From: Candidatus Micrarchaeota archaeon
GTDB lineage: Archaea; Micrarchaeota; Micrarchaeia; Micrarchaeales; CABMGC01
Assembly: GCA_021803945.1 (NCBI GenBank)
Contig: JAJZKW010000001.1
Span: 77,127 to 141,126 of the forward strand
Direction: 5' to 3'
Length of the DNA: 64,000 nucleotides
Each line of letters begins with the position of its first letter. Positions within the stretch are counted from its first letter, which is position 1. The notes under the pieces were generated by a model, which saw nothing but the letters and a program-made list of their open reading frames with translations, was not told the origin of the DNA and ran no database searches. The position numbers and the translations under genes were made by a program. Positions 1 through 64,000 of this stretch are shown here, piece after piece.

Positions 1-352
1 GTGCAGAAAGGGTCAGGAGTGTGAATGCCAGCCCTGCGCTTGGTCCGGAAACATTCACTCCGTTCGAGCCTATCGTGATGTTGAAGTCGTAGGAGCCCTT
101 TTTCAGTCCAAGGTCTGCTGTAGCATAGCCAATTGCTGTCTGTATCGACTGGAGAGTGTTGTTTGCGACATCCGGGCTGCCGCCGTTTACAGTCACAGTG
201 CCGTTCCCAGGGGTTGCGTTGAGTGTTATGCCAGTCAGCGCCCCCCTGTCTATGCCTATCAGCACTGCCGGGGCATTGATGTGTGTCGTGTAGGCGTAAG
301 ACTGGGCCGAAAAGAGGAGGAAGAATACGATTAGAGACTTGTAAATATCCAT
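1..352 (-). CDS. Secreted Lon-type (S16-like) serine protease domain protein, 5' part only (runs off window start)
   Basis: Minus-strand ATG at 352-350. My translation is MDIYKSLIVFFLLFSAQSYAYTTHINAP...NVSGPSAGLAFTLLTLSA: a signal-like hydrophobic N-terminus, then the GPSAG catalytic-serine motif of Lon proteolytic domains. Not in the ORF track because it is open at the window edge. Confidence 0.5.
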   Translation of the reverse strand, partial: MDIYKSLIVFFLLFSAQSYAYTTHINAPAVLIGIDRGALTGITLNATPGNGTVTVNGGSPDVANNTLQSIQTAIGYATADLGLKKGSYDFNITIGSNGVNVSGPSAGLAFTLLTLSA

Positions 353-389
353 ACCAAGCTATTCTTCAAATAAAAATATAAACCTATTT

Positions 390-1646
390 TCAGAACTCCG
401 TTATCCTCTTCTGCGCATTCTTGCCCCTCTCCTCCTTTACCTCGTTGAATATGTCTATCATCCCGAATACCCCGTCGTATCCAGGTATGACCTTCGCCCG
501 GTCTTCTCTCACCAGCCTTATCGCCTTTCCTAGGTCCTTGTCGACCTCGCTTATCTCCTCTATACTAGATTTCAGGAGTATGTTCATCTCGCTGCCGAAT
601 CTCTCTATCAGTTTTGCATAGGCGTTTTGCACGTAAGCCGATGTCTGGCTCTTTTTTGTCACATACGCTATTACTTCCCGAAGCGGTATGGCGTGTGCAT
701 AAGGGACGGCCCCTTCAGGCCTGGCTCCCTCCTCCCTGTCAGCGAGAGCATTTACCCTGTGCAGCACTCCTATTGTCAGCCTCTTCCCGCATTTTGGACA
801 CATGTCCCCATACTTTCCTGCCTCTTCAGGAGTAAGCGACACGCCGCAGTTCCTGTGCCCGTCGAAATGGTATTTTCCCTCTTCAGGGTAGAACTCGACG
901 GTGAGCTTGAGCTCCTTGCCCTTTATCTTCCCTACAAGCCCCTTGTAGTTCACCTCTTTGCCTTCCATATCGAGTATTATTGCTTCACGGCCTATCTTCG
1001 GGAGAGAATGCGCATCGCTACCTGATATCAGGGTGTATTTATCAAGGCCGGATATCCTCCAGTTCATCGGAGGATCGCTCGAAAGGCCTGTCTCGTATGC
1101 GTGTACGTGTTTTGCCTGGTCCTCGTATGCCTCGTCTATGGAATTGAAGCCGGAGAAGGCGCCGAGCGCCCCGAACCACGGCGTCCAGAGGTGCGCTGGG
1201 AAAACGAATATGCCCTCGTCTATCCTGAACAGGTCCTCGACCAATCCTGCAGGCGTGATCTTGTTAAGCACAGGCCTGCCGTCGCTTGCAAGATCGCCGA
1301 ACCTTGAAAGGTGCATGTTTACCTGCTCCGCCACTTCAATGCTTGGCGCGAGTATGCAGTGATGTATCCTCCTGACCTTCCCTGACCTGTCCTCGAATAT
1401 CGTGCATACCTCTGAGCTCAGCACAAATCTGGCGCCTTCAGCCCTGCCTTTGAGGGTGTATAAGCCCCTGTCCCCTTCCATGCTGTTTTTTATTTCGGAG
1501 AGCCATCTTGGGTGCGTGAAGTCCCCTGTCCCTATTATGCCGATGCCCTTCTCCCTTGCTGTGGCGTCCATGTTCTCCAGAGTGAGCTGGCTGCTGCAGG
1601 CCATCGCGTACTTGGAATGGATGTGCAGGTCTGCGATGACTTCCAT
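390..1646 (-). CDS. Endonuclease Q-like PHP-domain nuclease
   Basis: 418-aa ORF. PHP-type motifs DLHIHSKY, GTGDFTHPRW, FPAHLWTPW, GSDAHS. C-terminal zinc ribbon CPKCGKRLTIGVLHRV and VIPGYDGVFG. Colinear with archaeal EndoQ as I recall that family. Confidence 0.7.
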   Translation of the reverse strand: MEVIADLHIHSKYAMACSSQLTLENMDATAREKGIGIIGTGDFTHPRWLSEIKNSMEGDRGLYTLKGRAEGARFVLSSEVCTIFEDRSGKVRRIHHCILAPSIEVAEQVNMHLSRFGDLASDGRPVLNKITPAGLVEDLFRIDEGIFVFPAHLWTPWFGALGAFSGFNSIDEAYEDQAKHVHAYETGLSSDPPMNWRISGLDKYTLISGSDAHSLPKIGREAIILDMEGKEVNYKGLVGKIKGKELKLTVEFYPEEGKYHFDGHRNCGVSLTPEEAGKYGDMCPKCGKRLTIGVLHRVNALADREEGARPEGAVPYAHAIPLREVIAYVTKKSQTSAYVQNAYAKLIERFGSEMNILLKSSIEEISEVDKDLGKAIRLVREDRAKVIPGYDGVFGMIDIFNEVKEERGKNAQKRITEF

Positions 1647-1650
1647 AGGC

Positions 1651-2139
1651 CTACATCTTGTATCCTATCTCTCTTAGGAACTTCCTCCTCTTTGCCCTCT
1701 CCTCGTCTCCTTCTATGCCTTTAGGCGCAGATCCGTCGACCACTCCTATCATGCCCCTGCCCTGCCCCGTCTCTGCCACAACAACCTGCACAGGGTTTGC
1801 CGTAGAGCAGTATATGCTCAGCACTTCGCTGACATTCTTTACAGCATTGTTGACGTTTATCGGGTATGCGCTCTTGAAAAGTACCACAAACACATGCCCC
1901 GCGCCTATAGCAAGGGCATTCTTCTCTGCCAGCCTCTTCAGTTCCTGGTCATTGCCCTCGCTCCTTACCAGGCACGGCCCGCTGGCTTCTATGAATGCGA
2001 GTCCGAACCTTATACCTGGCACAGAGCCTACAAGGGCCTCGTACAGGTCCTCGGCTGTCTTTATGAACCCCGCGTGCCCTATCATTATCTGGCTCTCCCC
2101 GTCCTTCTCCATCTCTATTATTTTTATTTCTGCAGTCAT
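1651..2139 (-). CDS. Adenosine-specific kinase-like protein (DUF355/PF04008-type)
   Basis: 162-aa ORF, 4 nt downstream of the EndoQ-like gene. GHAGFIKTAEDLYEAL...GAGHVFVVLF...NPVQVVV pattern is typical of this small archaeal family. Confidence 0.5.
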   Translation of the reverse strand: MTAEIKIIEMEKDGESQIMIGHAGFIKTAEDLYEALVGSVPGIRFGLAFIEASGPCLVRSEGNDQELKRLAEKNALAIGAGHVFVVLFKSAYPINVNNAVKNVSEVLSIYCSTANPVQVVVAETGQGRGMIGVVDGSAPKGIEGDEERAKRRKFLREIGYKM

Positions 2140-2155
2140 AATTCCAACTCCCCTG

Positions 2156-3445
2156 TCACGGCTTGAGCCTTATCCTGTCCCTTGGGAAGAGCGAGCATTC
2201 CCTTATGTTCTGCATGCCAGTGAGCTTCATGGTAAGCCTCTCCAGCCCAAGGCTCCACCCCGCATGCGGCGGGGCGCCCTGCCTAAAGGCGTTTATGTAG
2301 AACTCGAACTCCTTAGGGTCAAGCCCGTGCTCTTTTATAGACTGTATGAGTGTCTCTGGTATGTGTATTCTTTGCGCTCCGCTCGAGATCTCAAGGCCTT
2401 TGTATATCAGGTCGAAGCTGTTGCAGACCGACCTGTCCCTCTCGTTGGGCATGCTGTAGAACGCCCTCACACTTGATGGGTATTCCTTTACCACTACGAG
2501 CTCTCCTAGCAGCCTGCATAGCGCTTCCTCGTGCTCCCTGTTCAGGTCCTGTCCGAATTCAAGTTCACTGCCGTTTGCATTGAGCAGCCCAAGCGCCTTC
2601 TTGTACGTTATCTCCTTTATCACAGGCTTTGAGAGCGATACATTGAGCCTCTCAAGGTCCATGCCGTTCTTCTTAGCCACATCGTTTATTATCCCTTTGA
2701 CTACCTTCTTGAGCAGCTTTATTGCGTCCTTGTGGTCTGCGAATCCCATCTCAGCGTCCATCTGTGTCACCTCGTTTAGGTGGAACACCGTGTTGTGCTT
2801 CTCTGCCCTGAACACCGGCACTACCATGAAAACCCTATCCATGCCTCCCACTACTGCAAGCTGCTTGTATAATTGCGGAGACTGCGCAAGGAAGGCCTTC
2901 TTCTCGAAGTAGTCAACAGTGAAGAGGTCCGCTCCGCCCTCAGTCGCAGCTTCTACAAGCACAGGCGTACGTATCTCGGAGAAACCCTCCCTTAGCATCG
3001 TGCTCCTGAAGGAATTCAGTATCGTGGACTGTATGTTGAATATGGATGTGGTCTCGATCCTTCTCAGGTCTATCTGCCTGTTGTCGAGCCTTACGTCTAT
3101 CTCTGCCGCAACCTTGCCCGTCACCTCGAACGGTATTGCGGCTTCAAGAGGGTTCAGGTTCTTCACCTCTAGAGGCACTATCTCGAAGCCAGCCTTGCTC
3201 TCCGAGCTCCTCTTAACCGTCCCTCTTATCCTTATTACGCTCTCCTTTGGAAGATTCATCGACTTAATTATGTCGTCTGAAACAACGCCCTCCTTGCCTA
3301 TTACCTGCGCTATCCCGCTGCGGTCCCTGAGGAGTATGAAGACTATCTTGCCTATGTTCCGTACCTCATGCACCCAGCCGGCTATGACGACCTCCTGCCC
3401 GTCCATCTCAGGGCTAAGTTCGCTCACATAATGGGTCCTGTACAA
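2156..3445 (-). CDS. aspS: Aspartyl-tRNA synthetase, archaeal/eukaryal type (no GAD insertion)
   Basis: 429-aa ORF. N-terminal OB fold GWVHEVRNIGKIVFILLRDRSG. Class II motifs FRAEKHNT...HLNEVTQMD, GLEISSGAQRIH and PPHAGWSLGLERL. Confidence 0.85.
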   Translation of the reverse strand: MYRTHYVSELSPEMDGQEVVIAGWVHEVRNIGKIVFILLRDRSGIAQVIGKEGVVSDDIIKSMNLPKESVIRIRGTVKRSSESKAGFEIVPLEVKNLNPLEAAIPFEVTGKVAAEIDVRLDNRQIDLRRIETTSIFNIQSTILNSFRSTMLREGFSEIRTPVLVEAATEGGADLFTVDYFEKKAFLAQSPQLYKQLAVVGGMDRVFMVVPVFRAEKHNTVFHLNEVTQMDAEMGFADHKDAIKLLKKVVKGIINDVAKKNGMDLERLNVSLSKPVIKEITYKKALGLLNANGSELEFGQDLNREHEEALCRLLGELVVVKEYPSSVRAFYSMPNERDRSVCNSFDLIYKGLEISSGAQRIHIPETLIQSIKEHGLDPKEFEFYINAFRQGAPPHAGWSLGLERLTMKLTGMQNIRECSLFPRDRIRLKP

Positions 3446-3512
3446 TGTCTGCAGTGAAACACCGGTATTATCATATCCGATAAAACTAATAAATGTTGTC
3501 CGCTATTTCATA

Positions 3513-3887
3513 GTGCATTGCATGGCAAAGGCAGCGGATCTCATGGAGAGGCATTTGGTAGGCGTGTCGCGCACCACAAAGGTAGCCGCAGCCCTGAAGT
3601 TGTGCCGCACTTCCAAGGTCAACCTGATGCCTGTAATCGAGGATAATGTCCTGTGCGGCATAGTGTTCGAGGCAGACCTCGAGGCCCACAGGGATTCGAA
3701 TACAGACGTAGGGAAGATAATGAGGAATCCGATCTTTGTCGAAGCGGATTCAAGCATAGAGAGGATATCAAGGACGATGATAGAGAACGGGGTAGGAAGG
3801 ATACCCGTAGTCCAGAGCAGGAACAAGATGATATGCCTTGGCATGCTGAGCTCTACGGGCGTGCTAAGGCACATAAAGAAACATTAG
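3513..3887 (+). CDS. CBS domain-pair protein
   Basis: 124-aa ORF with two CBS-like units (LMPVIEDNVLCGIV..., GVGRIPVVQSRNKMICLGMLS). Confidence 0.6.
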   Translation: MHCMAKAADLMERHLVGVSRTTKVAAALKLCRTSKVNLMPVIEDNVLCGIVFEADLEAHRDSNTDVGKIMRNPIFVEADSSIERISRTMIENGVGRIPVVQSRNKMICLGMLSSTGVLRHIKKH

Positions 3888-3904
3888 AATAAAGCTTGGG
3901 ATGC

Positions 3905-4213
3905 TCACTTCGCCAGAGTTATCTCTATGGAGCTTACCTTCGAACGCGTTCCGTCCTCATTTGAGAGCTCCTCGGAGCCTATGGCAATCTCATCCACCTT
4001 GGCATCCGTTACGAACCTGTTCCTTGAGATCTCAGCTACATCCACAGCCCTTGATATGGCATTGCCCCGTGCGCGTATCTTTACGCTCTTAACACCGCTA
4101 TTGAACTGGGTAACCACTGCCAGGACGTAGTTCATCGGCGGCTTCTTCCCTACCAAGACCACATTCCCAGGCATGCCCTCTGCCACTCCTCCCTCTTCGT
4201 ATTGTTCTGCCAT
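3905..4213 (-). CDS. albA: Alba DNA/RNA-binding chromatin protein
   Basis: 102-aa [25 protein letters not shown]...[22 protein letters not shown] matches the Sso10b/Alba core almost position for position. Confidence 0.9.
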
Positions 4214-4434
4214 TTTTTCATCCCTGTGTTTTGTTGAAGCGTATTATTGATTGTGTGCAGCAGTTATTATTCCAGTATGCCTGAAGGTGCAATACCAGGT
4301 TTTTTCACTAACTTTTCTCCCAGCAAAATATATATGCATTTTGCTGTTGCACAAACGCTGGTTTTGGCCTATTCCACGGTAATCGTACTGTTACCTTTTC
4401 CGGCCTCCTGACAGGAGCGCAGTTCAATAACCCC

Positions 4435-4469
4435 TATTCCAGGCGTTTAATGATGTGACAGCCGAACTG
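4435..4469. repeat. Direct repeat (distal copy) duplicating the last ~11 codons plus stop of the parvulin gene
   Basis: tattccaggcgtttaatgatgtgacagccgaactg vs 5399-5433 tattctaggcgtttaatgatgtgatagccgaattg, 32/35 identical, same orientation. The minus-strand reading of the distal copy is QFGCHIIKRLE*, versus QFGYHIIKRLE* in the real gene. Confidence 0.85.
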
Positions 4470-4496
4470 GCGAGTACATCCTTGAATACAGAGACG

Positions 4497-4811
4497 CTAG
4501 GCTCTTAATTGATTCAACAATCTAATAAGTTCATTGAAAACCAGTATTTTCTTGGGTTTATCCAAATGAAATAATATCTTTATTATTCTTTTTTCGGATA
4601 TAGTAAAGATGTAGTTTAATTTGATCACGCTGTCCTTTATTGCACCTTCTGTTCTTGTTATAGGGATTCCTTTCATCTCAGGATTACTGGTTATGCCAGC
4701 AACTACAATATTTCCTAGGTTCTGAAATAATACTAACGCAGGTCTCTTTTTAGCTCCACTGTCATCTGTAAACGGAATGGTAGTTAGTATTACATCTCCG
4801 ACCTTAGGCAT
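4497..4811 (-). CDS. PemK/MazF-family toxin (type II TA endoribonuclease)
   Basis: 104-aa ORF. PKVGDVILTTIPFTDDSGAKKRPALVLF...VVAGITSN matches the MazF/PemK N-terminal signature. Confidence 0.7.
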   Translation of the reverse strand: MPKVGDVILTTIPFTDDSGAKKRPALVLFQNLGNIVVAGITSNPEMKGIPITRTEGAIKDSVIKLNYIFTISEKRIIKILFHLDKPKKILVFNELIRLLNQLRA

Positions 4812-5034
4812 TCTCCCATGCCTCGTCTGCTTTATTGTCCCAAAGTTCCCTCATTTTCTCTTTTTGAGCTTCCATGACAAATTTGTCAAATTCTTCCTTC
4901 TCTTTTTCATTTTTTATGAACTCAATAAGATAGGATATTACATCGCTATAGGTCTCCCTACGGTACTTTTTGGCCTTATTAAGTTCTTCTACAACAGTTT
5001 TTTTTATTTGTATTGTAGTAACATCATTTTCCAT
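4804..5034 (-). CDS. Putative antitoxin (RHH-like) of the MazF-type module
   Basis: 76-aa ORF overlapping the toxin start by 8 nt. TIQIKKTVVEELNKAK...ETYSDVISYLI resembles RHH/CopG-type antitoxins, and the C-terminus is acidic. Confidence 0.5.
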   Translation of the reverse strand: MENDVTTIQIKKTVVEELNKAKKYRRETYSDVISYLIEFIKNEKEKEEFDKFVMEAQKEKMRELWDNKADEAWENA

Positions 5035-5397
5035 TATATCTACCTATAGTTAATATATAACAACTTATATATAAGCCTTTTGCTTGCCAAAACAGGGAAG
5101 TGACATCCCCCCACCCGTAAACGGTGTGGGCTTCCAATGGTGTCTTTTTGATTGATAAAAGTAATCTTTGATAAACTTGCAGAAAGAGCAGATAAAGGCA
5201 GGGCACTTTCCGTAGAGTTGCAAAATATGCCATTTGGAACCTATGGACAGTTTAAGGATAGGTATGGCGTTCCGTGGAAATTCAAAGGAGATAAGAAAGA
5301 ATAAATACGCCGTGCTTATTCTCCAAGGTGGCTTCTGAAACATAGACACCACATTAGTAGAGAGCAGTAGACTCGCATACTCTATTTTCAATAAACC

Positions 5398-5673
5398 TTA
5401 TTCTAGGCGTTTAATGATGTGATAGCCGAATTGCGTCCTTACAATGCCAGACACCTGGCCTTTCTCAAGCGCAAATGCCGCAGACTCGAACTCCTTCACC
5501 ATCACTCCCCTTCTGAACGTCCCGAGGTCTCCTCCTCTCCTCCTAGACCCATCTATCGAATACTGCTCTGCGAGCTTCGAGAATGACTCTCCCTTGCCTA
5601 TCTTTGCAAGGATCTCCTTCGCCAGCTGCTCCTTCTCCACAAGTATGTGCGCGCATCTTATCTCGTTTGTCAT
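5398..5673 (-). CDS. Parvulin-type peptidyl-prolyl cis-trans isomerase (PpiC-like)
   Basis: Last 91 aa of the 248-aa track ORF. MTNEIRCAHILVEKEQLAKEI...GGDLGTFRRGVMVKEFESAAFAL...QFGYHIIKRLE is a complete single parvulin domain. ATG at 5673-5671 verified in sequence. Confidence 0.8.
   Translation of the reverse strand: MTNEIRCAHILVEKEQLAKEILAKIGKGESFSKLAEQYSIDGSRRRGGDLGTFRRGVMVKEFESAAFALEKGQVSGIVRTQFGYHIIKRLE
5399..5433. repeat. Direct repeat (proximal copy) = genuine 3' end of the parvulin gene
   Basis: See 4435-4469. Confidence 0.85.
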
Positions 5674-5681
5674 ATATACAC

Positions 5682-6431
5682 CTAATCCTCCCTCCACTTC
5701 GACTTCTTTATGGCAAGCCCTGCCACTATGGCGGAGACTATGATTATCACTGCCCAGTCTATTAATATTGTGGTATTGCTGAACGAAATGAGCCCGGTTG
5801 CGTTCTGTACGATCTCCGCAGCGTATGTCGCAGGCGAGATGTATGCAAGATAACGGAAAGGCAGGGGGATGAAGGTTATGGGATAATATACTGGCGGCAG
5901 GGCCGATATTATCGTGGACACTATCCCGGAGAATGCCCAGCTCTGCACTATGTCTGACGAATATGTCGAAAGTATGAAACCAAGCGATACAGAGAACACG
6001 AACATTATCGCAAGCACTGCTATTATGGCCAGATAGCCAGCCGCATTCGAGCTTATGTAAAGGGCCGCAAGCACTGCGAGTACTATCAAGGCCGGCATAG
6101 AGTACACTATCTCGGACAGCGCCATCCCCACAAGGTAGATCCACGAGCTTGTGGGCGAGCTTACGACCATGTCCTGCACCTTGAAGTCGTTCTTGAGGTG
6201 CGAAAGGTCCTGCTGGAGGCTCGTCCCAGCAGATATCATGGTCATTATCAGCGCGCCTCCTACTGCGATAGGTAGCAGCGAGCCGCGGCTGACGAAAGTG
6301 ATCACTATCAGTAGTGAGAACGGAGCAAGAAGCGTGCTGATGAGAACTATCGGATAATTTATCATGGCATATATGGCATTAACCATGATCGACGCGTTTA
6401 GCTGGCTAATAAGGCTTCTCTTCATCTTCAT
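5682..6431 (-). CDS. ABC-2 type transporter permease
   Basis: 249-aa ORF with about six hydrophobic segments. It overlaps the end of the upstream ATPase gene. Confidence 0.65.
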   Translation of the reverse strand: MKMKRSLISQLNASIMVNAIYAMINYPIVLISTLLAPFSLLIVITFVSRGSLLPIAVGGALIMTMISAGTSLQQDLSHLKNDFKVQDMVVSSPTSSWIYLVGMALSEIVYSMPALIVLAVLAALYISSNAAGYLAIIAVLAIMFVFSVSLGFILSTYSSDIVQSWAFSGIVSTIISALPPVYYPITFIPLPFRYLAYISPATYAAEIVQNATGLISFSNTTILIDWAVIIIVSAIVAGLAIKKSKWRED

Positions 6432-7335
6432 ACTGCTCCTCCTCTATGGGCTTTTTGACTATATAATAGAATATATCCTCAAGGGCAAGGGGATTCATCG
6501 AAAACCGCACCTTCCTGTCTATCAGCTCCTTTGACAGCCTGTTCGCCTCGCTTTCAGTAGTGACTATCTGGTACTGTCCATCGACCCCTCTTATTATGTC
6601 ACCGTATTTAGGCTTTATCATTCCTGTTTTTGAGAGTATCTTTATGCTGTACGGGTATTTCACCTTCCTCCTAAGCTCTTCCATTGTGCCGAGTGCCATG
6701 ATCTTTCCGCCTTCAAGTATGCCTATCTTGTCTGCAAGCTTCTCCGCCTCTTCCAGATAGTGCGTGGTCAGGAATATGAAATGATCCTTTTTCAGCTTCA
6801 TCAGGGTCTTCCATAGCTCGTCCCTAGATATCGGGTCAAGCCCAGTAGTGGGCTCATCAAGGAAGAGTATCCTGGCTTCCGATGACATTGCCATTGCGAC
6901 AAGCACCTTCCTCTTCGTCCCGCCGGAAAGGACTCTGTTCGGGCTGTCCATATACTTCTGTATGCCAAGCCTCTTCATGGCTTCATTCATCCTGTGCGTG
7001 GACTCCTTTATGGAGAATCCGCGCCACATCAGGTACGACACTATGAACTGCTTCGGAGTCACCCATCCGACAGCCCTGGCCTCCTGCGGTACGCAGGCTA
7101 TTATGTCCCTGAGCCTTCCCTCCTGTTCCACCACGTCTATTCCGTCTATAGTTGCGCTTCCGGATGTAGGGAGCAGCTGCGTAGAAAGGATGCGTATCAG
7201 CGTTGTTTTGCCTGCGCCGTTCCTACCTATAAGTGCAAATATGCCCTTCGCAGGTATTGAGAAGTTCACATCGCTAAGGGCGTACTTGCCTTTCTCGTAT
7301 CTCTTCGATATATGGTCGCAGATAAGCGTCTTCAT
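6406..7335 (-). CDS. ABC transporter ATP-binding protein
   Basis: Walker A GRNGAGKTT, signature LSGGTKRKV, Walker B ILFLDEPTTGLD. The track ORF starts at 7353, but I prefer the MKTLICDHI start at 7335 given the upstream TATA-like element. Confidence 0.85.
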   Translation of the reverse strand: MKTLICDHISKRYEKGKYALSDVNFSIPAKGIFALIGRNGAGKTTLIRILSTQLLPTSGSATIDGIDVVEQEGRLRDIIACVPQEARAVGWVTPKQFIVSYLMWRGFSIKESTHRMNEAMKRLGIQKYMDSPNRVLSGGTKRKVLVAMAMSSEARILFLDEPTTGLDPISRDELWKTLMKLKKDHFIFLTTHYLEEAEKLADKIGILEGGKIMALGTMEELRRKVKYPYSIKILSKTGMIKPKYGDIIRGVDGQYQIVTTESEANRLSKELIDRKVRFSMNPLALEDIFYYIVKKPIEEEQYEDEEKPY

Positions 7336-7375
7336 TAGAAAACCTAAGCACACTTATAATGAATCCATATCAAAA

Positions 7376-7384
7376 TTTATATAA
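7376..7384 (+). promoter_or_regulatory. TATA box candidate for valS (leaderless-type spacing)
   Basis: tttatataa is centred ~26 nt upstream of the valS ATG at 7406, in the 52-70 nt divergent intergenic region shared with the ABC operon. Confidence 0.4.
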
Positions 7385-7405
7385 GTGCTAGTGCAATAGA
7401 GGAGC

Positions 7406-9757
7406 ATGAAGGACAGGTTTGATCACAAGGAAGCAGAGCCGCGGATTTCGAAGTTCTGGGAAGAGAACAGCATATACAAATTTGACGAGGGTACAACGAA
7501 GGAGGTCTATTCGATAGACACTCCTCCCCCTACGATGTCAGGCAACATACACCTGGGACATGCCTTTTCCTATTCCCAGGCAGATTTCGTGGCGAGGTAC
7601 AAGAGGATGAGAGGCTACAACGTCTTCTACCCGTTCGGATTTGACAACAACGGCATTCCTACAGAGCTTCTTGTGGAGAAGGTAAACAACACCACAGCAG
7701 AGAAGGCCGGGAGGGAGAAGTTCGCGCAGCTGGTAGAGGCAGAGACTGACAAGCTGGAGACTGTCTACAAGGACGTATGGAGGAGCCTTGGCATATCTGC
7801 TGACTGGTCCCTGCTTTATACCACAATAAGCAAGGAAGTTCAGAGGATCTCGCAGCATTCGTTCCTCGAGCTGAACAGGATGGGCAGGGAATACAGGAAG
7901 GAGACTCCCACAATATGGTGCCCGAAAGAGGGAACCGCGTTGTCGCAGATGGAGCTCAAGGACAAGGCGCTTAAGTCAAAACTCGTGGAGATAAAGTTTG
8001 CAGAAGGCATCGTGATAGCGACGACCAGGCCTGAGCTCCTGCCCGGGTGCGTTGCCGTAATGATAAATCCTGATGACAAAAGGGCGCCTTCCCTTGTAGG
8101 GAGGAGCGTAAAGGTCCCGATATTCGGTCATGAGGTAAAGGTGATAGCCGATAAAAAGGTGGATATCGAAAAGGGAACTGGCATTGTGATGTGCTGCACA
8201 TTCGGCGACCTCACAGACATAGAATGGTATAGGGCATATAATCTGCCACTCAGAATAGTCATGGACAAGAACGGAAAGATGCTACCCGAGTATTTCAATG
8301 GGATGAAAGTGAGGGACGCACGCGAATTCATAATCAAGGATCTCGAAGGGAAGGGGTACGTGACCGGGAAGAGGGAGATAGAGCACAATGTCAATGTGCA
8401 TGAAAGGTGCAATACCGAGATCGAATTCCTGGTAAAGAAACAATGGTTCATAAAATACCTGGACATGAAGGAGAAGCTCCTGGAACTGGGGAAAATGATA
8501 AGATGGCACCCTGCCACTATGGCGGTGAGGTACGATAATTGGGTAAGCGGCCTGCAGTGGGACTGGTCCATATCAAGGCAGAGGTATTACGGCATACCTT
8601 TCCCTGTATGGTACTGCAAGAGCTGCGACGAACCAGTATTTGCGGATGAAAAGGATCTCCCTGTAAATCCGTTGGTTGACAAATACGCCGGAAGTTGCCC
8701 GAAATGCGGAGGAGCGGAATTTGAGCCAGAAGCAGACGTGCTCGACACCTGGGCGACATCCTCCCTCTCTCCCCTGATAAACTCGAGGTGGGGAGTAGAC
8801 GAAAGATACCTGTCCAGAATATACCCGATGTCTCTGAGGCCCCAAGCCCATGACATAATCTCATTCTGGCTTTTTACAACAGTGGTCAAGTGCTATCTGC
8901 ACACTGGGAAGCTTCCGTGGAGCGATGTCCTTATATCAGGGCACGGACTAGACCAGAATGGCATGCCTATGCACAAGTCGACAGGGAACATAGTGGAGCC
9001 AAGGACGGTTATAGAAAAATACGGCGCAGACCCGCTCAGGCACTGGGCAAGCCTGTCAAAACTCGGAGACGACGCCTCATTCCAGGAAAAGGATTTCATA
9101 ACAGGGTCGAAGATCGTAAACAAGCTGTGGAACGTCTCAAAATTCATAGAGATGAACAGGGGTACCGGCCAGGAAGAAACCAAAAACATAATGGACAGGT
9201 GGATAATGTCGAAGTCGCTGATCACTGTGAAGGAAGCCACGGCGATGTTCGAAGATTTCAACTACGCAGGCGCAAAGAGGCTGATAGACGAATTCTTCTG
9301 GTTTTTCTGCGACAACTACCTGGAGTTCATAAAATACAGGACCTACAACGGGGACAGGAGCGCCAGCCGAACGCTTAATGCGGTATTCCTAACAATATTG
9401 AAGATGATGGCGCCGTTCATGCCTTACATAACAGAGGAGATCTACCAGCTGCTGTACACAGGCTCAGGAGAGAAGTCAATACATCTGTCGCGGTGGCCCG
9501 AATTTGACGAAAGGATGCTTGACGGCAATGCTCTTGAAGTTGGGGAAGAGGCGTGCAAAGTAATAACGTACATAAGGCAGTGGAAGCATGACAACAAGAA
9601 AGCTCTCAACGCAGACCTGGCCGAGGTTGTCGTAAGCAGGGAACTGGGCACAGCCATGAACGACATAAAGGGCGCGATGAAGATAGCGGAGCTGAGAGTC
9701 GGTAGCGCCAAGGAGAATATACCAGGGACAGATATATCGATAGAGATAAGGCCGTAG
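7406..9757 (+). CDS. valS: Valyl-tRNA synthetase
   Basis: 783-aa ORF. Class I HIGH-type TPPPTMSGNIHLGH, editing-domain region, KMSKS-type MHKSTGN. Overall archaeal ValRS layout. Confidence 0.85.
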   Translation: MKDRFDHKEAEPRISKFWEENSIYKFDEGTTKEVYSIDTPPPTMSGNIHLGHAFSYSQADFVARYKRMRGYNVFYPFGFDNNGIPTELLVEKVNNTTAEKAGREKFAQLVEAETDKLETVYKDVWRSLGISADWSLLYTTISKEVQRISQHSFLELNRMGREYRKETPTIWCPKEGTALSQMELKDKALKSKLVEIKFAEGIVIATTRPELLPGCVAVMINPDDKRAPSLVGRSVKVPIFGHEVKVIADKKVDIEKGTGIVMCCTFGDLTDIEWYRAYNLPLRIVMDKNGKMLPEYFNGMKVRDAREFIIKDLEGKGYVTGKREIEHNVNVHERCNTEIEFLVKKQWFIKYLDMKEKLLELGKMIRWHPATMAVRYDNWVSGLQWDWSISRQRYYGIPFPVWYCKSCDEPVFADEKDLPVNPLVDKYAGSCPKCGGAEFEPEADVLDTWATSSLSPLINSRWGVDERYLSRIYPMSLRPQAHDIISFWLFTTVVKCYLHTGKLPWSDVLISGHGLDQNGMPMHKSTGNIVEPRTVIEKYGADPLRHWASLSKLGDDASFQEKDFITGSKIVNKLWNVSKFIEMNRGTGQEETKNIMDRWIMSKSLITVKEATAMFEDFNYAGAKRLIDEFFWFFCDNYLEFIKYRTYNGDRSASRTLNAVFLTILKMMAPFMPYITEEIYQLLYTGSGEKSIHLSRWPEFDERMLDGNALEVGEEACKVITYIRQWKHDNKKALNADLAEVVVSRELGTAMNDIKGAMKIAELRVGSAKENIPGTDISIEIRP

Positions 9758-9888
9758 GGAAATCTCTCCGTACTGGCCGCGCAGTATCCGAAGCCGCAGG
9801 CGTTTCCCGCTATGGTTATATAAACGTTATTGCTGGATACTATAAAATACTAGAGACTTGAGTTTTAAGTCCAATTTGTAGGGTTTTA

Positions 9889-10353
9889 ATGGCACGAATG
9901 CATACTGGAAAGCACGGGAAGGCTAAATCAAGGAAACCTGACGTGCCGCTGGGAACCAGGCCGGAAGGGCTTGACCTGAGCAATGACGAAATAACCAAGC
10001 TGATTGTCGGATACGCGAAGCAGGGAATGCACCAGGCAGAGATAGGCCAGACGCTGAAGAGAGAGCACCACGTCCCGTATGTGAAGCAGGTCTTCGAGAA
10101 GAGGCTCGGAGTGATACTGGAAGAAAATGGATTCAAGAGAGACATACCTCAGGACATGATGGACCTGCTTACAAAGGCGATAATGCTGAGAAGGCACATA
10201 GAGAGGAACCACAACGACATCCACAACAAGACAAGCCTGCACAGGGTGGAGGCAAAGATCTGGAGATTGAGCAATTACTACAGGAGGAACGGGCAGTTGC
10301 CTTCTGACTGGAAATACGACCCGGTCAAGGTGGCGCTGATCATAAAGAGCTGA
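9889..10353 (+). CDS. rps15: 30S ribosomal protein uS15 (S15P/S13e)
   Basis: 154-aa ORF beginning MARMHTGKHGKAKSRKP..., the typical archaeal S15 N-terminus. Confidence 0.9.
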   Translation: MARMHTGKHGKAKSRKPDVPLGTRPEGLDLSNDEITKLIVGYAKQGMHQAEIGQTLKREHHVPYVKQVFEKRLGVILEENGFKRDIPQDMMDLLTKAIMLRRHIERNHNDIHNKTSLHRVEAKIWRLSNYYRRNGQLPSDWKYDPVKVALIIKS

Positions 10354-10357
10354 GTAT

Positions 10358-10918
10358 ATGGCCACAAAAGCATCGGACAACTGGAAGAGCAAGGTGTGGT
10401 TCAATGTCTACCCGCCAAAGCTACTCGGCGAGTCTGCAATAGGAGAAATACCTGCAAACGATGAAAAAGGGGTAATGGGCCGTGTGATAAAGGTCAGCAT
10501 GTCCTGGATAACGCATAGGGCCGAGCATTCTTTCATGCTGGTTGGGCTGAGGGTCAAATCGGTAAGCGGAAACAACGTCAACACCGAAATCGATTACATA
10601 GAGCAGACATACAGCTACATACATTCCCTTGTCAAAAGGCACAGCAGCGCGATATATACGATGGACAGGCTCACCGACAAGAACGGAAGGAAATACGTGC
10701 TCAAGCTTCTTGCAGTCACAGGGAGCAAGATAAGGACCCCGAAGAAGATGGCGGTCAGGAAAAAGCTCGGTGAGTTCGTAATGGATTTCTCAGCGTCCCA
10801 CACTGTTGATGAACTCCTGAACTCCATGCTGAACAACAGCTTCCAATCCGAAGCCGTGAGGAGCGTGAACAACATAGCTAGGATAAGCAAACTCGAGCTT
10901 AAGAGGATCGAGTTCTGA
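10358..10918 (+). CDS. rps3ae: 30S ribosomal protein eS1 (S3Ae)
   Basis: 186-aa ORF. KSKVWFNVYPPKLLGESAIGEIPA... matches the S3Ae family start. Lies 4 nt after rps15. Confidence 0.85.
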   Translation: MATKASDNWKSKVWFNVYPPKLLGESAIGEIPANDEKGVMGRVIKVSMSWITHRAEHSFMLVGLRVKSVSGNNVNTEIDYIEQTYSYIHSLVKRHSSAIYTMDRLTDKNGRKYVLKLLAVTGSKIRTPKKMAVRKKLGEFVMDFSASHTVDELLNSMLNNSFQSEAVRSVNNIARISKLELKRIEF

Positions 10919-10936
10919 AAATGGTCCGCTATAGGG

Positions 10937-11284
10937 TCACAGCTTTTCCTTAATCATTTCGGCAAGAACAACAGCATTGTTGTGTTCTGTGTCCTTTGCG
11001 GAATAAAGCAGGGTGACGTCAGATGATTTTACAATCGTCAGCAGCTCTTCAAAATGCCTGTTGTCTGCAAGTTCTTCCCTATACTTCCTGCCAAAGCCGT
11101 CCCATTTCTCCGGCTCATGGTTGAACCACTGCCTCAGTCCATCGCTAGGTGCAACCTCCTTCATCCAGATGTCTATGTTTACAGTGCTCTTCTTAACGCC
11201 CCTGGGCCACAGTCTGTCAACAAAAATCCGCTTCCCGTCAGTTATGCTTGGTTTGTCATATATCCGCTTTATCCCAACCAACAT
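10937..11284 (-). CDS. DUF488 family protein
   Basis: 115-aa ORF. VDRLWPRGVKK...W.KEVAPSDGLRQWFNHEPEKWDGFGRKYREEL is the DUF488 pattern. Confidence 0.7.
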   Translation of the reverse strand: MLVGIKRIYDKPSITDGKRIFVDRLWPRGVKKSTVNIDIWMKEVAPSDGLRQWFNHEPEKWDGFGRKYREELADNRHFEELLTIVKSSDVTLLYSAKDTEHNNAVVLAEMIKEKL

Positions 11285-11399
11285 CTAAGCACTGTTTTAA
11301 TATCACTATTTAACATTATAAAACCTTTCATTCACCGCGCTCCGGCTCCCGCAGTAAGAGTTTGTGCGTGCGCAGCTCGCCTTAACGGAATGGTAATGG

Positions 11400-11407
11400 T
11401 TTATAAA
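11400..11407 (+). promoter_or_regulatory. TATA box candidate for the 16S rRNA transcript
   Basis: tttataaa lies ~90 nt upstream of the processing-stem arm at 11491. Confidence 0.3.
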
Positions 11408-11490
11408 CTTATACTTACTAAGAGTTCTTTGCAATAGGTTTAGCCACGCTAAATACTATGCGACTTTTGTGAAAATTCCTGATGGAATTA

Positions 11491-11541
11491 GATGTAGTCT
11501 TGAGTAGTGTAAGGAAGACCCGCAAGAACAATTGCTTATAG
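11491..11541 (+). repeat. 5' arm of the 16S rRNA processing helix
   Basis: gatgtagtcttgag (11491-11504) is the perfect reverse complement of ctcaagactacatc (13106-13119). Pairing continues imperfectly (tagtg/cacta, ggaag/cttcc, cccgcaa/ttgcggg). Confidence 0.8.
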
Positions 11542-11547
11542 TTAAAG

Positions 11548-13032
11548 ACTCCAGTCGATGCTGCTGGAGGACACTGCTATCAGATTTCGACAGCCATGCA
11601 AGTCAGCTCAACGGCTTCGTTGGGCGGCGTACGGCTCAGTAACGCGTGGTCAATCTACCGCAGAGAGGGGGATAACGTTGGGAAACTGACGCTAATACCA
11701 CATAGGTTAGGAACTCTGGAAAGAATCCCAATCTAAAGGGTTGCAAATTGCAGCATTACCGCTCTGCGATGAGACTGCGTCGGATCAGGCAGATGGCGGG
11801 GTAACGGCCCACCATACCTTTGACCCGTATGGGATATGAGAGTAAGAGCCCAGAGAAGGGCACTGAGACAATGGCCCTAGTGCTACGGCATGCAGCAGGC
11901 GCGCAAACTCCACAATGCGCATACGCGTGATGGGGGGAATCTGAGTGGTTCACTTCGGTGAATCTTTTGCCGAGTTTAGCAAGCTCGGAGAATAAGTGCT
12001 GGGTAAGACCGGTGGCAGCCGCCACGGTAATACCGGCGGCACAAGTGGTGTTCACAATTATTGGGCTTAAAGCGTTAGTAGCCGGCTGAAACAGTCTTGT
12101 GTGAAATGTTGGTGCATGACATCAACACGTGCATAAGATACCTTTCGGCTAGGGAGTGGGAGAGGTCAGGAGTATTCATGGGGTAAGGGTAAAATCTCGT
12201 AATCCTATGAAGACTACCGGTGGCGAAGGCGCCTGACCAGAACATATCCGACGGTGAGTGACGAAGGCCAGGAGAACGAATCGGATTAGATACCCGAGTA
12301 GCCCTGGCAGTAAATGATGCAGACTCTGGTGTTGCATTTGCCACGAGCAAATGCAGTACCGTAGGACAACTGTTAAGTCTGCCGCCTGGGGAGTACGGCC
12401 GCAAGGTTGAAACTTAAAGCAATTGGCGGGGGAGCACACAAGGGGTGGATGCTACGGTTCAATTGAATTCTACGTCGGGAACTTTACCTGGAGCGACGGC
12501 AGTGTGAAGGCCAGGCTAATGACCTTGCCTGACAAGCCGAGAGGTGGTGCATGGCGATCGTCAGTTCGTGGTGTGAACTCTCCGGTTAAGTCCGGTAACG
12601 AACGAGATCCTCGTTGACAGTTGCTACTGGTTCAGAGATGAATCAGGCACTCTGTCGAGACCGCCTGCGTTTAAGCAGGAGGAAGGAGAGGGCGACGGTA
12701 CGTCAGTATGCCCCGAATCTCCAGGGCTACACGCGGCATACAGAGGTTGGTACAATGAGTTGCTACCCAGAAATGGGATGCTAATCCCCTAAAACCAATC
12801 TAGGTTCGAATTGAGGGTTGAAACTCACCCTCATGAAGCTGGAATCCCTAGTAATCGCGTGTCACCAACGCGCGGTGAATATGTCCCCGCTCCTTGCACA
12901 CACCGCCTGCCAAGTCATCCAAGTGGGGCCTTAGTGACGCAGCATCTTAGTGGTGCTTTCGAACTAAGGTTCCGTGAGGGGGGCTAAGGCATAACAAGGT
13001 ATCCGTAGGGGAACCTGTGGATAGATCACCTC
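11548..13032 (+). rRNA. 16S (SSU) rRNA, archaeal, highly divergent, not linked to a 23S
   Basis: 5' actccagtcgatgctgctggagg...gccatgcaagtc; 530-loop region gtggcagccgccacggtaatacc; 3' aacaaggtatccgtaggggaacctgtggatagatcacctc. About 1485 nt, no intron apparent. Confidence 0.9.
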
Positions 13033-13071
13033 AAAACTTTACGAAGTTTTGCTATCAATTAAGTGTGCGTA

Positions 13072-13119
13072 GAAGCAACAAGTATTGCGGGCTTCCCACT
13101 AAAATCTCAAGACTACATC
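13072..13119 (+). repeat. 3' arm of the 16S rRNA processing helix
   Basis: Complement of 11491-11541 (see that feature). Confidence 0.8.
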
Positions 13120-13124
13120 TTCAC

Positions 13125-13131
13125 TTTTTTT
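13125..13131 (+). terminator. Oligo-T terminator candidate directly after the 16S processing helix
   Basis: T7 run 6 nt after the helix arm. Archaeal terminators are oligo-T tracts. Consistent with a monocistronic 16S transcript. Confidence 0.4.
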
Positions 13132-13253
13132 ATTGCGCAGAGCATCCAAAAAGCCGGGTTTACAAACCGTTTTTATGATGGAAAAGGCATCCGATACCGA
13201 AGGACACGGGCCCGTAGGAAAGCCATTTATAATTTTCTTGGCATATCATCATC

Positions 13254-13688
13254 ATGGACGATTTGGAGCACGACATCAAGGAATTACTCAAGGATATAGG
13301 CGGAATGATAAAAGAGAACATGCTGGTGAGACAGGCCGCATCTTCAGGGCCGAACTGGAGGACGTACAACCAGAAGGTTGCAAACCAGATAAAGCTCACA
13401 ATGAGGGCGCTAAGCCCTATAATAGACAAATCTGCAATGTCAGTTATCCAAAGACCAGCAAAGGGCCGTAAGTCGTGCCTTGACCTCAGGCAGAAGGTAA
13501 CTCTCCTGATAGTGAAGCAGCTTCTCGGCAGGAGCAACAGGGGCATGTCCTACATGCTGACGCTATTTTCCTCTATGAGCGGATCCTATCTTGGCTATAA
13601 GAGCGTAGAGAGACTGTATTCCGACAATCAGGTATATCTTGCCCTGTCCAAGATGCACGAGCTGCTTTCTGCCAGTATATGCGCATGA
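13254..13688 (+). CDS. Hypothetical protein; possibly an N-terminal fragment of an IS transposase (DUF772-like pattern)
   Basis: 144-aa ORF. KGRKSCLDLRQKVTLLIVKQLLGRSNRGMSYMLTLF...YKSVERLYSD resembles N-terminal helix-turn-helix regions of IS5-like transposases. No DDE domain follows. Confidence 0.3.
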   Translation: MDDLEHDIKELLKDIGGMIKENMLVRQAASSGPNWRTYNQKVANQIKLTMRALSPIIDKSAMSVIQRPAKGRKSCLDLRQKVTLLIVKQLLGRSNRGMSYMLTLFSSMSGSYLGYKSVERLYSDNQVYLALSKMHELLSASICA

Positions 13689-13760
13689 AGAGAAAAGCCT
13701 ATTATGTCCCAGATTGAAAATCAATATATATACAAAAACAGATAAGATATCGTGATTAGA

Positions 13761-13931
13761 ATGAAGAAATTTGAATGCAAGAGTTTGGGATCCGACTGCC
13801 AGTTCAGCGCGTCGGCAGAGAACGCAGAGGAGGTAGTGGCAAAGGCGGAAGAGCATATGGCAACAGCCCACAACATGCAGCGCGGAGAGGAGACAAAGGC
13901 CAAGATAAGGACAGCATTGACAGAGGCATAA
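13761..13931 (+). CDS. DUF1059 family small protein
   Basis: 56-aa ORF, below the track cutoff. My translation is MKKFECKSLGSDCQFSASAENAEEVVAKAEEHMATAHNMQRGEETKAKIRTALTEA*. This is the DUF1059 pattern (MKxFxCxxxGxxCxF...EE...H....H). Start and stop verified by position. Confidence 0.7.
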   Translation: MKKFECKSLGSDCQFSASAENAEEVVAKAEEHMATAHNMQRGEETKAKIRTALTEA

Positions 13932-14027
13932 TCTGCAAACTGTGCGTTAAGATCTTTGTTTTTATTTTAACGCACTTTCCTTCTTTTGTAATGGGTTGTT
14001 TGAGATCCTGATTGGTTTGATGATGGC

Positions 14028-14378
14028 ATGAGGATAGGCATAGATTTTGATGGGACAATAACCGACAACCCTGAGTTTTTCAGCAGGTTTACGAGGGCGC
14101 TCAAGCATACCGATGTAGTCTATATAATCTCGTCATGCGACAAACGCAGCGAAAGCGTGCTGCGCAAGACAACAGAGCGGAAGAAAAGGAAGCTAAGGGA
14201 ATGGAACATTTCATACAGCAAGCTATTATTTGCATTGGAGCCTATACCATACAACAAGGCCAGGATGTGCAGGGAGCACAGGGTGGACGTGATGATAGAT
14301 GATGATCACAGAAACCTGAAAAAAATACAAAAAGACTGCAAGGCTACGGCCTGCCTGCAGTATATAAACAAGCGTTGA
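14028..14378 (+). CDS. Small HAD-like (nucleotidase-type) hydrolase
   Basis: 116-aa ORF. Motif I IGIDFDGTITD, late VMIDDD. Confidence 0.5.
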   Translation: MRIGIDFDGTITDNPEFFSRFTRALKHTDVVYIISSCDKRSESVLRKTTERKKRKLREWNISYSKLLFALEPIPYNKARMCREHRVDVMIDDDHRNLKKIQKDCKATACLQYINKR

Positions 14379-14382
14379 TTAT

Positions 14383-15714
14383 TTGGCAATTGGCAAGATA
14401 AACTTAGGGATAGTGTCTCAGACTCCTGTTGTCAGGCTATCTGACGACCAGAACAGTGAAACTTCCGGGCCTTCGGGAATAGAAGGCAGAAGATTCGTTC
14501 CAACAATAGGCGGCGTTGCTCCGCTTATAAAAACGCAGCTCAGTGAGCTTTTAAAGCGCAAATTCATAGACAGGGCGGTATGGTTTTCTTTGAATCCAAA
14601 TGCACCGAAAAGCATGGCCCTTTCCAGCAAGGTCAAAGCTGTCAGCGTCTACCTGGAGGGGGAGGGGAGCAAGAACTACACAAATTTCAAGGAGGAGATC
14701 TGGAAGAACATCCACAACCTTGATTCGAGGGATTTCACAATCAGGGAATACCTGGGATACTTCAAATACAACTCAAGACTCGCGGAGATAATGCTACAGG
14801 ACCATGAGGACATATCACTGTTCGAGATACACGACTTCCAGCAACTTCTTCTTGGAGCGATGCTTGGCCCTTCGTTCCCAAGCATACTGAGGTGGCACGG
14901 CCCCTTCTTCCCAGAGATACTGAAGAAAAAGATAAGGAAATTCATAGTCAACGGGCTTGAGGGGAACGACGCTGTGATAGTCAGCACAAAACGCGACCTT
15001 GAAGGGCTTATAAGGGCGGGGTACAAGGGGCACGCGTACCAGATTTACCCTCATGTAGACAATAGCCTATGGAAGCGGCCCAGCAGGAAGAGCACAGATG
15101 AATTCTGCGACAAATTTGGGATAGGGAAGGACGATTTCCTGATCGTGAATGTTGCAAGAATGGATGAGATAAAATCGCAGGATGACTTGATAAAGGCCGT
15201 CGCCCTGCTTAAGCGGAGGGGCATGAAGCTTATGCTGATAGGGGGGAGCAGCTTTACCAGCAAGGACCTTGGGCACCCAAAGGGCGAGCTGTGGATGCAT
15301 GAGCTTAAGGGGCTGGTGAAAAGGCTAAAGGCGGAGAACATGATTATATTTGCAGGCAGCCTTGACCACAGCTGGCTGGAGAGCGCATATTCCAGGGCAG
15401 ACCTTTTCGTCCTGCCTTCAAAAATAGAGGGATTCGGGCTTGTTGTTGTGGAGAACTGGCTTTACTCGACCCCTGCAATAGTGAGCAGGGGTGCGGGAGT
15501 ATCGGAATTGATTATGGAGGGCATCAACGGGCTGACATTCAAGCCAGGGGACCATCAGGACCTGGCAGCAAAGATACTCAGGATATACAAGGACAGCAAG
15601 CTGAACGAATACATGGGAGAGAATGCGCGTAACATGTCAACCGTATGTTATTCATCTACGACTGCGGAGCAGATAATGCGCGTGTATAAAAAGGCCATCG
15701 AAAGCTTTGGTTGA
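14383..15714 (+). CDS. GT-B fold glycosyltransferase (GT4-like)
   Basis: 443-aa ORF (TTG start). C-terminal LPSKIEGFGLVVVENWLYSTPAIVSRGAGVSELI...NGLTF is a GT4 'glycosyl transferases group 1' signature. Confidence 0.7.
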   Translation: MAIGKINLGIVSQTPVVRLSDDQNSETSGPSGIEGRRFVPTIGGVAPLIKTQLSELLKRKFIDRAVWFSLNPNAPKSMALSSKVKAVSVYLEGEGSKNYTNFKEEIWKNIHNLDSRDFTIREYLGYFKYNSRLAEIMLQDHEDISLFEIHDFQQLLLGAMLGPSFPSILRWHGPFFPEILKKKIRKFIVNGLEGNDAVIVSTKRDLEGLIRAGYKGHAYQIYPHVDNSLWKRPSRKSTDEFCDKFGIGKDDFLIVNVARMDEIKSQDDLIKAVALLKRRGMKLMLIGGSSFTSKDLGHPKGELWMHELKGLVKRLKAENMIIFAGSLDHSWLESAYSRADLFVLPSKIEGFGLVVVENWLYSTPAIVSRGAGVSELIMEGINGLTFKPGDHQDLAAKILRIYKDSKLNEYMGENARNMSTVCYSSTTAEQIMRVYKKAIESFG

Positions 15715-15828
15715 GCCCTTTTCTGCTTTTTAATTGATGTGCAGTATTGCCGAAGTGCATCTGAATAGATAGATAATATAATAATCTGTTGCACATGTAA
15801 TTAATCTGCACATGCGAGTGATCCACAG

Positions 15829-16317
15829 ATGAAAACAGTACTGACCCCTGGAATATGCTATATGGCAGGGGTATACAGCAAGGGACCGAAGAGGGAGAAG
15901 AATTTCGTATCCCTGAACACCGGCATGGAATACATGCAGCAGCGCTTTGCCGAAATTGCAGTAAAAGAGCTGCATATAGAGCCAAGCAAGATAATCGTTG
16001 CCAGGGATTCCAGCATGAGCATAGGGTTTTACCACTCAAGAGTTGCAAAGCAGTTGCAGAACATATCAAACAGGGAGGCATACCTCTTCAAGAAATCAAA
16101 TGAGCTTTCCAAGAGCTATGTTGCCGGGATGTTCGATGCGTCAGGCCACTTCCGTCCGGATTCTATTGAAATAAGGCACATAACCCCAAGCGATGCACTT
16201 ATGCTTGAAAATCTGGGCGTACACACAAAAGGCGACAAAATCATGAACATAAGTAAGTTCATCGTCCTGATTGAAGGTTTTAGCCTGCTTTTGAGCCAAA
16301 CCAAGCTGCATAAATGA
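15829..16317 (+). CDS. Free-standing LAGLIDADG-like protein
   Basis: 162-aa ORF with two LAGLIDADG-type motifs about 95 aa apart: ICYMAGVYSKG (aa 9-19) and SYVAGMFDASGHF (aa 106-118). Confidence 0.45.
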   Translation: MKTVLTPGICYMAGVYSKGPKREKNFVSLNTGMEYMQQRFAEIAVKELHIEPSKIIVARDSSMSIGFYHSRVAKQLQNISNREAYLFKKSNELSKSYVAGMFDASGHFRPDSIEIRHITPSDALMLENLGVHTKGDKIMNISKFIVLIEGFSLLLSQTKLHK

Positions 16318-16361
16318 GGCATGCTATAATAAAGGATCCTAGAGACAGGAAGCATCATGAG

Positions 16362-17339
16362 CTAATTATCGATATGGCTTTCCGAAGTCTCTCCATCCGC
16401 CTCTTTGCGCGCAATATCAAAACCCTTCTCAAGGACGGAGATGGCATATCCTATATTCCCTGCCTTAACATATTTACCTGCTATTACCTGTATCTGCTTG
16501 TGTGCTTCCTCGTAATTGCCCATGATTGCTGACAGCTCAGCTGCGCGCTTTTCGAATTCTAAAGCATGTCGAGCCGCACCTGGATACCTCTTGTCTTCAA
16601 CCAGCCTATTTTCCATATCTGCCATCTCAAACGCCCCTATCAACGCCGATTCGCGCAGCCTTTTTGCACCTCTGATATTACCGGACTGATATAGGAGGTC
16701 TGACACCCTTTCACTCTCCACTAACACATTCATCATTAACCTCTCCGCGAAGCCAGATCTGTATAGGCCAGCGTCATGGTATCTCTTCGCTATATTTATA
16801 ACCGTATTAAAAGCCTCGTCATACTCGCCAAAAAGGACCATGAATGATAGCTGTGCATTCCTATATGCCACTGCTTCGGCGCAGGAAGCATCTATATCTG
16901 ATTTGGCTTTGGTCAGCGCTGCTGCACGGTCTTTAAGGGTTAGGTCTCTGAGTTTAGATATCGCTGTAATTGCTGCCGTGTTCCCGTCAGGATGTGATTC
17001 CCTATATAATTCCTTGAATTCTGCTATGTCCTGCCTGGCGGATTTATACCTCTCAAATATGTTTTTTTCTAAGACCTCAGCTTTTGAACGGAGGATGTCG
17101 AGGGTTTCCATTCGGGTATCATCCGCCTCTTTCTTCATGCCTGCCATGGACTGCACCATGGCTAAATCCCCCCTCAGATGTATTAGTGCGGCAACTCCCT
17201 TGAAGTCAAGGTTGTCCGGGTTTATGCCCTCCAGCTTTTTCCGGTATAACGGTACCATTTGGTAGGCGTACCAGGCAGACATAATGCCATTTTTTTGCAA
17301 AGCAAGTTTACCTGCAGGTGGCTTGACAGATTCCATCAC
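16362..17339 (-). CDS. All-alpha TPR/SNAP-like repeat protein, paralog A (unknown function)
   Basis: 325-aa ORF. Alignable by eye with the neighbouring 326-aa ORF: VPLYRKKLEGI / IPLYQKKIQGL, and DASCAEAVAYR...FGEYDEAFNTVINIAKRYHDA / DSRCDEVITYR...IGDYERAFETAFNTMAKYNDA. Confidence 0.5.
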   Translation of the reverse strand: MMESVKPPAGKLALQKNGIMSAWYAYQMVPLYRKKLEGINPDNLDFKGVAALIHLRGDLAMVQSMAGMKKEADDTRMETLDILRSKAEVLEKNIFERYKSARQDIAEFKELYRESHPDGNTAAITAISKLRDLTLKDRAAALTKAKSDIDASCAEAVAYRNAQLSFMVLFGEYDEAFNTVINIAKRYHDAGLYRSGFAERLMMNVLVESERVSDLLYQSGNIRGAKRLRESALIGAFEMADMENRLVEDKRYPGAARHALEFEKRAAELSAIMGNYEEAHKQIQVIAGKYVKAGNIGYAISVLEKGFDIARKEADGETSESHIDN

Positions 17340-17399
17340 ATCAACAGCATATTTCCAGTTTGTTTCAATCGCTTATCGTTCCTTCATTATTGCCAATAA

Positions 17400-18380
17400 T
17401 TAATCGCGGCCTATGGACTTAAACCCTGTCAGCTTATCCGTTTCAAAACTGCTAGAATCCAGCGCTATCCCAAAATCCAGGAGGGATATGGCGATATCGT
17501 CATTGCTCTTTTTAGCATGCTTATCTGCAGCTGTTTTGATATAACTGTAAGCTTCGCCTTCTCTCCCCAGGCGCATTAATATCATTGCCACGTGCTTTTC
17601 CAGCTCTGCCTCGAGGCTTACAATATCAGGGATGTTATCAGCCAATTTCCCAACTATCGACACTGATTCCTCTGCACTTTTCAACGAGATCTCCAGGAGC
17701 TTTAATGCTTCCGGAACTCTCTTTTCACTGGCCAGGAAGGCTGCTACGTCTTCGCTATTGGCTACCAATCCAATCATAAACGCCTCGGCAGGTCCGAATA
17801 TGCTGGCATCGTTGTATTTTGCCATCGTGTTGAACGCAGTTTCGAAGGCTCTTTCATAATCGCCAATGAGGAGCATCATTGTTGCCGATATAACCCTATA
17901 TGTTATGACTTCGTCGCAGCGACTATCCATATCCTCCCTTTCTTCTTCTATGGACTTTTGAAGCTCTTCAAGCCTGTGCCAGGAGAACTCCGACGCCGCT
18001 GAGGCAATTGCTCTGTTGCCACCTGCCGATATCGAATCATGTAATTCCTTTGCTGTCTTTTCATGCTGCTTTTCAACGCCTGCCTTTTTGAACATATCTT
18101 CCTCTAATGCATTGACTTTTGAATCAATAATGCGCACCGATTCGGCCCTTGTAGCAACGGATTCGCTTATCATGCCCAAACTATATTGAAGTGAGGCTAT
18201 TCTGTCACGGTCCTGGATTAAATCGATACCGCGTTTTGAATCTAGCCTAGCAAGGTCCAAGCCCTGTATCTTCTTTTGGTATAATGGTATCAACTGCTGC
18301 AGGTATTCCCGCTCTCTTGCGCTTAACCCGCGCTTTTCTGGGTTGCCTTGCAGCACCTTTACGCTTGCCATCCTAACCAA
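17400..18380 (-). CDS. All-alpha TPR/SNAP-like repeat protein, paralog B (unknown function)
   Basis: 326-aa ORF, tandem paralog of 16362-17339 (see that feature). Confidence 0.5.
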   Translation of the reverse strand: MVRMASVKVLQGNPEKRGLSAREREYLQQLIPLYQKKIQGLDLARLDSKRGIDLIQDRDRIASLQYSLGMISESVATRAESVRIIDSKVNALEEDMFKKAGVEKQHEKTAKELHDSISAGGNRAIASAASEFSWHRLEELQKSIEEEREDMDSRCDEVITYRVISATMMLLIGDYERAFETAFNTMAKYNDASIFGPAEAFMIGLVANSEDVAAFLASEKRVPEALKLLEISLKSAEESVSIVGKLADNIPDIVSLEAELEKHVAMILMRLGREGEAYSYIKTAADKHAKKSNDDIAISLLDFGIALDSSSFETDKLTGFKSIGRD

Positions 18381-18481
18381 TAAGACATATCTTGATTTGT
18401 TTAAAAGCGTTTTCTACAGGTTTTGAATACGATGCACTGGAGATGGCATTACTATAAATTATTTGTTATTTATATCCAATC

Positions 18482-19033
18482 ATGGAGGTCTTATTTGTCA
18501 CTTCAAACAGGAACAAGGTCAGGGAAGCCAGCAGCATCCTAGGGTTCGGGGTGAAAGGCTGCAACATGGAGCTCGAGGAGATACAGTCTTCCCATGTTGA
18601 AGAAGTCGCAAAACACAAAGCGCTGTACGCTTTCGTCAAGCTTGCATGCCCTGTAGTTGTTGAAGACACGGGTCTGTTTATAGAAGGGCTCGGAGGATTT
18701 CCCGGGCCTTTGGCAAAGTGGACAATAAATGGGATTGGACACGAGGGCATATGCAGAGTTGTGGATAGATGTGCCAATAGGAAGGCATACGCCGAGACAT
18801 GCGCTGCGTTCTATGACGGAAAATCCCTGAAGGCGTTCACAGGCAGTATACATGGGACAATAGCTATGCATCCAAAGGGACATGGAAATTTCGGGTGGGA
18901 CAGTATCTTTATACCGGCGGGACACAGAAGGACATTTGCAGAAATGACAATGAAGGAAAAGGCTGCGACATCGATGAGAACCAGGGCATTCCTTAAGCTT
19001 GGCCATTTCCTTAGGGGCAAGAAGTCGATTTGA
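18482..19033 (+). CDS. Non-canonical purine NTP pyrophosphatase (HAM1/RdgB/ITPase)
   Basis: 183-aa ORF. FVTSNRNKVREA...EEIQS...VVVEDTGLFIEGLGGFPGP...FGWDSIF motifs. Confidence 0.8.
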   Translation: MEVLFVTSNRNKVREASSILGFGVKGCNMELEEIQSSHVEEVAKHKALYAFVKLACPVVVEDTGLFIEGLGGFPGPLAKWTINGIGHEGICRVVDRCANRKAYAETCAAFYDGKSLKAFTGSIHGTIAMHPKGHGNFGWDSIFIPAGHRRTFAEMTMKEKAATSMRTRAFLKLGHFLRGKKSI

Positions 19034-19073
19034 ACCTTTTTATAGTTTTGATTTGTAATAGTTTTGTGGTTTA

Positions 19074-19946
19074 TTGCTGCCTGAATGGCTTTCTATAAGG
19101 CCTGCGTCAACTGAAAAGTATGGGAGCATAAAGAACACGATAACCTCTCTTGGCCTCCATACTGTATGCATAGAGGCACACTGCCCTAACATGAGTGAAT
19201 GCTGGAGCGGAGGCACGGCGACATTCATGATACTTGGGGACTTATGCACCAGGGGTTGCACGTTCTGTGCGGTTCGCAAAAGCGCAAAGGGTGCTCTGAT
19301 CGACCCAAGCGAGCCAGAGAAGCTCGCAAAAGTAGTCAAGGAATGGGGGTTAGACTATATAGTGATAACGTCAGTGGCGCGTGATGACCTTTCAGACCAG
19401 GGTTCTTCCCACTTCGCAGATTGCGTATCTGAGATAAAAAAGGTCAATCCGAACACCTTGGTAGAAGTTCTTATACCGGACTTCAGAGGAGACCTGGACT
19501 GCCTGAAGAACATATCAAAATCGCATCCAGATGTCATAGGCCACAATATTGAGACGGTAGAGAGGCTTACGCCATATGCAAGGGACAGGCGGGCGGATTA
19601 CAGGCAGTCATTGCGCGTATTGAGCAATTCAAAGGCAATCGACGAGAAGATATACACAAAGTCTGCGATTATGCTCGGGATAGGGGAGAAAGAGGAAGAG
19701 GTAATGACTGCAATGAATGACCTGCGCGATGCTGACGTAGATTTTCTGGCCATAGGGCAGTATCTCAGGCCTAGCCAGCACCATATCGAAGTAAAGGAAT
19801 ACATACGCCCAGAAAGGTTTGCGCAGCTTAAGGATGTCGCGCTGCGGCTAGGTTTCAAGTATGTAGCTGCAGGCCCATTCGTTAGAAGCTCATACAAGGC
19901 AGGAGAATATTTCACTAAATCGATAATATCTGCATCTAAGGCATAA
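19074..19946 (+). CDS. lipA: Lipoyl synthase (radical SAM)
   Basis: 290-aa ORF. CIEAHCPNMSECW auxiliary cluster motif and radical-SAM CTRGCTFCAV. Confidence 0.85.
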   Translation: MLPEWLSIRPASTEKYGSIKNTITSLGLHTVCIEAHCPNMSECWSGGTATFMILGDLCTRGCTFCAVRKSAKGALIDPSEPEKLAKVVKEWGLDYIVITSVARDDLSDQGSSHFADCVSEIKKVNPNTLVEVLIPDFRGDLDCLKNISKSHPDVIGHNIETVERLTPYARDRRADYRQSLRVLSNSKAIDEKIYTKSAIMLGIGEKEEEVMTAMNDLRDADVDFLAIGQYLRPSQHHIEVKEYIRPERFAQLKDVALRLGFKYVAAGPFVRSSYKAGEYFTKSIISASKA

Positions 19947-19956
19947 CGGCAGGAAG

Positions 19957-20709
19957 TCACCTGCTGAAATTCCACGCATCTGAAGAATAGGTCTTTGATA
20001 GGTATATTGCCGCATTGAGCTCACTGCCGCTTAGGAATCCGACCTCGCACTCCTTGTTGGCAGTTATCCCGTTCATTACTGCCCTGTACAACTCTTCGAA
20101 CGACGACCCTGACTTCGAATGGACGGATGTGACCCGCTCCTCAGCATTCTTTATCATCTTATCAGATATCTTCTCCTTGCTGACATTAAGAACCGAAAAC
20201 ATTTTCGCTATGTCAAGCTTGTATAGAATTGTGCCGTGCTGCAAAAGCACGCCCTCCCTCCTAGTCTGCGCGTTTCCCGATATCTTCTTCCCGTTAACCG
20301 ATATGTCGTTTATCGGAGAAAATTGTGCATCTATGCCAATGGACTCGAGCCCGTTTATTATCCATCCGCATATTACGGCATAACTCTCCTTTATGTCTCT
20401 AGGGAAGAGCGATTCCGGTGCTATGAGGCTGTAAGTGAGTTCTCCTTCGCTGTCGTGGTATACTGCTCCTCCTCCTGTTATCCTCCTTACATAGTCCACT
20501 CCCAGGCTCTTGCATACATCTATGTTGACTTCATCCCTCATGCTCTGGAATCTTCCTATGGACACTGCACTTGGGTTCCATTTGTAGAACCGTATTGTTG
20601 GCTTGGACGAGCCAGCCTTCACCCCTTCGATTATTGCCTCGTCTATCCCCATGTTCATGAAGGCGCTATTTTGCTCAAGTCCTATCAGTCTCCAGGCCAC
20701 CATTGTCAT
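19957..20709 (-). CDS. lplA: Lipoate-protein ligase A, catalytic (N-terminal) subunit
   Basis: 250-aa ORF. TIRFYKWNPSAVSIGRFQ...RRITGGGAVYHD...GKKISGNAQ. ATGA overlap with the upstream LplB-like gene. Confidence 0.8.
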   Translation of the reverse strand: MTMVAWRLIGLEQNSAFMNMGIDEAIIEGVKAGSSKPTIRFYKWNPSAVSIGRFQSMRDEVNIDVCKSLGVDYVRRITGGGAVYHDSEGELTYSLIAPESLFPRDIKESYAVICGWIINGLESIGIDAQFSPINDISVNGKKISGNAQTRREGVLLQHGTILYKLDIAKMFSVLNVSKEKISDKMIKNAEERVTSVHSKSGSSFEELYRAVMNGITANKECEVGFLSGSELNAAIYLSKTYSSDAWNFSR

Positions 20710-21005
20710 CCACCATTGCCTATTGCGAGGAATATGGCTTCTGCTATTGAATCAGGAGTCACTCCTATAAACTCAGCGTGATTCAGATGCGCAGCACGAG
20801 CCACTCTGGTTGCAATGCCTTCCTTGCCCTCGCTTATGCTTGCGCCACTAATCGATTTTTCGATTTCGACTAAAGCCTCCTCCGGGTTTATAAAGAAATC
20901 GCCAAGGATCTGTATCTTCTCAATGCTTTTGTCGAAAGTCAGCTTAACAGAGACGAGTTTTCCTCCTGGAACCTTCAATTTGGCTGCTCCGTACAAGGTG
21001 AACAC
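20706..21005 (-). CDS. lplB: Lipoate-protein ligase accessory (C-terminal domain) subunit, LplB-like
   Basis: 99-aa ORF immediately upstream of and overlapping lplA. GGKLVSVKLTF...IQILGDFFINPEE resembles the LplA C-terminal domain, as in the Thermoplasma split ligase. Confidence 0.6.
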   Translation of the reverse strand: MFTLYGAAKLKVPGGKLVSVKLTFDKSIEKIQILGDFFINPEEALVEIEKSISGASISEGKEGIATRVARAAHLNHAEFIGVTPDSIAEAIFLAIGNGG

Positions 21006-21011
21006 CTGTTT

Positions 21012-22262
21012 TTACCTTATCACTACCTTATCAGATATCTCGGTTATCCTGTCGACTCCGTATGTCACAGGGTTTCCGAAGCTGGTGTTTATTATGACCT
21101 TCCCTCGCTTGACATCCACTTTCGTGATCTTGCCTATCATAACCCCAAGCTCGTTGACAACGTTCTTCCCATTGAGCTTGCTTGACATCAGCACGCGCCT
21201 CCTCAGAAAGCTTGCAAATGACGATATTGCGATGCCGAATACTATTGCAAGTATTATGAAGAGCAGCAGTTGGCCGAAATATATCTGTGCGCTGATCCAC
21301 GCAGTAAACGAATACAGCAGCACCCACAGTATCAAGGATGAGCCGAGATATATGCCGTACTTGAATGTCCTGAAGACATGCTTTGTCGACCTGATGTCTA
21401 TTATCCTGCCTACAAGCAACAGGATCAGCGCTATGGGCACTATCACAAGGAAGCCCTCTATGGTATTAGTGATTGCAAGCGGTTTGTTGCTTGTCACCGA
21501 CATTGTTGAAGAGTAGTTCCCGTATGCTATGAACAACCCTGCAACTATGAATAGCAGGGAGCTGAGGTAAAAGGCGAAGCTCATCCTATCGACACTGAAC
21601 CCAAATCCCTTAAACGAATTCAGGAATCCCTCTTCGAGGCCGAAGCCTTTAATCAGTAGGTAAAACCCTATAATGGCTATTGGCAATACCCACCCTGCGC
21701 CTATGAGGTAGCTCACAGCGAACAGCAGTAGGAGGAGTGCCGGGAGACCGAAGACTATCCTTGAATAGTGGGGCTCCTTCAGCTTTTCCAGTATAGTGAA
21801 ATAGGTATTCTCAAAGCTCTCGGCCTGCTTCAGGGTTACTACCTGCACGCTGTTTATCTTTATCCTTGAATTTATTATCGGCATTATCCTCTGGTCGCTT
21901 GCACCGTCTGTTACAAGTATGCATGCATCGCTCTTGTTCTGCTCCAGGACAAGGTCGAGCTGCCTCGCAATCTCTGCATCAGCATGGTACCCTTCGAGCT
22001 CCGATCCGGTTACTGTAGCCACATTTACAAGATATCCGTCCTCCCTCAATTCATCGTATAGCTTTATGGCATAGAACATCGTATTGGAGTCAGGGTCCTC
22101 CGGATCTGCAAGCGCCAGCTTCTCCGCCCCGTTTAGCAGCTGCTGTTTGCCTATAAGCGGACCGGTTATCCTGGTCTTCCTGAAAAGATCGTTGTCGATG
22201 TCTATCGCTAGGATAAGAAGCCTTTCTTCCTTGCTGCCTGTCCTGCGTTTGGAGTCTGCCAT
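21012..22262 (-). CDS. DUF373 family archaeal membrane protein
   Basis: 416-aa ORF. Soluble N-terminal ~170 aa (LILAIDIDNDL...ILVTDGASD) followed by multiple TM helices and a C-terminal beta-rich domain. Confidence 0.55.
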   Translation of the reverse strand: MADSKRRTGSKEERLLILAIDIDNDLFRKTRITGPLIGKQQLLNGAEKLALADPEDPDSNTMFYAIKLYDELREDGYLVNVATVTGSELEGYHADAEIARQLDLVLEQNKSDACILVTDGASDQRIMPIINSRIKINSVQVVTLKQAESFENTYFTILEKLKEPHYSRIVFGLPALLLLLFAVSYLIGAGWVLPIAIIGFYLLIKGFGLEEGFLNSFKGFGFSVDRMSFAFYLSSLLFIVAGLFIAYGNYSSTMSVTSNKPLAITNTIEGFLVIVPIALILLLVGRIIDIRSTKHVFRTFKYGIYLGSSLILWVLLYSFTAWISAQIYFGQLLLFIILAIVFGIAISSFASFLRRRVLMSSKLNGKNVVNELGVMIGKITKVDVKRGKVIINTSFGNPVTYGVDRITEISDKVVIR

Positions 22263-22383
22263 TTAGCTCTGGATTATTATGTAATACAATGTTTATATTC
22301 CTTCCCCGTCGGACAGGGGATGCCTGGGTTTCGTCCTGCCCAAACGGGAAAATCGGGTATTTGAAACGTGAGGGCCATATCCC

Positions 22384-24162
22384 TCATATGTCTTTTAGCT
22401 CCAGATTATAGTCATTTTCGAGCCTCTTTTGATCTATTGCCGTTGGAGACATGTCAACCGAAGACTCGAACCTTTTGTTTTTTGGGAAGAGTATGAAGTC
22501 CCTTATATTTCCCGAGCCTGCAAGCATGGCAGTTATCCGGTCCAGACCGAGTCCCATTCCGCCTTCCGGAGGCGCCCCGTATGACAAGGCTTCTATAAAG
22601 AAACCAAATGATTTATCCACAGCCGAATCGCTCATTCCGAACAGTTCCATTATCTTCCTTTGCATTTTTGGATCGTTTATCCTTATCGCACCACTCCCGA
22701 GCTCGTTTCCATTGAGAACAAGGTCATATTGCCTTCCGCGGACCTTCTCGGGGCTCTTGTCCAAGAACTTGATTGTCGAGGCCGTTGGCGATGTGAATGG
22801 GTTATGCGCCGGCAATAGTTTTCCGGTCACTTCGTCAGCCTCAAACAGAGGGAACTCGTCTACCCATACAAATGAATATTCCGTATTGAAAATCCCTATT
22901 CTGCCGCCTATTGATTTTCTAAGCCTTCCAAGCGCGTCAAGCAATACCTTCTCCGATAAGTCTGCGCCTATTATTATGATATCGCCCTCCTTGGCATCGA
23001 GCTTTCTGAGTATGCCAGTTTCACACTCCCTGAGGCTGTTTGCTATGCTTTCAGGATCAGATCTTATGGCATTGTCCTTGACATATAGCCATGTCAGGCC
23101 CCTCAGGCCAAACAGCTTCGCAAGGGCTATCATCTTCTGCATATAATTTTTGTCTATACTGCCTTCATTCCCGTCGAATTTTGCGTCAAATGCCACTGCC
23201 TTGACGTATCCTCCAGCCTCTACCACTCTCTTAACAACATTGTAGTCTGTGCCCTTCAGCTCGTTTGTTATGTCTGTTATCTTATTGTCAAAGCGCAGGT
23301 CCGGTTTGTCGCTCCCGTACATCCTCATTGCGTCTTCATATTTCATGTGCAAAAACGGGCGTTTTAGCTCCCTGCCCAATACCTCATTGAATATGTTAAC
23401 GAACATCCGCTCTACAATGTCCTGTATGTATTTCTCGTCTTTGAAAGCCACTTCAAAGTCTATCTGCGTGTGCTCGAGCTGCCTATCTTCCCTTGGGTCC
23501 TCGTCCCTGAAGCACCTGGCGATCTGGAAGTATTTGTCGAATCCCGCAATCATTAGTATCTGCTTGTATATCTGGGGCGATTGCGCAAGAGCATAGAATT
23601 CCCCCTTTTCCTGCCTTGACGGGACAATAAGCGTCCTTGAGCCAGTCTCATAATTGTCCTTGACGAGATAGGGTGTCTCCAGTTCCATGAAACCGTTTTC
23701 CCAGAAAAACCTCCTTATCGCTTTCGTTATCTTATCCCTGAATATCATGTTGCTGATCATGGGCTTCCTGCGGAGGTCAAGGTACCTGTACCTAAGCCTG
23801 AGCTCCTCGTTTGCAAGGAACCTGCCTTTCTCATCTATCAATTCAAAGGGAGGGACTGCGGATTCGCTTATCACATCCATAGACTTAACGTAAACTTCAA
23901 CCCTGCCTGTGGGATTTGTTTGGTCGACTGTGTCTTCATCCCTCTTCTCAACGGTTCCGCTTATGCGTATGACATACTCTTTCCCTAGCTTGTCAGCCTC
24001 TTTTTTTATCCCTTTTTCGAAAACGAGCTGTGTAGAGCCGTGCATGTCGGAAAGGTCAACGAATAGCTTTCCGCCATGATCCCGTATGTACCTACACCAC
24101 CCGTATAACGTGACTTGCGCGCCTATGTGGCTCTCGTTCAGGTCACCGCAGCTGAATTCCAT
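22384..24162 (-). CDS. aspS: Aspartyl-tRNA synthetase, bacterial type (with GAD insertion domain)
   Basis: 592-aa ORF. GWCRYIRDHGGKLFVDLSD OB fold; FRDEDPREDRQLEHTQID motif 2; a long insertion between motifs 2 and 3; GNELGSGAIRI and PPEGGMGLGLDRI. Lies 39 nt downstream of gatB on the same strand. Confidence 0.85.
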   Translation of the reverse strand: MEFSCGDLNESHIGAQVTLYGWCRYIRDHGGKLFVDLSDMHGSTQLVFEKGIKKEADKLGKEYVIRISGTVEKRDEDTVDQTNPTGRVEVYVKSMDVISESAVPPFELIDEKGRFLANEELRLRYRYLDLRRKPMISNMIFRDKITKAIRRFFWENGFMELETPYLVKDNYETGSRTLIVPSRQEKGEFYALAQSPQIYKQILMIAGFDKYFQIARCFRDEDPREDRQLEHTQIDFEVAFKDEKYIQDIVERMFVNIFNEVLGRELKRPFLHMKYEDAMRMYGSDKPDLRFDNKITDITNELKGTDYNVVKRVVEAGGYVKAVAFDAKFDGNEGSIDKNYMQKMIALAKLFGLRGLTWLYVKDNAIRSDPESIANSLRECETGILRKLDAKEGDIIIIGADLSEKVLLDALGRLRKSIGGRIGIFNTEYSFVWVDEFPLFEADEVTGKLLPAHNPFTSPTASTIKFLDKSPEKVRGRQYDLVLNGNELGSGAIRINDPKMQRKIMELFGMSDSAVDKSFGFFIEALSYGAPPEGGMGLGLDRITAMLAGSGNIRDFILFPKNKRFESSVDMSPTAIDQKRLENDYNLELKDI

Positions 24163-24201
24163 CAGAAATCAGATAAGAACTCCTAGCCCATGTATTTAAG
24201 C

Positions 24202-25485
24202 TTATTCTCCAAGCACAAGGGCAAGCCTTTCGGCGACGTGTTTCGGGCTCACTTTGTACTTCTTGATCACTATTCCAACGATCGAATTGAACACTTTTTT
24301 ATTAGTTTTATACTCCTTTACAAGATCCGGCCTCTGCGATAATACGTTTAATATCTCCCTGTCTATCTCTTCCGTGCTGACTCCGTGCTTTTCGGCCTCA
24401 ACGTCTTCTCCGTCATTCAGTGCTGCTATGGCATCGTCATCGAGCACTATCCCTTTATCCAGCAAATCAAGCATCTTTCCAAAGCCCTTTTCAGGCATGC
24501 GTATCTTCCCTCGCCTCTTGAGGACCTCTATAGCATTTATTACGGTCTCTATATTGCTCTGTCCTGCTCCGTATTGAATTAACTTTAGCGCTTCTCTGTC
24601 AAACATTACAAGCTCTTTTATCGTCTTAATGGTCTCCTTGCGTTTTCCTGAATACTGCTTTGCCAGTTCGCTTGCTATTACTGTAGCATAAGGGATTATC
24701 CCATTTGTAGGATAAACTGCCAGGTCCGGCTCGTATATGAATCCGTACTCTTCATCGGTCTCCTTCTCCCTTGAAGGGACAGTAGACATCGTCTCTTCGC
24801 TGTAGGACCGCGTCTCAGTGGCCACTCTTTTGTTGCTTGCTATCAGTTCCTCCTGCCTCTTTTCCTCAAACCTCTCTGCATCAACAAGGTTCTTTATCCC
24901 GGTTATGTTCTTTATCTCCACTTTTTCTGCCCCTACAGATATGTTAAGGTCTACCTTCATCTCCTTGTCTATATCCACCCCTGCATAGAAGAGTATGCTT
25001 CTGAGCTCGCTCATAAACTCACGCAGCTCGGCCTCGCTCTCTATGTCAGGCTCCGTCACTATCTCGTTCAATGCCACCCCGGACCTGTTGAAATCAAGTA
25101 GGGAATAATCATCCGCATGTATTATCCTTGCCGGATCCTCTTCAATCTGAACTCTCCGTATCCTGATCCTTTTTCTTTCTATGTCTACATAGCCGCAGTG
25201 CCCTATCGCACCTTCGAGTTGGGTTATCTGGTATGACTTCGGTAGGTCGGGGTAGAAATAGACCTTCCTTATGAAATGCGTCTTTTCATTCACCTTGCAA
25301 TGGACAGCTTTGGCTATGGTCACAGACCGTTTCAAAGCCTCCTCGTTTAGCATTGGCCTTGAACCCGGGAAGCCAAGGCATGTTGGGCATATGGCAGTGT
25401 TGGGCTCCTCTGCTCCTGAGCTGCAACTGCAGAAGAGTTTGCTCTTCGTAGGCAAGGCAACATGCACTTCAAGGCCTATCTTCAT
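24202..25485 (-). CDS. gatB: Asp/Glu-tRNA amidotransferase subunit B
   Basis: MKIGLEVHVALPTKSKLFCSC...CPTCLGFPG. I place the start at Met17 of the track ORF (25485), which forms an ATGA overlap with the gatA stop (tcat at 25482-25485 verified). Confidence 0.85.
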   Translation of the reverse strand: MKIGLEVHVALPTKSKLFCSCSSGAEEPNTAICPTCLGFPGSRPMLNEEALKRSVTIAKAVHCKVNEKTHFIRKVYFYPDLPKSYQITQLEGAIGHCGYVDIERKRIRIRRVQIEEDPARIIHADDYSLLDFNRSGVALNEIVTEPDIESEAELREFMSELRSILFYAGVDIDKEMKVDLNISVGAEKVEIKNITGIKNLVDAERFEEKRQEELIASNKRVATETRSYSEETMSTVPSREKETDEEYGFIYEPDLAVYPTNGIIPYATVIASELAKQYSGKRKETIKTIKELVMFDREALKLIQYGAGQSNIETVINAIEVLKRRGKIRMPEKGFGKMLDLLDKGIVLDDDAIAALNDGEDVEAEKHGVSTEEIDREILNVLSQRPDLVKEYKTNKKVFNSIVGIVIKKYKVSPKHVAERLALVLGE

Positions 25486-26831
25486 ATCGCACCAACATCG
25501 TAATTGAACCTGTAATTGAACTCCTCTTCCCATCCTTGGACGAAGTCAAGCAGGGCATAGTCATTGAAATGGCTTGTGACAAGCTGCACCCCTACCGGGA
25601 ACCCGTTTATGTAATCATACGGAAATGAGACATGGGGGAGGCCTGCCAGGTTTGGTGGCACGGTTATCGAATCCATGCTGTATGATTTTAATGGGCTAAG
25701 TTCCTCAGCTTCCTTTATTGCAGGGGCCTTTATGGGCATTGTAGGCGAGATCAAGAATCCGTCTTTAATGATGCTATTGAGCGCGTCTATCAGCATATGC
25801 CTGAATCTCATCGCCTTTTCATAGTACCTGCTCTTCACGCTTGCGCTTCTCACGAATGTCCCAAGTATTATCCTCCTCTTTGCCTCAGGCCCGAAATTGC
25901 GTCTCGCCTCTGTGAAGAATTCGTTGTATCCCTTCGAGAAATCGTTTACCCTGATCCCATACTTGAATCCGGTGTATTTGGCAAGGTTTGTTGAAGCTTC
26001 TGCCATAGATATTATGTAATATGCAGCAAGCGCCTTGTCTATGAGCGGAAGGCTCCTGTGTTCCACCGAATAGCCGAGGTTCTGCATCTTTGATATGAAC
26101 TTGTCGAACGAGCTCAATATGTCCTGGTCAACATTCGCCATTAGCTGATCTATTATTATGAGCTTTTTCCTGTTCTCGCCATTTATCTGGTGGTCAACGC
26201 ATGTGGTGTCATAGCTGTCGCTGCCTTTGATAATGTCAAATGCATACCTGACATCTCGCGAGCTTCTTCCGATAATGCCTATCTTATCAAGCGAGTTTGC
26301 ATAGTCTATCAGTCCGTATCTAGAAACAAGGCCATATGTAGGGGTGAATCCCACCACCCCGCAGAATGCAGCAGGGCATGATATGGATCCGCCGGTCGAT
26401 TCTGCTACCGCTATATGGTATTTCATCACGGACACTGCTGCAGCTGCGCCTGCGCTCGAACCGCCAGTCACATAGCTGTCTCCAAACGGATTTCGCGGAT
26501 GGTCCTTGCAGTTTATTCCAAAAGTGCCGAATCCGAATTCGTCCATCTTCGTCTTGCCGACAAACCCGAACCCGTTAGATTTAAGCCTTTCAACCGGAGT
26601 TGCATCAAAAGGTGGAACGTATCCTTCAAGCACTGCGGATGACGCAGTAGATTCGACTCCTGAAACACAGATATTATCCTTCACACTGAACGGAATGCCG
26701 GACGATATCTGGCGATTTATACTGCTGAATATGTGAAGTTTTGAGTTCACCTTCTCGAGCTCAGCGATAAGCCGCTCATAATATCCCTCAGGTTTTTCCT
26801 TATCGACAAATTCCTCAATTCCCCCAATCAT
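25482..26831 (-). CDS. gatA: Asp/Glu-tRNA amidotransferase subunit A (amidase family)
   Basis: 449-aa ORF. Amidase signature GGSSAGAAAAV...ESTGGSISCPAAFCGVVGFTPTYG. Confidence 0.85.
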   Translation of the reverse strand: MIGGIEEFVDKEKPEGYYERLIAELEKVNSKLHIFSSINRQISSGIPFSVKDNICVSGVESTASSAVLEGYVPPFDATPVERLKSNGFGFVGKTKMDEFGFGTFGINCKDHPRNPFGDSYVTGGSSAGAAAAVSVMKYHIAVAESTGGSISCPAAFCGVVGFTPTYGLVSRYGLIDYANSLDKIGIIGRSSRDVRYAFDIIKGSDSYDTTCVDHQINGENRKKLIIIDQLMANVDQDILSSFDKFISKMQNLGYSVEHRSLPLIDKALAAYYIISMAEASTNLAKYTGFKYGIRVNDFSKGYNEFFTEARRNFGPEAKRRIILGTFVRSASVKSRYYEKAMRFRHMLIDALNSIIKDGFLISPTMPIKAPAIKEAEELSPLKSYSMDSITVPPNLAGLPHVSFPYDYINGFPVGVQLVTSHFNDYALLDFVQGWEEEFNYRFNYDVGAI

Positions 26832-27109
26832 ATTTTAGGACCCACAATGTAAAACCTGTATATCTTAGAATTACCGAGGAGTTTTCCCGTATCATAGAAA
26901 CCCTCAACTTTGTCTGGCCTTGTCCTGGCAGGCACGTCTATTGGCTGATATGATGGCAGGCAGTTGTCGCAGTCTGCATCCCGTATTGTGTCGAAGTACG
27001 CTATTATCTGAGTTGTCTCATCCTTTATCCTCTTCCGCTCCCCTGGCTCAAGTTTTATTCTGCAGGTCTTAAGCAGCCTATCAAAATCATCGTCTTCCAC
27101 TGGAATCAC
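26828..27109 (-). CDS. gatC: Asp/Glu-tRNA amidotransferase subunit C
   Basis: 93-aa ORF with an ATGA overlap with the gatA start (verified at 26828-26831). Size and position fit GatC. Confidence 0.65.
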   Translation of the reverse strand: MIPVEDDDFDRLLKTCRIKLEPGERKRIKDETTQIIAYFDTIRDADCDNCLPSYQPIDVPARTRPDKVEGFYDTGKLLGNSKIYRFYIVGPKI

Positions 27110-27203
27110 TAACGCAAAACTGCGATTGCAGATAGAAGTCTATGCAAATATTTATAACGTTTATCTCAAGATTTATAAGGTAGTTTAACGCTAAGACTCC
27201 TGT

Positions 27204-27323
27204 GCCAAGGTTGCGGAATCTGGTTAACGCGCCGGTCTTGAATTTAATTCAAGAGCTGATCTCGTGATGCAAAAGAAAACCGGTTCCCTTCGGGGATTTA
27301 GGGTTCAAATCCCTACCTTGGCG
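27204..27323 (+). tRNA. tRNA-Ser (anticodon UGA) with a ~35-nt intron at the canonical 37/38 position
   Basis: Acceptor gccaagg/ccttggc plus G73; D arm tgcg..cgcg; anticodon stem ccggt/accgg with loop ctTGAa; long variable arm tcccttcgggga; T arm agggttcaaatccct. Intron ~27243-27277 contains attcaag, complementary to the anticodon region. No encoded CCA. Confidence 0.8.
27312..27323 (+). repeat. att-like core, copy 1 (3' end of tRNA-Ser UGA)
   Basis: cctaccttggcg. Identical 12-mers occur in the same orientation at 28791-28802 and 33242-33253. Confidence 0.7.
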
Positions 27324-27555
27324 CACCTCTTATTTTGTCGTAGTGAAATTTGATTTTATTATACTTCTTGTCAGTATGTGAATCCACACATGGAATTGGC
27401 CGGCATGGCGCAAGCACAGTCGGTGGGTTTCAATGTATATTTGGGAGAAAACAGATTACTTTCTCTCATAAAATGGTGTTATATGGCGAAAACTTAGGAA
27501 TATCTCTAAAACGCAACACTTATTAAGCTCTTACTGCTAAATTTCTTCGGTTAAC

Positions 27556-28389
27556 TTGGCTGCAAACAATAAAATTAAGGACAAAAACCCTAAGAAAAAA
27601 CACACGAAATTAATGGCAGGCCTTATCATAACTGCTGTGGTTATAATTCTGCTGCTTTATTTATACGAAACATATGGCAGCCTTCCTTCAGGGCTTGCTA
27701 CGGCTGTGTTGTCTGGAAAACCTCTAACTGCGTCGGAGATGCAAACTCTTCTACTGCAGAAAATGTCATCATATGCGTACTTTAAGGCTAATTACACTGG
27801 AAATATAACCATCAATACTGACCCACCATTATCTGTGCTTATATACAAGGACGGATTAAATTACATATATAACATTACATTTTACAATATGCCAAATATC
27901 GGCAATCTTGACATAAACTATATAGATCCAGTCAATGGCAATTTACAGGGAGAATATCTCTGTGTATCCTCTAGCATTACTTCAATAGCAACTAAGCTGA
28001 ACACGGAACCCAATGTGGCAATATGCAAGAATCCTTCCAATCATCCCATTTTCTCAGGAAAAGTGGCAAATCTACTTGTAAATGCATCGAGTTTGGAGAA
28101 CCTAAACATAACGAATTATGGTCTGTCAGAATTTAATGGCCAGCCGTGCTACGCAGTAGCTGGCATAGGTACAATAGAGATTAATAGCAGTATAATGAGC
28201 AGCACTTCAGGACCGACCATCCCTGCTAACATTAGTTTTAATACCTGTTTATCGGCCCAGTATAATTTGCCACTCAATCTAGATATGAAGATACGGGCTT
28301 CTAACGGAGTTACTATGTCTGTGCGTCTGTACAGCTACATGATGGGTCCATCTGGTCCATTTACCCTAGGCTTCGGTAATATTGCATAA
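27556..28389 (+). CDS. Membrane-anchored extracellular protein, N-glycosylation-sequon rich (unknown function)
   Basis: 277-aa ORF (TTG start; alternative start MAGLIITAVV...). One N-terminal TM helix, then many N-x-S/T sequons (NYT, NIT, NAS, NIT, NSS, NIS) and conserved Cys residues. Confidence 0.5.
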   Translation: MAANNKIKDKNPKKKHTKLMAGLIITAVVIILLLYLYETYGSLPSGLATAVLSGKPLTASEMQTLLLQKMSSYAYFKANYTGNITINTDPPLSVLIYKDGLNYIYNITFYNMPNIGNLDINYIDPVNGNLQGEYLCVSSSITSIATKLNTEPNVAICKNPSNHPIFSGKVANLLVNASSLENLNITNYGLSEFNGQPCYAVAGIGTIEINSSIMSSTSGPTIPANISFNTCLSAQYNLPLNLDMKIRASNGVTMSVRLYSYMMGPSGPFTLGFGNIA

Positions 28390-28790
28390 CTGTGATCTAA
28401 AACACGCAAGGAAAACATATTGAAAGCGGGTTGCCAGGTATATGGACATACCTATACCAAACGCGGATACTGTCGTTCATCAGACTCATCTATATCATTT
28501 CAAATATTCTAAATCCTCTAATAACAAGAACCCATCATAGCATTAAGGAATTTGTGATTCCTGGTGATAGGGCAGTAGGCTGTATTTTGTCCCTTTTATG
28601 AACCTGCCCTATCCTCTTCCTGATGAAGCTTCTTTAGAAATACACTCTAGGTTGTCGTTAAACAGCATATCTCGCCCAGAGCCGATATTTGTATGCTCTT
28701 AGAAAAGAGACTGTTGAAACGCAAATTTTAATGTTTTTATATCCCTTAGGATATAGATGAAGCTTAGGCGTCATCTTGGCAAGTAAAAGG

Positions 28791-28802
28791 CCTACCTTGG
28801 CG
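28791..28802 (+). repeat. att-like core, copy 2
   Basis: cctaccttggcg inside a 666-nt stretch with no convincing ORF. Confidence 0.65.
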
Positions 28803-29055
28803 TAGTATTTAATATGCTATAGCCTTCCTTTTAAGTCCTACAGCAATCATTTGACTAAAAGTAATGCTTCAATGGTCACTAAATGCGCAATGCCTTTTTC
28901 TGTCTCCCTAGCCATCCGTTCGACGAAGTTCGAAATCACTGCGCCTACCTTCCATATATAATCCAAACCACCGGAACTAACAGGATTAGTCGACACAGCA
29001 AACCTACCATACAGATTAATATATCAGATAATGAATTAACAATTCTGGTAAAATT

Positions 29056-29904
29056 ATGGCCTCAAAAACAAAAGATAGCCAGTCTCCTGGCTCAGAAAAC
29101 CAGCAACCTAGGACATATGATGTAACTTTAGCATGGCCTGCAGGCAATATCACCGCGTTAGTGCGTGGCATGGTTCCGGCATCTAGCAAGAAGCCTATAA
29201 ATGACAGAATATTGGGAATGTTTCCTAATGTTGAACAGGTAGGCTTCTATTCGGAAGAAAGAAACAGACCGGCATTGGAGATGGCAGGCGGAGAGTTTTG
29301 TGGGAATGCTCTACGCTCGGTAGCATATTTGATTCTCGAGGGAAAGCCAGGAGAGGCATTATTCAGCGTCTTTGGCGTAGAACAGAAGCTTGTAGCCGGA
29401 GTGCGGGAAGAAGGCTCTGCATTTGCACAGATACCTCTCAGTAGAGAATTTGATACGATAAGAAAATTAAATGGTGGGATGTGGCAGGTTGACCTAGATG
29501 GCATATCACACATTGTAGTAAAGGTCACGAAGGCGCTGGGCGAAGAGCAGGCAAAACTCGTTGCAAAAGAATTACTAACAAAAACAAATCTGCTTGAAGA
29601 TAAACCTGCATCTGGAGTGATGTTTATTAGAGAGACGGACCTTGAAGGTGTCTTGGAAATGGAGCCTGTTGTCTTTGTTAGGGGAATACAGACATTCTTC
29701 TATGAGACTGCCTGCGCCAGTGGAACATCTGCAGTAGGAATATGGTATAACCAGGAAAGCGGTGCAGAAGATACGCTGCTAAAGGTCAGGCAACCAAGCA
29801 GAGAGGTGCTTGATGTCAGGGTCAGGAAAAACAACGGGCAGCTTGAGGACGTGTTCATCGAAGGTCCTATGAAAATATTACAAAGAACCGAAGTGAGCAT
29901 ATGA
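29056..29904 (+). CDS. DapF/PhzF-fold epimerase/racemase-like protein
   Basis: 282-aa ORF. N-terminal WPAGNITALV (compare the GNDF strand of DapF). Two pseudo-symmetric Cys motifs, GGEFCGNALRSVAY and ETACASGTSAVG, sit where DapF-family catalytic cysteines lie. Confidence 0.55.
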   Translation: MASKTKDSQSPGSENQQPRTYDVTLAWPAGNITALVRGMVPASSKKPINDRILGMFPNVEQVGFYSEERNRPALEMAGGEFCGNALRSVAYLILEGKPGEALFSVFGVEQKLVAGVREEGSAFAQIPLSREFDTIRKLNGGMWQVDLDGISHIVVKVTKALGEEQAKLVAKELLTKTNLLEDKPASGVMFIRETDLEGVLEMEPVVFVRGIQTFFYETACASGTSAVGIWYNQESGAEDTLLKVRQPSREVLDVRVRKNNGQLEDVFIEGPMKILQRTEVSI

Positions 29905-30485
29905 AAGGTATGAAAACAATACAGACAAAATCGGGTCTGTTGGCTGTACTTAGAGACTATTCAACAGCGGATAGGGAATCTGTAGTAGAACTTTTTAGAA
30001 AAGCATTTTCTGGACCGCCATACTTTGAAAACAACCCTTCAGAGGTAATTAGAGACTTGTTCAGAACTTACGAGATGGAACCTGACCTTTTTTTTCATGT
30101 TGTGACGCCTATTCAGAATGGTGAAGGAGAAACGGTCATCGGATTGAGTATAGCATACAGACTGGACCTCTCAAAATTCCGATGTTTAGAAGTCCCATTT
30201 GAAGAAATGGGCATTTCAATAAATTCGCATAATATAGCATACGGGGCTGAGTTAGCTGTCGAACCTGGAGAGCGATGGAGAAACCAAGGAATTGCAACAA
30301 TCATGATGGCAGAAAGGATACGACTAGTCAGAGAAGCAGGATTTGACTATTTGATAGGAAGGACTCGTTTTGACAGTTTTACAAATCCCATATACGCGAG
30401 GTTCGGCTTCATCCGTATCGAAGGGCTAGCCGATCCAGATTTTCCAGAACGTCGCTATTTTGTCAAGGATCTGAATAGTGCTTAG
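29901..30485 (+). CDS. GNAT family N-acetyltransferase
   Basis: 194-aa ORF with an ATGA overlap with the upstream gene. Acetyl-CoA motif A: VEPGERWRNQGIATIMMAERIRLVREAGF. Confidence 0.65.
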   Translation: MKGMKTIQTKSGLLAVLRDYSTADRESVVELFRKAFSGPPYFENNPSEVIRDLFRTYEMEPDLFFHVVTPIQNGEGETVIGLSIAYRLDLSKFRCLEVPFEEMGISINSHNIAYGAELAVEPGERWRNQGIATIMMAERIRLVREAGFDYLIGRTRFDSFTNPIYARFGFIRIEGLADPDFPERRYFVKDLNSA

Positions 30486-31194
30486 AATGGGCATATCAGA
30501 AATTCATAATAGGCTGGAACGAAGGATGATTACTTATCGTGACCTGATTTCTATCAAGGTAAATGACAATGGGGACCGCATCGTCCCGCTCGAAAAGGAC
30601 AAGATTCTTTTTGGCTACATGCCAGAACTTTCAGACATGAAAGTGATATTGGGAGATACTATTTTTGTCAGAGAGGGCACCTATGACAAATTGCTGAAGG
30701 CACAACACAGCCTGAAGACCAAAAATCCGAACCTGTCTTTATATGTGACTTATGGCTATAGAAGCCTTAAAATCCAGACGGAACGTTTCATGCTCCGGCT
30801 TAAGGAGTGCGCTAATATTTATTTCCAGAATCCTGAAGACCTATACGAAGAGGTGCACAGGTCTATTGCTGTACCGTCAGTGGCAGGACATCCTACGGGA
30901 GGAGCTGTTGACATTAAAATAATAGATATACCAAGTGGCAAATTCTTGGATTTTGGATCAGAACAATACAATTATTCCAACAAGAAGTATTATGTTTATT
31001 CGCCTAATGTTAAGGGCAAGGCTATGAGTAATAGGATGTTGCTTAGAGAATGTATGGTTGGCGCAGGTTTTGCTCCGTTCGATGGAGAATGGTGGCATTT
31101 CTCATATGGAGATAGAGAGTGGGCGTGCTTTTATAAAAAGCACACTGCTTTATACGATCAGATCAAAGTAAGTGAACTTGATAAATTTAAGTAG
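30478..31194 (+). CDS. VanX/DdpX-like D-alanyl-D-alanine dipeptidase (peptidase M15D)
   Basis: 238-aa ORF (GTG 30478 or ATG 30487). Zn-ligand motifs SVAGHPTGGAVDI (SxHxxGxAxD) and EWWHFSYGD. Confidence 0.7.
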   Translation: MLRMGISEIHNRLERRMITYRDLISIKVNDNGDRIVPLEKDKILFGYMPELSDMKVILGDTIFVREGTYDKLLKAQHSLKTKNPNLSLYVTYGYRSLKIQTERFMLRLKECANIYFQNPEDLYEEVHRSIAVPSVAGHPTGGAVDIKIIDIPSGKFLDFGSEQYNYSNKKYYVYSPNVKGKAMSNRMLLRECMVGAGFAPFDGEWWHFSYGDREWACFYKKHTALYDQIKVSELDKFK

Positions 31195-31417
31195 TGTCAC
31201 TTTTCTGCTATAGCATAAAACACATCAAGTAAATGGAAATCACTGAAAAACATTATAAAAAATGGACAGATCTAAAGGCAAAGATAGAAAATCTCTTCTA
31301 GTGGCAAAAAGGAGAAAAGATTAGGCTATATGATTGAAGCGAATGGTAATAAATCTATTTCAGGTTGATCCAACTATAACTTATTATTAAGATTTGTATG
31401 TATATAATGGGACAAAC

Positions 31418-33130
31418 ATGAGGCATGACCATAAACTAGAAACCAAAACACTTACAATTGAGGGGAAAAACCTTACCATTAACGACGTTGTCAGAGTGGG
31501 ATTAGCTAGACCAGGAGATATCAATATACTGCTTTCAGAGTCTGCAGCAGAAAAAATCAATAAGTCAAGAAAGATTGTTGAAAAGATATTAGACGATGGG
31601 CTCATTGTATATGGTATAAACACGGGCTTTGGCTCTTATGCAGAAAAAGTCATATCGAGGGAGGAGACAGAGCTATTGCAGCGGTATCTAATAAAGAGCC
31701 ACGCCACAGGTGCAGGCGATCCCTACAGTCCAGAGATAATACGTTCGGCAATGCTCATACGCGCGAATACTCATGCTAGAGGCAATTCAGGAATACGGCT
31801 CAAACTAGTCCAGATTCTATTAGATATGCTGAATAAAGGCGTAGTTCCATACGTCCCCGAGCACGGATCTCTTGGTGCAAGCGGCGATTTGGCACCGCTT
31901 TCTCACATTGCACTATGCCTTTCAAAAGACCCTAAGTCAAACCGAGCTGAAGAAAGGCTCACTAAAAAGGCGAAAGCCGGAGAAACGTTTACTATACAGG
32001 AGACCAGAGAGGCAATCAAAGAATCAGGAGAGGCATATCTATGGCAGGGCTCATCTTGGGTAAAGATGACTGGTATAGAAGCCATGGCAAAAGCCGGTAT
32101 TGATAGAATAGCCCTTGAGGCAAAAGAGGGCCTTGCACTGAACAACGGGTGCAGCGTGTCTGCTGCCACATCCTGTTTTGTAATTCATTTTGGCGAGAGA
32201 GCGCAGCAATCTGCAGATCTGATAGCTGCTCTGGTGATGGAGGCTGTGGGTGGTTTTGAGTCCGCATTTTCTTGTGAAATTAACGATAGTAGACCCTACT
32301 ACGGACAGATGGAAGTAGCAAGACGTATCAGAGAATACATAAAGGACAGTGGCGTGGCAAAGCATGTAGACGAGATACAAAACTCGAAGAATGTGATGAA
32401 TGACTTCAACAAAGTGCAAGATTCCTACTCCATAAGGTGCATACCTCAGGTCCACGGACCTGTTCTAGACGCATTGGAATATGCAAAGTCTGTGATAAGT
32501 ATAGAGATAAACGCTGCAACAGACAATCCTCTTATCTTTCCAGACTCCAACTATATCAACAAGGCATTCAGTGGGGGCAACTTCCACGGACAAAATATAT
32601 CTCTTTCAATAGACTTCCTTAGCATTGCGCTATGTACGCTTGGAAATATTTCGGAAAGGCGGATATTCAAACTGATGGAAAACAGACTCAACGGAGGTCT
32701 TCCTGATTTTCTCATACACCCGGTAAGCGGGAAGCATGGTCTGATGAGCGGGGCAATGATAATGCAATACACTGCCGCATCACTCGCCTCTGAAAACAAA
32801 GTGTTGTCGCACCCTGCATCTGCAGACAGCATAACTTCAAGTGCAGATCGGGAGGACTTCGTAAGCATGGCTCCGATAAGTGCAAGGAAGACCTATAGGA
32901 TACTTGACAACCTCGAGAATATACTTGCGATAGAGTGCTGGTGCTCAATAATTGCGCTAAGACTCAGGCATGAAGAAAAGGCAAAACTAAGCAGAACAGC
33001 TACCAACACATTGAATTTCATGAAAGAAGACATATCTGAATTCAATGAAGATCGGGTAACATACGATGAGGTCAAGTGGATAAAGTCGCTTATACACTCA
33101 GGCGAATTGTTAAAGGCTGCAAGCAAGTAA
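31418..33130 (+). CDS. MIO-dependent aromatic amino acid/histidine ammonia-lyase or aminomutase (HAL/PAL family)
   Basis: GSLGASGDLAPLSHIAL (the Ala-Ser-Gly MIO triad), YGINTGFG, NNGCS, QDSYSIRC, TDNPLIF. About 25-30 extra residues follow the MIO loop relative to typical HutH. I prefer the ATG at 31418 to the track's TTG at 31394. Confidence 0.8.
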   Translation: MRHDHKLETKTLTIEGKNLTINDVVRVGLARPGDINILLSESAAEKINKSRKIVEKILDDGLIVYGINTGFGSYAEKVISREETELLQRYLIKSHATGAGDPYSPEIIRSAMLIRANTHARGNSGIRLKLVQILLDMLNKGVVPYVPEHGSLGASGDLAPLSHIALCLSKDPKSNRAEERLTKKAKAGETFTIQETREAIKESGEAYLWQGSSWVKMTGIEAMAKAGIDRIALEAKEGLALNNGCSVSAATSCFVIHFGERAQQSADLIAALVMEAVGGFESAFSCEINDSRPYYGQMEVARRIREYIKDSGVAKHVDEIQNSKNVMNDFNKVQDSYSIRCIPQVHGPVLDALEYAKSVISIEINAATDNPLIFPDSNYINKAFSGGNFHGQNISLSIDFLSIALCTLGNISERRIFKLMENRLNGGLPDFLIHPVSGKHGLMSGAMIMQYTAASLASENKVLSHPASADSITSSADREDFVSMAPISARKTYRILDNLENILAIECWCSIIALRLRHEEKAKLSRTATNTLNFMKEDISEFNEDRVTYDEVKWIKSLIHSGELLKAASK

Positions 33131-33241
33131 AGGGCACTGCAGTCGTATGGGTAATAGAACTTCAACCTCAGGCAGAGACATCTCATAATACCAAATACTG
33201 TTAAACAATATGTTCTGTACGAAGAACTAAAATGTCTATGA

Positions 33242-33253
33242 CCTACCTTGGCG
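33242..33253 (+). repeat. att-like core, copy 3 (distal island boundary)
   Basis: cctaccttggcg, 112 nt after the HAL-family stop codon. Confidence 0.65.
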
Positions 33254-33355
33254 AAATCCTTTAGGCCGGATCTAAGAATACCGAAACGGTTTGCAAGGTT
33301 ACGCTATTCTGAGATTGGTGTTTTTATGCAGCCGTACAAAGCAGGCAATGTCAGC

Positions 33356-33823
33356 TCATTTCGCGTTTTTTATGTAAACTAATGCCTCCCCTGCTCTATC
33401 CGCATTTGGTGGTATGCCAAATTCTTTTGTCACATTGATTATTCTAGTAATTGTAGGTTCCTGTCCCACAGCCAATAGGTAATAATACGCATATATGTAC
33501 ATCAGGTGGCTAGTTATCCCCGTTTTAAGAAGCGCTTCGATATGGGCTGGATTCGGCGTCATCCCAATCGAATTTATGGCCTTAGTCAAATTATCCTCGG
33601 TTATTTCCCTTCCGGCAAAGCTGAGGAATCCTGCTGCGTATACATACGGCATCAGCCCCTGAGCGAAAACCTCCCTTATATGATCCGTTTCCATAAACTT
33701 CTTGAAACCGGCAATCATCACCACCTTGGTAGTCGATGTGAGCGCAGTAACAATAGCGTCTATCGTTTCTGACAAAACTTCTTCGGCATCAAGCTCGTTC
33801 TTGGGCACATTGTCATTCAACAA
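33356..33823 (-). CDS. Protein with two tandem ribosomal stalk P1 (L12P) N-terminal-like domains, lacking the acidic tail
   Basis: 155-aa ORF. MPYVYAAGFLSFAGREITEDNLTKAINSIGMTPNPAHIEALL aligns with archaeal P1 [41 protein letters not shown]. A weaker second copy is YIYAYYYLLAVGQEPTITRIINVTKEFGIPPNADRAGEAL. Confidence 0.5.
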   Translation of the reverse strand: MLNDNVPKNELDAEEVLSETIDAIVTALTSTTKVVMIAGFKKFMETDHIREVFAQGLMPYVYAAGFLSFAGREITEDNLTKAINSIGMTPNPAHIEALLKTGITSHLMYIYAYYYLLAVGQEPTITRIINVTKEFGIPPNADRAGEALVYIKNAK

Positions 33824-33921
33824 ATCACCAATAATTAATTACTATAAGAAAGCCAGCATCTTTAATATCTTTGCCATTGTCATTTTCATAAAGGGCCTCG
33901 CTTTGGCAAAAAGGTTTTTTT

Positions 33922-34602
33922 ATGAAAATAATAGCCCATAGGGGAAATCACGCCGCTGCAGGAGAGAACACCTTAAAGAGCTTTAGCAATGCGCTGAGAG
34001 CAGGCGTTGACGGAATAGAACTCGATGTGCAGTTGACTCTTGACAGGATCCCCGTAGTGATACATGATGCTAGGGTTAACAGGACAACGAACGGAAGAGG
34101 ATTGGTATCAAGAACCAGCTTCAGGGAGCTGGAAACGCTAGATGCCGGAAATGGGGAGCATATACCCAGCCTCTTTCAAGCGCTTAGCCTTATCGGTAGC
34201 AAGGCGCATGCGTATATAGAGTTGAAGAACGGGGTGGGAGGAAACGAGTTATTTGTGGCTCAGAGCGTTCTGGATGCGAAGCAAATAGAGACAGTTACGT
34301 TTATCTCATTCGATCATAGCGCAATAGACAGGATAAAAGATCTCGGATTGAAATGCACGCTAGGATATAGTTACGGATTTTTTATTCCTGACTTAAATGA
34401 GCTAAATAATATTGAGGTAATAGTTCCAAGGCATAATTTTGTGACCAAGAATCTCGTATCCATAGCCCATAGCCGTGGGATTGAAGTGATAGCGTGGACT
34501 GTTGATGATGTTAGAAAAGCCGTCAAGCTTGAAAAGATGGGGGTTGACGGAATAATCACGAATCATTCAGAAAGGATGATAAATGCCCTTCGCCGGCTAT
34601 AA
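33922..34602 (+). CDS. Glycerophosphodiester phosphodiesterase (GDPD family)
   Basis: 226-aa ORF. IAHRGN...ENTLKSF..A...GVDGIELDVQLTLDRIPVVIHD...TNG motifs. Confidence 0.8.
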   Translation: MKIIAHRGNHAAAGENTLKSFSNALRAGVDGIELDVQLTLDRIPVVIHDARVNRTTNGRGLVSRTSFRELETLDAGNGEHIPSLFQALSLIGSKAHAYIELKNGVGGNELFVAQSVLDAKQIETVTFISFDHSAIDRIKDLGLKCTLGYSYGFFIPDLNELNNIEVIVPRHNFVTKNLVSIAHSRGIEVIAWTVDDVRKAVKLEKMGVDGIITNHSERMINALRRL

Positions 34603-34676
34603 TTATCCATGCTCAAACATTTAAAAGCCAAGGCGCGAAGGAATGTGTATTATTGCACATATGCCTAATTTTAGCA

Positions 34677-35909
34677 CTAAAGCCTGAGCCTGTCTTTTAG
34701 GATTTTTATGAAATCCTTGATAAAATTCCTGTTCTCGCCGGCGTCTTTTTTGACTTCTGTATCTTGGGACAAAAATCGCAGTAGCTCGGATGTGAACTCC
34801 TCTGGCTTCTCTAGGTGTGGCCCGTGCTCGCATTCAAACTTGACTAATGTGCAGTGCTCAAGCCTTGATGCGGCATCCTCGGCAGAAGAAACCGGGAATA
34901 TTGGGTCTTCAGTCCCATGAACAAGGAGTATCTTTATGTTGGCATCATTTAATTCCGAGAGCCTGTTTAAGTAGATTGTGCTAAAGCCCTTCATCACAGC
35001 CTTATGTTCTTGCCTCTGCCTCAATAGATCAGAAAGGAGGTTGCGCGGCGATGCGCTCAGTTGATCATGTAGGAAATCTAGAAACGCCGGAGGTATTGAG
35101 TCGTCATCAGAGAAATATTCCCTTGCTATATGCACATACTTCTCCGGAAGGTCAGGGTTGCCCGTTATGTCCCTAAGCGCGCTTCTCAGGGCCTTTTCAT
35201 TCCTGCTCAGCACCTTGAGAGCCATCTTGCTCAGTCTTGGAAACGCCGTAAGCGCTCGTATCCAAATCGGCATCTCCATGTCGTGAATCCCGTAACTGTC
35301 TATGAGTACTAGTTTGTTTACGCGAGAGGGGTTGTCCAATGCAAATCCTATGGATATCCCTCCTCCCATCGAATTTCCGACTACATCAGCCTTGGAAATG
35401 GACAAAGAATCCATGAATTTTCCTACAAAGTCTTTTACATAATACCTCAAAGTGCACGGGACGCCGGGCCTTGCCGTATTTCCGTATCCGGGCAGATCCG
35501 GGGCTATTACATGATACTTTTCTGCCAGGGCTAGTATCTGGTATTTCCATGTTTTGTATGCGCTGGAATTTCCGCCGCCGTGTATGAGAAGTACGGTCTC
35601 TTTATTCTGCATTCCAGATTCAAGGTAGAATACGTTTAGCCCATTGACTTTTGCATGCATCTCCCTTACTCCATTTAATAAGAGGAACCCTCTCGTCTGG
35701 AATTCGCTAAGGCTATGGCCCAGCTTTTCTTCGGTATTCTTTAACAACGATGCAGGCCCTATCTTGTATGCATGTTCACCTGAAGCTCCTGCTTCGTTCC
35801 TATGCCGACCTGCAGCGTATTTCATGTAATCAGGCGAATTGTATGGCTGAGACGACAGAGCACCTACAAAGCCGAGGTGACTATCTAGCATCATCCCATC
35901 CTTTCCCAT
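34677..35909 (-). CDS. Alpha/beta-fold hydrolase with large lid insertion
   Basis: 410-aa ORF. VLLIHGGGNS oxyanion region, nucleophile elbow GNSMGG, late HGTEDP and CEHGPHLEKPEEF. The N-terminal ~75 aa may not be translated. Confidence 0.7.
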   Translation of the reverse strand: MGKDGMMLDSHLGFVGALSSQPYNSPDYMKYAAGRHRNEAGASGEHAYKIGPASLLKNTEEKLGHSLSEFQTRGFLLLNGVREMHAKVNGLNVFYLESGMQNKETVLLIHGGGNSSAYKTWKYQILALAEKYHVIAPDLPGYGNTARPGVPCTLRYYVKDFVGKFMDSLSISKADVVGNSMGGGISIGFALDNPSRVNKLVLIDSYGIHDMEMPIWIRALTAFPRLSKMALKVLSRNEKALRSALRDITGNPDLPEKYVHIAREYFSDDDSIPPAFLDFLHDQLSASPRNLLSDLLRQRQEHKAVMKGFSTIYLNRLSELNDANIKILLVHGTEDPIFPVSSAEDAASRLEHCTLVKFECEHGPHLEKPEEFTSELLRFLSQDTEVKKDAGENRNFIKDFIKILKDRLRL

Positions 35910-36009
35910 TTTCCAATGAATTAGATATATTTAATGGTATAAATATTCTTTCTCTAACTTTTTGCAGGCATTTTGCTAGGCCTGCATCGCTCACAAAATC
36001 AGTTATGCT

Positions 36010-36744
36010 CTACTTTATTTTAACGCGGTATCCTGGTATTATTTTTGGCACTATCCCGCTCATATATGGCTTTTTGCATAGCTCATCTGCCCTCTTTCGT
36101 TCCAATTCGGATGACGGTATGAAAACAATGGATTTTTTTCCCATCACTTTCACTGCCAACTCGAGGGAAGGACTTACCTCTTCGACAGTCGTTGCCATTA
36201 TTACATATGCATTGCCCTTGCTCACTCCGGATAACTTTGCAATTTCATTGTCTTTATCAGGCAATTCGCCCATAACTACTATCACAGTATCAGCATGCAG
36301 CCCGGTTGGCACAGAAGCAAGGAGTACGTTCACCTGCACATCCTCCCGCCCTAACCTCTTGAGTATCCCTCTGGCCTGGCTCTCCTGAAGATCTCTATTG
36401 AATTCCTCCATCCTTTCCATCGTTTGCCTGTCTGTCAATGCTCCTTCAAATCCATGCCCTCTAAAATACTTCACGAACTTCTCCTCGAACAATGCCAATG
36501 ATTCCGTGCTGATACTCAGATCCTTGCCTGCGAGTATGGTAGCAGCAGCCTTGATCCCGCCGCAGTCCCTATGCACAGTTATATCCAATGCTGTTGTCTC
36601 CGGATGTTGCGCAAATAACATTTCTATTTCTTTTCGCAGTGCCATGGTTGCCCCTCCGGCGTTCCTGCAATCAAATGGCCCAGGGAGCCTGAAGTCCATG
36701 CATCCCAAATATATGGTTCTTTCGCTTTTATCTTGCGTTGACAT
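36010..36744 (-). CDS. Beta-class (Cab-type) carbonic anhydrase-like domain protein with ~120-aa C-terminal extension
   Basis: 244-aa ORF. GCMDFRL ... RNAGG ... VHRDCGG reproduces the CxDxR / NAGG / HxDCG zinc-site pattern of Cab-type beta-CAs. The C-terminal half is unassigned. Confidence 0.45.
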   Translation of the reverse strand: MSTQDKSERTIYLGCMDFRLPGPFDCRNAGGATMALRKEIEMLFAQHPETTALDITVHRDCGGIKAAATILAGKDLSISTESLALFEEKFVKYFRGHGFEGALTDRQTMERMEEFNRDLQESQARGILKRLGREDVQVNVLLASVPTGLHADTVIVVMGELPDKDNEIAKLSGVSKGNAYVIMATTVEEVSPSLELAVKVMGKKSIVFIPSSELERKRADELCKKPYMSGIVPKIIPGYRVKIK

Positions 36745-36795
36745 AGCTCCACCCTTCTAAATACATATAATACGGCTATTTGTGATATAAATACA

Positions 36796-38097
36796 TTATG
36801 GCTCGAGCCTGTTCGACATCCTTGGGAATGGTATTGCATCCCTGATGTGGTCCAGATTGAGCATCCACTTTATCACTCTTTCTATGCCCATCCCGAAGCC
36901 TGAGTGGGGCACAGAGCCATACTTCCTAAGTTCGATCCACCAATTATAGTTATTCATGTTGAATTTTATCCCCTTTGCCTGTTCCACTTCATGCATCCTT
37001 TCCATAAGCTCATCATATCTCCATATCCTTTCGCTCCCTCCTATTATCTCCCCATGACCCTTTGGCGCCTGCAGGTCTGCGCACAGGACGGTCCTTTCAT
37101 CCCTTGGGTTTATCGGCATATAGAATGGCTTTATCTCCTTCGGCCAGTTATATATGAACATGGGCTTTTCTTCCGCCTCAGTAAGAGCCTTTTCCTCTTC
37201 CACTCCCAGGTCATCTCCCCACTTGAGCTTTAAGCCCTTATCATTCAGGATTGATAGAGCTTCCTCGTAGCTTACCCTCTTGAACGGTGGCCTTATCTTC
37301 AGTAGGTCGTCCTTGTCCGCTCCGAGCGATTTCAATATGTCATCGTTCCTGGATGCGAGCCTCTCTGCTATGTGTGATATGAGCTTCTCTTGGATAGCCA
37401 TGCTCTGCTTGTTGTTCAGGTAAAGCATCTCAGGTTCAAGGTGCCAGTACTCGGCTAGGTGCTTGGTCGTCCTGGAGTTCTCCGCCCTGAATGATGGTGC
37501 AAAAGAATACACTCTCTCGAGGGAAAACGCCATGGCTTCAGCATAGAGCTGCGAAGACTCGGTGAGATACGCCTTGCTACCGAAGAAATCCGTCTCGAAG
37601 AGGTTTGCACCAGTCTCTCCTGCCGATTTAGTCAGTATGGGAGGAGTTATCTCAAAGAACCCTTTCTTGTCAAGGAATTCGCGTGCGTATCTGAATATAT
37701 ACGATCTTGCCTTCATTATGTTTATCATCTTCTGGCTTCTCAGCCATAGGTGCCTCTTGTCAAGCAGAAGCTCAGTACTTTGGTACTCTGTAATTGGAAA
37801 CGGTTCCGAGACGTTTATGTTCTTGAATGAGCTTGCCGTAAGCTCATAACCCGTAGGAGACCTCTTGTCCTCCTTGACCGTTCCTTCGACTTCAACGCTT
37901 GATTCCACTGTCGCTTCGCTTGCCATGCGCCAGGATCTTTCGTCCACGCTGTCCTTCTTGATGGCAACCTGCATGATGCCGCTCATGTCTCTGAGCACTA
38001 TGAATATTATGCCTCCGCTCCCCCTCTTTCTATGCACCCATCCAGATAGTGCTATCTCTTTTCCCGGCTTTTTTATCGCGCCTGATATATGCAACAT
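36796..38097 (-). CDS. asnS: Asparaginyl-tRNA synthetase
   Basis: 433-aa ORF. GWVHRKRGSGGIIFIVLRD OB fold; FRAENSRTTKHLAEYWHLEPE; WGDDLGVEEEKALTE; GEIIGGSERI; YGSVPHSGFGMGIERV. Closely colinear with Pyrococcus AsnRS as I recall it. Confidence 0.85.
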   Translation of the reverse strand: MLHISGAIKKPGKEIALSGWVHRKRGSGGIIFIVLRDMSGIMQVAIKKDSVDERSWRMASEATVESSVEVEGTVKEDKRSPTGYELTASSFKNINVSEPFPITEYQSTELLLDKRHLWLRSQKMINIMKARSYIFRYAREFLDKKGFFEITPPILTKSAGETGANLFETDFFGSKAYLTESSQLYAEAMAFSLERVYSFAPSFRAENSRTTKHLAEYWHLEPEMLYLNNKQSMAIQEKLISHIAERLASRNDDILKSLGADKDDLLKIRPPFKRVSYEEALSILNDKGLKLKWGDDLGVEEEKALTEAEEKPMFIYNWPKEIKPFYMPINPRDERTVLCADLQAPKGHGEIIGGSERIWRYDELMERMHEVEQAKGIKFNMNNYNWWIELRKYGSVPHSGFGMGIERVIKWMLNLDHIRDAIPFPRMSNRLEP

Positions 38098-38206
38098 CGT
38101 ACCAAAATGATTATAGCGTATTGAATAATAAGCCTTATCCCCACGGCCAAGCAGGTTTTTCCGATAGCTCTAATAATTTTCTCATGCCTAAGATTAATCG
38201 GGAAAA

Positions 38207-38785
38207 ATGGATGAAAACAGCTCTCTTAAGGCTTACAACAGCATCTATCTTGAGATAATAATGAGGTACAAGGAGCAGATAGAGGACAATGAAGAGCTAT
38301 ATCCTGCCGATCTGCCCAAGCTTGTCACTCCGTCGAATGACAACGTAGCGCTTCTTGCAAAGGAGATAGAGGGCAAGTTCCCAGTATACAACTATGATGA
38401 AAATTTTCCTGAAGCGGCAGCGCTGGCTTACGCGTATGTCAGGGACAGGATAATCCCGATCTCCCTGCCTGTGCAGTTTTGGCTTAAACCCGAACAGACA
38501 ATAATGTACGGTGCCGGGGATATTTTCGACAAGGCTGTGCTCCTATGCAGCCTCCTGATAGCAATGGGCAACGTGGCCTCAAGGGTTGTCGTGGCAGCAA
38601 AGGACACTGACAGGACGTTTATCGTATATTCGGAATTCAAGGATAGGCTGATATCCATGGACCTTGACAACGGGATTAAGGATTACGGAAGTCTGGATGA
38701 CCTCCTGAAGGAGCTTAAAGTGGACAAGGACGACGATACTACTGCATATGAATTCAATGACAAGATGTACAGGGATATAGCATAG
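38207..38785 (+). CDS. Hypothetical protein, possibly transglutaminase-like fold without the catalytic Cys
   Basis: 192-aa track ORF; likely start MRYKEQ at 38261. AYAYVRDRI...YGAGDIFDKAVLLCSLLIAMGNVASRVV resembles the TGase-like core, but the nucleophile position is not Cys. Confidence 0.3.
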   Translation: MDENSSLKAYNSIYLEIIMRYKEQIEDNEELYPADLPKLVTPSNDNVALLAKEIEGKFPVYNYDENFPEAAALAYAYVRDRIIPISLPVQFWLKPEQTIMYGAGDIFDKAVLLCSLLIAMGNVASRVVVAAKDTDRTFIVYSEFKDRLISMDLDNGIKDYGSLDDLLKELKVDKDDDTTAYEFNDKMYRDIA

Positions 38786-38850
38786 CCACAGCAACGAAGT
38801 GCGGGAATGCCACTGAGCGTCCTTAATCTGGGTCTATTGCAGGTGTCCTT

Positions 38851-38973
38851 CTAGCGTCTTCTCCTTTTGCCGCTGTGAAACTTCGCCCTTACTTCCTTTT
38901 TCTTCCTTGAAGCCAGCCTTTTCCTGTATCCATGTCCGACTTTCCTGTGCTTTTTCTTTACGGTTTTTTGCAT
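38851..38973 (-). CDS. Unannotated 40-aa ultra-basic small protein (ribosomal-protein-like; bL34-like HG[FY]RxR[ML] motif)
   Basis: My translation is MQKTVKKKHRKVGHGYRKRLASRKKKEVRAKFHSGKRRRR*. ATG at 38973-38971 and TAG at 38853-38851, both verified. Lies 17 nt downstream of fen on the same strand. Below the ORF-track size cutoff. Confidence 0.45.
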   Translation of the reverse strand: MQKTVKKKHRKVGHGYRKRLASRKKKEVRAKFHSGKRRRR

Positions 38974-38990
38974 ATTATCACTATTTTATT

Positions 38991-40049
38991 TCACAGCCAA
39001 TTATTAATACCGCGCTGGCCCTTCGTTCCCCTCAATTCTAACAGCTTGTCAGAGAACTTCGTTATGCGGTCTTGCGAAAAATCATGCTCGTCGCACATGA
39101 ACTTGATTAAGGACTGCTTGTCCGGCCTGGCCTTCGCGACGAGCTCCTGGAACTCCGGTTTTGCCATGTGTATGGATTCTGGATTCTCGAAGAGCGAGAC
39201 CACCTCGCTCGGGTCTGAATCGAATTCTATCCCATACTTCTCCTTCGCATACCTGACGACTTTATCGACTGTCTTGTACTCCTTGACTATTTTAAGGGCG
39301 GTCTTAGGCCCTACCTTGTCTATTCCTGTATTGAAGTCCGTCCCCATCAAAATACCGAGGAGTATCAGCTGCCTCCTGTCTATGCCGAACTTACCAAGGA
39401 GGTCATTCAGCAATACACGCTCAGGAGTTACATCTATGTAGATGTTCTTGCCAGGCAATTTCCTCCTCCCGCTTATCGTCAGGTTCCTTATAACAACCTC
39501 TGCGCCGAAAAGGAATGAATCGTAGTCCTGGCTTGCGCTTGCATAGACCAGCCCATCGCTAACCATCGTCGCGGCCTGCGCCTCGCCTTCGCTTGGTGCC
39601 TGGATGAACGGTATACCAATATACTTAAGGAGCTCCTTTGCGCTTTCTATCACTTCTGAATTGATTTTTGTGCTTGCCATGGCATGGCTCCTTGCTTCTT
39701 CGATCTGGCCTTCTCTGAGCGCCTTGTCCCAATCCTTCATAGCCTGCATTCTCCTGTTTGACCTTGCCTCAAGCGTCCTTCTCTTCAGGAGCGGAGGGAT
39801 GCCGTCAAAGACATAAACCGGAGTTATGTTGTATTCCAGCAGGTTTACAGTCCTGTAGAGTATCCCTGAAAGGTGGCTTGTTACCCTGTTCTTTGAGTCC
39901 ACAAGTGGGCTGCCGTCAGGCTGCCTTATTATAGACAGGAATTGGTATATTGTGTTAAACGCGTCTACAGCTATGACCTTGCCCGATATGTCCTCGAAGT
40001 CTATCTTTCTCCTAACTTCCGAAACAAGTTTTCCCAGAGATACGGCCAC
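38991..40049 (-). CDS. fen: Flap endonuclease 1
   Basis: 352-aa ORF. VIAVDAFNTIYQFLS...SHLSGILYRTVNLLEYNITPVYVFDG...QAPSEGEAQAA...SQDYDSFLFG, with an H3TH region. Confidence 0.9.
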   Translation of the reverse strand: MAVSLGKLVSEVRRKIDFEDISGKVIAVDAFNTIYQFLSIIRQPDGSPLVDSKNRVTSHLSGILYRTVNLLEYNITPVYVFDGIPPLLKRRTLEARSNRRMQAMKDWDKALREGQIEEARSHAMASTKINSEVIESAKELLKYIGIPFIQAPSEGEAQAATMVSDGLVYASASQDYDSFLFGAEVVIRNLTISGRRKLPGKNIYIDVTPERVLLNDLLGKFGIDRRQLILLGILMGTDFNTGIDKVGPKTALKIVKEYKTVDKVVRYAKEKYGIEFDSDPSEVVSLFENPESIHMAKPEFQELVAKARPDKQSLIKFMCDEHDFSQDRITKFSDKLLELRGTKGQRGINNWL

Positions 40050-40517
40050 CTAATTACCTTTCCCCCTTTTATCCTTGATTATCACGGAATCTCCGAAGGT
40101 TATCCCGCTGGCCTTTTGGGACGAAAAGAGTTTCTTATCTGAAGTCTCGGTGACCAGGAGTTTTACATTAAGGGCTTTTTCCAGCTTCTTTGCAAGCCTG
40201 TCATCCGGCAGCGCATCCCCTTTCTCTACCCTTACAAGCGTGCTCTCCTTCTCGTTTATTCGCTCTGCGAGGACCTTTGCCGGCAGGCCCAGAGATTCCC
40301 TTGCACGTCTTATTATCCTCCCGTAGTCCTCGACAACGCCTACGGCGTCTCTCTGCGGCATATTGCGCAGCTTGGGCTCTGGTTTTGCCTTGTCTGAGAA
40401 CGTCTGTAATATATCGTTTCCGGCTGAGCAAGACCTGCATACGGTCATCTGTGCACCTTCAATATCAACAAGGTACAATTCGTCCGATTTCCTTCCGCAC
40501 ACTTCGCATTCTTCCAT
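40050..40517 (-). CDS. Archaeal multiprotein-bridging factor 1 (Zn-ribbon + HTH)
   Basis: 155-aa ORF. N-terminal CEVCGR...CRSC zinc ribbon and a C-terminal XRE-type HTH (IRRARESLGLPAKVLAERINEKESTLVRVEKG). Its stop abuts the fen start. Confidence 0.8.
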   Translation of the reverse strand: MEECEVCGRKSDELYLVDIEGAQMTVCRSCSAGNDILQTFSDKAKPEPKLRNMPQRDAVGVVEDYGRIIRRARESLGLPAKVLAERINEKESTLVRVEKGDALPDDRLAKKLEKALNVKLLVTETSDKKLFSSQKASGITFGDSVIIKDKRGKGN

Positions 40518-40600
40518 ACAATCCAGCTTTTAGGTGCAAACATCCCCTCCATGGTCTTGATTTTGATGCAATAGAGAGCATTGAGATATTGCACACCTTA

Positions 40601-40610
40601 TTTATATATA
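40601..40610 (+). promoter_or_regulatory. TATA box candidate for the M50 protease gene
   Basis: tttatatata is centred ~28 nt upstream of the ATG at 40633, a leaderless-type spacing. Confidence 0.4.
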
Positions 40611-40632
40611 GCTTTTGTGGCAATATATCCTC

Positions 40633-42180
40633 ATGAAAGATGCGCCTAGTGCAGATAATGCAAAAAAAGCAAGAAATTACGCCTCTGTGGCGCTATTTGT
40701 ATTATTTTTCACGATAATAGCAAATCTCTACTATACTGGAGGCCCGATATATTACAGGGTAGCTGCTTCTTTGGCTGTCATAATAATCGCTGGAGAGCTT
40801 ATTCTCAGGATAAATAACTTCCCCAGGATCCTTTCCGGAGTGTACATGGCAAAGAGCCAGCTCGGCATCAAGCTTATGGAAAAACTGGCAGGGAAGAGGC
40901 AATGGCTGTGGAACGGGATGGCCGACTGGGGGCTTGTCATGGGTTTTGGCCTGCTGTCTCTCGTTATATTCAAGAAGGATATCAGCAGGAGGGCGATAGC
41001 CTTCGGGACATTGTCAATGCTGTTCATATTGATAGTCGTGCTTCCATATTCGAGCCTTTCGTTTGCTTTCATAAACATACCTCATGTGACGTCCAGGATT
41101 CAAAGCGGCACTGCAGCCGCCGGGGCTTCCCAGCCAAATCTCGTTGTATATGTAATATACGCAATTGCGGCCCTTGGCGGTTTTGTGCTATATACCATAG
41201 CATTGTTGGGATACAATGCCGCCCTGATACTGTACGGTATAGCTGTAGCGCTGTTCACAACCATCACATCAGTCCCGAACTATGCCGGGCTGAACAGCAG
41301 CGTGCCAGGAGTCGCACCGCTCCTTCCAGGGATAACCATACCTTTCTTTGCAGGTATACTGTCTCTCGCATTGATCCTATCTATTCATGAATTTTCCCAT
41401 GGCATCCTGGCCAGGATAGCCAAGATAAGGCTGCTGTCCTCAGGTCTTCTCATGCTGGGCATAATCCCCATAGGCGGATTCGTAGAGCCTGATGAAAAAA
41501 AGATAAAAAAGCTCGGTGCAAAGCTGCAAAACAGGATCTCTGCGGCCGGGGTCGCATCCAATATGCTGCTCTCAGTCATAATGCTTGTCCCGATGCTTCT
41601 CATGTTTTTCTACGTGATGCCGCATTTCTACCACAGCTACCTGTTTGTCTCTGCCACTGAAAAGGGCTCGGCTGCGAGCGTACTCGCAGTCAATTCTACC
41701 ATATTGATGTGGAACGGACATAACGTCAGCAACATAACAGAGCTGCAAGCCGCAGCCAAGCAGGACGCCGCATACTCGAACGTATCAGTAGTTACCACGA
41801 GCGGAAGCTATGTCATGAAGGCGAATGCCACAGGAAAGATAGGGGTATTCATAGGCGAGGCGCAATCGCTCGGAGGAGGAATGCTGGGAGGAGCGGCATC
41901 CTTCTTTTACACCTTCTTCTCCCTCACTTTCCTCCTGAGCTTCCTTATAGCGCTAGTCAACTATCTTCCTGTGCCAAGCTTTGATGGCTGGAGGATATTC
42001 ACTACAAGCATAAAGAGAAAGGGATATACCTTGGCAACCACTTCTTTTATAGTAGTTGCACTCTACATAAACCTTCTTCCATGGGTCTGGATAATCCCTA
42101 ACCTCGGGATACCGGCGGCGATACTTGGGGCCGTGGCCGTAGCCGGGATACTTAACTGGCTCTGGAAATGGAGTAGATAG
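40633..42180 (+). CDS. Site-2 protease family (M50) intramembrane metalloprotease with PDZ-like insert
   Basis: HEFSHGILA (HExxH) and LVNYLPVPSFDGWRI (NxxPxxxxDG) motifs, with multiple TM helices. The track ORF begins at TTG 40615; I prefer the ATG at 40633. Confidence 0.8.
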   Translation: MKDAPSADNAKKARNYASVALFVLFFTIIANLYYTGGPIYYRVAASLAVIIIAGELILRINNFPRILSGVYMAKSQLGIKLMEKLAGKRQWLWNGMADWGLVMGFGLLSLVIFKKDISRRAIAFGTLSMLFILIVVLPYSSLSFAFINIPHVTSRIQSGTAAAGASQPNLVVYVIYAIAALGGFVLYTIALLGYNAALILYGIAVALFTTITSVPNYAGLNSSVPGVAPLLPGITIPFFAGILSLALILSIHEFSHGILARIAKIRLLSSGLLMLGIIPIGGFVEPDEKKIKKLGAKLQNRISAAGVASNMLLSVIMLVPMLLMFFYVMPHFYHSYLFVSATEKGSAASVLAVNSTILMWNGHNVSNITELQAAAKQDAAYSNVSVVTTSGSYVMKANATGKIGVFIGEAQSLGGGMLGGAASFFYTFFSLTFLLSFLIALVNYLPVPSFDGWRIFTTSIKRKGYTLATTSFIVVALYINLLPWVWIIPNLGIPAAILGAVAVAGILNWLWKWSR

Positions 42181-42687
42181 CTACCACGGGACATCCTTCA
42201 GCCGTAGCCTGTATGCCACCTTGTTTGTAAACCTGTGCATCAGCCATGTGAGCAGGAATATGAATACGATACCGTATATCGCAGGAGTGTTGCCAAGGGG
42301 CATGGAGAATATGAATGCAAATATGAGGAATAGGTACTGATCCAGCAGCTCTGCCTTGTGGCCTTCTTTTGAGCCTTGCTGCCTCTTTATGAAACTGCCG
42401 AGCAGATCTCCAAAATGCGTGCCGAATGATTGCGCTATCCCTATATAGAGCATGAACCCCAAACCCGGCATGGCGGACTCGATGGCGCCTACAATGATAC
42501 CGGACGATATCCCGGAAACAAGTCCCTTTACCGTCTTGTGCTTACCGAATATGGGCTTTTTGTTGAACTTCTTATTCATGTCTATCGGGATTCCCCCGCC
42601 GAATACCACTGGGGCCCCGTTTGCTGCATATGCTGGCAGTATGAACAGGATAGGATATACCACGATAATGTACAGGAGACTGTCCAT
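42181..42687 (-). CDS. carS: CDP-archaeol synthase
   Basis: 168-aa ORF. LPAYAANGAPVVFGGGIPIDMN...GKHKTVKGLVSG matches the CarS (DUF46) signature. Convergent with the M50 gene, with a zero-nt gap. Confidence 0.8.
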   Translation of the reverse strand: MDSLLYIIVVYPILFILPAYAANGAPVVFGGGIPIDMNKKFNKKPIFGKHKTVKGLVSGISSGIIVGAIESAMPGLGFMLYIGIAQSFGTHFGDLLGSFIKRQQGSKEGHKAELLDQYLFLIFAFIFSMPLGNTPAIYGIVFIFLLTWLMHRFTNKVAYRLRLKDVPW

Positions 42688-42699
42688 AGAAACACCGGA

Positions 42700-45366
42700 T
42701 CAGGTTATTTTCCCTTCTGCAAACCTTGCAGATCCGCCTCCTGAAAATTTCCTTTTACTTGCCTTTGACTTTATCAGCGCAAGCGCATTCGAATTTGATC
42801 TCTCACCTGAGATGCAGATGACTTCGCCGGATTGGTTATTCAATAGTATTGTGGCTGCATTGTTTAGGCTGACGACCTTTGTGGCTATCATCCTAAGCAT
42901 GTCCCTAGGCAAATCAAGCTCTTTTTCTATATGGCCAGAACCGGAAAGGGTAGCAGCGATCTGCTGCGCGGCCAGTTCCTTGTATGCCTGCACCTGTTTT
43001 CTCATCGACTTGTTCTCGCCGTCGATTACGGATATTCTATCCGCAACGGAGAACCTGTCGGAATTCAGCTTAAGGGAAGATTCCGAAAGCTCATTTTCCA
43101 TGCGCCTGAAGTAGTCGACAGCGGCATTTCCAGCAACGAGTTCTATCCTGTCAACCCCGTCGCTTATCCTCTCGGTGTTTATTATCTTGACTATCCCGAT
43201 TGCCTGTTCCATTCCTGCAACATGGAGGCCGCCGCACGCCTCGGCATCTATCAGATTGCCATTCTTATCCTCTATCACTACCATCCTTATCATATGTGCA
43301 GGCACACCGTGTCCCTGGTATATGGCGAATCCGTACCTCTCCTCTGCCTCTTTTCTTGAGAGCTGCTTTACCGTGACGGTTATCCCCCTGAAGAGCCTGC
43401 TGTTTATGAACTCCTCAAGTCTTTCTATATCGCCGTCGCCGAGGCTGTCATAATGCGCTATGTCTATATGGGCCTTTCCGAAGGATTTTCTTGTGCCTTC
43501 CTGCCATGCATGTTTTCCTATGACAGATCTTGCAGCTGCGCTCATGAGATGCACTGACGTATGATGTACCATCAGCCTGAGCCTCCTTTCCTTATCCACC
43601 ATGCATTTCACTTTCATTCCCTCCCTGATCCTGTCTTTACCTGAAGAGTCACTTTCCATTATGTGGACAATGACATCGCCTATTTTCTGCACATCTATGA
43701 CATTGAATCCGTTTATTGTGCCATGGTCTGCTTCCTGCCCTCCTCCCTCAGGGTAGAACGGGGATCTGTCAATCACCACTAAATTGTTCTCAGACCTTAA
43801 AACCCTGGACTCAGACTCCTCTGCCAGTTTATAGTAAAGCTGCTCGGTCTTTGGGAGGCCGGTTATGTCTATACCGAGCCCTTTAGGCCCCTCTTTTGAT
43901 ACAAAATCCCCTTTTATTATGTCCTCATATGACCTGTCAGGCAGCCCTATCTTCACGTTTCTCTTTGATGCAGCAGCTTCTATCAGCTCGGGTGTCACGC
44001 CGTTGCTCTCATATAGGATCTTCAGCTCCTCCGCAGATATGCTCCTGCCCTTTGATATTATCCCGCCTATGATCTTGTTTGCATTTTCCCTTGTCTTTAA
44101 GAAGCGGTTTGCCTCAATCCCGACAACTTTTGCAAAGAGCCCGAGGTTTTCCGATAGCTCCGGAAAGAGCGGCTTGAGCTCCTTTGCCTCGAGTTCGGCA
44201 ATGTCATTAAGGCCAAATTCGAAGCCATATTCATCTATGAAGCTCAGGGCCCGTCTCAGTATTATTCTGAGATTGTACCCGCCGCCGACATTTGATGGGA
44301 GGGCTCCGTCTGTTATTGCGAAAAGCAGCGTCCTTGTATGGTCGAGGATCGCGTATAATGCCTGCATTGGCTTTATCTTCTTCTGGTAATCATCGTATGA
44401 TATCCCGGCCTTCCTGACCGCTTCTAGTTCCTTCGCCTTCCCTCCCTTCTCTGTTATGTCGAGTTCGCTCGACATGGCGCTGAATTTCTTGAATAGCCTG
44501 CCGTCCGGCTCAAAATTCAGCTTGCCTTCCAGTTTCTTCAGTATGTCATGGAAGACGGTTTCATAGGCAGTGTCCGAGCCTGAATAAAACCACATAAGCC
44601 TTTCGAATCCCCATCCGACATCGACAACCTTTGCATCGAGTTCCATCGCCTTGCCATCCACGCTCTCAAACTGGGTGAATACGCTGTTGACAAGCTCAAG
44701 CCCGTTCGAGAAGCTCTCAAGGCACGGACCGAATTCAGAAAAATCACCCATGGCCCAGACGTCTTCCGAATAGACCAGATCATCCTTCCTGACTCCCAAC
44801 ACGCCAGTCAGGTATTTAAAATTCAGTTCTATCGTCCTGTCCCTGAAGTATCCCTCTTTCGGGTAGTTGAATGAATGCTGCCCAGCCATCATGAAACTGG
44901 TGAAATGCCTTCCTGTCACCCCTACATTCTCTATGTCGCTGAATCTTAGGCATGTCTGCGGGACTATGAGCGGATTTGACGGGTATTCGAATGACATGGC
45001 CCCGTTTTCTATCCTCTGGAAATCCTGTATGCTGGCTATCGTGAAGTACAGGTCTTGCCTCCACCTGCTCACTACAGGATACCTCTTTATTTCATCGTGC
45101 CCGTTCTTCTTGAAGAATTTCGCGAAGTCGCGCCAGAAATCAACATATGACACGCGCTTGGGCTTCTCTTTGAAGAAGCTGTACTCAGTATGCTCTGGGT
45201 CATCGCACGCGTCCCTGTCCTTCATGCTCCAGAAATTCTTGCCGCATATCCTGCAGAGATGCCTGCTGAACCCTTCTTCATCAAAAAGCGCTACTTTGTA
45301 ATATTCTGATGGGTTCTTTGAGAATTTCTTTCTCAATGAGTCCTTGCTGAGTTCTCCAGGCTTCAT
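42700..45366 (-). CDS. alaS: Alanyl-tRNA synthetase
   Basis: Archaeal AlaRS layout: Zn-type N-terminus CRICGKNFWS, FEYPSNPLIVPQTCLRF, and an editing domain with HHTSVHLM...CGGLHV. Start placed at Met35 of the track ORF (45366), giving an ATGA overlap with the upstream gene (verified). Confidence 0.85.
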   Translation of the reverse strand: MKPGELSKDSLRKKFSKNPSEYYKVALFDEEGFSRHLCRICGKNFWSMKDRDACDDPEHTEYSFFKEKPKRVSYVDFWRDFAKFFKKNGHDEIKRYPVVSRWRQDLYFTIASIQDFQRIENGAMSFEYPSNPLIVPQTCLRFSDIENVGVTGRHFTSFMMAGQHSFNYPKEGYFRDRTIELNFKYLTGVLGVRKDDLVYSEDVWAMGDFSEFGPCLESFSNGLELVNSVFTQFESVDGKAMELDAKVVDVGWGFERLMWFYSGSDTAYETVFHDILKKLEGKLNFEPDGRLFKKFSAMSSELDITEKGGKAKELEAVRKAGISYDDYQKKIKPMQALYAILDHTRTLLFAITDGALPSNVGGGYNLRIILRRALSFIDEYGFEFGLNDIAELEAKELKPLFPELSENLGLFAKVVGIEANRFLKTRENANKIIGGIISKGRSISAEELKILYESNGVTPELIEAAASKRNVKIGLPDRSYEDIIKGDFVSKEGPKGLGIDITGLPKTEQLYYKLAEESESRVLRSENNLVVIDRSPFYPEGGGQEADHGTINGFNVIDVQKIGDVIVHIMESDSSGKDRIREGMKVKCMVDKERRLRLMVHHTSVHLMSAAARSVIGKHAWQEGTRKSFGKAHIDIAHYDSLGDGDIERLEEFINSRLFRGITVTVKQLSRKEAEERYGFAIYQGHGVPAHMIRMVVIEDKNGNLIDAEACGGLHVAGMEQAIGIVKIINTERISDGVDRIELVAGNAAVDYFRRMENELSESSLKLNSDRFSVADRISVIDGENKSMRKQVQAYKELAAQQIAATLSGSGHIEKELDLPRDMLRMIATKVVSLNNAATILLNNQSGEVICISGERSNSNALALIKSKASKRKFSGGGSARFAEGKIT

Positions 45367-46271
45367 TTCTGCCACCATACCTTGCATTCCTTGCCGAAGA
45401 ACCTGCATGGTTTGCATTTCCATTTTTCCTCTTCTACGACCGGAGCGGCTTCCCTCTGGCCCGTCCAATACTCCATTGCATGCTTTATATCATGGTTCAG
45501 CGCGTTTTCATCGTATTTGAAGGCCATGTCTGCCACTTGACTATCAGTATTTCTACTCACGTAATGTATTATAAGCGAGTCGCTCAGCTCAGGCATCAGC
45601 ATTGTCCTCTCGAACATCTTTGCATATATGGATCGGATTGAGAGCATGTCTTCTTTGACCCCGATGCTCTTCAGGCCGTCTATGAATTGTGTTGAAAGCT
45701 GCATTTCACTGAGATTATAGTAGACGTCAAGGTTTTGGTACCCGTATGCGCCTTTCCTTAATTCGTCCAGCATCCTCCTGTACAGCATGGTCTGCACGAT
45801 GTGCGGCCTTGTAAATGCAGGGTTAAGCCTTGTCGGGTCCGAAGTCGTCTTGTTCTCTACTATGACTACCTTGCCATCAACCATTCGAAGCTCGTCTATC
45901 TGCCCGACAATGTTGTATCCGCTGAAGGAGCCGTAGACCTTCAGCTCCCTTGAAACTCCCTTCTCCATTAGGGTGCTTAGAGTCAATATATTTTCATATG
46001 CGGTCTTGTACATCCTGTCGGCATATGATACGGGTTCTACTATTAGCGCCTTGTATACCTGGTCCTGCATCACCTGGTGTATCGCCATGCCCTTATTCAT
46101 GGCCGGAGTGAACTTAGTGCCGTATATGCAATTCAGCTCCATCTGCTTCTCGCACCAGTACTGACTCGCTATATCCTTGGCGGATATGCTCTTCTTGTGG
46201 AGCCTTTCGAGTACAGTTTGCTTGGGTGCTTGGTTGGTTGACATAAAATCAGACTGCCTACCGATCGTCAT
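45363..46271 (-). CDS. Cas4-like PD-(D/E)XK exonuclease (DUF83-type, Fe-S cysteines)
   Basis: N-terminal SQYWCEKQ and C-terminal CKPCRFFGKEC form a 1+3 Cys pattern, with a central D...VENK (ExK-like) core. Start trimmed to MTIGRQ (46271), because the N-terminal 88 aa of the track ORF overlap the divergent HAD gene. Confidence 0.55.
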   Translation of the reverse strand: MTIGRQSDFMSTNQAPKQTVLERLHKKSISAKDIASQYWCEKQMELNCIYGTKFTPAMNKGMAIHQVMQDQVYKALIVEPVSYADRMYKTAYENILTLSTLMEKGVSRELKVYGSFSGYNIVGQIDELRMVDGKVVIVENKTTSDPTRLNPAFTRPHIVQTMLYRRMLDELRKGAYGYQNLDVYYNLSEMQLSTQFIDGLKSIGVKEDMLSIRSIYAKMFERTMLMPELSDSLIIHYVSRNTDSQVADMAFKYDENALNHDIKHAMEYWTGQREAAPVVEEEKWKCKPCRFFGKECKVWWQK

Positions 46272-46338
46272 TGCACGTGCTCGGCGATCACCCTTATCAT
46301 CATACTGATTTTTATTTGTTGATAATATTAATAACCTT

Positions 46339-46959
46339 ATGCTAGTCGATAGGTACGACCTTTTCATCTTCGATTGGGACGGCACCCTGTCGACATCAAC
46401 TTCACTCTTGAAGGCGTTGAGGCTGCTTAATAGGAGGTATAGCGTGGCCAGGATAATGGGCAACAAGGAGCTATACAAAATAGACACTGTGCCGCAGTTC
46501 AGGAGGAAGGAGAGGATCAATAAACTGTATACCATGACCTACAGCCTCTATTCCATGTTCTACAAGCCGAGGTTGAAGCCTGGAGCCATAGACCTGCTCA
46601 AACACCTGAAGCGAAAGGGGAAGAAGATAGCGATATTCAGCGATGCAAACAGATACAGGCTCTTTATAGAGGCAAGGAAATTCGGCGTCCTGGAGCATGT
46701 GGACTTTGTCCTGAGCGCTGACAGCATAAAGAGGTACAAGCCGAATCCCACCGGGCTTATGATGATAGTTGACAGGTTCAGATACGGCAAGAGAAGGTGC
46801 ATATACGTTGGTGATATGGCCTCTGATGTCTTTACGGCAAGGTTCGCAGGGATCACGTGCTGCGCGGTGGGAGACGGAATCGACCCGGTTTATGTTCTCA
46901 AGAAGGTAAATCCAGATTATCTTGTCAAAGACATCAAATCGTTGAAAAGCGTGAAATAG
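46339..46959 (+). CDS. HAD-superfamily phosphatase (PGP/Gph-like)
   Basis: 206-aa ORF. Motif I FIFDWDGTL, motif III/IV ...K.YKPNP...YVGDMASD. Confidence 0.7.
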   Translation: MLVDRYDLFIFDWDGTLSTSTSLLKALRLLNRRYSVARIMGNKELYKIDTVPQFRRKERINKLYTMTYSLYSMFYKPRLKPGAIDLLKHLKRKGKKIAIFSDANRYRLFIEARKFGVLEHVDFVLSADSIKRYKPNPTGLMMIVDRFRYGKRRCIYVGDMASDVFTARFAGITCCAVGDGIDPVYVLKKVNPDYLVKDIKSLKSVK

Positions 46960-47083
46960 GTCCATTTGCCGTTGTTTATGACTGAAAACTGCCGTTTTTC
47001 AGCGATAGATTTATAAATGAGGCCGACATATATGTAGTCGAAGTAGTAAAGCGGAAATCGCTGATCCTACAGAGGAAAATAGA

Positions 47084-47413
47084 ATGCCAAGAGACATGGG
47101 AAGTGGCGACAGAGGAGAAAGGAGAGGAGGAGGGGACAGAGGCGGAAGAGGCCTTAACCCGAATTATTTCCTGCCTAAGCCAGTGAAAGTCGGAGACGAA
47201 GTGGAAGTGACCATAGATGCAACAGCATCTAAGGGAGACGGACTAGCAAAGAAAGACGGTTTTGTCATCTTTGTGAAGGACGCAAAACAGGGAGAAACTG
47301 TAAAGGTAAGGATAACCGATGTACGGGCTAGGTTCGCAGTAGGCGAACTTGTAGGCTCCGGTTCATCTGAACCTGCAGCAGAACCAAGCTCGGAGGAAGA
47401 CTCACCGCAGTAA
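47084..47413 (+). CDS. TRAM domain protein with RGG-rich N-terminus
   Basis: 109-aa ORF. PVKVGDEVEVTIDATASKGDGLAKKDGFVIFVKDAKQGETVKVRITDV is a TRAM/OB-like domain. The N-terminus reads GDRGERRGGGDRGGRG. Confidence 0.7.
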   Translation: MPRDMGSGDRGERRGGGDRGGRGLNPNYFLPKPVKVGDEVEVTIDATASKGDGLAKKDGFVIFVKDAKQGETVKVRITDVRARFAVGELVGSGSSEPAAEPSSEEDSPQ

Positions 47414-47444
47414 GGAACCTGATAGACAGCTAGTAAACCAGATT

Positions 47445-47492
47445 TATTTTTATTTTTTTATAATTATTCTTTTTCTTTTTTAGTTCTTTTTC
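47445..47492 (+). terminator. Multiple oligo-T tracts downstream of the TRAM gene
   Basis: tatttttatttttttataattattctttttcttttttagttcttttt. Archaeal termination typically uses such T runs. Confidence 0.4.
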
Positions 47493-47700
47493 AGCAACTT
47501 TCCGCACTGACGGAGTACGCGGGTTCTTTAATGTTGGCTCTATTTGTTTAGTACAAAATACAGGAATTGTGCATCTGGCAGTTGTACAAGAACTGCGGGG
47601 CCAAATGGAAAGAAGGTAAAAATGGCAATCAATACAAAGCTATTTCTTTTTTTACATAATCTATTTAGATTCGCGTATGCATCTCTAACCAGGTGGATTG

Positions 47701-48786
47701 ATGAAGTACAAGGTAGCGTGCACGAAATGCAGGCATATAGAGCCTGACAATGCATCGAAGTGCAGCAGGTGCAACTCGATCCTCGAAGTGCATTTTGATT
47801 ATTCTACGCTTAGCCTGGGAAAAAATTTCAGGAAACAGAAGATAGGCCAATCAAAATACATAGACTTCTTCCCGATAGATAAATTTGAAATAGATGGCGG
47901 TTCTTTTGGTACTCCGTTAAAAAGCATGAGATATAAATCAAAAGAGATAATGCTGAAAATCGAAACAAAAAATCCTACACGTTCATTTAAGGACAGGGGT
48001 TCTGCTGTCGAACTGAGCAAAGCCGTCGAGCTCGGATTCAGGGACGTGTGCTGTGCATCTACGGGGAATATGGGGATATCCGTCGCGCGGTACTCCAAAC
48101 TTGCAGGGATAAACGCGACAATATTCATAAGCAAGGACGCAAACAAAAAGAAGATAGAGATAATAAAAAGCCATGGTGCCAGGATAATAAAGGTGGATGG
48201 AGATTTCAACAAGGCCATTGAAACCGCAGAGAGATTCTCCAAGGATAACAAGTCCATGTTATGCGGGGATTATCATTACAGGAAGGAGGGGCAGAAGAGC
48301 ATCATATTCGAAGTGATTGAGCAGCTGAAGTACAAAACCCCTGATTTCATATTCATGCCTGTAGGCAGTGCGACTCTTCTTTCTGCGACATACAAAGGGC
48401 TTCGGGAATTCAGGATGCTTTCAATGATAAATAAATACCCAAAACTGGTCGCATCGCAATCAGACATGTGCAATCCTCTCATTAAGGCATACGAATCCAG
48501 TAGCAGGATAAAATATGTTAAGCCCATGACATCTGCAGATGCAATAGCTGTAGGGTATCCCATCTTCGGTTCGCAGGGACTCGATGCACTGAAAAAGACG
48601 CGTGGTATGGGGGTTTCTGTATCAGAAGACGAGATTAGGAACGCTGTAATCATGCTGAAGCGCATGGGAATCGGATCGGAGCCAGGGGGCGCAGCAGGAT
48701 TTGCTGGGTTTGCAAAGCTATATGAAAGGAACAGGGAGATTTTTGACAGAAAGAGCGTAGTTATAATAATAACCGGCAATAACTGA
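47701..48786 (+). CDS. thrC: Threonine synthase (archaeal short form with N-terminal Zn ribbon)
   Basis: CTKCRH...CSRCNS ribbon; PLP-lysine motif NPTRSFKDRG; GNMGIS. About 361 aa. Confidence 0.8.
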   Translation: MKYKVACTKCRHIEPDNASKCSRCNSILEVHFDYSTLSLGKNFRKQKIGQSKYIDFFPIDKFEIDGGSFGTPLKSMRYKSKEIMLKIETKNPTRSFKDRGSAVELSKAVELGFRDVCCASTGNMGISVARYSKLAGINATIFISKDANKKKIEIIKSHGARIIKVDGDFNKAIETAERFSKDNKSMLCGDYHYRKEGQKSIIFEVIEQLKYKTPDFIFMPVGSATLLSATYKGLREFRMLSMINKYPKLVASQSDMCNPLIKAYESSSRIKYVKPMTSADAIAVGYPIFGSQGLDALKKTRGMGVSVSEDEIRNAVIMLKRMGIGSEPGGAAGFAGFAKLYERNREIFDRKSVVIIITGNN

Positions 48787-48923
48787 ACACAGAATCGTCA
48801 GGTTTGTCAGATACTCCCTGTCATGATTATCAGTGCTGGCCTTATCTGCATGGGGTTCCAAGTATATGAAAGCGAGATGCACTCCTGCTTGCATTTATAA
48901 ACTTGAAGATTCATTCTAATATC

Positions 48924-49934
48924 ATGATAGTGTTCAGCACTTCTGTAGCCGGATCGAACCGCATCTCTATAGAAGGGAGAGCGGCACAGATGGCGAAAAG
49001 AAAGGGCAAGAGGCTCAAGATAATTAACCTTGTAGATGAGATGCTAAATGTTGCGGCGGAATTGAATGAGAACGTGACTCCCAATACGCTGCTGAGACTT
49101 GACAAAAAAGTGCTTGGGGTTATGAAGTCCAATGCACTTCATAGGATAAGTGACAAGATAAAAAAAGACCCTGAAGTAGATTACATAATAGACGGGCACA
49201 CTGCCTTCTGGTGGAAGAACGGGCCTGTCAACCTGCTTGATATAGGGGATTTCAAGGAGCTGAAGCCGGATTTCTTCATAACGATAATATCCACTGCCAA
49301 CCAGATGGAAAGCTCTCTCGGAAGGATGAAGGAATGGAAAGACGCAAAGCTTGACATGTATGAACTCATGCTCTGGTCAGAGCTGGAGATCTACACTGCC
49401 GATCTCATAAGCGATACTCTTGGAAAGAAAAATTACCTTATAGGTATAGACGAGGATCCGCTTACCCTATACAACTTGATATACAATCCAGACATGATAA
49501 AGGTGTACACAAGCTTCTCCATGGAACACAGGAAAAAGAGCTACAAGGCCCTGTCATCATTCATAAACAAGCTGAGGAAGATAGCGATAGTCTTTGACCC
49601 GAGGAGCGTAGACCTGAGCGCATACAAGAAGTATGGAAAGGATTCCAGGATCGTGCAGATAGCAGCAAACCAAACGGTGAGGAGAGATTACCACCTAATA
49701 GACCAGTCAAATATCGTCGTAATACACCTGTCAGGCCTAGTCTACTCCAGTGGGGTGGACAGCGAAAGAATGCATGCCCACAGCACCGGAAAGAAGGTCT
49801 TCCTATACTTCCCGTTCAACAAATATAGCCCGTTTACCCCTTATTTTGTTGATAAGATGTTCAATACTGAAAAGGAGGTGCTGGCCAAGGTAAAGGAGCT
49901 GGCAGCAGAGCTGAAGAGCAGGAAAGGCAAATGA
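48924..49934 (+). CDS. Fusion protein: archaeal adenylate kinase (AdkA)-like domain with degenerate P-loop + nucleoside 2-deoxyribosyltransferase-like domain
   Basis: The N-terminal half is colinear with AdkA: KIINLVDEMLNVAAEL vs KIINYGDFMLATALKL, YIIDGHTAF vs LFIDTHAVI, LKPDFFITIISTAN vs INPSVIFLLEADP. The P-loop GIPGVGKST is replaced by STSVAGSNRIS. The C-terminal half has DYHLIDQSNIVVIHLSG..SSGVDSERMHAHSTGKKVF, an NDT-like pattern. Confidence 0.45.
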   Translation: MIVFSTSVAGSNRISIEGRAAQMAKRKGKRLKIINLVDEMLNVAAELNENVTPNTLLRLDKKVLGVMKSNALHRISDKIKKDPEVDYIIDGHTAFWWKNGPVNLLDIGDFKELKPDFFITIISTANQMESSLGRMKEWKDAKLDMYELMLWSELEIYTADLISDTLGKKNYLIGIDEDPLTLYNLIYNPDMIKVYTSFSMEHRKKSYKALSSFINKLRKIAIVFDPRSVDLSAYKKYGKDSRIVQIAANQTVRRDYHLIDQSNIVVIHLSGLVYSSGVDSERMHAHSTGKKVFLYFPFNKYSPFTPYFVDKMFNTEKEVLAKVKELAAELKSRKGK

Positions 49935-49944
49935 GGTCGCAACC

Positions 49945-50565
49945 ATGAGCATTGATAATGTAGCTCTTTTTGACATGGATGGAACCTTGTGCGATTATGA
50001 CGGGCAGATATTGAAGGATCTGGAAAGGCTAAGAGGAGACGAAGAGCCGCATTTCGTAGGGCCGATAAGGAAAGGGCCAGATCACATCAAGGCCAGGGTA
50101 GATGCTATAACTGCGACTTCGGAGTGGTGGAAGAACCTGCCAAAGCTTGAGCTGGGATGGGAGATATTGAAGATAGCGCAGGAGCAGGGATACAGAATAA
50201 TGATACTCAGCCAGGCTCCGATTGACAATCCAGAGGCATGGTCAGGCAAAATCAAATGGCTGCAGAAGCACCTTCCCGATGTAGACATGACTTTGACAAG
50301 GGACAAGGGGCTGGTGTATGGGAAGCTCCTTGTGGATGACTATCCTGAATACATACTCCGCTGGCTTACGTGGAGGAGAAACGGACTTGTGATCATGCCT
50401 TCTAATGACTCAAATTCTGGTTTTGAGCATAAGCAGGTGATCAGATACGACGGATCGAATATTGAGGAGATAAAGCAGGCTATGACGCGACTGAAGGAAG
50501 CGTCTGGACTTGAGCAGATGGCCAGGGACATGCCAAAGAGCGCAAAACGCGTTTTCAATCGCTGA
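49945..50565 (+). CDS. 5'(3')-deoxyribonucleotidase-like HAD phosphatase (NT5C family)
   Basis: 206-aa ORF. LFDMDGTLCDY motif I, KIKWLQKHLP, LLVDDYPEY. Confidence 0.6.
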   Translation: MSIDNVALFDMDGTLCDYDGQILKDLERLRGDEEPHFVGPIRKGPDHIKARVDAITATSEWWKNLPKLELGWEILKIAQEQGYRIMILSQAPIDNPEAWSGKIKWLQKHLPDVDMTLTRDKGLVYGKLLVDDYPEYILRWLTWRRNGLVIMPSNDSNSGFEHKQVIRYDGSNIEEIKQAMTRLKEASGLEQMARDMPKSAKRVFNR

Positions 50566-50654
50566 TGCCTGCTGATGGGCTCTAATTAAAGCCTCATTTA
50601 AATGGGGGTTCGGGAGAGGTTCATTTTCTTGGCGCTTTCCTTATTTAAAGGGGT

Positions 50655-51329
50655 GTGCACATAGAAGTTATAGGTGAAGATACGATTAAATTGGTAATCT
50701 TTGATTATGATGACACATTAGTCAGGTCTCATGATTATTTGTATAGTTTAGATGCGCAAACAGCAAGAAATCTTGGCTTAACCCCTCCAAATAAAAATGA
50801 TTATTTTTCGCTTTGGGGCAGGCCTCATTCAGAAATGATTGCTAACCTTTATCCAAATGCAGATATTGAAAGGTACATGCAAGAGTATACTAACATATAC
50901 AACCCAATTAACCTGAGATTTTTTGATGATGCAAAAAAGGTATTACAGGCATTATCAGCAAAGGGATTTGGGCTTGCCATTGTTTCGGCTAAGCAGAAAG
51001 GGAGGATTATTGAACACCTTGATAAACATGGTTTATCAGGATATTTTCAATATGTGCATGGGGCCGAATCAAGTCCCTACAAGAAACCTGACCCAAGAGT
51101 TTTTGATGACATCCTGGATTTTTTTAACTTGAAACCATCCGAAGCCGTTTTCATCGGAGACCAGTTATCAGACTTTGAAGCTGCTAGGAAGGCAGGCATA
51201 AATTTTGTTGCGATTACCACAGGAATTAATACAAGTGAGGAATTTTCTAGGCTAGGCTGCAGGAAGATAGAAGAAAACCTTACAGGCTGTATTGGCGCAA
51301 TTAATTCCATTACACATAAAATTCGTTAA
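50655..51329 (+). CDS. HAD-IA phosphatase (PGP-like), AT-rich gene
   Basis: 224-aa ORF (GTG start). VIFDYDDTLV, VSAK, KPDP, FIGDQLSDFEAARKAG. Visibly more AT-rich than the upstream genes. Confidence 0.65.
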   Translation: MHIEVIGEDTIKLVIFDYDDTLVRSHDYLYSLDAQTARNLGLTPPNKNDYFSLWGRPHSEMIANLYPNADIERYMQEYTNIYNPINLRFFDDAKKVLQALSAKGFGLAIVSAKQKGRIIEHLDKHGLSGYFQYVHGAESSPYKKPDPRVFDDILDFFNLKPSEAVFIGDQLSDFEAARKAGINFVAITTGINTSEEFSRLGCRKIEENLTGCIGAINSITHKIR

Positions 51330-51399
51330 AAAAATTGGCTGGAGTTTACACACAAGTATGATTCCTTGTTTTCAGAAGGCAGCTTTTGTCTAAGAGAAA

Positions 51400-51417
51400 A
51401 AACGCTGGGTACGAGAA
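51400..51417. repeat. Direct repeat (distal copy) duplicating the 3' end of tRNA-Ser(GCU)
   Basis: aaacgctgggtacgagaa is identical (18/18, same orientation) to 52198-52215, which covers 15 nt of the tRNA 3' end plus 3 flanking nt. Confidence 0.85.
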
Positions 51418-51513
51418 CAGGAATTTTGTTCAGCCCTTAACCACTATACGAAGATTTGCGGATAAATATTTAAATGCAAAAGATTTAAATATATGTGATG
51501 TAAATATATCTAT

Positions 51514-51750
51514 ATGACGAAGACAATAACAGTAAGCGTTGAGGAAGAATCTGAGAAGAGGTTTAGGAAGGCGGCTTATGTTAAATACGGAAGGCGAAAG
51601 GGCGCTTTGGGCAAGGCATTGTCAGAAGCGATAAAGAACTGGGCTGAGCAGAATCAGGATATGGCAGATGAGCATTTACTCAAACTCATGAATAAAGGGT
51701 TTAAGATGGGGAAGATACTAGGCAACAGGAGTGAATGGCATGGAAGATAA
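51514..51750 (+). CDS. vapB: VapB-type antitoxin (RHH-like)
   Basis: 78-aa ORF. TITVSVEEESEKRFRKAA... Overlaps the PIN gene start. Confidence 0.6.
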   Translation: MTKTITVSVEEESEKRFRKAAYVKYGRRKGALGKALSEAIKNWAEQNQDMADEHLLKLMNKGFKMGKILGNRSEWHGR

Positions 51751-52171
51751 ATCATTCTATGATACCTCGGTCTTGGTCTATGCATTTGACGCTAGCGATC
51801 CTAAGAAACATGAGATTTGTGTTAATATGATGAATGAGTTAATAAACTCTGGAAAAGGAGCGTTTATATCAAATCAGATACTCGGAGAGCTTTTTAGCGT
51901 ACTTACTGAAAGCATCTCAATTCCGATTGATAAGAAGCTGGCTTCGGAGATAATAAACGATTTTGTTGCGGCAAAAAGCTGGGTAAAATATAATTATACC
52001 TATAATACTGTTAGAAATGCAGCCAAAGCCTCAGATGAATACAGAGTGCATTTTTGGGACGCGCTTATAGCCGAAACGATGAAAGAAAATGGGATTAATA
52101 CTATAGTTACGGAAAATGTTAAAGACTTTAAGAGAGTGCCTGGAATAAAGGTAGTGAATCCGTTCGAATGA
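51740..52171 (+). CDS. vapC: PIN-domain ribonuclease toxin VapC
   Basis: FYDTSVLVYAFD (first acidic residue), ...GELFSVL..., FWDALIAETMKENGINTIVTENVKDF. Start placed at MEDKSF (51740). Confidence 0.75.
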   Translation: MEDKSFYDTSVLVYAFDASDPKKHEICVNMMNELINSGKGAFISNQILGELFSVLTESISIPIDKKLASEIINDFVAAKSWVKYNYTYNTVRNAAKASDEYRVHFWDALIAETMKENGINTIVTENVKDFKRVPGIKVVNPFE

Positions 52172-52197
52172 TACATATCCTGTTTTTGAATGAGCAT

Positions 52198-52215
52198 AAA
52201 CGCTGGGTACGAGAA
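52198..52215. repeat. Direct repeat (proximal copy) = tRNA-Ser(GCU) 3' end
   Basis: See 51400-51417. Confidence 0.85.
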
Positions 52216-52284
52216 TCGAACTCGTGTAGGTCTTGCGACCAAACAGGTTAGCAACCTGCCGCCCTACCACTAGGCGAACCCAGC
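52201..52284 (-). tRNA. tRNA-Ser (anticodon GCU), no intron
   Basis: Reverse complement: GCTGGGT TC GCC..TAGTGGTA..GGCG GCAGG TTGCTAA CCTGT, long variable arm TTGGTCGCAAGACCTAC, T arm ACGAGTTCGATTCTCGT, ACCCAGC G. Confidence 0.85.
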
Positions 52285-52293
52285 ATGGGTAAA

Positions 52294-52587
52294 GCGCAGC
52301 AGAAGCAGCCTTGCATAATAAAGATGCATAGGATTGCCATGAATCCACTCAATCCTGTATCTTTAGAGCATAGCCCTTTGTACGTGTGGGTGCGCATGCA
52401 CAGACACTATATACTTAGGGTTGCTCCTTCCGGCCTGGCCCGATTCATATAGAGAGCTACCACCAAAGGCAGGATCTCAACATTTCAACATGGGTCCCAT
52501 GCACCTATATTATACTCGGCTAGCATTGGCCCACCTAAGGGGACTTGTGGTGTGGAAAACCCCTAGCTTCCCGCCTATCTGCTGCAT
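52294..52587 (-). ncRNA. Signal recognition particle RNA (7S RNA)
   Basis: The minus strand contains the helix-8 motif ccaggccggaaggagcaacc (52419-52440). 5' gcagcaga (from 52585) pairs with 3' tctgctgc (to ~52296). About 290 nt, typical archaeal size. Ends are approximate. Confidence 0.7.
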
Positions 52588-52608
52588 ATATAGTTCACTT
52601 ACAAAACC

Positions 52609-52617
52609 TTATATAAA
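52609..52617 (-). promoter_or_regulatory. TATA box candidate for the SRP RNA
   Basis: Minus-strand tttatataa is centred ~27 nt upstream of the predicted SRP RNA 5' end. Confidence 0.45.
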
Positions 52618-52656
52618 TTGGCGTTCATTGATTATTGACATTAACAAGGTGCCAAA

Positions 52657-53064
52657 TTGAACTATGATCAATTGCTTGACAGGGCGTTTGAACTGCTGCC
52701 TGGACTGTCTGAGGAGAAGGTAGATTTCAAGATACCAGAAGTGGATTCGCTGCTGCAGGGAAACAAGACAATAATAAAGAACATATCTCAGATAGCGAAC
52801 GTGGCCAGGAGAGACAGGGGAGACATTGCCAAGTACTTGACTAAAGAGCTTGCAGCCCCTGTAACATTGGATGAGCAGAAACTCAGCATAATGACAAAGG
52901 TATCGGCAAACACGCTGAACGAGAAGATAAAAAGATACTTCGAGATGTACATAGTGTGCAAGGAGTGCCACAAGCCAGACACGCACGTTGCAGGGGTGGA
53001 CAGGGGATACACCACGATAGTCTGCGAGGCATGCGGAGCCAGGTACACTGTAAAGAACTCATAG
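52657..53064 (+). CDS. eif2b: Translation initiation factor aIF-2 beta subunit
   Basis: 135-aa ORF (TTG start). YDQLLDRAFELLP...GNKTIIKN...YIVCKECHKPDT...CEACGA zinc ribbon. Confidence 0.85.
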   Translation: MNYDQLLDRAFELLPGLSEEKVDFKIPEVDSLLQGNKTIIKNISQIANVARRDRGDIAKYLTKELAAPVTLDEQKLSIMTKVSANTLNEKIKRYFEMYIVCKECHKPDTHVAGVDRGYTTIVCEACGARYTVKNS

Positions 53065-53075
53065 AGGATTTTTAG

Positions 53076-53420
53076 ATGCAGAGAAGACCACAGCATAGGG
53101 GAGGGCATGGAAGCTACAGGAAGCGCCCTGGGCAGACCGAAGAGCGCAGGATAGTGCTGCCGAGGGACAATGAGATAGTCGGGGTCGTTTCGAACGCATT
53201 AGGCGCCTCTAAATTCAGGGTCCAGTGTTCTGACAACAAGGAGAGGATATGTGCTATACCAGGAAGGCTGAAGAGGCAGTTCTGGATAAAGGAGGGAGAC
53301 ATAGTCCTAGTAAGGCCGTGGGTGGTGCAGGGCGACGAAAAGGGAGATGTAATATACAGGTACAGCATAATGGACAAGGATACGCTTAAGCAGAAGGGTT
53401 TCAACATACCTACAATATGA
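53076..53420 (+). CDS. eif1a: Translation initiation factor aIF-1A
   Basis: 114-aa ORF. VGVVSNALGASKFRVQCSDNKERICAIPGRLKRQFWIKEGDIVLVRPW is the S1-like eIF1A core. Confidence 0.85.
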   Translation: MQRRPQHRGGHGSYRKRPGQTEERRIVLPRDNEIVGVVSNALGASKFRVQCSDNKERICAIPGRLKRQFWIKEGDIVLVRPWVVQGDEKGDVIYRYSIMDKDTLKQKGFNIPTI

Positions 53421-53432
53421 CTTTGCAGCCTG

Positions 53433-54197
53433 TCATTTCTTCATTACATATGAAAGGGTTTCCTTTTCATCCCTTTCTACCTTATACTTCCTGCTGAAAT
53501 AGTAAAGTATGTTGTGGATGTCCCTTTCTAGGAAGAGCATTGATTTTGGATGGTTAAGCACTACTGCCTGGCCAAAATCTATTATGTATGGTGTATCGCC
53601 TTTCATGAGTATGTTATATTCGCTTATGTCTCCGTGCACAAGCTCTGCAGAGTAAAGCTTCTTTATGTCACCCAGTATTGCATCAAGCACTTGTTCCGGA
53701 TCCTCTAGCCTGGTGTTCTTTAGCGTCTGCGCAGGCATATCCTCATTGCTTAGGAACTCTATGGCGAGTATATTGTCTTTGAAGTAGTACGGCAGCGGCG
53801 CATGAACTCCTGCCATCTCTGCAATCCTCAGGTTCCCATACTCCTTCTTGCACCATGTGGTTACCACGGAATACATGTCCCTTTTGTTTATCTTCTCGAA
53901 CCTGGGATCTCCGAGCATGTAGTCTATCCTCTTGTCAAAGCTCGACGTCTCAATGCGGAATATCTTGAGTATCACGTAGCTCTCGTTCACTTCCTTGCCA
54001 GCATCCGCGACGTAGATGTTCGCTTCCTTTCCCTTCGCGATCATGAAATCCAGTTTAGAGATTATGTTATGGTTGAACATCCTCCATAGCGCCATCACTG
54101 TCCTTTTCTCGAAGACGCCCTCCTCAATCTTCTCCTGTTCTTTGATCATGTGCTTATCCCTTGCGGGCCTCTTCCTCGTGCTCAGCTTCCTTGACAT
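53433..54197 (-). CDS. rio1: RIO-type serine/threonine protein kinase (Rio1-like)
   Basis: 254-aa ORF. IAKGKEANIYVA flexible-loop region, ILKIFR, LVHGDISEYNILM, IIDFGQAV. Confidence 0.8.
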   Translation of the reverse strand: MSRKLSTRKRPARDKHMIKEQEKIEEGVFEKRTVMALWRMFNHNIISKLDFMIAKGKEANIYVADAGKEVNESYVILKIFRIETSSFDKRIDYMLGDPRFEKINKRDMYSVVTTWCKKEYGNLRIAEMAGVHAPLPYYFKDNILAIEFLSNEDMPAQTLKNTRLEDPEQVLDAILGDIKKLYSAELVHGDISEYNILMKGDTPYIIDFGQAVVLNHPKSMLFLERDIHNILYYFSRKYKVERDEKETLSYVMKK

Positions 54198-54253
54198 GGA
54201 TTCACGCTAATTTTAGACAATATACTTAAATAGGTAGAGAACATTTATCTATC

Positions 54254-54901
54254 ATGCAGGCTTTCAGGATAATCGTTGATAATAGGGAGAGGAATCTTGA
54301 TATACTGCAGTCGCTTTCCGAGTTTGGCATAGACCTCAGCTTCGCGCAGCTCCCTGTCGGGGATTATATCGTGTCTGACAGGATCTGCATTGAAAGGAAA
54401 ACTGTGTCCGATTTTGAGAATTCAATAATCGACAACCGCCTCTTCGACCAGCTGGGCAGGCTCAAGGAGAGCTTCGAGAAGCCGATACTCATAATAGAGG
54501 GGTATGAAGGCGACTACAGATTGGGCAGCAATGTAATAATGGGGACCGTGCTTAAATTGTACCTGGATTACAATGTGCAGGTTATAAATTCCATTAGCGC
54601 AGAGGAGACTGCAGTCATACTTTCTAAGTTTGCAGAGAGGGAGCAGGGAGAAGACAGTAGGGAACCCCGGGTGATGGGCCTAAAGAAGGCTCATACTACA
54701 TACCAATGGCAGGCGATGATGCTCAGTTCGGTGCCTGGAATAGGGCCTCGGCTGGCGCACGAGCTGCTCAGGCACTTCAAGACAATCAGGAACATAGCCG
54801 CTACTGATGTCGAAACGCTCATGAAGGTCGACGGGGTCGGCAGGAAGAAGGCGGAAGCCATATACAAAGTCATAAACTCAGAGTTTGAGGATGAGGGGTA
54901 A
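54254..54901 (+). CDS. ERCC4-family structure-specific nuclease (short XPF/Hef-type) with C-terminal (HhH)2
   Basis: 215-aa ORF. VDNRE, GDYIVSDRICIERKTVSDF (the GDxnERKx3D signature), and C-terminal SVPGIGPRLAHELL...VDGVGRKKAEAI. Confidence 0.8.
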   Translation: MQAFRIIVDNRERNLDILQSLSEFGIDLSFAQLPVGDYIVSDRICIERKTVSDFENSIIDNRLFDQLGRLKESFEKPILIIEGYEGDYRLGSNVIMGTVLKLYLDYNVQVINSISAEETAVILSKFAEREQGEDSREPRVMGLKKAHTTYQWQAMMLSSVPGIGPRLAHELLRHFKTIRNIAATDVETLMKVDGVGRKKAEAIYKVINSEFEDEG

Positions 54902-54903
54902 GC

Positions 54904-55539
54904 GTGAGGATTCTTGACAGGATACTCTATGGGAGCATGGAGTACGACGTATTCGATAGGAGCAAGAGGATAATAGACCAGGCGGCTGCCGCAAACAAGA
55001 TACTTGTCAAGATAATAAACGGGTCAAATGCACTGGACACCATACATGAAATAGAACATATTGCAGATAACGAGGTATTCGAGATAACCAATTCCGTGAC
55101 ATCTGGAGGGATAGCGCCTAACTTGATAGACGATGTCATACAATTCTTGAATAAGGAAGATGACATAGTAGATATAATATTCAACCTGTCAAGGGCGATA
55201 GTGAGATACAGGAAGACGAAGAAAGACATAGACAGATATACTAAAACAAGGCTCCTCGCTCTCACTAGCCTGATAAATTCTGCGCTCATACTGCTTTATG
55301 AGATGCATAAAGCAAACACGCTAAAAGGAGCTAGGCGAATCAGGGCCAAGATAAAGGTGATAGAGCATGAGGGGGACGTACTGAAGGATGCGCTGCTGGA
55401 CTATGCGTATGAGCACAGGATGGATTTCAGGTCTTTTTATTATGTCCAGAGCGTGGCTTATTTTTCGGATGACATACTTGATGCGTGCGAGGACACGTCT
55501 GACATGATAGTCAGCATAATGAGTTCTGTGATAACGTAG
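54904..55539 (+). CDS. DUF47 (PhoU-like) phosphate-transport accessory protein
   Basis: 211-aa all-helical ORF (GTG start) immediately upstream of a PiT transporter, the usual DUF47-PiT pairing. Confidence 0.55.
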   Translation: MRILDRILYGSMEYDVFDRSKRIIDQAAAANKILVKIINGSNALDTIHEIEHIADNEVFEITNSVTSGGIAPNLIDDVIQFLNKEDDIVDIIFNLSRAIVRYRKTKKDIDRYTKTRLLALTSLINSALILLYEMHKANTLKGARRIRAKIKVIEHEGDVLKDALLDYAYEHRMDFRSFYYVQSVAYFSDDILDACEDTSDMIVSIMSSVIT

Positions 55540-55546
55540 TGGTTCT

Positions 55547-56488
55547 TTGCTTGCCCTGCTGATATACGCATTGCTCTTCCTCTTGGTGGCTATCGTATCT
55601 GGAAATAACCTATCGGCATGCTCAGGCGCAGTCATATCCAGCAGGATAGTGGGGGAGAAGGCGGGCATATTTATAACGATATTGGGTTACGTATCCGGAT
55701 TCTTAATCCAGGGAGGGTTGCTTAAGGCAGGGTTGGCCGCCATCATGCCCGCGCAGTCTGGGTATCTCGTGGCAATAGCGCTAACAATAGCGCTTCTAGT
55801 ATTCATTATCGCACACCGCCTCAGGGTCCCGCAATCGTTAACCGTAACTTTTGCCATGATACTCATAGGCATAGAGATCGCGTATGGAAAGATGCCGAAC
55901 ACCATATTCGTGTTTTATATGGTGGCCTTCTGGGTGCTTTCAGCTGCATTTGCAGGCATGCTTACACTCGCATTGATGAAGATCGCAAGGAAGCGTATGG
56001 AAAGCTCTAGGATCTGGGTAGCTGTCGGGAGGCTAAAGCTTTTGCTTATAGCGGTCTCCTTCCTCACCGCCTTTGTACTTGGAGCAAACACAATAGGATT
56101 CGTTTTTGCATCTGTATCAGGGCTGACAAACCAGATCTACGCCACAATAATAACGATAGCTGCGATAGTGGCGGGGAGCCTGCTATTGAGCAAGGGAGAG
56201 CTGAACAGGATTGGGAATGAGATCATTTCGCTAAGGTATCTCAACGCGTTTGTATTGCAATCGATTTCAGTAATGCTTGTCGAGCTCGCGACAATCCTGA
56301 GCATACCGGCATCAAATACGCAGATATTCACCGCAAGCCTTTACGGTGCCGGAGTCAGCTATAGGACAAGGATGATAAGGAGGAGGCCCATGTTCATTAT
56401 AATCTTCTCGTGGCTGGCTACTGCAATCATAGGCCTAGCCGCGGGCTATGCAGCAACTACCGTTGCTTATCATCTCTTATTGGTATGA
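55547..56488 (+). CDS. Inorganic phosphate transporter, PiT (PHO4) family
   Basis: 313-aa polytopic ORF (TTG start). N-terminal GNNLSAC.. (compare the GANDVAN-type motif) and a second-half GANTIGF repeat. Confidence 0.65.
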   Translation: MLALLIYALLFLLVAIVSGNNLSACSGAVISSRIVGEKAGIFITILGYVSGFLIQGGLLKAGLAAIMPAQSGYLVAIALTIALLVFIIAHRLRVPQSLTVTFAMILIGIEIAYGKMPNTIFVFYMVAFWVLSAAFAGMLTLALMKIARKRMESSRIWVAVGRLKLLLIAVSFLTAFVLGANTIGFVFASVSGLTNQIYATIITIAAIVAGSLLLSKGELNRIGNEIISLRYLNAFVLQSISVMLVELATILSIPASNTQIFTASLYGAGVSYRTRMIRRRPMFIIIFSWLATAIIGLAAGYAATTVAYHLLLV

Positions 56489-56939
56489 TGGCAATCCTGC
56501 TGCTTTTCTCCGGATGAAGCTTCAGCTTGTATCTCCTCACTATTTTTAACTTGAATCTGGAGACAAGAGCTTCAAGGATCCTTGGGCTGCTTGAAAATAT
56601 TATGAATTCGCTGCCTCGCGCGCTTGCCCTTTCTATGGCATTCCCTATGTTCATGGTCCCCGACACGAAAAGCATTATCTCAAGCGCGAATGACCTGGAG
56701 CGAAGGCTATTGTCGGATCTCCTTATTGCTGCATTTATGTAGGAAGGCAGGAGCCTGTCCTCTATTCCGCTCGACGGGTTCAGTATCAGGGCAAAATCTT
56801 TTCCTCTTGACAGTCTCCTGGCTTCAGCTATCACCTCCTCTGTGCCAGAATCGCTTCTTGCAAGGGCAGCCGCAGGGGCTGGGCTTAGTTTCGGGGTTTC
56901 GTACATGATGATCTTTTTTGCATTTGTGCCATTGACCAA
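56457..56939 (-). CDS. cgi121: KEOPS complex subunit Cgi121
   Basis: 160-aa ORF. SRSFALEIMLFVSGTMNIGNAIERASARG aligns with M. jannaschii Cgi121 AKSFWMEILVRASGQRQIHEAIKIIGAKDG. The true start may be an internal Met. Confidence 0.6.
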   Translation of the reverse strand: MVNGTNAKKIIMYETPKLSPAPAAALARSDSGTEEVIAEARRLSRGKDFALILNPSSGIEDRLLPSYINAAIRRSDNSLRSRSFALEIMLFVSGTMNIGNAIERASARGSEFIIFSSSPRILEALVSRFKLKIVRRYKLKLHPEKSSRIAIIPIRDDKQR

Positions 56940-56999
56940 CTGATTTAAAACCCTTTATATCGTATATATTATTAATTATAACGATACTTAGTGATAAAT

Positions 57000-57392
57000 A
57001 TGAGCCAGTTTGGATCGCAATTGCATGGAAAATCCCGCAGGAAGCTTAAAGGGAACGGCAAAGTAAGGCTGAAGAACAGGGACAAGAAAAGGCACGAGAT
57101 GGGAGGATACTTCTCATCTACGAAGCTTGCGGACAAGAGCGTGGTCAAGAGGATGAGAGGCCGGGGTGGGAACGGCAAAGACAGGCTGCAGTACGCGGGA
57201 TTCGCAAACCTGCTTGTCGGAAAGAGCTACAAGAAAGTGAAGATCAAGGCCATCATGGAGTCGAAGGATAACAGGAATTTCGCAAGGCTTAACATAATCA
57301 CTAAGGGCACGGTTATAGATACTGACGAGGGGAGAGCCATGGTGACCAACAGGCCAGGCAGGGAAGGCTTCATAAACGCGGTAAAGGTTTGA
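57000..57392 (+). CDS. rps8e: 30S ribosomal protein eS8 (S8e)
   Basis: MSQFGSQLHGKSRRKLKGNGK...GGN.K.RL......N......KVKI..........R.NIITKG..I. ATG at 57000 preferred to the track's GTG at 56991. Confidence 0.85.
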   Translation: MSQFGSQLHGKSRRKLKGNGKVRLKNRDKKRHEMGGYFSSTKLADKSVVKRMRGRGGNGKDRLQYAGFANLLVGKSYKKVKIKAIMESKDNRNFARLNIITKGTVIDTDEGRAMVTNRPGREGFINAVKV

Positions 57393-57458
57393 GGTGCTAG
57401 AATTCCAATACGGACATATATCTGCGATCAGAAGGATGCAGAAAACGCCAAGAAAGTC

Positions 57459-57776
57459 ATGAGCTATGATCCATTCCTAGACAAGAGCTTCACCGGGGAA
57501 CAGCTGGAGAAGATGAAGGCAGACGAGGACGCCAATATAATATTCGCAAGGCAGGACTACTGGATAAAGGACGGGATAAGCCTAGGGCTCGACAGGGACA
57601 AATATTACATTGTGATAAGCGCTGTGGAAGAATTTTTGAACAAGGCCGAGCCGAAACTTAAAAAAACCATTCCTGGAATAAAGAGGGCAGACCCGGAGAT
57701 TGAGGCCAAAGTAATCGCAGAGATAGAGAAAGAGAGAAACGAGAGCGAAAGCGGATTAGGAATGATTTTCGGGTAG
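57459..57776 (+). CDS. Hypothetical 105-aa protein ending in a ribosomal P-stalk-like C-terminal tail
   Basis: The C-terminus ...EIEKERNESESGLGMIFG* resembles the archaeal P1/P0 tail ...EEALAGLSALFG*. The N-terminal ~70 aa do not resemble the P1 dimerisation domain. Confidence 0.4.
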   Translation: MSYDPFLDKSFTGEQLEKMKADEDANIIFARQDYWIKDGISLGLDRDKYYIVISAVEEFLNKAEPKLKKTIPGIKRADPEIEAKVIAEIEKERNESESGLGMIFG

Positions 57777-57781
57777 GTAAA

Positions 57782-58687
57782 TTGAACCTGATTAGCTCAA
57801 TGGATCTGTCACCTGCCCAGATAAGGAGGCTGTTCCAGCTCTCCGATTCGCTGAAGGACAGGTCAAAGCACCCCCTATCAAAGACGAGGCCGATCCTTTC
57901 GCTACTTTTCGAGAAGTCGTCAACAAGGACAAGAGTATCGTTCGAATCCGCAATGATACAGCTTGGAGGAAGCTCCATATACCTTGACACCAGGACATCG
58001 CAGATCGCGAGAGGGGAAACCATCGCTGACACCGCGAGGGTCCTGAGCTCTTACGTTGACATAATAGCTGCAAGGATGGGCAGGCAGAAGGATATAGAGG
58101 AGCTGGCCAAATACTCCTCTGTGCCGGTGATAAACGCGCTTACAGACCTTGAACACCCGTGCCAGGCCCTGAGCGATGTATACACCATAAGGCAGGTGTT
58201 CGGGAAGATCAAGGGGCTGCACATAGCATTCGTAGGCGATATTGCTACAAACACGGCCAATTCACTGATGGTAACTGCGGCCAAGATGGGGGCTGACGTG
58301 TCGCTTATAGGGCCTGACGGGTGCAAGCCGGACATGCATTATGTGAACGAAGCGATAAAGAGTTCCTCTTTGGTGGAGATATCCAATGACCTTGAGGGAG
58401 GGCTCCAGGGCTGCGATGTCATATACACAGACACTTTCGTAAGCATGGGGGAGGAAGGAGAGGCTGCGAAGAGGAGGAAGATGTTCTCAAGATACCAGAT
58501 TAACAGCAGGGTGTTGAAGTACGCGAAGAAGGACGCAAGGGTGATGCACTGCCTTCCTGCCCACCGCGGGGAGGAGATAACCTCGGATGTTCTTGACGGA
58601 AAACAGAGCATAGCATGGCAGCAGGCAGCCAACAAGATGCTGGTTGAAAAGGCGATACTATTATATTTGTTGAACAATGAGGAATAG
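57782..58687 (+). CDS. argF: Ornithine carbamoyltransferase
   Basis: 301-aa ORF (TTG start). FEKSSTRTRVSFE, HPCQALSD, DTFVSMGEE, HCLPAHRGEE motifs. Confidence 0.8.
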   Translation: MNLISSMDLSPAQIRRLFQLSDSLKDRSKHPLSKTRPILSLLFEKSSTRTRVSFESAMIQLGGSSIYLDTRTSQIARGETIADTARVLSSYVDIIAARMGRQKDIEELAKYSSVPVINALTDLEHPCQALSDVYTIRQVFGKIKGLHIAFVGDIATNTANSLMVTAAKMGADVSLIGPDGCKPDMHYVNEAIKSSSLVEISNDLEGGLQGCDVIYTDTFVSMGEEGEAAKRRKMFSRYQINSRVLKYAKKDARVMHCLPAHRGEEITSDVLDGKQSIAWQQAANKMLVEKAILLYLLNNEE

Positions 58688-59378
58688 TGATGCAATGACC
58701 GATACCATCTGCATATCACTGGGCGGCAGCATAATATCCAGGAGGAACGGGGCCAATGTTTCCTATATACGAAGGCTGTCCACCATCCTGAAGAAGTACA
58801 GCAGGAACAAGTTCATAATCACGGTCGGTGGAGGGTACGCTTCAAGGCTGTACATAAAATCATCCAGGCCGATAATCAAGAACGAGGCAGTTCTTGACGA
58901 GATAGCAATCGCAATAACAAGGATAAATGCGCTCATAGTCAAGGACCTGCTCTCTGACATGGATGTTTACCCGAATATAGTAACAGACCTTAACGAGCTT
59001 AGGACGGCGACCAAGAACAATGGAATCGTAGTCATGGGTGGACTGCTTCCTGGCATATCAACAGACTCCGTTGCGATACTCGCGTGCGAGGTCGCAGGCA
59101 GCAAGACGCTCATAAACGTGAGCAAGGAGGCATACATCTATGACAGGCCTCCATCGGAAAAAGGGGCGAAGAAGCTTGATACAGTGACGCACAACAGGAT
59201 GATAGAGATCGCGTCGATAAGGGACACGAGGGAAGCCGGATCGAACTTCGTATTCGATCTTGTGGCGAGCAAGCTCGCAAAGAGAGGCAACATAGAGGTG
59301 CGGTTTGTGAATGACGATATAAACGAGCTCTCCCTGGCGATAAGCGGCAGGAAGTACAATGGCACGGTGGTCAAGTGA
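58677..59378 (+). CDS. pyrH: UMP kinase, archaeal type (amino-acid kinase fold)
   Basis: ICISLGGSII..., ITVGGGYASRLYI, ITRINALIV, GGLLPGISTDSVAILACEV. The start is ATG 58677 (11-nt overlap with argF) or ATG 58695. Confidence 0.7.
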   Translation: MRNSDAMTDTICISLGGSIISRRNGANVSYIRRLSTILKKYSRNKFIITVGGGYASRLYIKSSRPIIKNEAVLDEIAIAITRINALIVKDLLSDMDVYPNIVTDLNELRTATKNNGIVVMGGLLPGISTDSVAILACEVAGSKTLINVSKEAYIYDRPPSEKGAKKLDTVTHNRMIEIASIRDTREAGSNFVFDLVASKLAKRGNIEVRFVNDDINELSLAISGRKYNGTVVK

Positions 59379-59463
59379 CGCGCTGTGGATTTGATGCATA
59401 TTGTACATCGATACAAGATGCAAAATAAGCACATTTTATTAGTTTTGACCTCTTTTACTAATC

Positions 59464-61206
59464 ATGGAGCTTCTTGACTACGATATTGTAATCTTGGGTA
59501 GCGGCATTGCAGGATTGACTGCTGCAATACATGCAAGCCATAGATCAAAAGGAAGGCTCAGGATTGCACTGGTCTCCAAGCTTCATGTGATGAGAAGCCA
59601 TTCTGTAGCCGCTGAAGGAGGCATATCAGGAGTCCTTTACCCGAAAGAGAATAAAGACAGCGAAGACCTGCATGCATATGACACTGTGAAGGGATCCGAT
59701 TACCTAGCGGACCAGAATGCCGTTGAGATACTCGTCAAGGGAGCTCCGGAGGAGATAAAGTTCTTTGACCACATAGGCGTGCCGTGGAACAGGATAGGCG
59801 GAGGAAGGGTGTCGCAGCGCCCCTTTGGAGGCATGAGCATCCCAAGGACCGCCTTTGCGGCTGACAAGACAGGGTTCTTCATGATGCGTTCGCTTTATGA
59901 TGAGCTTCTGAGTTACAAGAACATCGACATATTCAACGAGCATTTTGCCACCTCCATCATATCTGACGCTGCAGCTGCGTACGGCTTGGTTGCATTCGAC
60001 ATCTCAAACGGCAAGGTCAAGGCGTTCAGGTCGAAATCAATGATAATAGCAACAGGGGGCTTCTCAAGGGCGTATGGGCTCACCACCAACTCCTATTCGA
60101 ACACCGGAGACGGGACGGCAATGGCATTCAGGTCAGGCTTCCCGCTCAAGGACATGGAATTCGTTCAGTTTCATCCCACGGCGCTGATACCAAGCGGCAT
60201 ACTGATAACAGAAGCCGCGAGGGGCGAAGGAGCCTACCTGCTGAACTCAGAGGGAGAGCGCTTCATGGCAAGGTATGCAAAGAGCAAGATGGAGCTCGCC
60301 CCAAGGGACATAGTATCGCGCGCGATAATAAGCGAGATTGCTGCAGGCAGGGGATTTAAAGATCGTGAATCTGGTCTTGAGTATGTTCATCTTGACCTGA
60401 GGCACCTTGACAGCCGCAGGATAGACGAGAAGCTGCCTATGATAAAGGAGCTGACCATCAAGATGCTGAACATAGACCCGAGCAAGGAGCCGATACCTGT
60501 AAGGCCTGCTGCCCACTTTACAATGGGAGGCATACATACAGACCTGGAGGGCAGGATAGCCAGGGGCGATGGAAAGGGCACTGTTGATGGGATATGGGCT
60601 GCGGGAGAATGCGCATGCGTAAGCGTGCACGGGGCAAACAGGCTGGGAAGCAACTCCCTGAGCCAATGCTCGGTATGGGGCAGGATAACCGGGATTGAGG
60701 CTGCAGACCATGCACTGAAGGATGGCAGGACTTCTGGAGACTTCACGAGCGCAGCAGAGGCAGAGGAGAACCGCATAAACGCGGTCCTTGATCAAAAAGG
60801 CACTATAAGCCCTTATGAGATAAGGGATTCTATGAACAAGGCAATGGATACTCATATGTATGTCTACAGGACTTTAAAGGGCATGAACATTGCCAGGAAG
60901 ACCCTGGCCGGATTGAAGAAGGCGATGAAGCAGGTTTACATAGCGGACAAAGGCAGGATTTACAATACTAACATGAGAGAGGCCTTTGAGATAATGAACC
61001 TTCTGGATCTTGCGATGATAGCCACTGAGAGTGCCATAAGGAGGCATGAAAGCCGAGGGGCGCACGTGGTAACGGAATACCCAAAAAGGGATGACAAAAG
61101 GTGGCTCAAACACACAGTGGCAGTAAAGCAAAAAGGAGGGGGGATAAGATTCAGTTACATCCCGGTTAGCATAACAAACTGGAAGCCCGAGGAAAGGAAA
61201 TACTAG
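59464..61206 (+). CDS. sdhA: Succinate dehydrogenase/fumarate reductase flavoprotein subunit
   Basis: 580-aa [18 protein letters not shown] dinucleotide fold, [11 protein letters not shown] (FAD-linking His), [23 protein letters not shown]. Confidence 0.9.
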
Positions 61207-61214
61207 ATGAGATC

Positions 61215-61634
61215 ATGAGTGGAGAGAACTCTTATGACGTCCGCGGAAGGCAGTCGCTAATATTCAGGCTGTCGCACTTTGACAGGGAAGGGCTCATTCA
61301 CATGGTTTTCTATAGGATTGCGGTGTTCTTGGCGCTGATCCTAGCTGCAAGCATGATACTGAGCATGTCATATTACCGGACCCCGTTCACCGGAATCACA
61401 AAGGCGCTGCTGCTCCTTGTCTGGATCATCTTCACCCCGCAGCTATTCGAGACTGCGAAGGCGATGTCGCTGATATCCAGCAGGGGCATAGTCTTCGGAA
61501 AGCTCAATAACTCGTTCATGAAATACGGAGTAAGGAAGAAAAAAACATACATATTACTTAAAGCGCTCCCGTATGCGTCATTGCTGATATGGGCGGCTGG
61601 ATTTGCAGTGCTTGTGAAGGTGTGGTTTATATGA
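61215..61634 (+). CDS. Small 3-TM membrane protein between sdhA and sdhB (candidate non-canonical anchor)
   Basis: 139-aa ORF with three hydrophobic helices (FYRIAVFLALILAASMILSM; ALLLLVWIIFTPQLF; ASLLIWAAGFAVLVKVWFI). ATGA overlap with the sdhB start (verified at 61631-61634). Confidence 0.5.
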   Translation: MSGENSYDVRGRQSLIFRLSHFDREGLIHMVFYRIAVFLALILAASMILSMSYYRTPFTGITKALLLLVWIIFTPQLFETAKAMSLISSRGIVFGKLNNSFMKYGVRKKKTYILLKALPYASLLIWAAGFAVLVKVWFI

Positions 61635-62617
61635 GAGCTTCAAGGTACACCATATTCGTTTATGCAGGAATAATAGGCGTCCCCGTAGTAATGCTCGTTA
61701 TGGTGGCGGGATTTGCTCTCGGAAGCCCATATGCCTTTACGCTGATACCGATGCTGCTGGCATTGGCGCTTATTGTATTCGGGGTTTCAGGCATAGCTGA
61801 CATATACCTTCACCCCACCTATCCTGGAAGCATGAAGAGGATATCTAATGGAGCTGAGACGGAAAATAAGGCCAGGCCAAGGGACAGGAGCGGGGTGCCA
61901 GTGGCCATCTCAATAAAGAGATTCAACAATGAGACAAAGCAGTTTGACATTACAACATACGAGGCATATGCGAATGACAGGACAACAGTACTGGGAGCAA
62001 TGCTGGATATAAAGGACTACCAAGATAATACGCTGTCAATAAGGTGCAACTGCAGGATGGGAATATGTGGATCCTGCGGCATGGTAGTGAACGGGAAGCC
62101 GGTACTTGCCTGCGAAACTAACCTTATGAAGGTTTCTGGCGGAGGGGCAGTCGAGATCTCGCCAATGCTCGGGCATCCAGCCCTAAAGGACGTCGTCGCC
62201 GATTTTGAAGATTTCTTCAATAGGCATAAATCAGTAAGCCCTACGCTCTACAGGGATGACCAGAAAGAGAAGTACGCTGCAAGGAAGGAATACGCGCAGA
62301 GCAAAGAGGATCTCGACAGGTACCTGCCTTATTCCTATTGCATAATGTGCGGATTGTGCCTTGATGCCTGCCCGGTTGTCAACTCCAACCCTAATTTCAT
62401 AGGGCCCCAGGCGCTGTCGCAGGTCTACAGGTATTACTCGGATTCGAGGGACCAGAAGGGAAAGAGGAGGCTGTTTGATGTAGATTCGGTAGAAGATGCA
62501 TGGGGATGCGAGTTCTCAGGCTCGTGCTCTACAGCATGCCCGAAGGGAGTGGACCCGGCCGGTGCAATACAGCTCCTGAAGGGGGACTTGATGAAGAATA
62601 TATTGGAAAAGGAATGA
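61631..62617 (+). CDS. sdhB: Succinate dehydrogenase/fumarate reductase iron-sulfur subunit fused to an N-terminal two-TM segment
   Basis: Residues ~1-75 form two TM helices (YTIFVYAGIIGVPVVMLVMVAGFAL; FTLIPMLLALALIVFGVSGIADIYL). A standard SdhB follows: CNCRMGICGSCGMVVNGKPVLAC, CIMCGLCLDACP, CEFSGSCSTACPKG. Confidence 0.8.
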   Translation: MRASRYTIFVYAGIIGVPVVMLVMVAGFALGSPYAFTLIPMLLALALIVFGVSGIADIYLHPTYPGSMKRISNGAETENKARPRDRSGVPVAISIKRFNNETKQFDITTYEAYANDRTTVLGAMLDIKDYQDNTLSIRCNCRMGICGSCGMVVNGKPVLACETNLMKVSGGGAVEISPMLGHPALKDVVADFEDFFNRHKSVSPTLYRDDQKEKYAARKEYAQSKEDLDRYLPYSYCIMCGLCLDACPVVNSNPNFIGPQALSQVYRYYSDSRDQKGKRRLFDVDSVEDAWGCEFSGSCSTACPKGVDPAGAIQLLKGDLMKNILEKE

Positions 62618-62625
62618 GGGATTTT

Positions 62626-64000
62626 ATGTATAGAGAAGAAAGAGACGTGCTTGGAAAGGTGATGGTGCCAGCAGGCGCCTATTACGGATCAGAAACGCAG
62701 AGGACAGTTGAGAATTTCGGTGTGTCGGGCATAAAGGTGCCGCTTGAGCTTGTATACGCGTACGCAATGCTAAAGAAGGCCGCAGCCATCGCCAACATGG
62801 AAGATGGAAAATTGGACAGGAGGAGAGGGAACGCCATAGTACATGCATGCAATGACATTCTGGCCCATAAGCTCGACGGACAGTTCCCAATCGATGTGTT
62901 CCAGTCAGGAGCCGGCACCTCGCTCAATATGAATGTGAACGAAGTGCTGGCCAACAGGGCCATTGAGATACTGCACGGAAAACTTGGCGACTATAGCATT
63001 GTGCATCCCAATGACCATGTAAACATGTCGCAATCGACAAACGATACAATGCCGTCAGTGCTGCACATAGCCGCTTATATCGGTATCAGGGACGCGCTTC
63101 TCCCATCGCTTGCTGTGCTTCAGAAGGCCCTGGCAAAGAAGGCCGTCGAATTCAGGAGCGTAGTCAAGATCGGCAGGACCCATCTCCAGGACGCAGTCCC
63201 AATCACACTTGGCCAGGAGTTTTCAGGCTACGAAGCGGCATTATCAAGCGCTATAGATATCCTCAAGGAAGCCCAGAAAAGGCTGCTTTGCATACCGCTC
63301 GGAGGGACTGCAGTAGGCACGATGATAAATGCGGATGAGAAGTATGCAAGGCTGGCCGTAAGGGAGCTTGGCAGAATAAGCGGAGCGAGATTCAGGGTGG
63401 CGAAGAACAGGTTTGCCTCGATGCAGCAGAGGCTGGAGTCTCTTGCCGCCTCCGACGCTCTTAAAGCAGTCTCAACAGTGATAAATAAGGTAGCGAACGA
63501 CTTAAGGCTGCTGTCATCAGGCCCTGTGGGAGGGATGGATGAGATAACACTTCCTGCTGTCATGCCTGGATCGTCTATAATGCCTGGCAAGATAAACCCC
63601 AGCATTGCGGAGATGATGAATATGGTATGCATGACGGTCATGGGAAAATGCAAGGCGATAGACGAGGCGGCGAATGGGGGCCAGCTTGAAATAAACGTCT
63701 TTACCCCTGTGATATCCTACGAGCTCATTACTTCAATCAAGATACTGGCGAACGGATCTAGAATCTTTGCGGAGAGATGCATAACCGGAATTGTGGTAAA
63801 TAAGGGCAGGGTGGAGAAGAATATAGAGATGGACACCTCGCTTGCGACTGCACTTAGCCCGTATATAGGATACAAAAAGGCCTCTGAGATAGCAAGGGAG
63901 GCATATAAGACTGGAAAGAGCGTGAAGCAGGTGGCGCTTGGAATGGGGATACTTGGCAAGAAGGAGCTTGACAGGATACTCGACCCAAGGAGGCAGGTAG
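62626..64000 (+). CDS. Class II fumarate hydratase / aspartate ammonia-lyase family enzyme, 3'-truncated by window end
   Basis: My translation from ATG 62626 is MYREERDVLGKVMVPAGAYYGSETQRTVENF...SQSTNDTMPS...GRTHLQDAVPITLGQEF...GSSIMPGKINPSIAEMM... The frame is open to position 64000. Not in the ORF track because no stop is reached. Confidence 0.8.
   Translation, partial: MYREERDVLGKVMVPAGAYYGSETQRTVENFGVSGIKVPLELVYAYAMLKKAAAIANMEDGKLDRRRGNAIVHACNDILAHKLDGQFPIDVFQSGAGTSLNMNVNEVLANRAIEILHGKLGDYSIVHPNDHVNMSQSTNDTMPSVLHIAAYIGIRDALLPSLAVLQKALAKKAVEFRSVVKIGRTHLQDAVPITLGQEFSGYEAALSSAIDILKEAQKRLLCIPLGGTAVGTMINADEKYARLAVRELGRISGARFRVAKNRFASMQQRLESLAASDALKAVSTVINKVANDLRLLSSGPVGGMDEITLPAVMPGSSIMPGKINPSIAEMMNMVCMTVMGKCKAIDEAANGGQLEINVFTPVISYELITSIKILANGSRIFAERCITGIVVNKGRVEKNIEMDTSLATALSPYIGYKKASEIAREAYKTGKSVKQVALGMGILGKKELDRILDPRRQV

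Follow-up and report, generated by a model that had tools for sequence, protein, structure and literature searches.

Putative integration hotspots at three gene 3' ends of a Micrarchaeota chromosome, occupied by short att-flanked inserts

Archaeal elements use tRNA genes and the 3'-distal portions of protein genes as integration targets, their att sites can be as short as 8 bp, and they form tandem arrays; the smallest tyrosine-recombinase archaeal integrated element described is 2.6 kb (PMC6563490). Certain integrated archaeal elements have no integrase, presumably by post-integration loss (PMC8371274). Here, we describe three AT-rich insertion loci in 64,000 nucleotides of a Micrarchaeota chromosome (the window) that, judged by comparison with related Micrarchaeota, are integration hotspots. 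Their inserts resemble the integrated elements of Thaumarchaeota, Sulfolobales, and Thermococcales, among them "cryptic integrated elements" and proviruses, in target-tail repeats, a rebuilt target, short att sites, tandem integration, foreign base composition, and VapBC or other toxin-antitoxin (TA) cargo (PMC6563490, PMC8371274). However, possession of an integrase is what defines those elements, whereas the elements described here, of 0.6 to 4.4 kb, have none, and the host is a DPANN archaeon; no description of such elements in DPANN archaea was found in the literature searched.

Cis-mobilizable elements (CIMEs) and tandem accretion have reportedly been described at the att sites of Streptococcus integrative conjugative elements (ICEs) by Pavlovic et al. 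(2004) and Bellanger et al. (2011). Like the inserts, CIMEs are non-autonomous, att-flanked, devoid of recombination and transfer genes, and stacked at a reused att site; they are thought to be deletion derivatives of autonomous elements, which is also how we read the inserts, and they can be mobilised by the integrase of a neighbouring element. CIMEs are nonetheless bacterial, several kb long, and tied to a known ICE family, whereas the inserts have no known cognate autonomous element, come in units down to one operon, and are candidates for mobilisation only. Integron and superintegron cassettes, including archaeal integrons (PMC9668308), are likewise foreign, small, mostly single-operon, ordered in arrays, and without their own recombinase, and in both cases interspersed TA cassettes plausibly stabilise the array. 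The inserts, in contrast, show no IntI, attI, or attC structure; their sites are copies of tRNA or gene tails, with that gene as the anchor of the array. On integrating, SSV-type "suicidal" integrases cut their own gene in two, which explains why integrated archaeal elements often end without a working integrase, trapped beside tRNA genes (PMC7253208). In the present case, Int(N) or Int(C) fragments flank none of the inserts. The host Xer recombinase serves IMEX elements such as CTX-phi, which target the single dif site. They are integrative, lack their own recombinase, and accumulate in tandem at a single chromosomal position, as the inserts do, but the inserts occupy three unrelated target sequences, all gene 3' ends.

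Repeats, composition, and cargo of the three inserts

As listed in Table 1, the tail of the target gene is copied at both ends of the insert at all three sites, a footprint that is the mark of site-specific integration. Each insert lies 3' of its target and in the target's orientation, and the target genes remain intact. An initial annotation had proposed this arrangement, and every repeat set was recovered where it had been placed, although two of the lengths required revision: the parvulin match of 32/35 is the inner part of a 42/47 repeat with an exact 18-nt core (AGGCGTTTAATGATGTGA), and the 18/18 match at tRNA-Ser(GCU) extends to 27/33. The proximal repeat encloses the final 36 nt of the parvulin gene, stop codon included, and gives the real stop after QFGYHIIKRLE; the distal copy also remains in frame, with a stop after QFGCHIIKRLE. 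The 18-mer at tRNA-Ser(GCU), AAACGCTGGGTACGAGAA, is exact in both copies, and the proximal one is made up of the terminal 15 nt of the tRNA and the 3 nt that follow. The tRNA-Ser(UGA) gene was found by Rfam and missed by ARAGORN, and its anticodon and intron were read by eye. When one mismatch was allowed, three matches to its 12-nt tail were obtained in 1 of 100 shuffles.

Table 1. Features of the three insertion loci (window positions)
Feature	Position	Strand	Remarks
Site 1: parvulin-type peptidyl-prolyl isomerase gene (target)	5398..5673	-	PF13616, E 1.9e-25
Gene-proximal direct repeat, attL-like	5387..5433		parvulin 3' end + 11 nt past stop
Distal direct repeat, attR-like	4423..4469		displaced parvulin 3' end copy
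PhnB/VOC-like pseudogene remnant	5154..5303	+	C-terminal 50 codons, 150 nt; nucleotide match to intact gene in L049
Antitoxin gene, MazEF-like pair	4804..5034	-	76 aa; weak VAPB_antitox match, E 7e-4, under curated cutoff
MazF/PemK-like toxin gene	4497..4811	-	104 aa; PF02452, E 5.5e-9; GC 0.34
Site 3: tRNA-Ser(UGA) gene (target)	27204..27323	+	intron of ~35 nt; Rfam RF00005, 45.5 bits
Core copy 1, CCTACCTTGGCG	27312..27323	+	exact; last 12 nt of tRNA up to discriminator base
Island segment 3A	27324..28790	+	1.47 kb, GC 0.387
ORF, 277 aa	27556-28389		only ORF in 3A; no family match
Core copy 2, CCTACCTTGGCG	28791..28802	+	exact
Island segment 3B	28803..33241	+	4.44 kb, GC 0.424; four-gene block
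ORF, unknown protein	29056-29904		in 3B
ORF, weak GNAT match	29901-30485		in 3B; under curated cutoff
ORF, M15/VanX-like peptidase	30478-31194		in 3B
ORF, aromatic amino-acid lyase	31394-33130		in 3B
Core copy 3, CCTACCTTGGCG	33242..33253	+	exact
Site 2: tRNA-Ser(GCU) gene (target)	52200..52285	-	ARAGORN; Rfam 58.5 bits
tRNA-proximal direct repeat	52183..52215		exact 18-mer 52198-52215
Distal direct repeat	51385..51417		exact 18-mer 51400-51417
VapB-like antitoxin gene	51514..51750	+	78 aa; by gene position; no Pfam match
VapC toxin gene, PIN domain	51740..52171	+	143 aa; PF01850, E 1.8e-11
HAD hydrolase gene	50655..51329	+	GC 0.375; just beyond distal repeat

The repeats are real and far above chance expectation. 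Throughout the window, same-strand exact repeats of at least 18 nt lying no more than 6 kb apart occur only twice, as the parvulin and tRNA-Ser(GCU) pairs, and a single 12-mer, the tRNA-Ser(UGA) tail, is found three times in a span of 6.5 kb; as background, 0.16% of window positions have a 12-mer with a same-strand copy within 6 kb. GC content is 0.364 in insert 1 (parvulin; flanks, 0.49), 0.376 in insert 2 (tRNA-Ser(GCU); flanks, 0.45 to 0.47), and, in the two segments of island 3, 0.387 and 0.424 (flanks, 0.46 to 0.47). The arrangement was found again in independent assemblies from several samples, and an assembly artefact is therefore excluded.

The window cassettes are short, at 0.8 to 4.4 kb. 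The initial annotation had described two of the inserts as carrying nothing beyond a TA pair, which does not hold for insert 1: besides the MazEF-like pair, whose genes overlap by 8 nt, it contains a PhnB-like remnant. This remnant matches the intact gene of the related locus L049 at 135/150 nt (90%), whereas the neighbouring parvulin genes are just 73% identical, and it is 89% identical to the copy on an integrase-bearing element, L121. In insert 2, palindromes at 51455-51507 precede the VapB-like gene, which in six genomic contexts is always directly upstream of, and overlapping, the PIN gene. The AT-rich HAD hydrolase gene may be older cargo with a decayed outer att site, its membership being uncertain; no further copies of the tRNA tail were found to its left. 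Island 3 has no TA pair among its genes, and none of the segment 3B genes occurs in eight related loci.

The same sites in related genomes

Parvulin orthologues in Micrarchaeota share 77 to 93% identity, and the slot behind the gene varies. In L035 to L037 (parvulin 85% identical), the gene order is the same and the site is empty: Alba follows parvulin at a distance of 124 nt. In the closest relative, L033 (parvulin 93%), the slot holds VapBC, an unknown ORF, and a different MazEF, i.e., two TA pairs. The MazEF gene pair is conserved, yet its nucleotide identity to that of the window is 65%, compared with 87 to 90% in the flanks. A 20-nt core of the window's distal repeat (TGTCACATCATTAAACGCCT) is seen again within the L033 insert, between these cargo genes. 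In L049, the slot contains a single PhnB-like gene bordered by another parvulin tail, and this distal copy, like that of the window, is still in frame.

The intron-bearing tRNA-Ser(UGA) gene adjoins gatCAB in eight related loci, and the DNA past the tRNA is different in each. Between L019 and L020, the flanks are 93 to 96% identical, whereas the 2.8-kb segments are unrelated and begin exactly at the tRNA end. The same core recurs 2.7 kb downstream in L020, and tRNA-tail fragments are present in L017 and L021. An L020 ORF reading out of the tRNA was considered as an integrase fragment and rejected, having no integrase match.

At tRNA-Ser(GCU), the closest relative compared, L015, has the tRNA and eIF2-beta with neither VapBC nor a repeat. 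The window's VapBC is found again in L126 (82% nucleotide identity), bounded by the same tRNA-Ser(GCU) core (identical over 18 to 20 nt). There, four tRNA-Ser(GCU)-tail att cores separate three TA pairs in 2.3 kb. Two unrelated VapBC pairs of this array share their left boundary (73 nt, 88%) and right boundary (50 nt, 86%), and both have the toxin stop codon fused to the att core, so that the recombination site directly adjoins the stop codon, a likeness to integron cassettes. The core-to-TA spacers of L126 are not those of the window. Moreover, the VapBC module occurs in three further contexts without the att core and therefore moves independently of att sites.

Together, the empty parvulin site, the other cargo in relatives, and the att cores in other genomes support the initial annotation's view of these sites as true site-specific integration loci. 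Its suggestion that TA modules are preferentially retained is likewise supported by their over-representation in the remaining cargo, as in the L033 slot and the L126 array. An active or recently active mechanism, which it also proposed, receives no support: every recovered same-species contig carries the inserts, with no polymorphism, and cassettes common to different genomes are just 82 to 90% identical in nucleotide sequence.

Integrase genes and the origin of the inserts

No integrase domain was detected in the inserts or tested window ORFs, in line with the initial annotation, and the occupied sites examined, those of the window, L033, L049, L123, L126, and L020, showed neither an integrase nor a piece of one; in the non-coding insert parts, stop-to-stop fragments were read by eye for integrase pieces. 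The recombinase acting in trans that had been postulated was searched for, as was a free or circular element with attP, and neither was found. The only integrase-bearing relative is L121, a 3.5-kb element (GC 0.39 in a 0.52 host) with the same PhnB-like cargo as insert 1. Its 259-aa integrase matches PF00589 and a PHROG integrase family (E 2e-18), and the element is bordered on both sides by perfect 46-nt repeats of a tRNA-like 3' end, of which the tail of the tRNA-like sequence itself is a third copy. This target differs from the three window targets, and therefore no autonomous element is known for the three window att sites.

Considering the repeats and their targets, the foreign base composition, the sites that are empty or otherwise filled in relatives, the absence of integrase from the ORFs tested, and the decayed cargo, we hold it somewhat probable that the inserts are non-autonomous, att-flanked mini-elements that arose by integration of the tyrosine-recombinase type, accreted in tandem, and were reduced while keeping their TA modules. 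For the recombinase type, the sequence of events, and any mobility today, we infer the following. Circular elements would have borne an attachment site mimicking the last 12 to 47 nt of the target (two tRNA-Ser genes and parvulin), and site-specific recombination of the tyrosine-recombinase type would have inserted them, rebuilding the target and leaving the displaced tail copy at the far end. Repeated use of one site may have stacked elements in tandem, as suggested by the three cores of site 3 and, in the parvulin slot, by PhnB-like gene debris next to MazEF. Deletions would later have trimmed the elements, and most recombinase genes would have been lost after integration. Such loss accounts for much of the data equally well as a recombinase acting in trans; the truncated PhnB-like gene of insert 1, together with an intact integrase-bearing element carrying the same cargo, fits integrase loss.

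Several observations run against reduction. The L126 cassettes, with their conserved boundaries and stops fused to the core, are more compact than random decay could leave them; the repeat-bordered inserts of one PhnB-like gene at two targets, parvulin (L049) and tRNA-Thr (L123), would require independent, equally clean reductions; and no integrase trace was seen in the occupied sites examined, nor is an autonomous element known for the three att sites. A tentative alternative, which we consider rather unlikely, is that the inserts are independent cassettes, minimal mobile units that each comprise a single operon, a short conserved arm, and an att core copied from a tRNA or gene tail; they would never have had a recombinase and would be inserted and stacked, like integron cassettes by IntI, by an enzyme encoded elsewhere, as the initial annotation proposed. 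The compact L126 array, the PhnB-like inserts at two targets, and the lack of integrase in nearly all occupied sites favour it, as do the sharing of VapBC and an identical core between the window and L126 and the small, bacterial-like cargo (PhnB, glyoxalase, and RibD_C families). It is opposed by the failure to find a recombinase candidate or circular form, the absence of polymorphism among the sampled contigs of the species, the VapBC contexts without the att core, the dissimilar core-to-TA spacers, the plain decay in insert 1, and the existence of L121.

Three other explanations fare much worse. Chance matches beside AT-rich DNA acquired through ordinary recombination, homologous or illegitimate, without any site-specific event, might be suspected from the mere 12 nt of the site 3 core and the commonness of AT-rich islands beside tRNA genes, but are very improbable given the window-wide count, the rarity of three matches in shuffles, the reappearance of the cores in other genomes, either at the same targets or flanking the same cassette, and the distal parvulin copies in frame in two genomes. 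Target-site duplication by a DDE transposon or an IS-derived miniature element is scarcely plausible either: IS elements do occupy these slots in relatives (IS630-like in L015; IS200-like and IS4-like, adjoining parvulin, in L042 and L044), but the repeats differ in length (12, 18, and 47 nt), each being the target gene tail, and the inserts have no terminal inverted repeats at any end and no transposase. Strict integron arrays, with IntI acting on attI and attC, look similar in their small cassettes, TA pairs, and bacterial-like cargo, and integrons are reported in archaeal genomes (PMC9668308), but we give them very little credence, as the recurring sites are literal tRNA or gene 3'-end fragments rather than attC-type imperfect palindromes, no integrase gene lies beside any array, and the arrays begin at a tRNA or protein gene instead of attI.

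Under the favoured reading of reduced integrated elements, TA operons would have been kept because their loss is penalised. Furthermore, because both att copies persist, excision or movement of these recombinase-free cassettes by a related integrase from another element is conceivable in principle.

Copies of target-gene tails in the window

The 16S rRNA gene of the window (11548-13034) is archaeal and solitary, with no 23S rRNA gene in the 64 kb, and the relatives of the window's GatA (64 to 74% identity) are all from Candidatus Micrarchaeota metagenome-assembled genomes. Two adjacent genes at 16362-17339 and 17400-18380 encode proteins of 325 and 326 aa that gave no family match but a weak TPR; judged from their translations, they look like paralogues.

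Direct repeats of the target tail flank all inserts: 42/47 positions agree at the parvulin gene (site 1), 18/18, or 27/33 when extended, at tRNA-Ser(GCU) (site 2), and 12/12 in three copies at tRNA-Ser(UGA) (site 3). The targets themselves are intact, since both tRNAs exceed the Rfam gathering threshold and the parvulin is full length with a conserved C terminus. When all k-mers of the whole window were counted, same-strand exact repeats of at least 18 nt within 6 kb occurred only at sites 1 and 2, and a 12-mer with three copies inside 6.5 kb occurred only at site 3; 12-mers with a same-strand copy within 6 kb cover 0.16% of window positions. Thus, the repeats that the initial annotation had reported behind three genes are borne out, with no other such repeats found by the window-wide count. 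The same annotation had named an equal frequency of such repeats at random positions as grounds against it; tested across the window, only the three sites emerge. This count makes it unlikely that the flanking copies are chance repeats. Furthermore, identical proteins were found in the same arrangement in contigs from several independent assemblies and samples, and therefore the insert architecture is not an assembly artefact.

Coordinates and sizes of the features described
Feature	Location	Position or length	Strand	Description
Parvulin gene	Window	5398-5673	minus	Target of site 1
Gene-proximal repeat, site 1	Window	5387-5433		Last 36 nt of parvulin plus 11 nt past the stop
Distal repeat, site 1	Window	4423-4469		964 nt downstream; 42/47 identity; 18-nt exact core
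tRNA-Ser(UGA)	Window	27204-27323		Intron, ~35 nt, after position 37; found by Rfam, missed by ARAGORN
Segment 3A	Window, site 3	1.47 kb		One ORF without assignment
Segment 3B	Window, site 3	4.44 kb		Aromatic amino-acid lyase, VanX-like peptidase, weak below-cutoff GNAT match, ORF without assignment
Toxin-antitoxin array, L126	GCA_964419095.1, CAYQOG010000002.1, contig end	4630-6975		Three toxin-antitoxin pairs, four tRNA-Ser(GCU) tail cores
Integrative element, L121	L121	2449-6129		Intact; tyrosine integrase, PhnB-like gene, T5orf172 protein; three tRNA-like 3' ends

Cargo turnover at the parvulin and tRNA-Ser(UGA) slots

Both repeat copies at site 1 are in frame, reading QFGYHIIKRLE* at the proximal end and QFGCHIIKRLE* at the distal end. 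The insert between them (GC 0.364, versus 0.49 in the flanks) contains a gene for a MazF-like toxin (PF02452, E 5.5e-9), an overlapping upstream gene for a 76-aa antitoxin, and a further 360 nt or so. With a toxin-family domain and a small overlapping upstream gene, the MazF pair is a predicted type II toxin-antitoxin (TA) system. In three contigs from relatives (L035 to L037) whose parvulin is 85% identical, the site is empty: Alba follows 124 nt after parvulin, and the gene order is that of the window (S3Ae, S15, tRNA synthetase, ABC transporter, parvulin, Alba, CBS, AspRS). Other cargo occupies the slot in L033, L041, L042, L044, and L049. The closest relative, L033 (parvulin 93%), holds 2.1 kb there, comprising a VapBC pair, an opposite-strand ORF without assignment, and a MazEF pair; its flanks are 87 to 90% identical to the window in nucleotides, and its MazEF only 65%. 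The 20-nt sequence TGTCACATCATTAAACGCCT, which exactly matches the distal repeat of the window down to the odd Cys codon, sits between this ORF and MazEF in L033, a position between cargo units that looks like the product of successive elements stacked at one attachment (att) site. In L049 (parvulin 73% identical in nucleotides), the insert is 590 nt long and carries a single PhnB/VOC-like gene, followed by a second parvulin tail in frame, VGYHIIKRLD*. Short contigs of other relatives carry, directly after parvulin, a RibD_C-type reductase, a glyoxalase-like gene with an IS200-type transposase, or an IS4-type transposase.

As to which tail is the host original, comparison of the two parvulin-tail copies with orthologous tails gave a mixed signal, each having two states common to relatives and two that are private. 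Every contig recovered by exact-protein look-ups with parvulin, MazF, and VapC had the occupied arrangement of the window, and no population polymorphism was found. Among same-species short-read contigs, L011 and L012 (3' ends) and L005 and L006 (5' ends) end 11 nt past the VapC stop or about 27 nt from the breakpoint of a PhnB-like remnant in insert 1; such breaks at cassette borders hint at assembly-graph branching from multicopy or polymorphic junctions.

At site 3, the 12 nt that end tRNA-Ser(UGA) have exact same-strand copies at 28791 and 33242. The adjacency of this intron-bearing tRNA to gatCAB is conserved in eight Micrarchaeota loci, and the content of the slot differs in all 8 relatives. 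No gene of the window's island 3, the two segments 3A and 3B, was found in the eight related loci; only genes from 34.7 kb on reappear, namely those for the alpha/beta hydrolase and the 433-aa synthetase, located 5 to 8 kb from gatC in relatives. In L019 (2661-5416) and L020 (6669-9529), the DNA that begins precisely at the 3' end of tRNA-Ser(UGA) consists of unrelated stretches of about 2.8 kb, set between flanks that are 93% and 96% identical. Moreover, CTACCTTGGCGT appears again 2.7 kb downstream in L020, partial tRNA tails lie just past tRNA-Ser(UGA) in L017 and L021, and IS630-like ORFs follow this tRNA in L015. When island 3 was compared with plasmid and phage collections, nothing in the phages matched, and the plasmids yielded no more than 82 nt of a bacterial M15 peptidase gene.

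The four-gene block at 29056-33130, encoding a 282-aa protein without assignment, a weak GNAT-like match, a VanX-like D-Ala-D-Ala dipeptidase, and an aromatic amino-acid lyase, is horizontally acquired and may encode a small-molecule pathway. Alongside gatCAB, the 64 kb hold three genes for AspRS/AsnRS-type (class IIb) synthetases (2156-3445, 22384-24162, and 36796-38097), the second and third assigned from their translations as read rather than by family search.

TA units at tRNA-Ser(GCU) and the PhnB-like cargo

The final 15 nt of tRNA-Ser(GCU), together with the next 3 nt downstream, have an exact second copy at a distance of 798 nt. Between the two copies lies nothing but a VapB-like gene and a gene for a PIN-domain VapC (PF01850, E 1.8e-11); the 78-aa gene upstream of VapC overlaps it, and the pair, conserved in six contexts, is predicted to be a type II TA system. 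The sole relative compared for site 2, L015, has tRNA-Ser(GCU) beside eIF2-beta in a rearranged neighborhood, with neither VapBC nor the repeat. Just outside the distal repeat lies an AT-rich (GC 0.375) HAD hydrolase gene (window 50655-51329). Its gene call differs among same-species contigs (164 versus 224 aa), which suggests polymorphism or a frameshift, and an older att copy sought to the left of this gene was not found.

Homologues of the VapBC module, 77 to 85% identical, occur in five other contexts. In one of these, the contig of L126, four copies of AACGCTGGGTAcGaG lie within 2.3 kb and set three pairs apart: a VapBC with 82% identity to that of the window, a PIN pair in inverted orientation, and a second, unrelated VapBC. 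The cargo of one VapBC unit shows no similarity to that of the other, yet they have a common left boundary of 73 nt (88%) and a common right boundary of 50 nt (86%). The left boundary consists of the core followed by sequence that resumes the tRNA T-stem after an enlarged loop; at the right boundary, the toxin TGA is fused to the core in both units. Neither a tRNA nor an integrase was found in the 7.2 kb examined, and the contig stops 270 nt past the last core. In three other contexts, the VapBC module occurs without the core. In a further locus, L124, the 16-nt direct repeat CAATCTATTTAAAAAC (4723 and 6981) surrounds VapBC, an MNT/HEPN pair, and an RHH gene; 12-nt tandem repeats occur at 4001-4060 and 6858-6930, and the stretch of many small ORFs without assignment around the block looks like a mobile element.

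Part of insert 1 matches the cargo of L049. Window positions 5154-5303 correspond to the last 150 nt of the L049 PhnB/VOC-like gene, in the same position and orientation, with 90% identity, and this cargo is far more alike between the window and L049 than the hosts' own genes are. Insert 1, in which this 150-nt remnant stands beside MazEF, is therefore composite and partly decayed. Accordingly, of the two inserts that the initial annotation had described as carrying nothing but a TA pair, the description holds for insert 2 and fails for insert 1. That annotation had also named inserts ancestral in all relatives as grounds against it; sites 1 and 3 are empty or differently filled, in favor of insertion, and for site 2 the comparison comes from a single rearranged relative.

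A protein 89% identical to the L049 PhnB-like protein is encoded in L121, a 194-kb contig, inside a 3.5-kb segment with a GC content of 0.39 (host, 0.52). This segment encodes, at its start, a tyrosine integrase of 259 aa (PF00589; PHROG integrase, E 2e-18). Identical 46-nt copies of a tRNA-like 3' end stand on either side of it, and a third copy forms the end of the tRNA-like sequence, whose score of 21.5 bits falls short of the Rfam threshold. Only about 35 nt separate the first two 3'-end copies, as though deletion had left nothing of an earlier element but its junction. This integrase-bearing element shares its PhnB-like cargo with insert 1 but occupies a different, tRNA-like target. In L123, the PhnB-like gene stands alone, 230 nt after tRNA-Thr and followed by a 22/26 copy of part of that tRNA, with no integrase. 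The closest further database relatives of the gene are bacterial, mostly from Bacteroidota.

Origin and significance of the inserts

Repeats identical to the target tail, targets left intact, a foreign base composition, varying occupancy, and cores in tandem together constitute the signature of tyrosine-recombinase integration. Archaeal elements of this kind target tRNA genes and 3'-distal parts of protein genes, with att sites down to 8 bp; they are defined by their integrase, and the smallest described is 2.6 kb (PMC6563490). The window inserts are like them in their target-tail repeats and differ in their small size and missing recombinase. As in non-autonomous, CIME-like elements, insert 1, insert 2, and each segment of island 3 have att copies on both sides and no recombination or transfer genes inside. 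A Pfam scan of all insert ORFs and ten unassigned window ORFs, some of which were also compared with PHROGs, gave no match to an integrase domain (PF00589 or PHROG); the L121 integrase, used as a tblastn query, had no match in the window or in any of the loci, and no integrase-like pieces were recognized by eye among stop-to-stop fragments in the noncoding parts of the inserts. An SSV-type split integrase was likewise rejected, as no Int(N)- or Int(C)-like fragments were recognized by eye at the noncoding insert ends, and the 101-aa ORF that runs in frame out of the tRNA-Ser(UGA) tail in L020, a candidate start of such a gene, matched neither Pfam nor PHROGs. Among IMG/VR viral contigs, exact att searches with 18- to 22-nt patterns gave no matches; a 15-nt att core gave 19, none longer than 15 nt, which we attribute to chance.

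On balance, we lean toward the view that the window inserts are reduced remnants of integrated elements, possibly still mobilizable. Elements would have integrated site-specifically at the 3' ends of their targets, further elements would have stacked at the same att site, and the elements would then have been trimmed, losing the integrase after integration; TA operons would survive, their loss being penalized. Integrase loss after integration is documented (PMC8371274), and it fits the truncated PhnB-like gene, the missing distal repeat of L033, and the existence of the L121 element.

A tentative and less probable reading is that the inserts are cassettes that never had an integrase, of about 0.6 to 1 kb and with one gene or operon each, delimited by a short conserved arm and an att core from a tRNA or protein-gene tail and stacked into arrays by a recombinase in trans. 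Random deletion would hardly yield the L126 array, in which cargo units unrelated to each other have conserved ends, the core directly adjoins the stop codons, and debris is absent. Together with the single-gene PhnB-like inserts at two different targets, this array favors units mobilized as such in trans, the mechanism that the initial annotation had suggested. Such cassettes would form an integron-like gene-capture platform, a possibility we likewise regard as less probable, with tRNA-derived att sites instead of attC and TA cassettes keeping the array in place. No recombinase, circle, or polymorphism was found, and both accounts, reduced remnants and cassettes mobilized in trans, accord with the data. 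The initial interpretation is partly supported: site-specific integration at gene 3' ends stands, and the proposed movement in trans is the less probable part. Classical integrons are unlikely, since the recurring sites are tRNA and gene tails and neither the window nor L126 contains an integrase. Equally, duplication by a transposon (DDE transposon, IS, or MITE) is unlikely, given repeats of 12, 18, and 47 nt, no terminal inverted repeats at the insert ends, and no transposase in the inserts.

As an event, site-specific integration at the 3' ends of tRNA genes and other genes, with TA cargo and tandem arrays, is of a known kind; what is new is the one-operon, integrase-less unit, the arrays split by tRNA-tail cores, and their presence in Micrarchaeota. 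Surveys of archaeal elements based on integrases would miss att-flanked mini-elements of this type, which, in these 64 kb of a very small genome of symbiont type, make up all three recognizable insertions and whose cargo includes bacterial-type genes (PhnB-like here; glyoxalase and RibD_C types in relatives) and TA systems. If they are moved by a recombinase in trans, DPANN archaea would have an integron-like means of gene uptake and turnover at fixed chromosomal slots. Even as fossils, these inserts point to hotspots where cargo is quickly exchanged among close relatives, and they show which cargo outlasts genome reduction.

Follow-up and report, generated by a model that had tools for sequence, protein, structure and literature searches.

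Exact copies of the end of a tRNA gene that split the DNA behind it are the usual scar of a mobile DNA insertion. SSV-type integration splits the gene for the integrase, leaving an N-terminal fragment at one border and a C-terminal fragment at the other, and in the SSV-type 'gene capture' of Sulfolobales, reportedly described by She et al. in 2001, elements trapped beside tRNA genes decay to islands with tRNA-derived repeats. Integrated elements with a full tRNA copy at one end and a partial copy at the other are documented in archaea, and PYG1 is a 21.4-kb archaeal island between 44-bp repeats (PMC9897764). Tandem accretion with decayed elements has been documented in bacteria (PMC5357655); that article cites Pavlovic 2004 and Bellanger 2011 for ICE/IME accretion and CIMEs in Streptococcus. 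A 2026 survey reported no proviruses in 1356 Micrarchaeota genomes (PMC13573593).

The window considered here is the whole 64-kb stretch of DNA that was analysed. Its host is a tiny symbiotic archaeon of the Micrarchaeota (Micrarchaeaceae, DPANN). We suggest, with a probability of roughly 0.8, that the region behind its tRNA-Ser(UGA) gene consists of two islets without an integrase, forming a decayed tandem array left by site-specific insertion of the tyrosine-recombinase type into the 3' end of that gene. An island of this kind is real but ordinary, and few have been described so far in Micrarchaeota.

Direct repeats at two tRNA-Ser genes

The attB-bearing gene is tRNA-Ser(UGA), which is recognized by Rfam (RF00005, 45.5 bits against a gathering score of 29) and was not detected at 27204-27323 by ARAGORN. 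Its TGA anticodon lies at 27239-27241, and an intron of 35-37 nt (approximately 27243-27277) occupies the canonical 37/38 position. Two relatives, L044 and L046, carry a near-identical tRNA-Ser. The locus is organized as follows.

26828-27109, - strand: gatC, in the conserved left flank
27204-27323, + strand: tRNA-Ser(UGA)
27312-27323, + strand: repeat 1 (R1), exact CCTACCTTGGCG, the 3' end of tRNA-Ser(UGA)
27324-28790, + strand: segment 1, 1467 bp, 38.7% G+C, with the p277 gene and then 400 bp of non-coding DNA
28791-28802, + strand: repeat 2 (R2), exact CCTACCTTGGCG, intergenic
28803-33241, + strand: segment 2, 4439 bp, 42.4% G+C, with a four-gene metabolic cluster
33242-33253, + strand: repeat 3 (R3), exact CCTACCTTGGCG, between the convergent histidine ammonia-lyase and p155 genes
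33254-33917: lineage-specific stretch past R3, closed by no repeat and absent from L046
33356-33823, - strand: p155, a paralog with similarity to the N-domain of ribosomal protein P1
33922-34602, + strand: GDPD (glycerophosphodiester phosphodiesterase), first gene of the conserved right flank and directly after the tRNA in L046

Within the tRNA, the 12-mer spans the T-stem's final 4 nt, the 3' acceptor strand and the discriminator. The initial annotation reported three copies in one orientation, separating segments of ~1.5 and ~4.4 kb, and this description holds: there are three exact matches in the window, all on the + strand, starting at 27312, 28791 and 33242, and the intervals between them measure 1467 and 4439 bp. 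Identity among the three ends sharply after 12 nt, and their flanks are unrelated. No fourth copy with at most one mismatch occurs on either strand of the 64 kb, and relaxing the search to three mismatches yields no extra degenerate copy near the island. Arithmetic on the local base composition gives an expectation of ~1.6e-4 copies per 6 kb on one strand, hence P ~1e-8 for two extra copies. The window holds one other 12-mer family with at least three same-strand copies, a purine-rich low-complexity 14-mer. The earlier view that the extra copies are very unlikely to be accidental is thus borne out. Well-studied archaeal elements typically share 40-50 bp (for instance 44 bp, PMC9897764); against this, the 12 bp of identity found here are short.

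A second serine tRNA gene in the window has a similar arrangement.

51402-52285, - strand: VapBC cassette locus at tRNA-Ser(GCU), a 782-bp cassette between repeats, with no integrase
51402-51417: repeat of TTCTCGTACCCAGCGT, the 3' 16-mer of tRNA-Ser(GCU)
51514-51750: VapB-like gene, inside the cassette
51731-52171: PIN/VapC gene, inside the cassette
52200-52285, - strand: tRNA-Ser(GCU), ending in TTCTCGTACCCAGCGT

For this 16-mer, 0.02 copies are expected at up to two mismatches.

The locus in relatives and its composition

The gatCAB-aspS synteny is retained in all relatives; gene order after tRNA-Ser is not shared. In L046 (Micrarchaeaceae, GatA 86% identical) the site is empty: gatC and tRNA-Ser are followed, after ~150 bp, by GDPD-abh-p244, and the cargo is absent. 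Nucleotide homology to the window stops at 27325, at the tRNA 3' end, and restarts at 33918. Relative to this empty site the inserted region is 6.6 kb, including 664 bp with p155 past R3. Because DNA absent from L046 continues for 664 bp past R3, the outer edge is not proven to lie at that repeat; of the proposal that the 12-mers delimit the island, the three exact copies stand and the right-hand limit is uncertain. Past R3 the DNA does not resemble the L046 tRNA trailer, and no homologs of p155 were found in related loci.

In L044 (GatA 89% identical) an intact 402-aa tyrosine recombinase (PF00589, 5.9e-24, with a SAM-like N-domain and a Zn ribbon) is encoded ~60 bp after the same tRNA-Ser and is followed by a DNA methyltransferase; 27323 is the exact point where homology to the window stops. 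The nearest viral relatives of the recombinase are archaeal pleomorphic virus integrases (E 2e-51, 31% identity across 91% of the query). Because the L044 element runs off the contig, the 12-mer is only a presumptive core for this integrase. A further relative, L015, has CTACCTTGGCGT recurring 2.7 kb past the same tRNA-Ser and enclosing an Asp/Glu racemase gene; its sister contig L014 (93-96% nucleotide identity) holds a different 2.76-kb filler, with homology breaking at the tRNA end. After tRNA-Ser, L010 carries IS630-like and IS5-like transposase genes and L016 a PIN gene. In eight more distant Micrarchaeota gatCAB-tRNA-Ser is kept and the genes after the tRNA differ in each.

The island also differs from the core in composition. 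Its G+C content is 41.6%, against 47.5% for the rest of the window, and it is the lowest-GC 5.9-kb stretch there; the initial annotation was right that it is AT-richer, but its figure of ~37-38% was too low. No genes of the window have a lower GC3 than the enclosed ones (~0.41, range 0.35-0.44, against 0.57±0.07; Mann-Whitney p=2.6e-4; 0.39 for p277), and tetranucleotide distance is maximal in 3-kb windows starting at 26001-29001. Thus, the claim of a genomic island at tRNA-Ser(UGA) is supported by the empty site, the integrase at the same tRNA, the repeat-bounded segment of L015, base composition and the parallel VapBC cassette. None of the refuting tests that the initial annotation named overturned the island.

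These comparisons bear on the possibility that the extra 12-mers reflect chance, or a short RNA-processing or regulatory motif unconnected with mobility, in ordinary variable chromosome that was deleted in L046. The repeat is only 12 bp long, the boundary against L046 is not located at R3, and the cargo has archaeal homologs (see below), all of which would fit. We nevertheless regard this explanation as highly improbable, given P ~1e-8 for two extra exact same-strand copies in 6 kb, the recurrence of the pattern at the second tRNA and in L015, and the exact homology break at the tRNA 3' end against three independent relatives. In addition, R2 and R3 give no Rfam match to a tRNA-like or other RNA structure.

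A different alternative is that the repeats are functional recombination sites and that a recombinase acting in trans, supplied by a resident or incoming element such as the L044 type, by XerA or by the host mobilome, continues to exchange, excise and re-insert the integrase-less segments. Such a system would be comparable to cis-mobilizable elements, or to integron cassettes tethered to the 3' ends of tRNA genes. All three repeats have stayed identical while their flanks have nothing in common, two tRNA-Ser genes of one genome hold repeat-bounded cassettes that lack an integrase, and the small cassettes at the same tRNA differ by lineage, one lineage having an intact integrase. Two Logan contigs (L009 and L045) terminate at or beside the tRNA 3' end, although low coverage may simply explain this. 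Against continuing activity, the near-identical strains recovered (~15 contigs) all carry the full array, with no one-segment or empty variant and no rearranged junctions, and the 64-kb window has no recombinase. We therefore consider it unlikely that the cassettes are still active, and favor a decayed array.

Cargo and mobility genes

The segments enclose five genes.

27556-28389, + strand: p277, putative surface protein, sequon-rich, with an N-terminal membrane anchor
29056-29904, + strand: CntK/HisR-like PLP-independent racemase (DapF fold; precomputed PF26317 CntK_N match)
29901-30485, + strand: GNAT-type acetyltransferase (weak Pfam matches)
30478-31194, + strand: VanX-like M15 D-Ala-D-Ala-type dipeptidase (PF01427, 3.7e-15; HxxGxAxD and EWWH motifs)
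31394-33130, + strand: histidine ammonia-lyase (PF00221, 3.5e-159; MIO motif ASG)

The p277 protein matches no family in Pfam or NCBIfam and belongs to a narrow family, with only 47 representative homologs in a set of 1.84 billion proteins and 78% identity to the best of them. The racemase has both catalytic Cys motifs, GEFCGNA and TACASGT, in place; it matches the NCBIfam histidine racemase model at 2.4e-22, under the equivalog cut-off, and PDB 9cr6, a histidine racemase, at 2.7e-13. Because the GNAT start overlaps the racemase stop, translational coupling of the two is probable, and a GNAT-CntK fusion protein (P0120) is known elsewhere. NCBIfam matches of the M15 dipeptidase fall under cut-off. 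The ammonia-lyase scores 552.8 bits with NF006871, exceeding the cut-off of 524, and matches PDB histidine ammonia-lyases at 1e-93; public gene calls make it 570 aa, starting at 31418. We infer that the cargo may serve in salvage or catabolism of histidine, including D-His or D-aminoacyl dipeptides.

These functions had been called unusual for archaea, a description that the comparison does not support: the nearest homologs are archaeal or DPANN (59-64% identity for the ammonia-lyase, 59% for the racemase), and the two genes adjoin HisRS in other DPANN and CPR genomes. Since the cargo's nearest homologs are about as divergent as those of housekeeping genes, a related lineage was probably the donor, and nothing but composition marks the DNA as foreign.

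Consistent with the initial annotation, the island contains no integrase: none turned up when the five cargo ORFs and three small intergenic ORFs were searched against Pfam and NCBIfam, and tblastn with the L044 integrase gave no match in the 64-kb window even at E<=10. Nor does the island hold an integrase fragment, an excisionase or a viral or plasmid hallmark gene.

Casposons target tRNA 3' ends, and the repeats, at 12-16 bp, are of a size that target-site duplications can have. Together with the transposase genes adjoining the same tRNA in L010, this suits an origin of the repeats from a transposase or casposase-type element targeting tRNA 3' ends rather than from tyrosine recombinase cores. 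We find this very hard to credit: the island has neither Cas1 nor a transposase, both segments and the VapBC islet lack terminal inverted repeats (alignment scores equal those of shuffled controls), and the mobility gene at the canonical position in L044 is a tyrosine recombinase.

Proposed origin and comparison with known systems

In the site-specific insertion model, the attP of a first element would share the 12-bp core CCTACCTTGGCG with the tRNA and recombine there, restoring the tRNA and placing another copy of the core at the distal end. A second element could then enter one of the two att sites, and this accretion would produce tRNA[core]-segment 1-[core]-segment 2-[core]. Deletion would later remove the recombinase along with other genes of the elements, leaving as remnants the surface-protein gene of segment 1 and the four-gene histidine/D-amino-acid module of segment 2. 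The array now appears fixed in the sampled population, and would move only through a recombinase acting on the core in trans. The three-copy arrangement suggests successive integrations, in this order and number, with the 12-bp core as the presumptive crossover site and the integrase probably lost through deletion.

As in SSV-type gene capture, a chromosomal island beside a tRNA gene is bounded by tRNA-derived repeats; in contrast to it, no integrase fragments border the repeats here, and the L044 integrase remains intact after integration. Integron gene-cassette arrays likewise combine small cassettes lacking mobility genes with a recurring short site between them, but this locus lacks an integron integrase, attI and structured attC sites, the recurring site is the tRNA 3' end itself, and the cassettes number only two.

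Tandem accretions and CIMEs (cis-mobilizable elements) of the Streptococcus ICE/IME families resemble this locus in having two adjacent segments at one integration gene with three att-derived repeats, in lacking a recombination module of their own, and in their plausible origin, insertion at attL or attR of an element already in place and later deletion. They belong to conjugative systems of bacteria, their att sites are longer and their cis-mobilization has been shown experimentally, whereas mobility of the present islets would be hypothetical and they carry no conjugation genes.

Compared with archaeal tRNA-targeting elements (Thermococcales TKV-type elements and PYG1; pleolipovirus/SNJ2-type proviruses), this locus has direct repeats of just 12 bp, with 16 bp at the second tRNA; its islets and the VapBC one are tiny (1.5, 4.4 and 0.8 kb) and have no integrase or element backbone, and the host is a DPANN archaeon of the Micrarchaeaceae. 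The locus shares with those elements insertion in the 3' part of a tRNA gene, restoration of the tRNA with a partial copy as direct repeat at the far end, absence from relatives and atypical composition. A further likeness is that the integrase found at the same site in L044 resembles those of archaeal pleomorphic viruses.

Repeats of the tRNA-Ser(UGA) 3' end

Three exact copies of the 12-mer CCTACCTTGGCG, all on the + strand, start at 27312, 28791 and 33242 of the 64-kb window, and a search of these 64 kb allowing one mismatch gave no fourth. It spans the last four T-stem bases, the 3' acceptor strand and the discriminator of tRNA-Ser(UGA), and identity among the three copies stops abruptly at the borders of the 12-mer. 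From the local base composition we calculate about 1.6e-4 expected copies per 6 kb per strand, and therefore a probability of roughly 1e-8 for two extra copies. Only one other family of words of at least 12 nt has three same-strand copies in the window, a purine-rich low-complexity 14-mer; these copies of GGAGGAAGGAGAGG (+ strand, at 12678, 46502 and 58450, one of them within the 16S rRNA gene) are probably a low-complexity coincidence.

Repeats, flanks and genes at the tRNA-Ser(UGA) locus
27312-27323, +, R1, the repeat within the tRNA
up to 27323, +, tRNA end in the junction design, GGGTTCAAATCCCTACCTTGGCG
from 27324, +, flank directly after R1 (start of segment 1, 27324-28790, 1467 bp), CACCTCTTATTTTG
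27556-28389, +, p277, the gene of segment 1
up to 28790, +, flank directly before R2 (end of segment 1), GCAAGTAAAAGG
28791-28802, +, R2, the second repeat
from 28803, +, flank directly after R2 (start of segment 2, 28803-33241, 4439 bp), TAGTATTTAATATGC
up to 33241, +, flank directly before R3 (end of segment 2), ATGTCTATGA
33242-33253, +, R3, the third repeat
from 33254, +, flank directly after R3, AAATCCTTTAGGCCGG
33356-33823, -, p155, a gene beyond R3
33922-34602, +, GDPD, glycerophosphodiester phosphodiesterase
Junction expected on loss of segment 1 with the R3 flank retained: AGTAAAAGGCCTACCTTGGCG + AAATCC

The direct repeats that flank the island are identical to part of the tRNA. The tRNA gene itself is intact and ends at 27323, and the foreign DNA begins at 27324, immediately after it. 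At 12 bp, the repeats are shorter than in most characterised archaeal elements. The Rfam tRNA model places the tRNA at 27204-27323 on the + strand (45.5 bits against a gathering score of 29), its alignment omits about 35-37 nt at the canonical intron position, and the anticodon reads TGA at 27239-27241. We therefore agree with the initial annotation that this gene is tRNA-Ser(UGA), here an intron-containing form. Of the two tools applied, the Rfam covariance model alone detects it and ARAGORN reports no tRNA at 27204-27323. Screens for tRNA-anchored islands in DPANN genomes need intron-aware tRNA detection. A search for tRNA-like fragments at R2 and R3 with Rfam at E<=1 returned the real tRNA only, with no match to an RNA family or structure at either repeat.

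Composition sets the enclosed DNA apart when this 64-kb window alone represents the core. Island G+C is 41.6% (38.7% in segment 1, the only part to which the 37-38% estimated initially applies, and 42.4% in segment 2) against 47.5% in the remainder of the window, making it the lowest-GC stretch of its size there. The tetranucleotide distance from the window mean peaks in 3-kb windows starting at 26001-29001, and GC3 is lower in the five island genes (0.35-0.44; 0.41) than in 46 other ORFs, where it is 0.57+-0.07 (Mann-Whitney p=2.6e-4).

The tRNA-Ser(UGA) locus in relatives

The decisive sequence evidence for the island is the comparison with relatives. The window carries an archaeal 16S rRNA gene, and its GatA is 64-74% identical to that of eight species-representative MAGs labelled Candidatus Micrarchaeota; two closer contigs, of which one bears the label Micrarchaeaceae, reach 86-89%. 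All these relatives share the gene order of the left flank, gatC-gatA-gatB-aspS-DUF373-lplA, and in most of them tRNA-Ser(UGA) adjoins gatC; to the right of the tRNA, synteny is lost in every one.

An empty site is found in the close relative L046 (ENA ERZ27237460, GatA 86%), where gatC and tRNA-Ser(UGA) are followed by about 150 bp and then GDPD-abh-p244, with no cargo. Nucleotide homology to the window stops at 27325, two bases beyond the tRNA, and picks up again at 33918, four bases ahead of the GDPD start. The island is thus absent from the same locus, and the absence runs 664 bp beyond R3. The missing region measures 6.6 kb, which revises the 5.9 kb first estimated. When the tRNA trailer of L046 is aligned with the sequence that follows R1, R2 or R3, the scores do not exceed shuffle level, and no similarity is seen.

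The additional 664 bp contain p155, a paralog of 155 aa that lacks an acidic C-terminal tail (by inspection) and whose residues 58-99 partially match the N-domain of the archaeal ribosomal stalk protein P1 (TIGR03685, 3e-9). This protein was not found in the related loci L001-L027 and is absent from L046; an exact look-up gave no match because public gene calls use other start codons. A degenerate fourth repeat near p155 and GDPD was not found at up to three mismatches. The stretch beyond R3 may be either ancestral flank that was lost in L046 or an older insertion whose repeat has decayed.

A species with GatA identical to that of L046 occurs, as L047, in ERZ27237063, the sample of the island-bearing strain. 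On its contig (k141_359328, 1534-3301) a truncated gatB (residues 1-392) directly abuts a GDPD that is likewise truncated (residues 27-225), the order being inverted with respect to L046; the join is either chimeric assembly or a genuine inversion that spans the tRNA-Ser locus.

In a second close relative, L044 (GCA_054610635.1, Micrarchaeaceae, GatA 89%), homology to the window stops at exactly 27323. An intact 402-aa tyrosine recombinase lies about 60 bp past tRNA-Ser(UGA), at 576-1784 on the - strand of L044, with PF00589 (5.9e-24), a SAM-like N-domain and a C-terminal zinc ribbon. It is followed by an N6/N4 DNA methyltransferase and then the contig end, JBTRUA010000021.1 beginning inside the element. 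Among solved structures the recombinase is closest to archaeal XerA and XerC-like proteins, and among viral proteins to integrases of archaeal pleomorphic viruses (31% identity, 91% of the query covered). We regard the L044 element as a candidate integrated provirus or plasmid. A 2026 survey reported no provirus in 1356 Micrarchaeota genomes (PMC13573593). Our search for complete elements of this type found none in IMG/VR and, in a JGI metagenome scan, a single 34%-identical fragment on a 1.7-kb contig; the tRNA 3' 23-mer is likewise absent from IMG/VR. A second partial T-arm copy lies 34-40 nt past the tRNA in both L016 (GTTCAAATCCCTAC) and L044 (AATCCCTACC), and the L044 copy (region 1805-1848) sits between the tRNA and the integrase gene.

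Other relatives carry other DNA at this position. In L015 a repeat of CTACCTTGGCGT lies 2.7 kb past this tRNA and closes off a filler (6783-9540) with an Asp/Glu racemase. The sister contig L014 has an unrelated 2.76-kb filler (2661-5416) with a DUF6498 protein; the flanks of the two are 93-96% identical in nucleotide sequence, and homology breaks at the tRNA 3' end. These closely related Micrarchaeota contigs differ solely in the ~2.8 kb of filler past tRNA-Ser(UGA). A 101-aa ORF in the L015 filler matches an integrase N-domain weakly in a pairwise comparison (E 0.006, with no Pfam support), which hints at a putative N-terminal remnant. IS630-like and IS5-like transposase genes follow the tRNA in L010, and a PIN-domain gene does so in L016. 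On this comparison the 3' end of tRNA-Ser(UGA), beside gatCAB, is therefore a recurrent integration hot spot in the family, across several species.

At the strain level the locus is uniform: contigs whose proteins match those of the window exactly (GatC, GDPD, p277, histidine ammonia-lyase) all have the same array at 99.9-100% identity, and neither empty-site nor one-segment variants were found among contigs of this near-identical population, nor any variant junction among assembled contigs. Outside the island, contig k141_23995 is 99.99% identical to the window over 23922-44602, and L050, a stretch of that contig which overlaps this range, shows 98.0% identity over 20877-36389 and only 68% at 19531-20679. 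The mismatches of L050 must therefore lie left of 23922, which suggests a strain-level recombination boundary left of aspS, within 19531-23922 of the window.

Cargo of the two segments

Segment 1 holds a single gene, p277, encoding a membrane-anchored, sequon-rich protein without family assignment and with only 47 homologous representatives among 1.84 billion proteins. Segment 2 holds four genes, for a CntK/HisR-like racemase, a GNAT acetyltransferase and a VanX-like M15 dipeptidase, which overlap one another, and then for a histidine ammonia-lyase. The racemase-like ORF (29056-29904) matches PF26317 and the histidine racemase structure 9cr6 (2.7e-13), and inspection of its alignment to 9cr6 shows both catalytic Cys motifs to be conserved; against the NCBIfam equivalogs it scores 79.9 bits for HisR (cut-off 400) and 64.2 for CntK (cut-off 300). 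By these matches it clearly falls in the CntK/HisR fold family, with histidine as a putative substrate. The ORF at 31394-33130 exceeds the cut-off of the subfamily model NF006871 (552.8 vs 524), is slightly under that of TIGR01225 (517 vs 539) and carries the Ala-Ser-Gly MIO motif, in GSLGASGDLAPLSH; the NF006871 score and the motif together identify it as a histidine ammonia-lyase.

The cargo had been described as unusual for archaea, a view that the homologs contradict. Among those closest to the ammonia-lyase, at 59-64% identity, are proteins with Thermoplasmatales and Marsarchaeota in their names; they lie on archaeal-looking contigs beside HisRS, GNAT and an M20 peptidase. The closest homolog of the CntK-like racemase (59%) is on an archaeal contig beside a 490-aa protein, a peptidase and HisRS, an arrangement that recurs in a bacterial contig; several named homologs belong to CPR bacteria. 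Since the closest homologs are archaeal, and the housekeeping genes of the contig with the closest racemase homolog are 51-56% identical to the window's, the cargo has the look of DPANN-type genes that were relocated, or that came from a related lineage and not from a distant domain.

Similar neighbourhoods were seen elsewhere. In L036 (10001-16673) and L037 (10001-14607) the gene after the CntK-like racemase encodes an uncharacterised ~500-aa protein and the next a peptidase (M20/M28 or beta-lactamase-like), with HisRS several genes further on in L036; the CntK arrangement is present in both an archaeal and a bacterial contig. L042 (1398-6643), another archaeal contig, has a histidine ammonia-lyase beside HisRS, GNAT and an M20 peptidase, and P0120 is a GNAT-CntK fusion protein. 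The linkages among CntK, histidine ammonia-lyase, HisRS and GNAT, together with the fusion, suggest that there may be a conserved, undescribed histidine-centred module in genome-reduced symbionts; none of the papers searched mentions histidine racemase together with histidine ammonia-lyase. From the operon structure and the recurrent HisRS linkage of these families elsewhere, we suggest that the segment 2 module would free amino acids from D-aminoacyl or histidine-containing dipeptides and interconvert D- and L-histidine, with L-histidine passing to charging or deamination.

Probable mode of integration and comparison with known elements

How could the array have arisen? The absence of an integrase, noted in the initial annotation, holds up. 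None of the five cargo ORFs and three small intergenic ORFs has an integrase domain (Pfam, and NCBIfam for the cargo), and no remnant came to light when the window was searched by tblastn (E<=10) with the integrase and the methyltransferase of L044. The island therefore lacks the integrase of its own that is expected of a tRNA-associated element; at this site an integrase is found in L044 only, a circumstantial hint at possible mobilisation of the segments by the integrase of a related element, in trans or in cis.

An SSV-type partitioning element would be recognised by split Int(N) and Int(C) fragments. No ORF of at least 50 aa crosses any repeat, and Pfam has no match for either of the two small ORFs closest to R2 (28431-28601 and 28883-29125); the absence of such fragments argues against this class. 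A transposon or casposon, with the repeats as target-site duplications, is disfavoured because the segments have no terminal inverted repeats (alignment scores equal those of shuffled controls), and the island contains neither transposase nor Cas1. An integron is not indicated: the repeats are tRNA 3' ends and not structured attC sites, and no integrase turned up in the ORFs searched in or beside the island or, by tblastn with the L044 integrase, in the 64-kb window. The term 'cis mobilizable element' returned no literature matches.

The best-supported reading is tandem accretion of decayed elements. The array has the features of this class: at least two segments, att-derived repeats, a single target, and no recombination or transfer modules. 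An element whose 12-bp core was identical to the tRNA 3' end would have integrated by means of a tyrosine recombinase, a second would have entered one of the resulting att sites, and later deletions would have removed recombination and backbone genes, leaving cargo between three cores. We infer the successive integrations proposed at the outset; all contigs of the near-identical population carry the full array.

The same genome offers a second case. The 3'-terminal 16-mer of tRNA-Ser(GCU) (52200-52285, - strand), TTCTCGTACCCAGCGT, is repeated exactly at 51402-51417, against a chance expectation of 0.02 copies with at most two mismatches. The 782-bp cassette between the repeats carries a VapB-like gene and one for PIN/VapC (PF01850, 1.8e-11) and has no integrase. 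GC3 reaches its minimum for the window, 0.32, in a HAD hydrolase gene (50655-51329) beside this cassette.

DPANN archaea combine very small genomes with dependence on hosts, which raises the question of how they acquire accessory metabolism. The locus shows that tRNA-targeted site-specific integration operates in Micrarchaeaceae, and that insertions can decay to integrase-less islets bringing whole metabolic modules (racemase, GNAT, dipeptidase, histidine ammonia-lyase). As a practical marker, short repeats that copy a tRNA 3' end, also where the tRNA has an intron, can be used to mine DPANN MAGs for acquired genes. A far more general reading, which we think improbable, is that in Micrarchaeota, perhaps along with further DPANN archaea, tRNA 3' ends serve as anchors for a pool of very small integrase-free cassettes with a 12-16-bp tRNA-derived core, moved in trans by the recombinase of rare proviruses, plasmids or the host mobilome. 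It is equally doubtful that such cassettes, as metabolic modules, surface proteins and toxin-antitoxin pairs, would give genome-reduced symbionts an integron-like exchange.

tRNA-linked islands with direct repeats are textbook knowledge, as is the mechanism, and in this respect the value of the case is incremental. New here are the host group, the presence at two tRNAs of one genome of integrase-less islets that are very small and have very short cores, and the family-wide hot spot with a candidate active integrase of the L044 type. After an archaeal element has integrated at a tRNA, one copy of the tRNA is complete and another partial (PMC9897764), the same pattern as in this island. For streptococci, accretion with decayed elements is described in PMC5357655, which cites Pavlovic 2004 and Bellanger 2011, and the pattern described there is that of the three-core array at tRNA-Ser(UGA).
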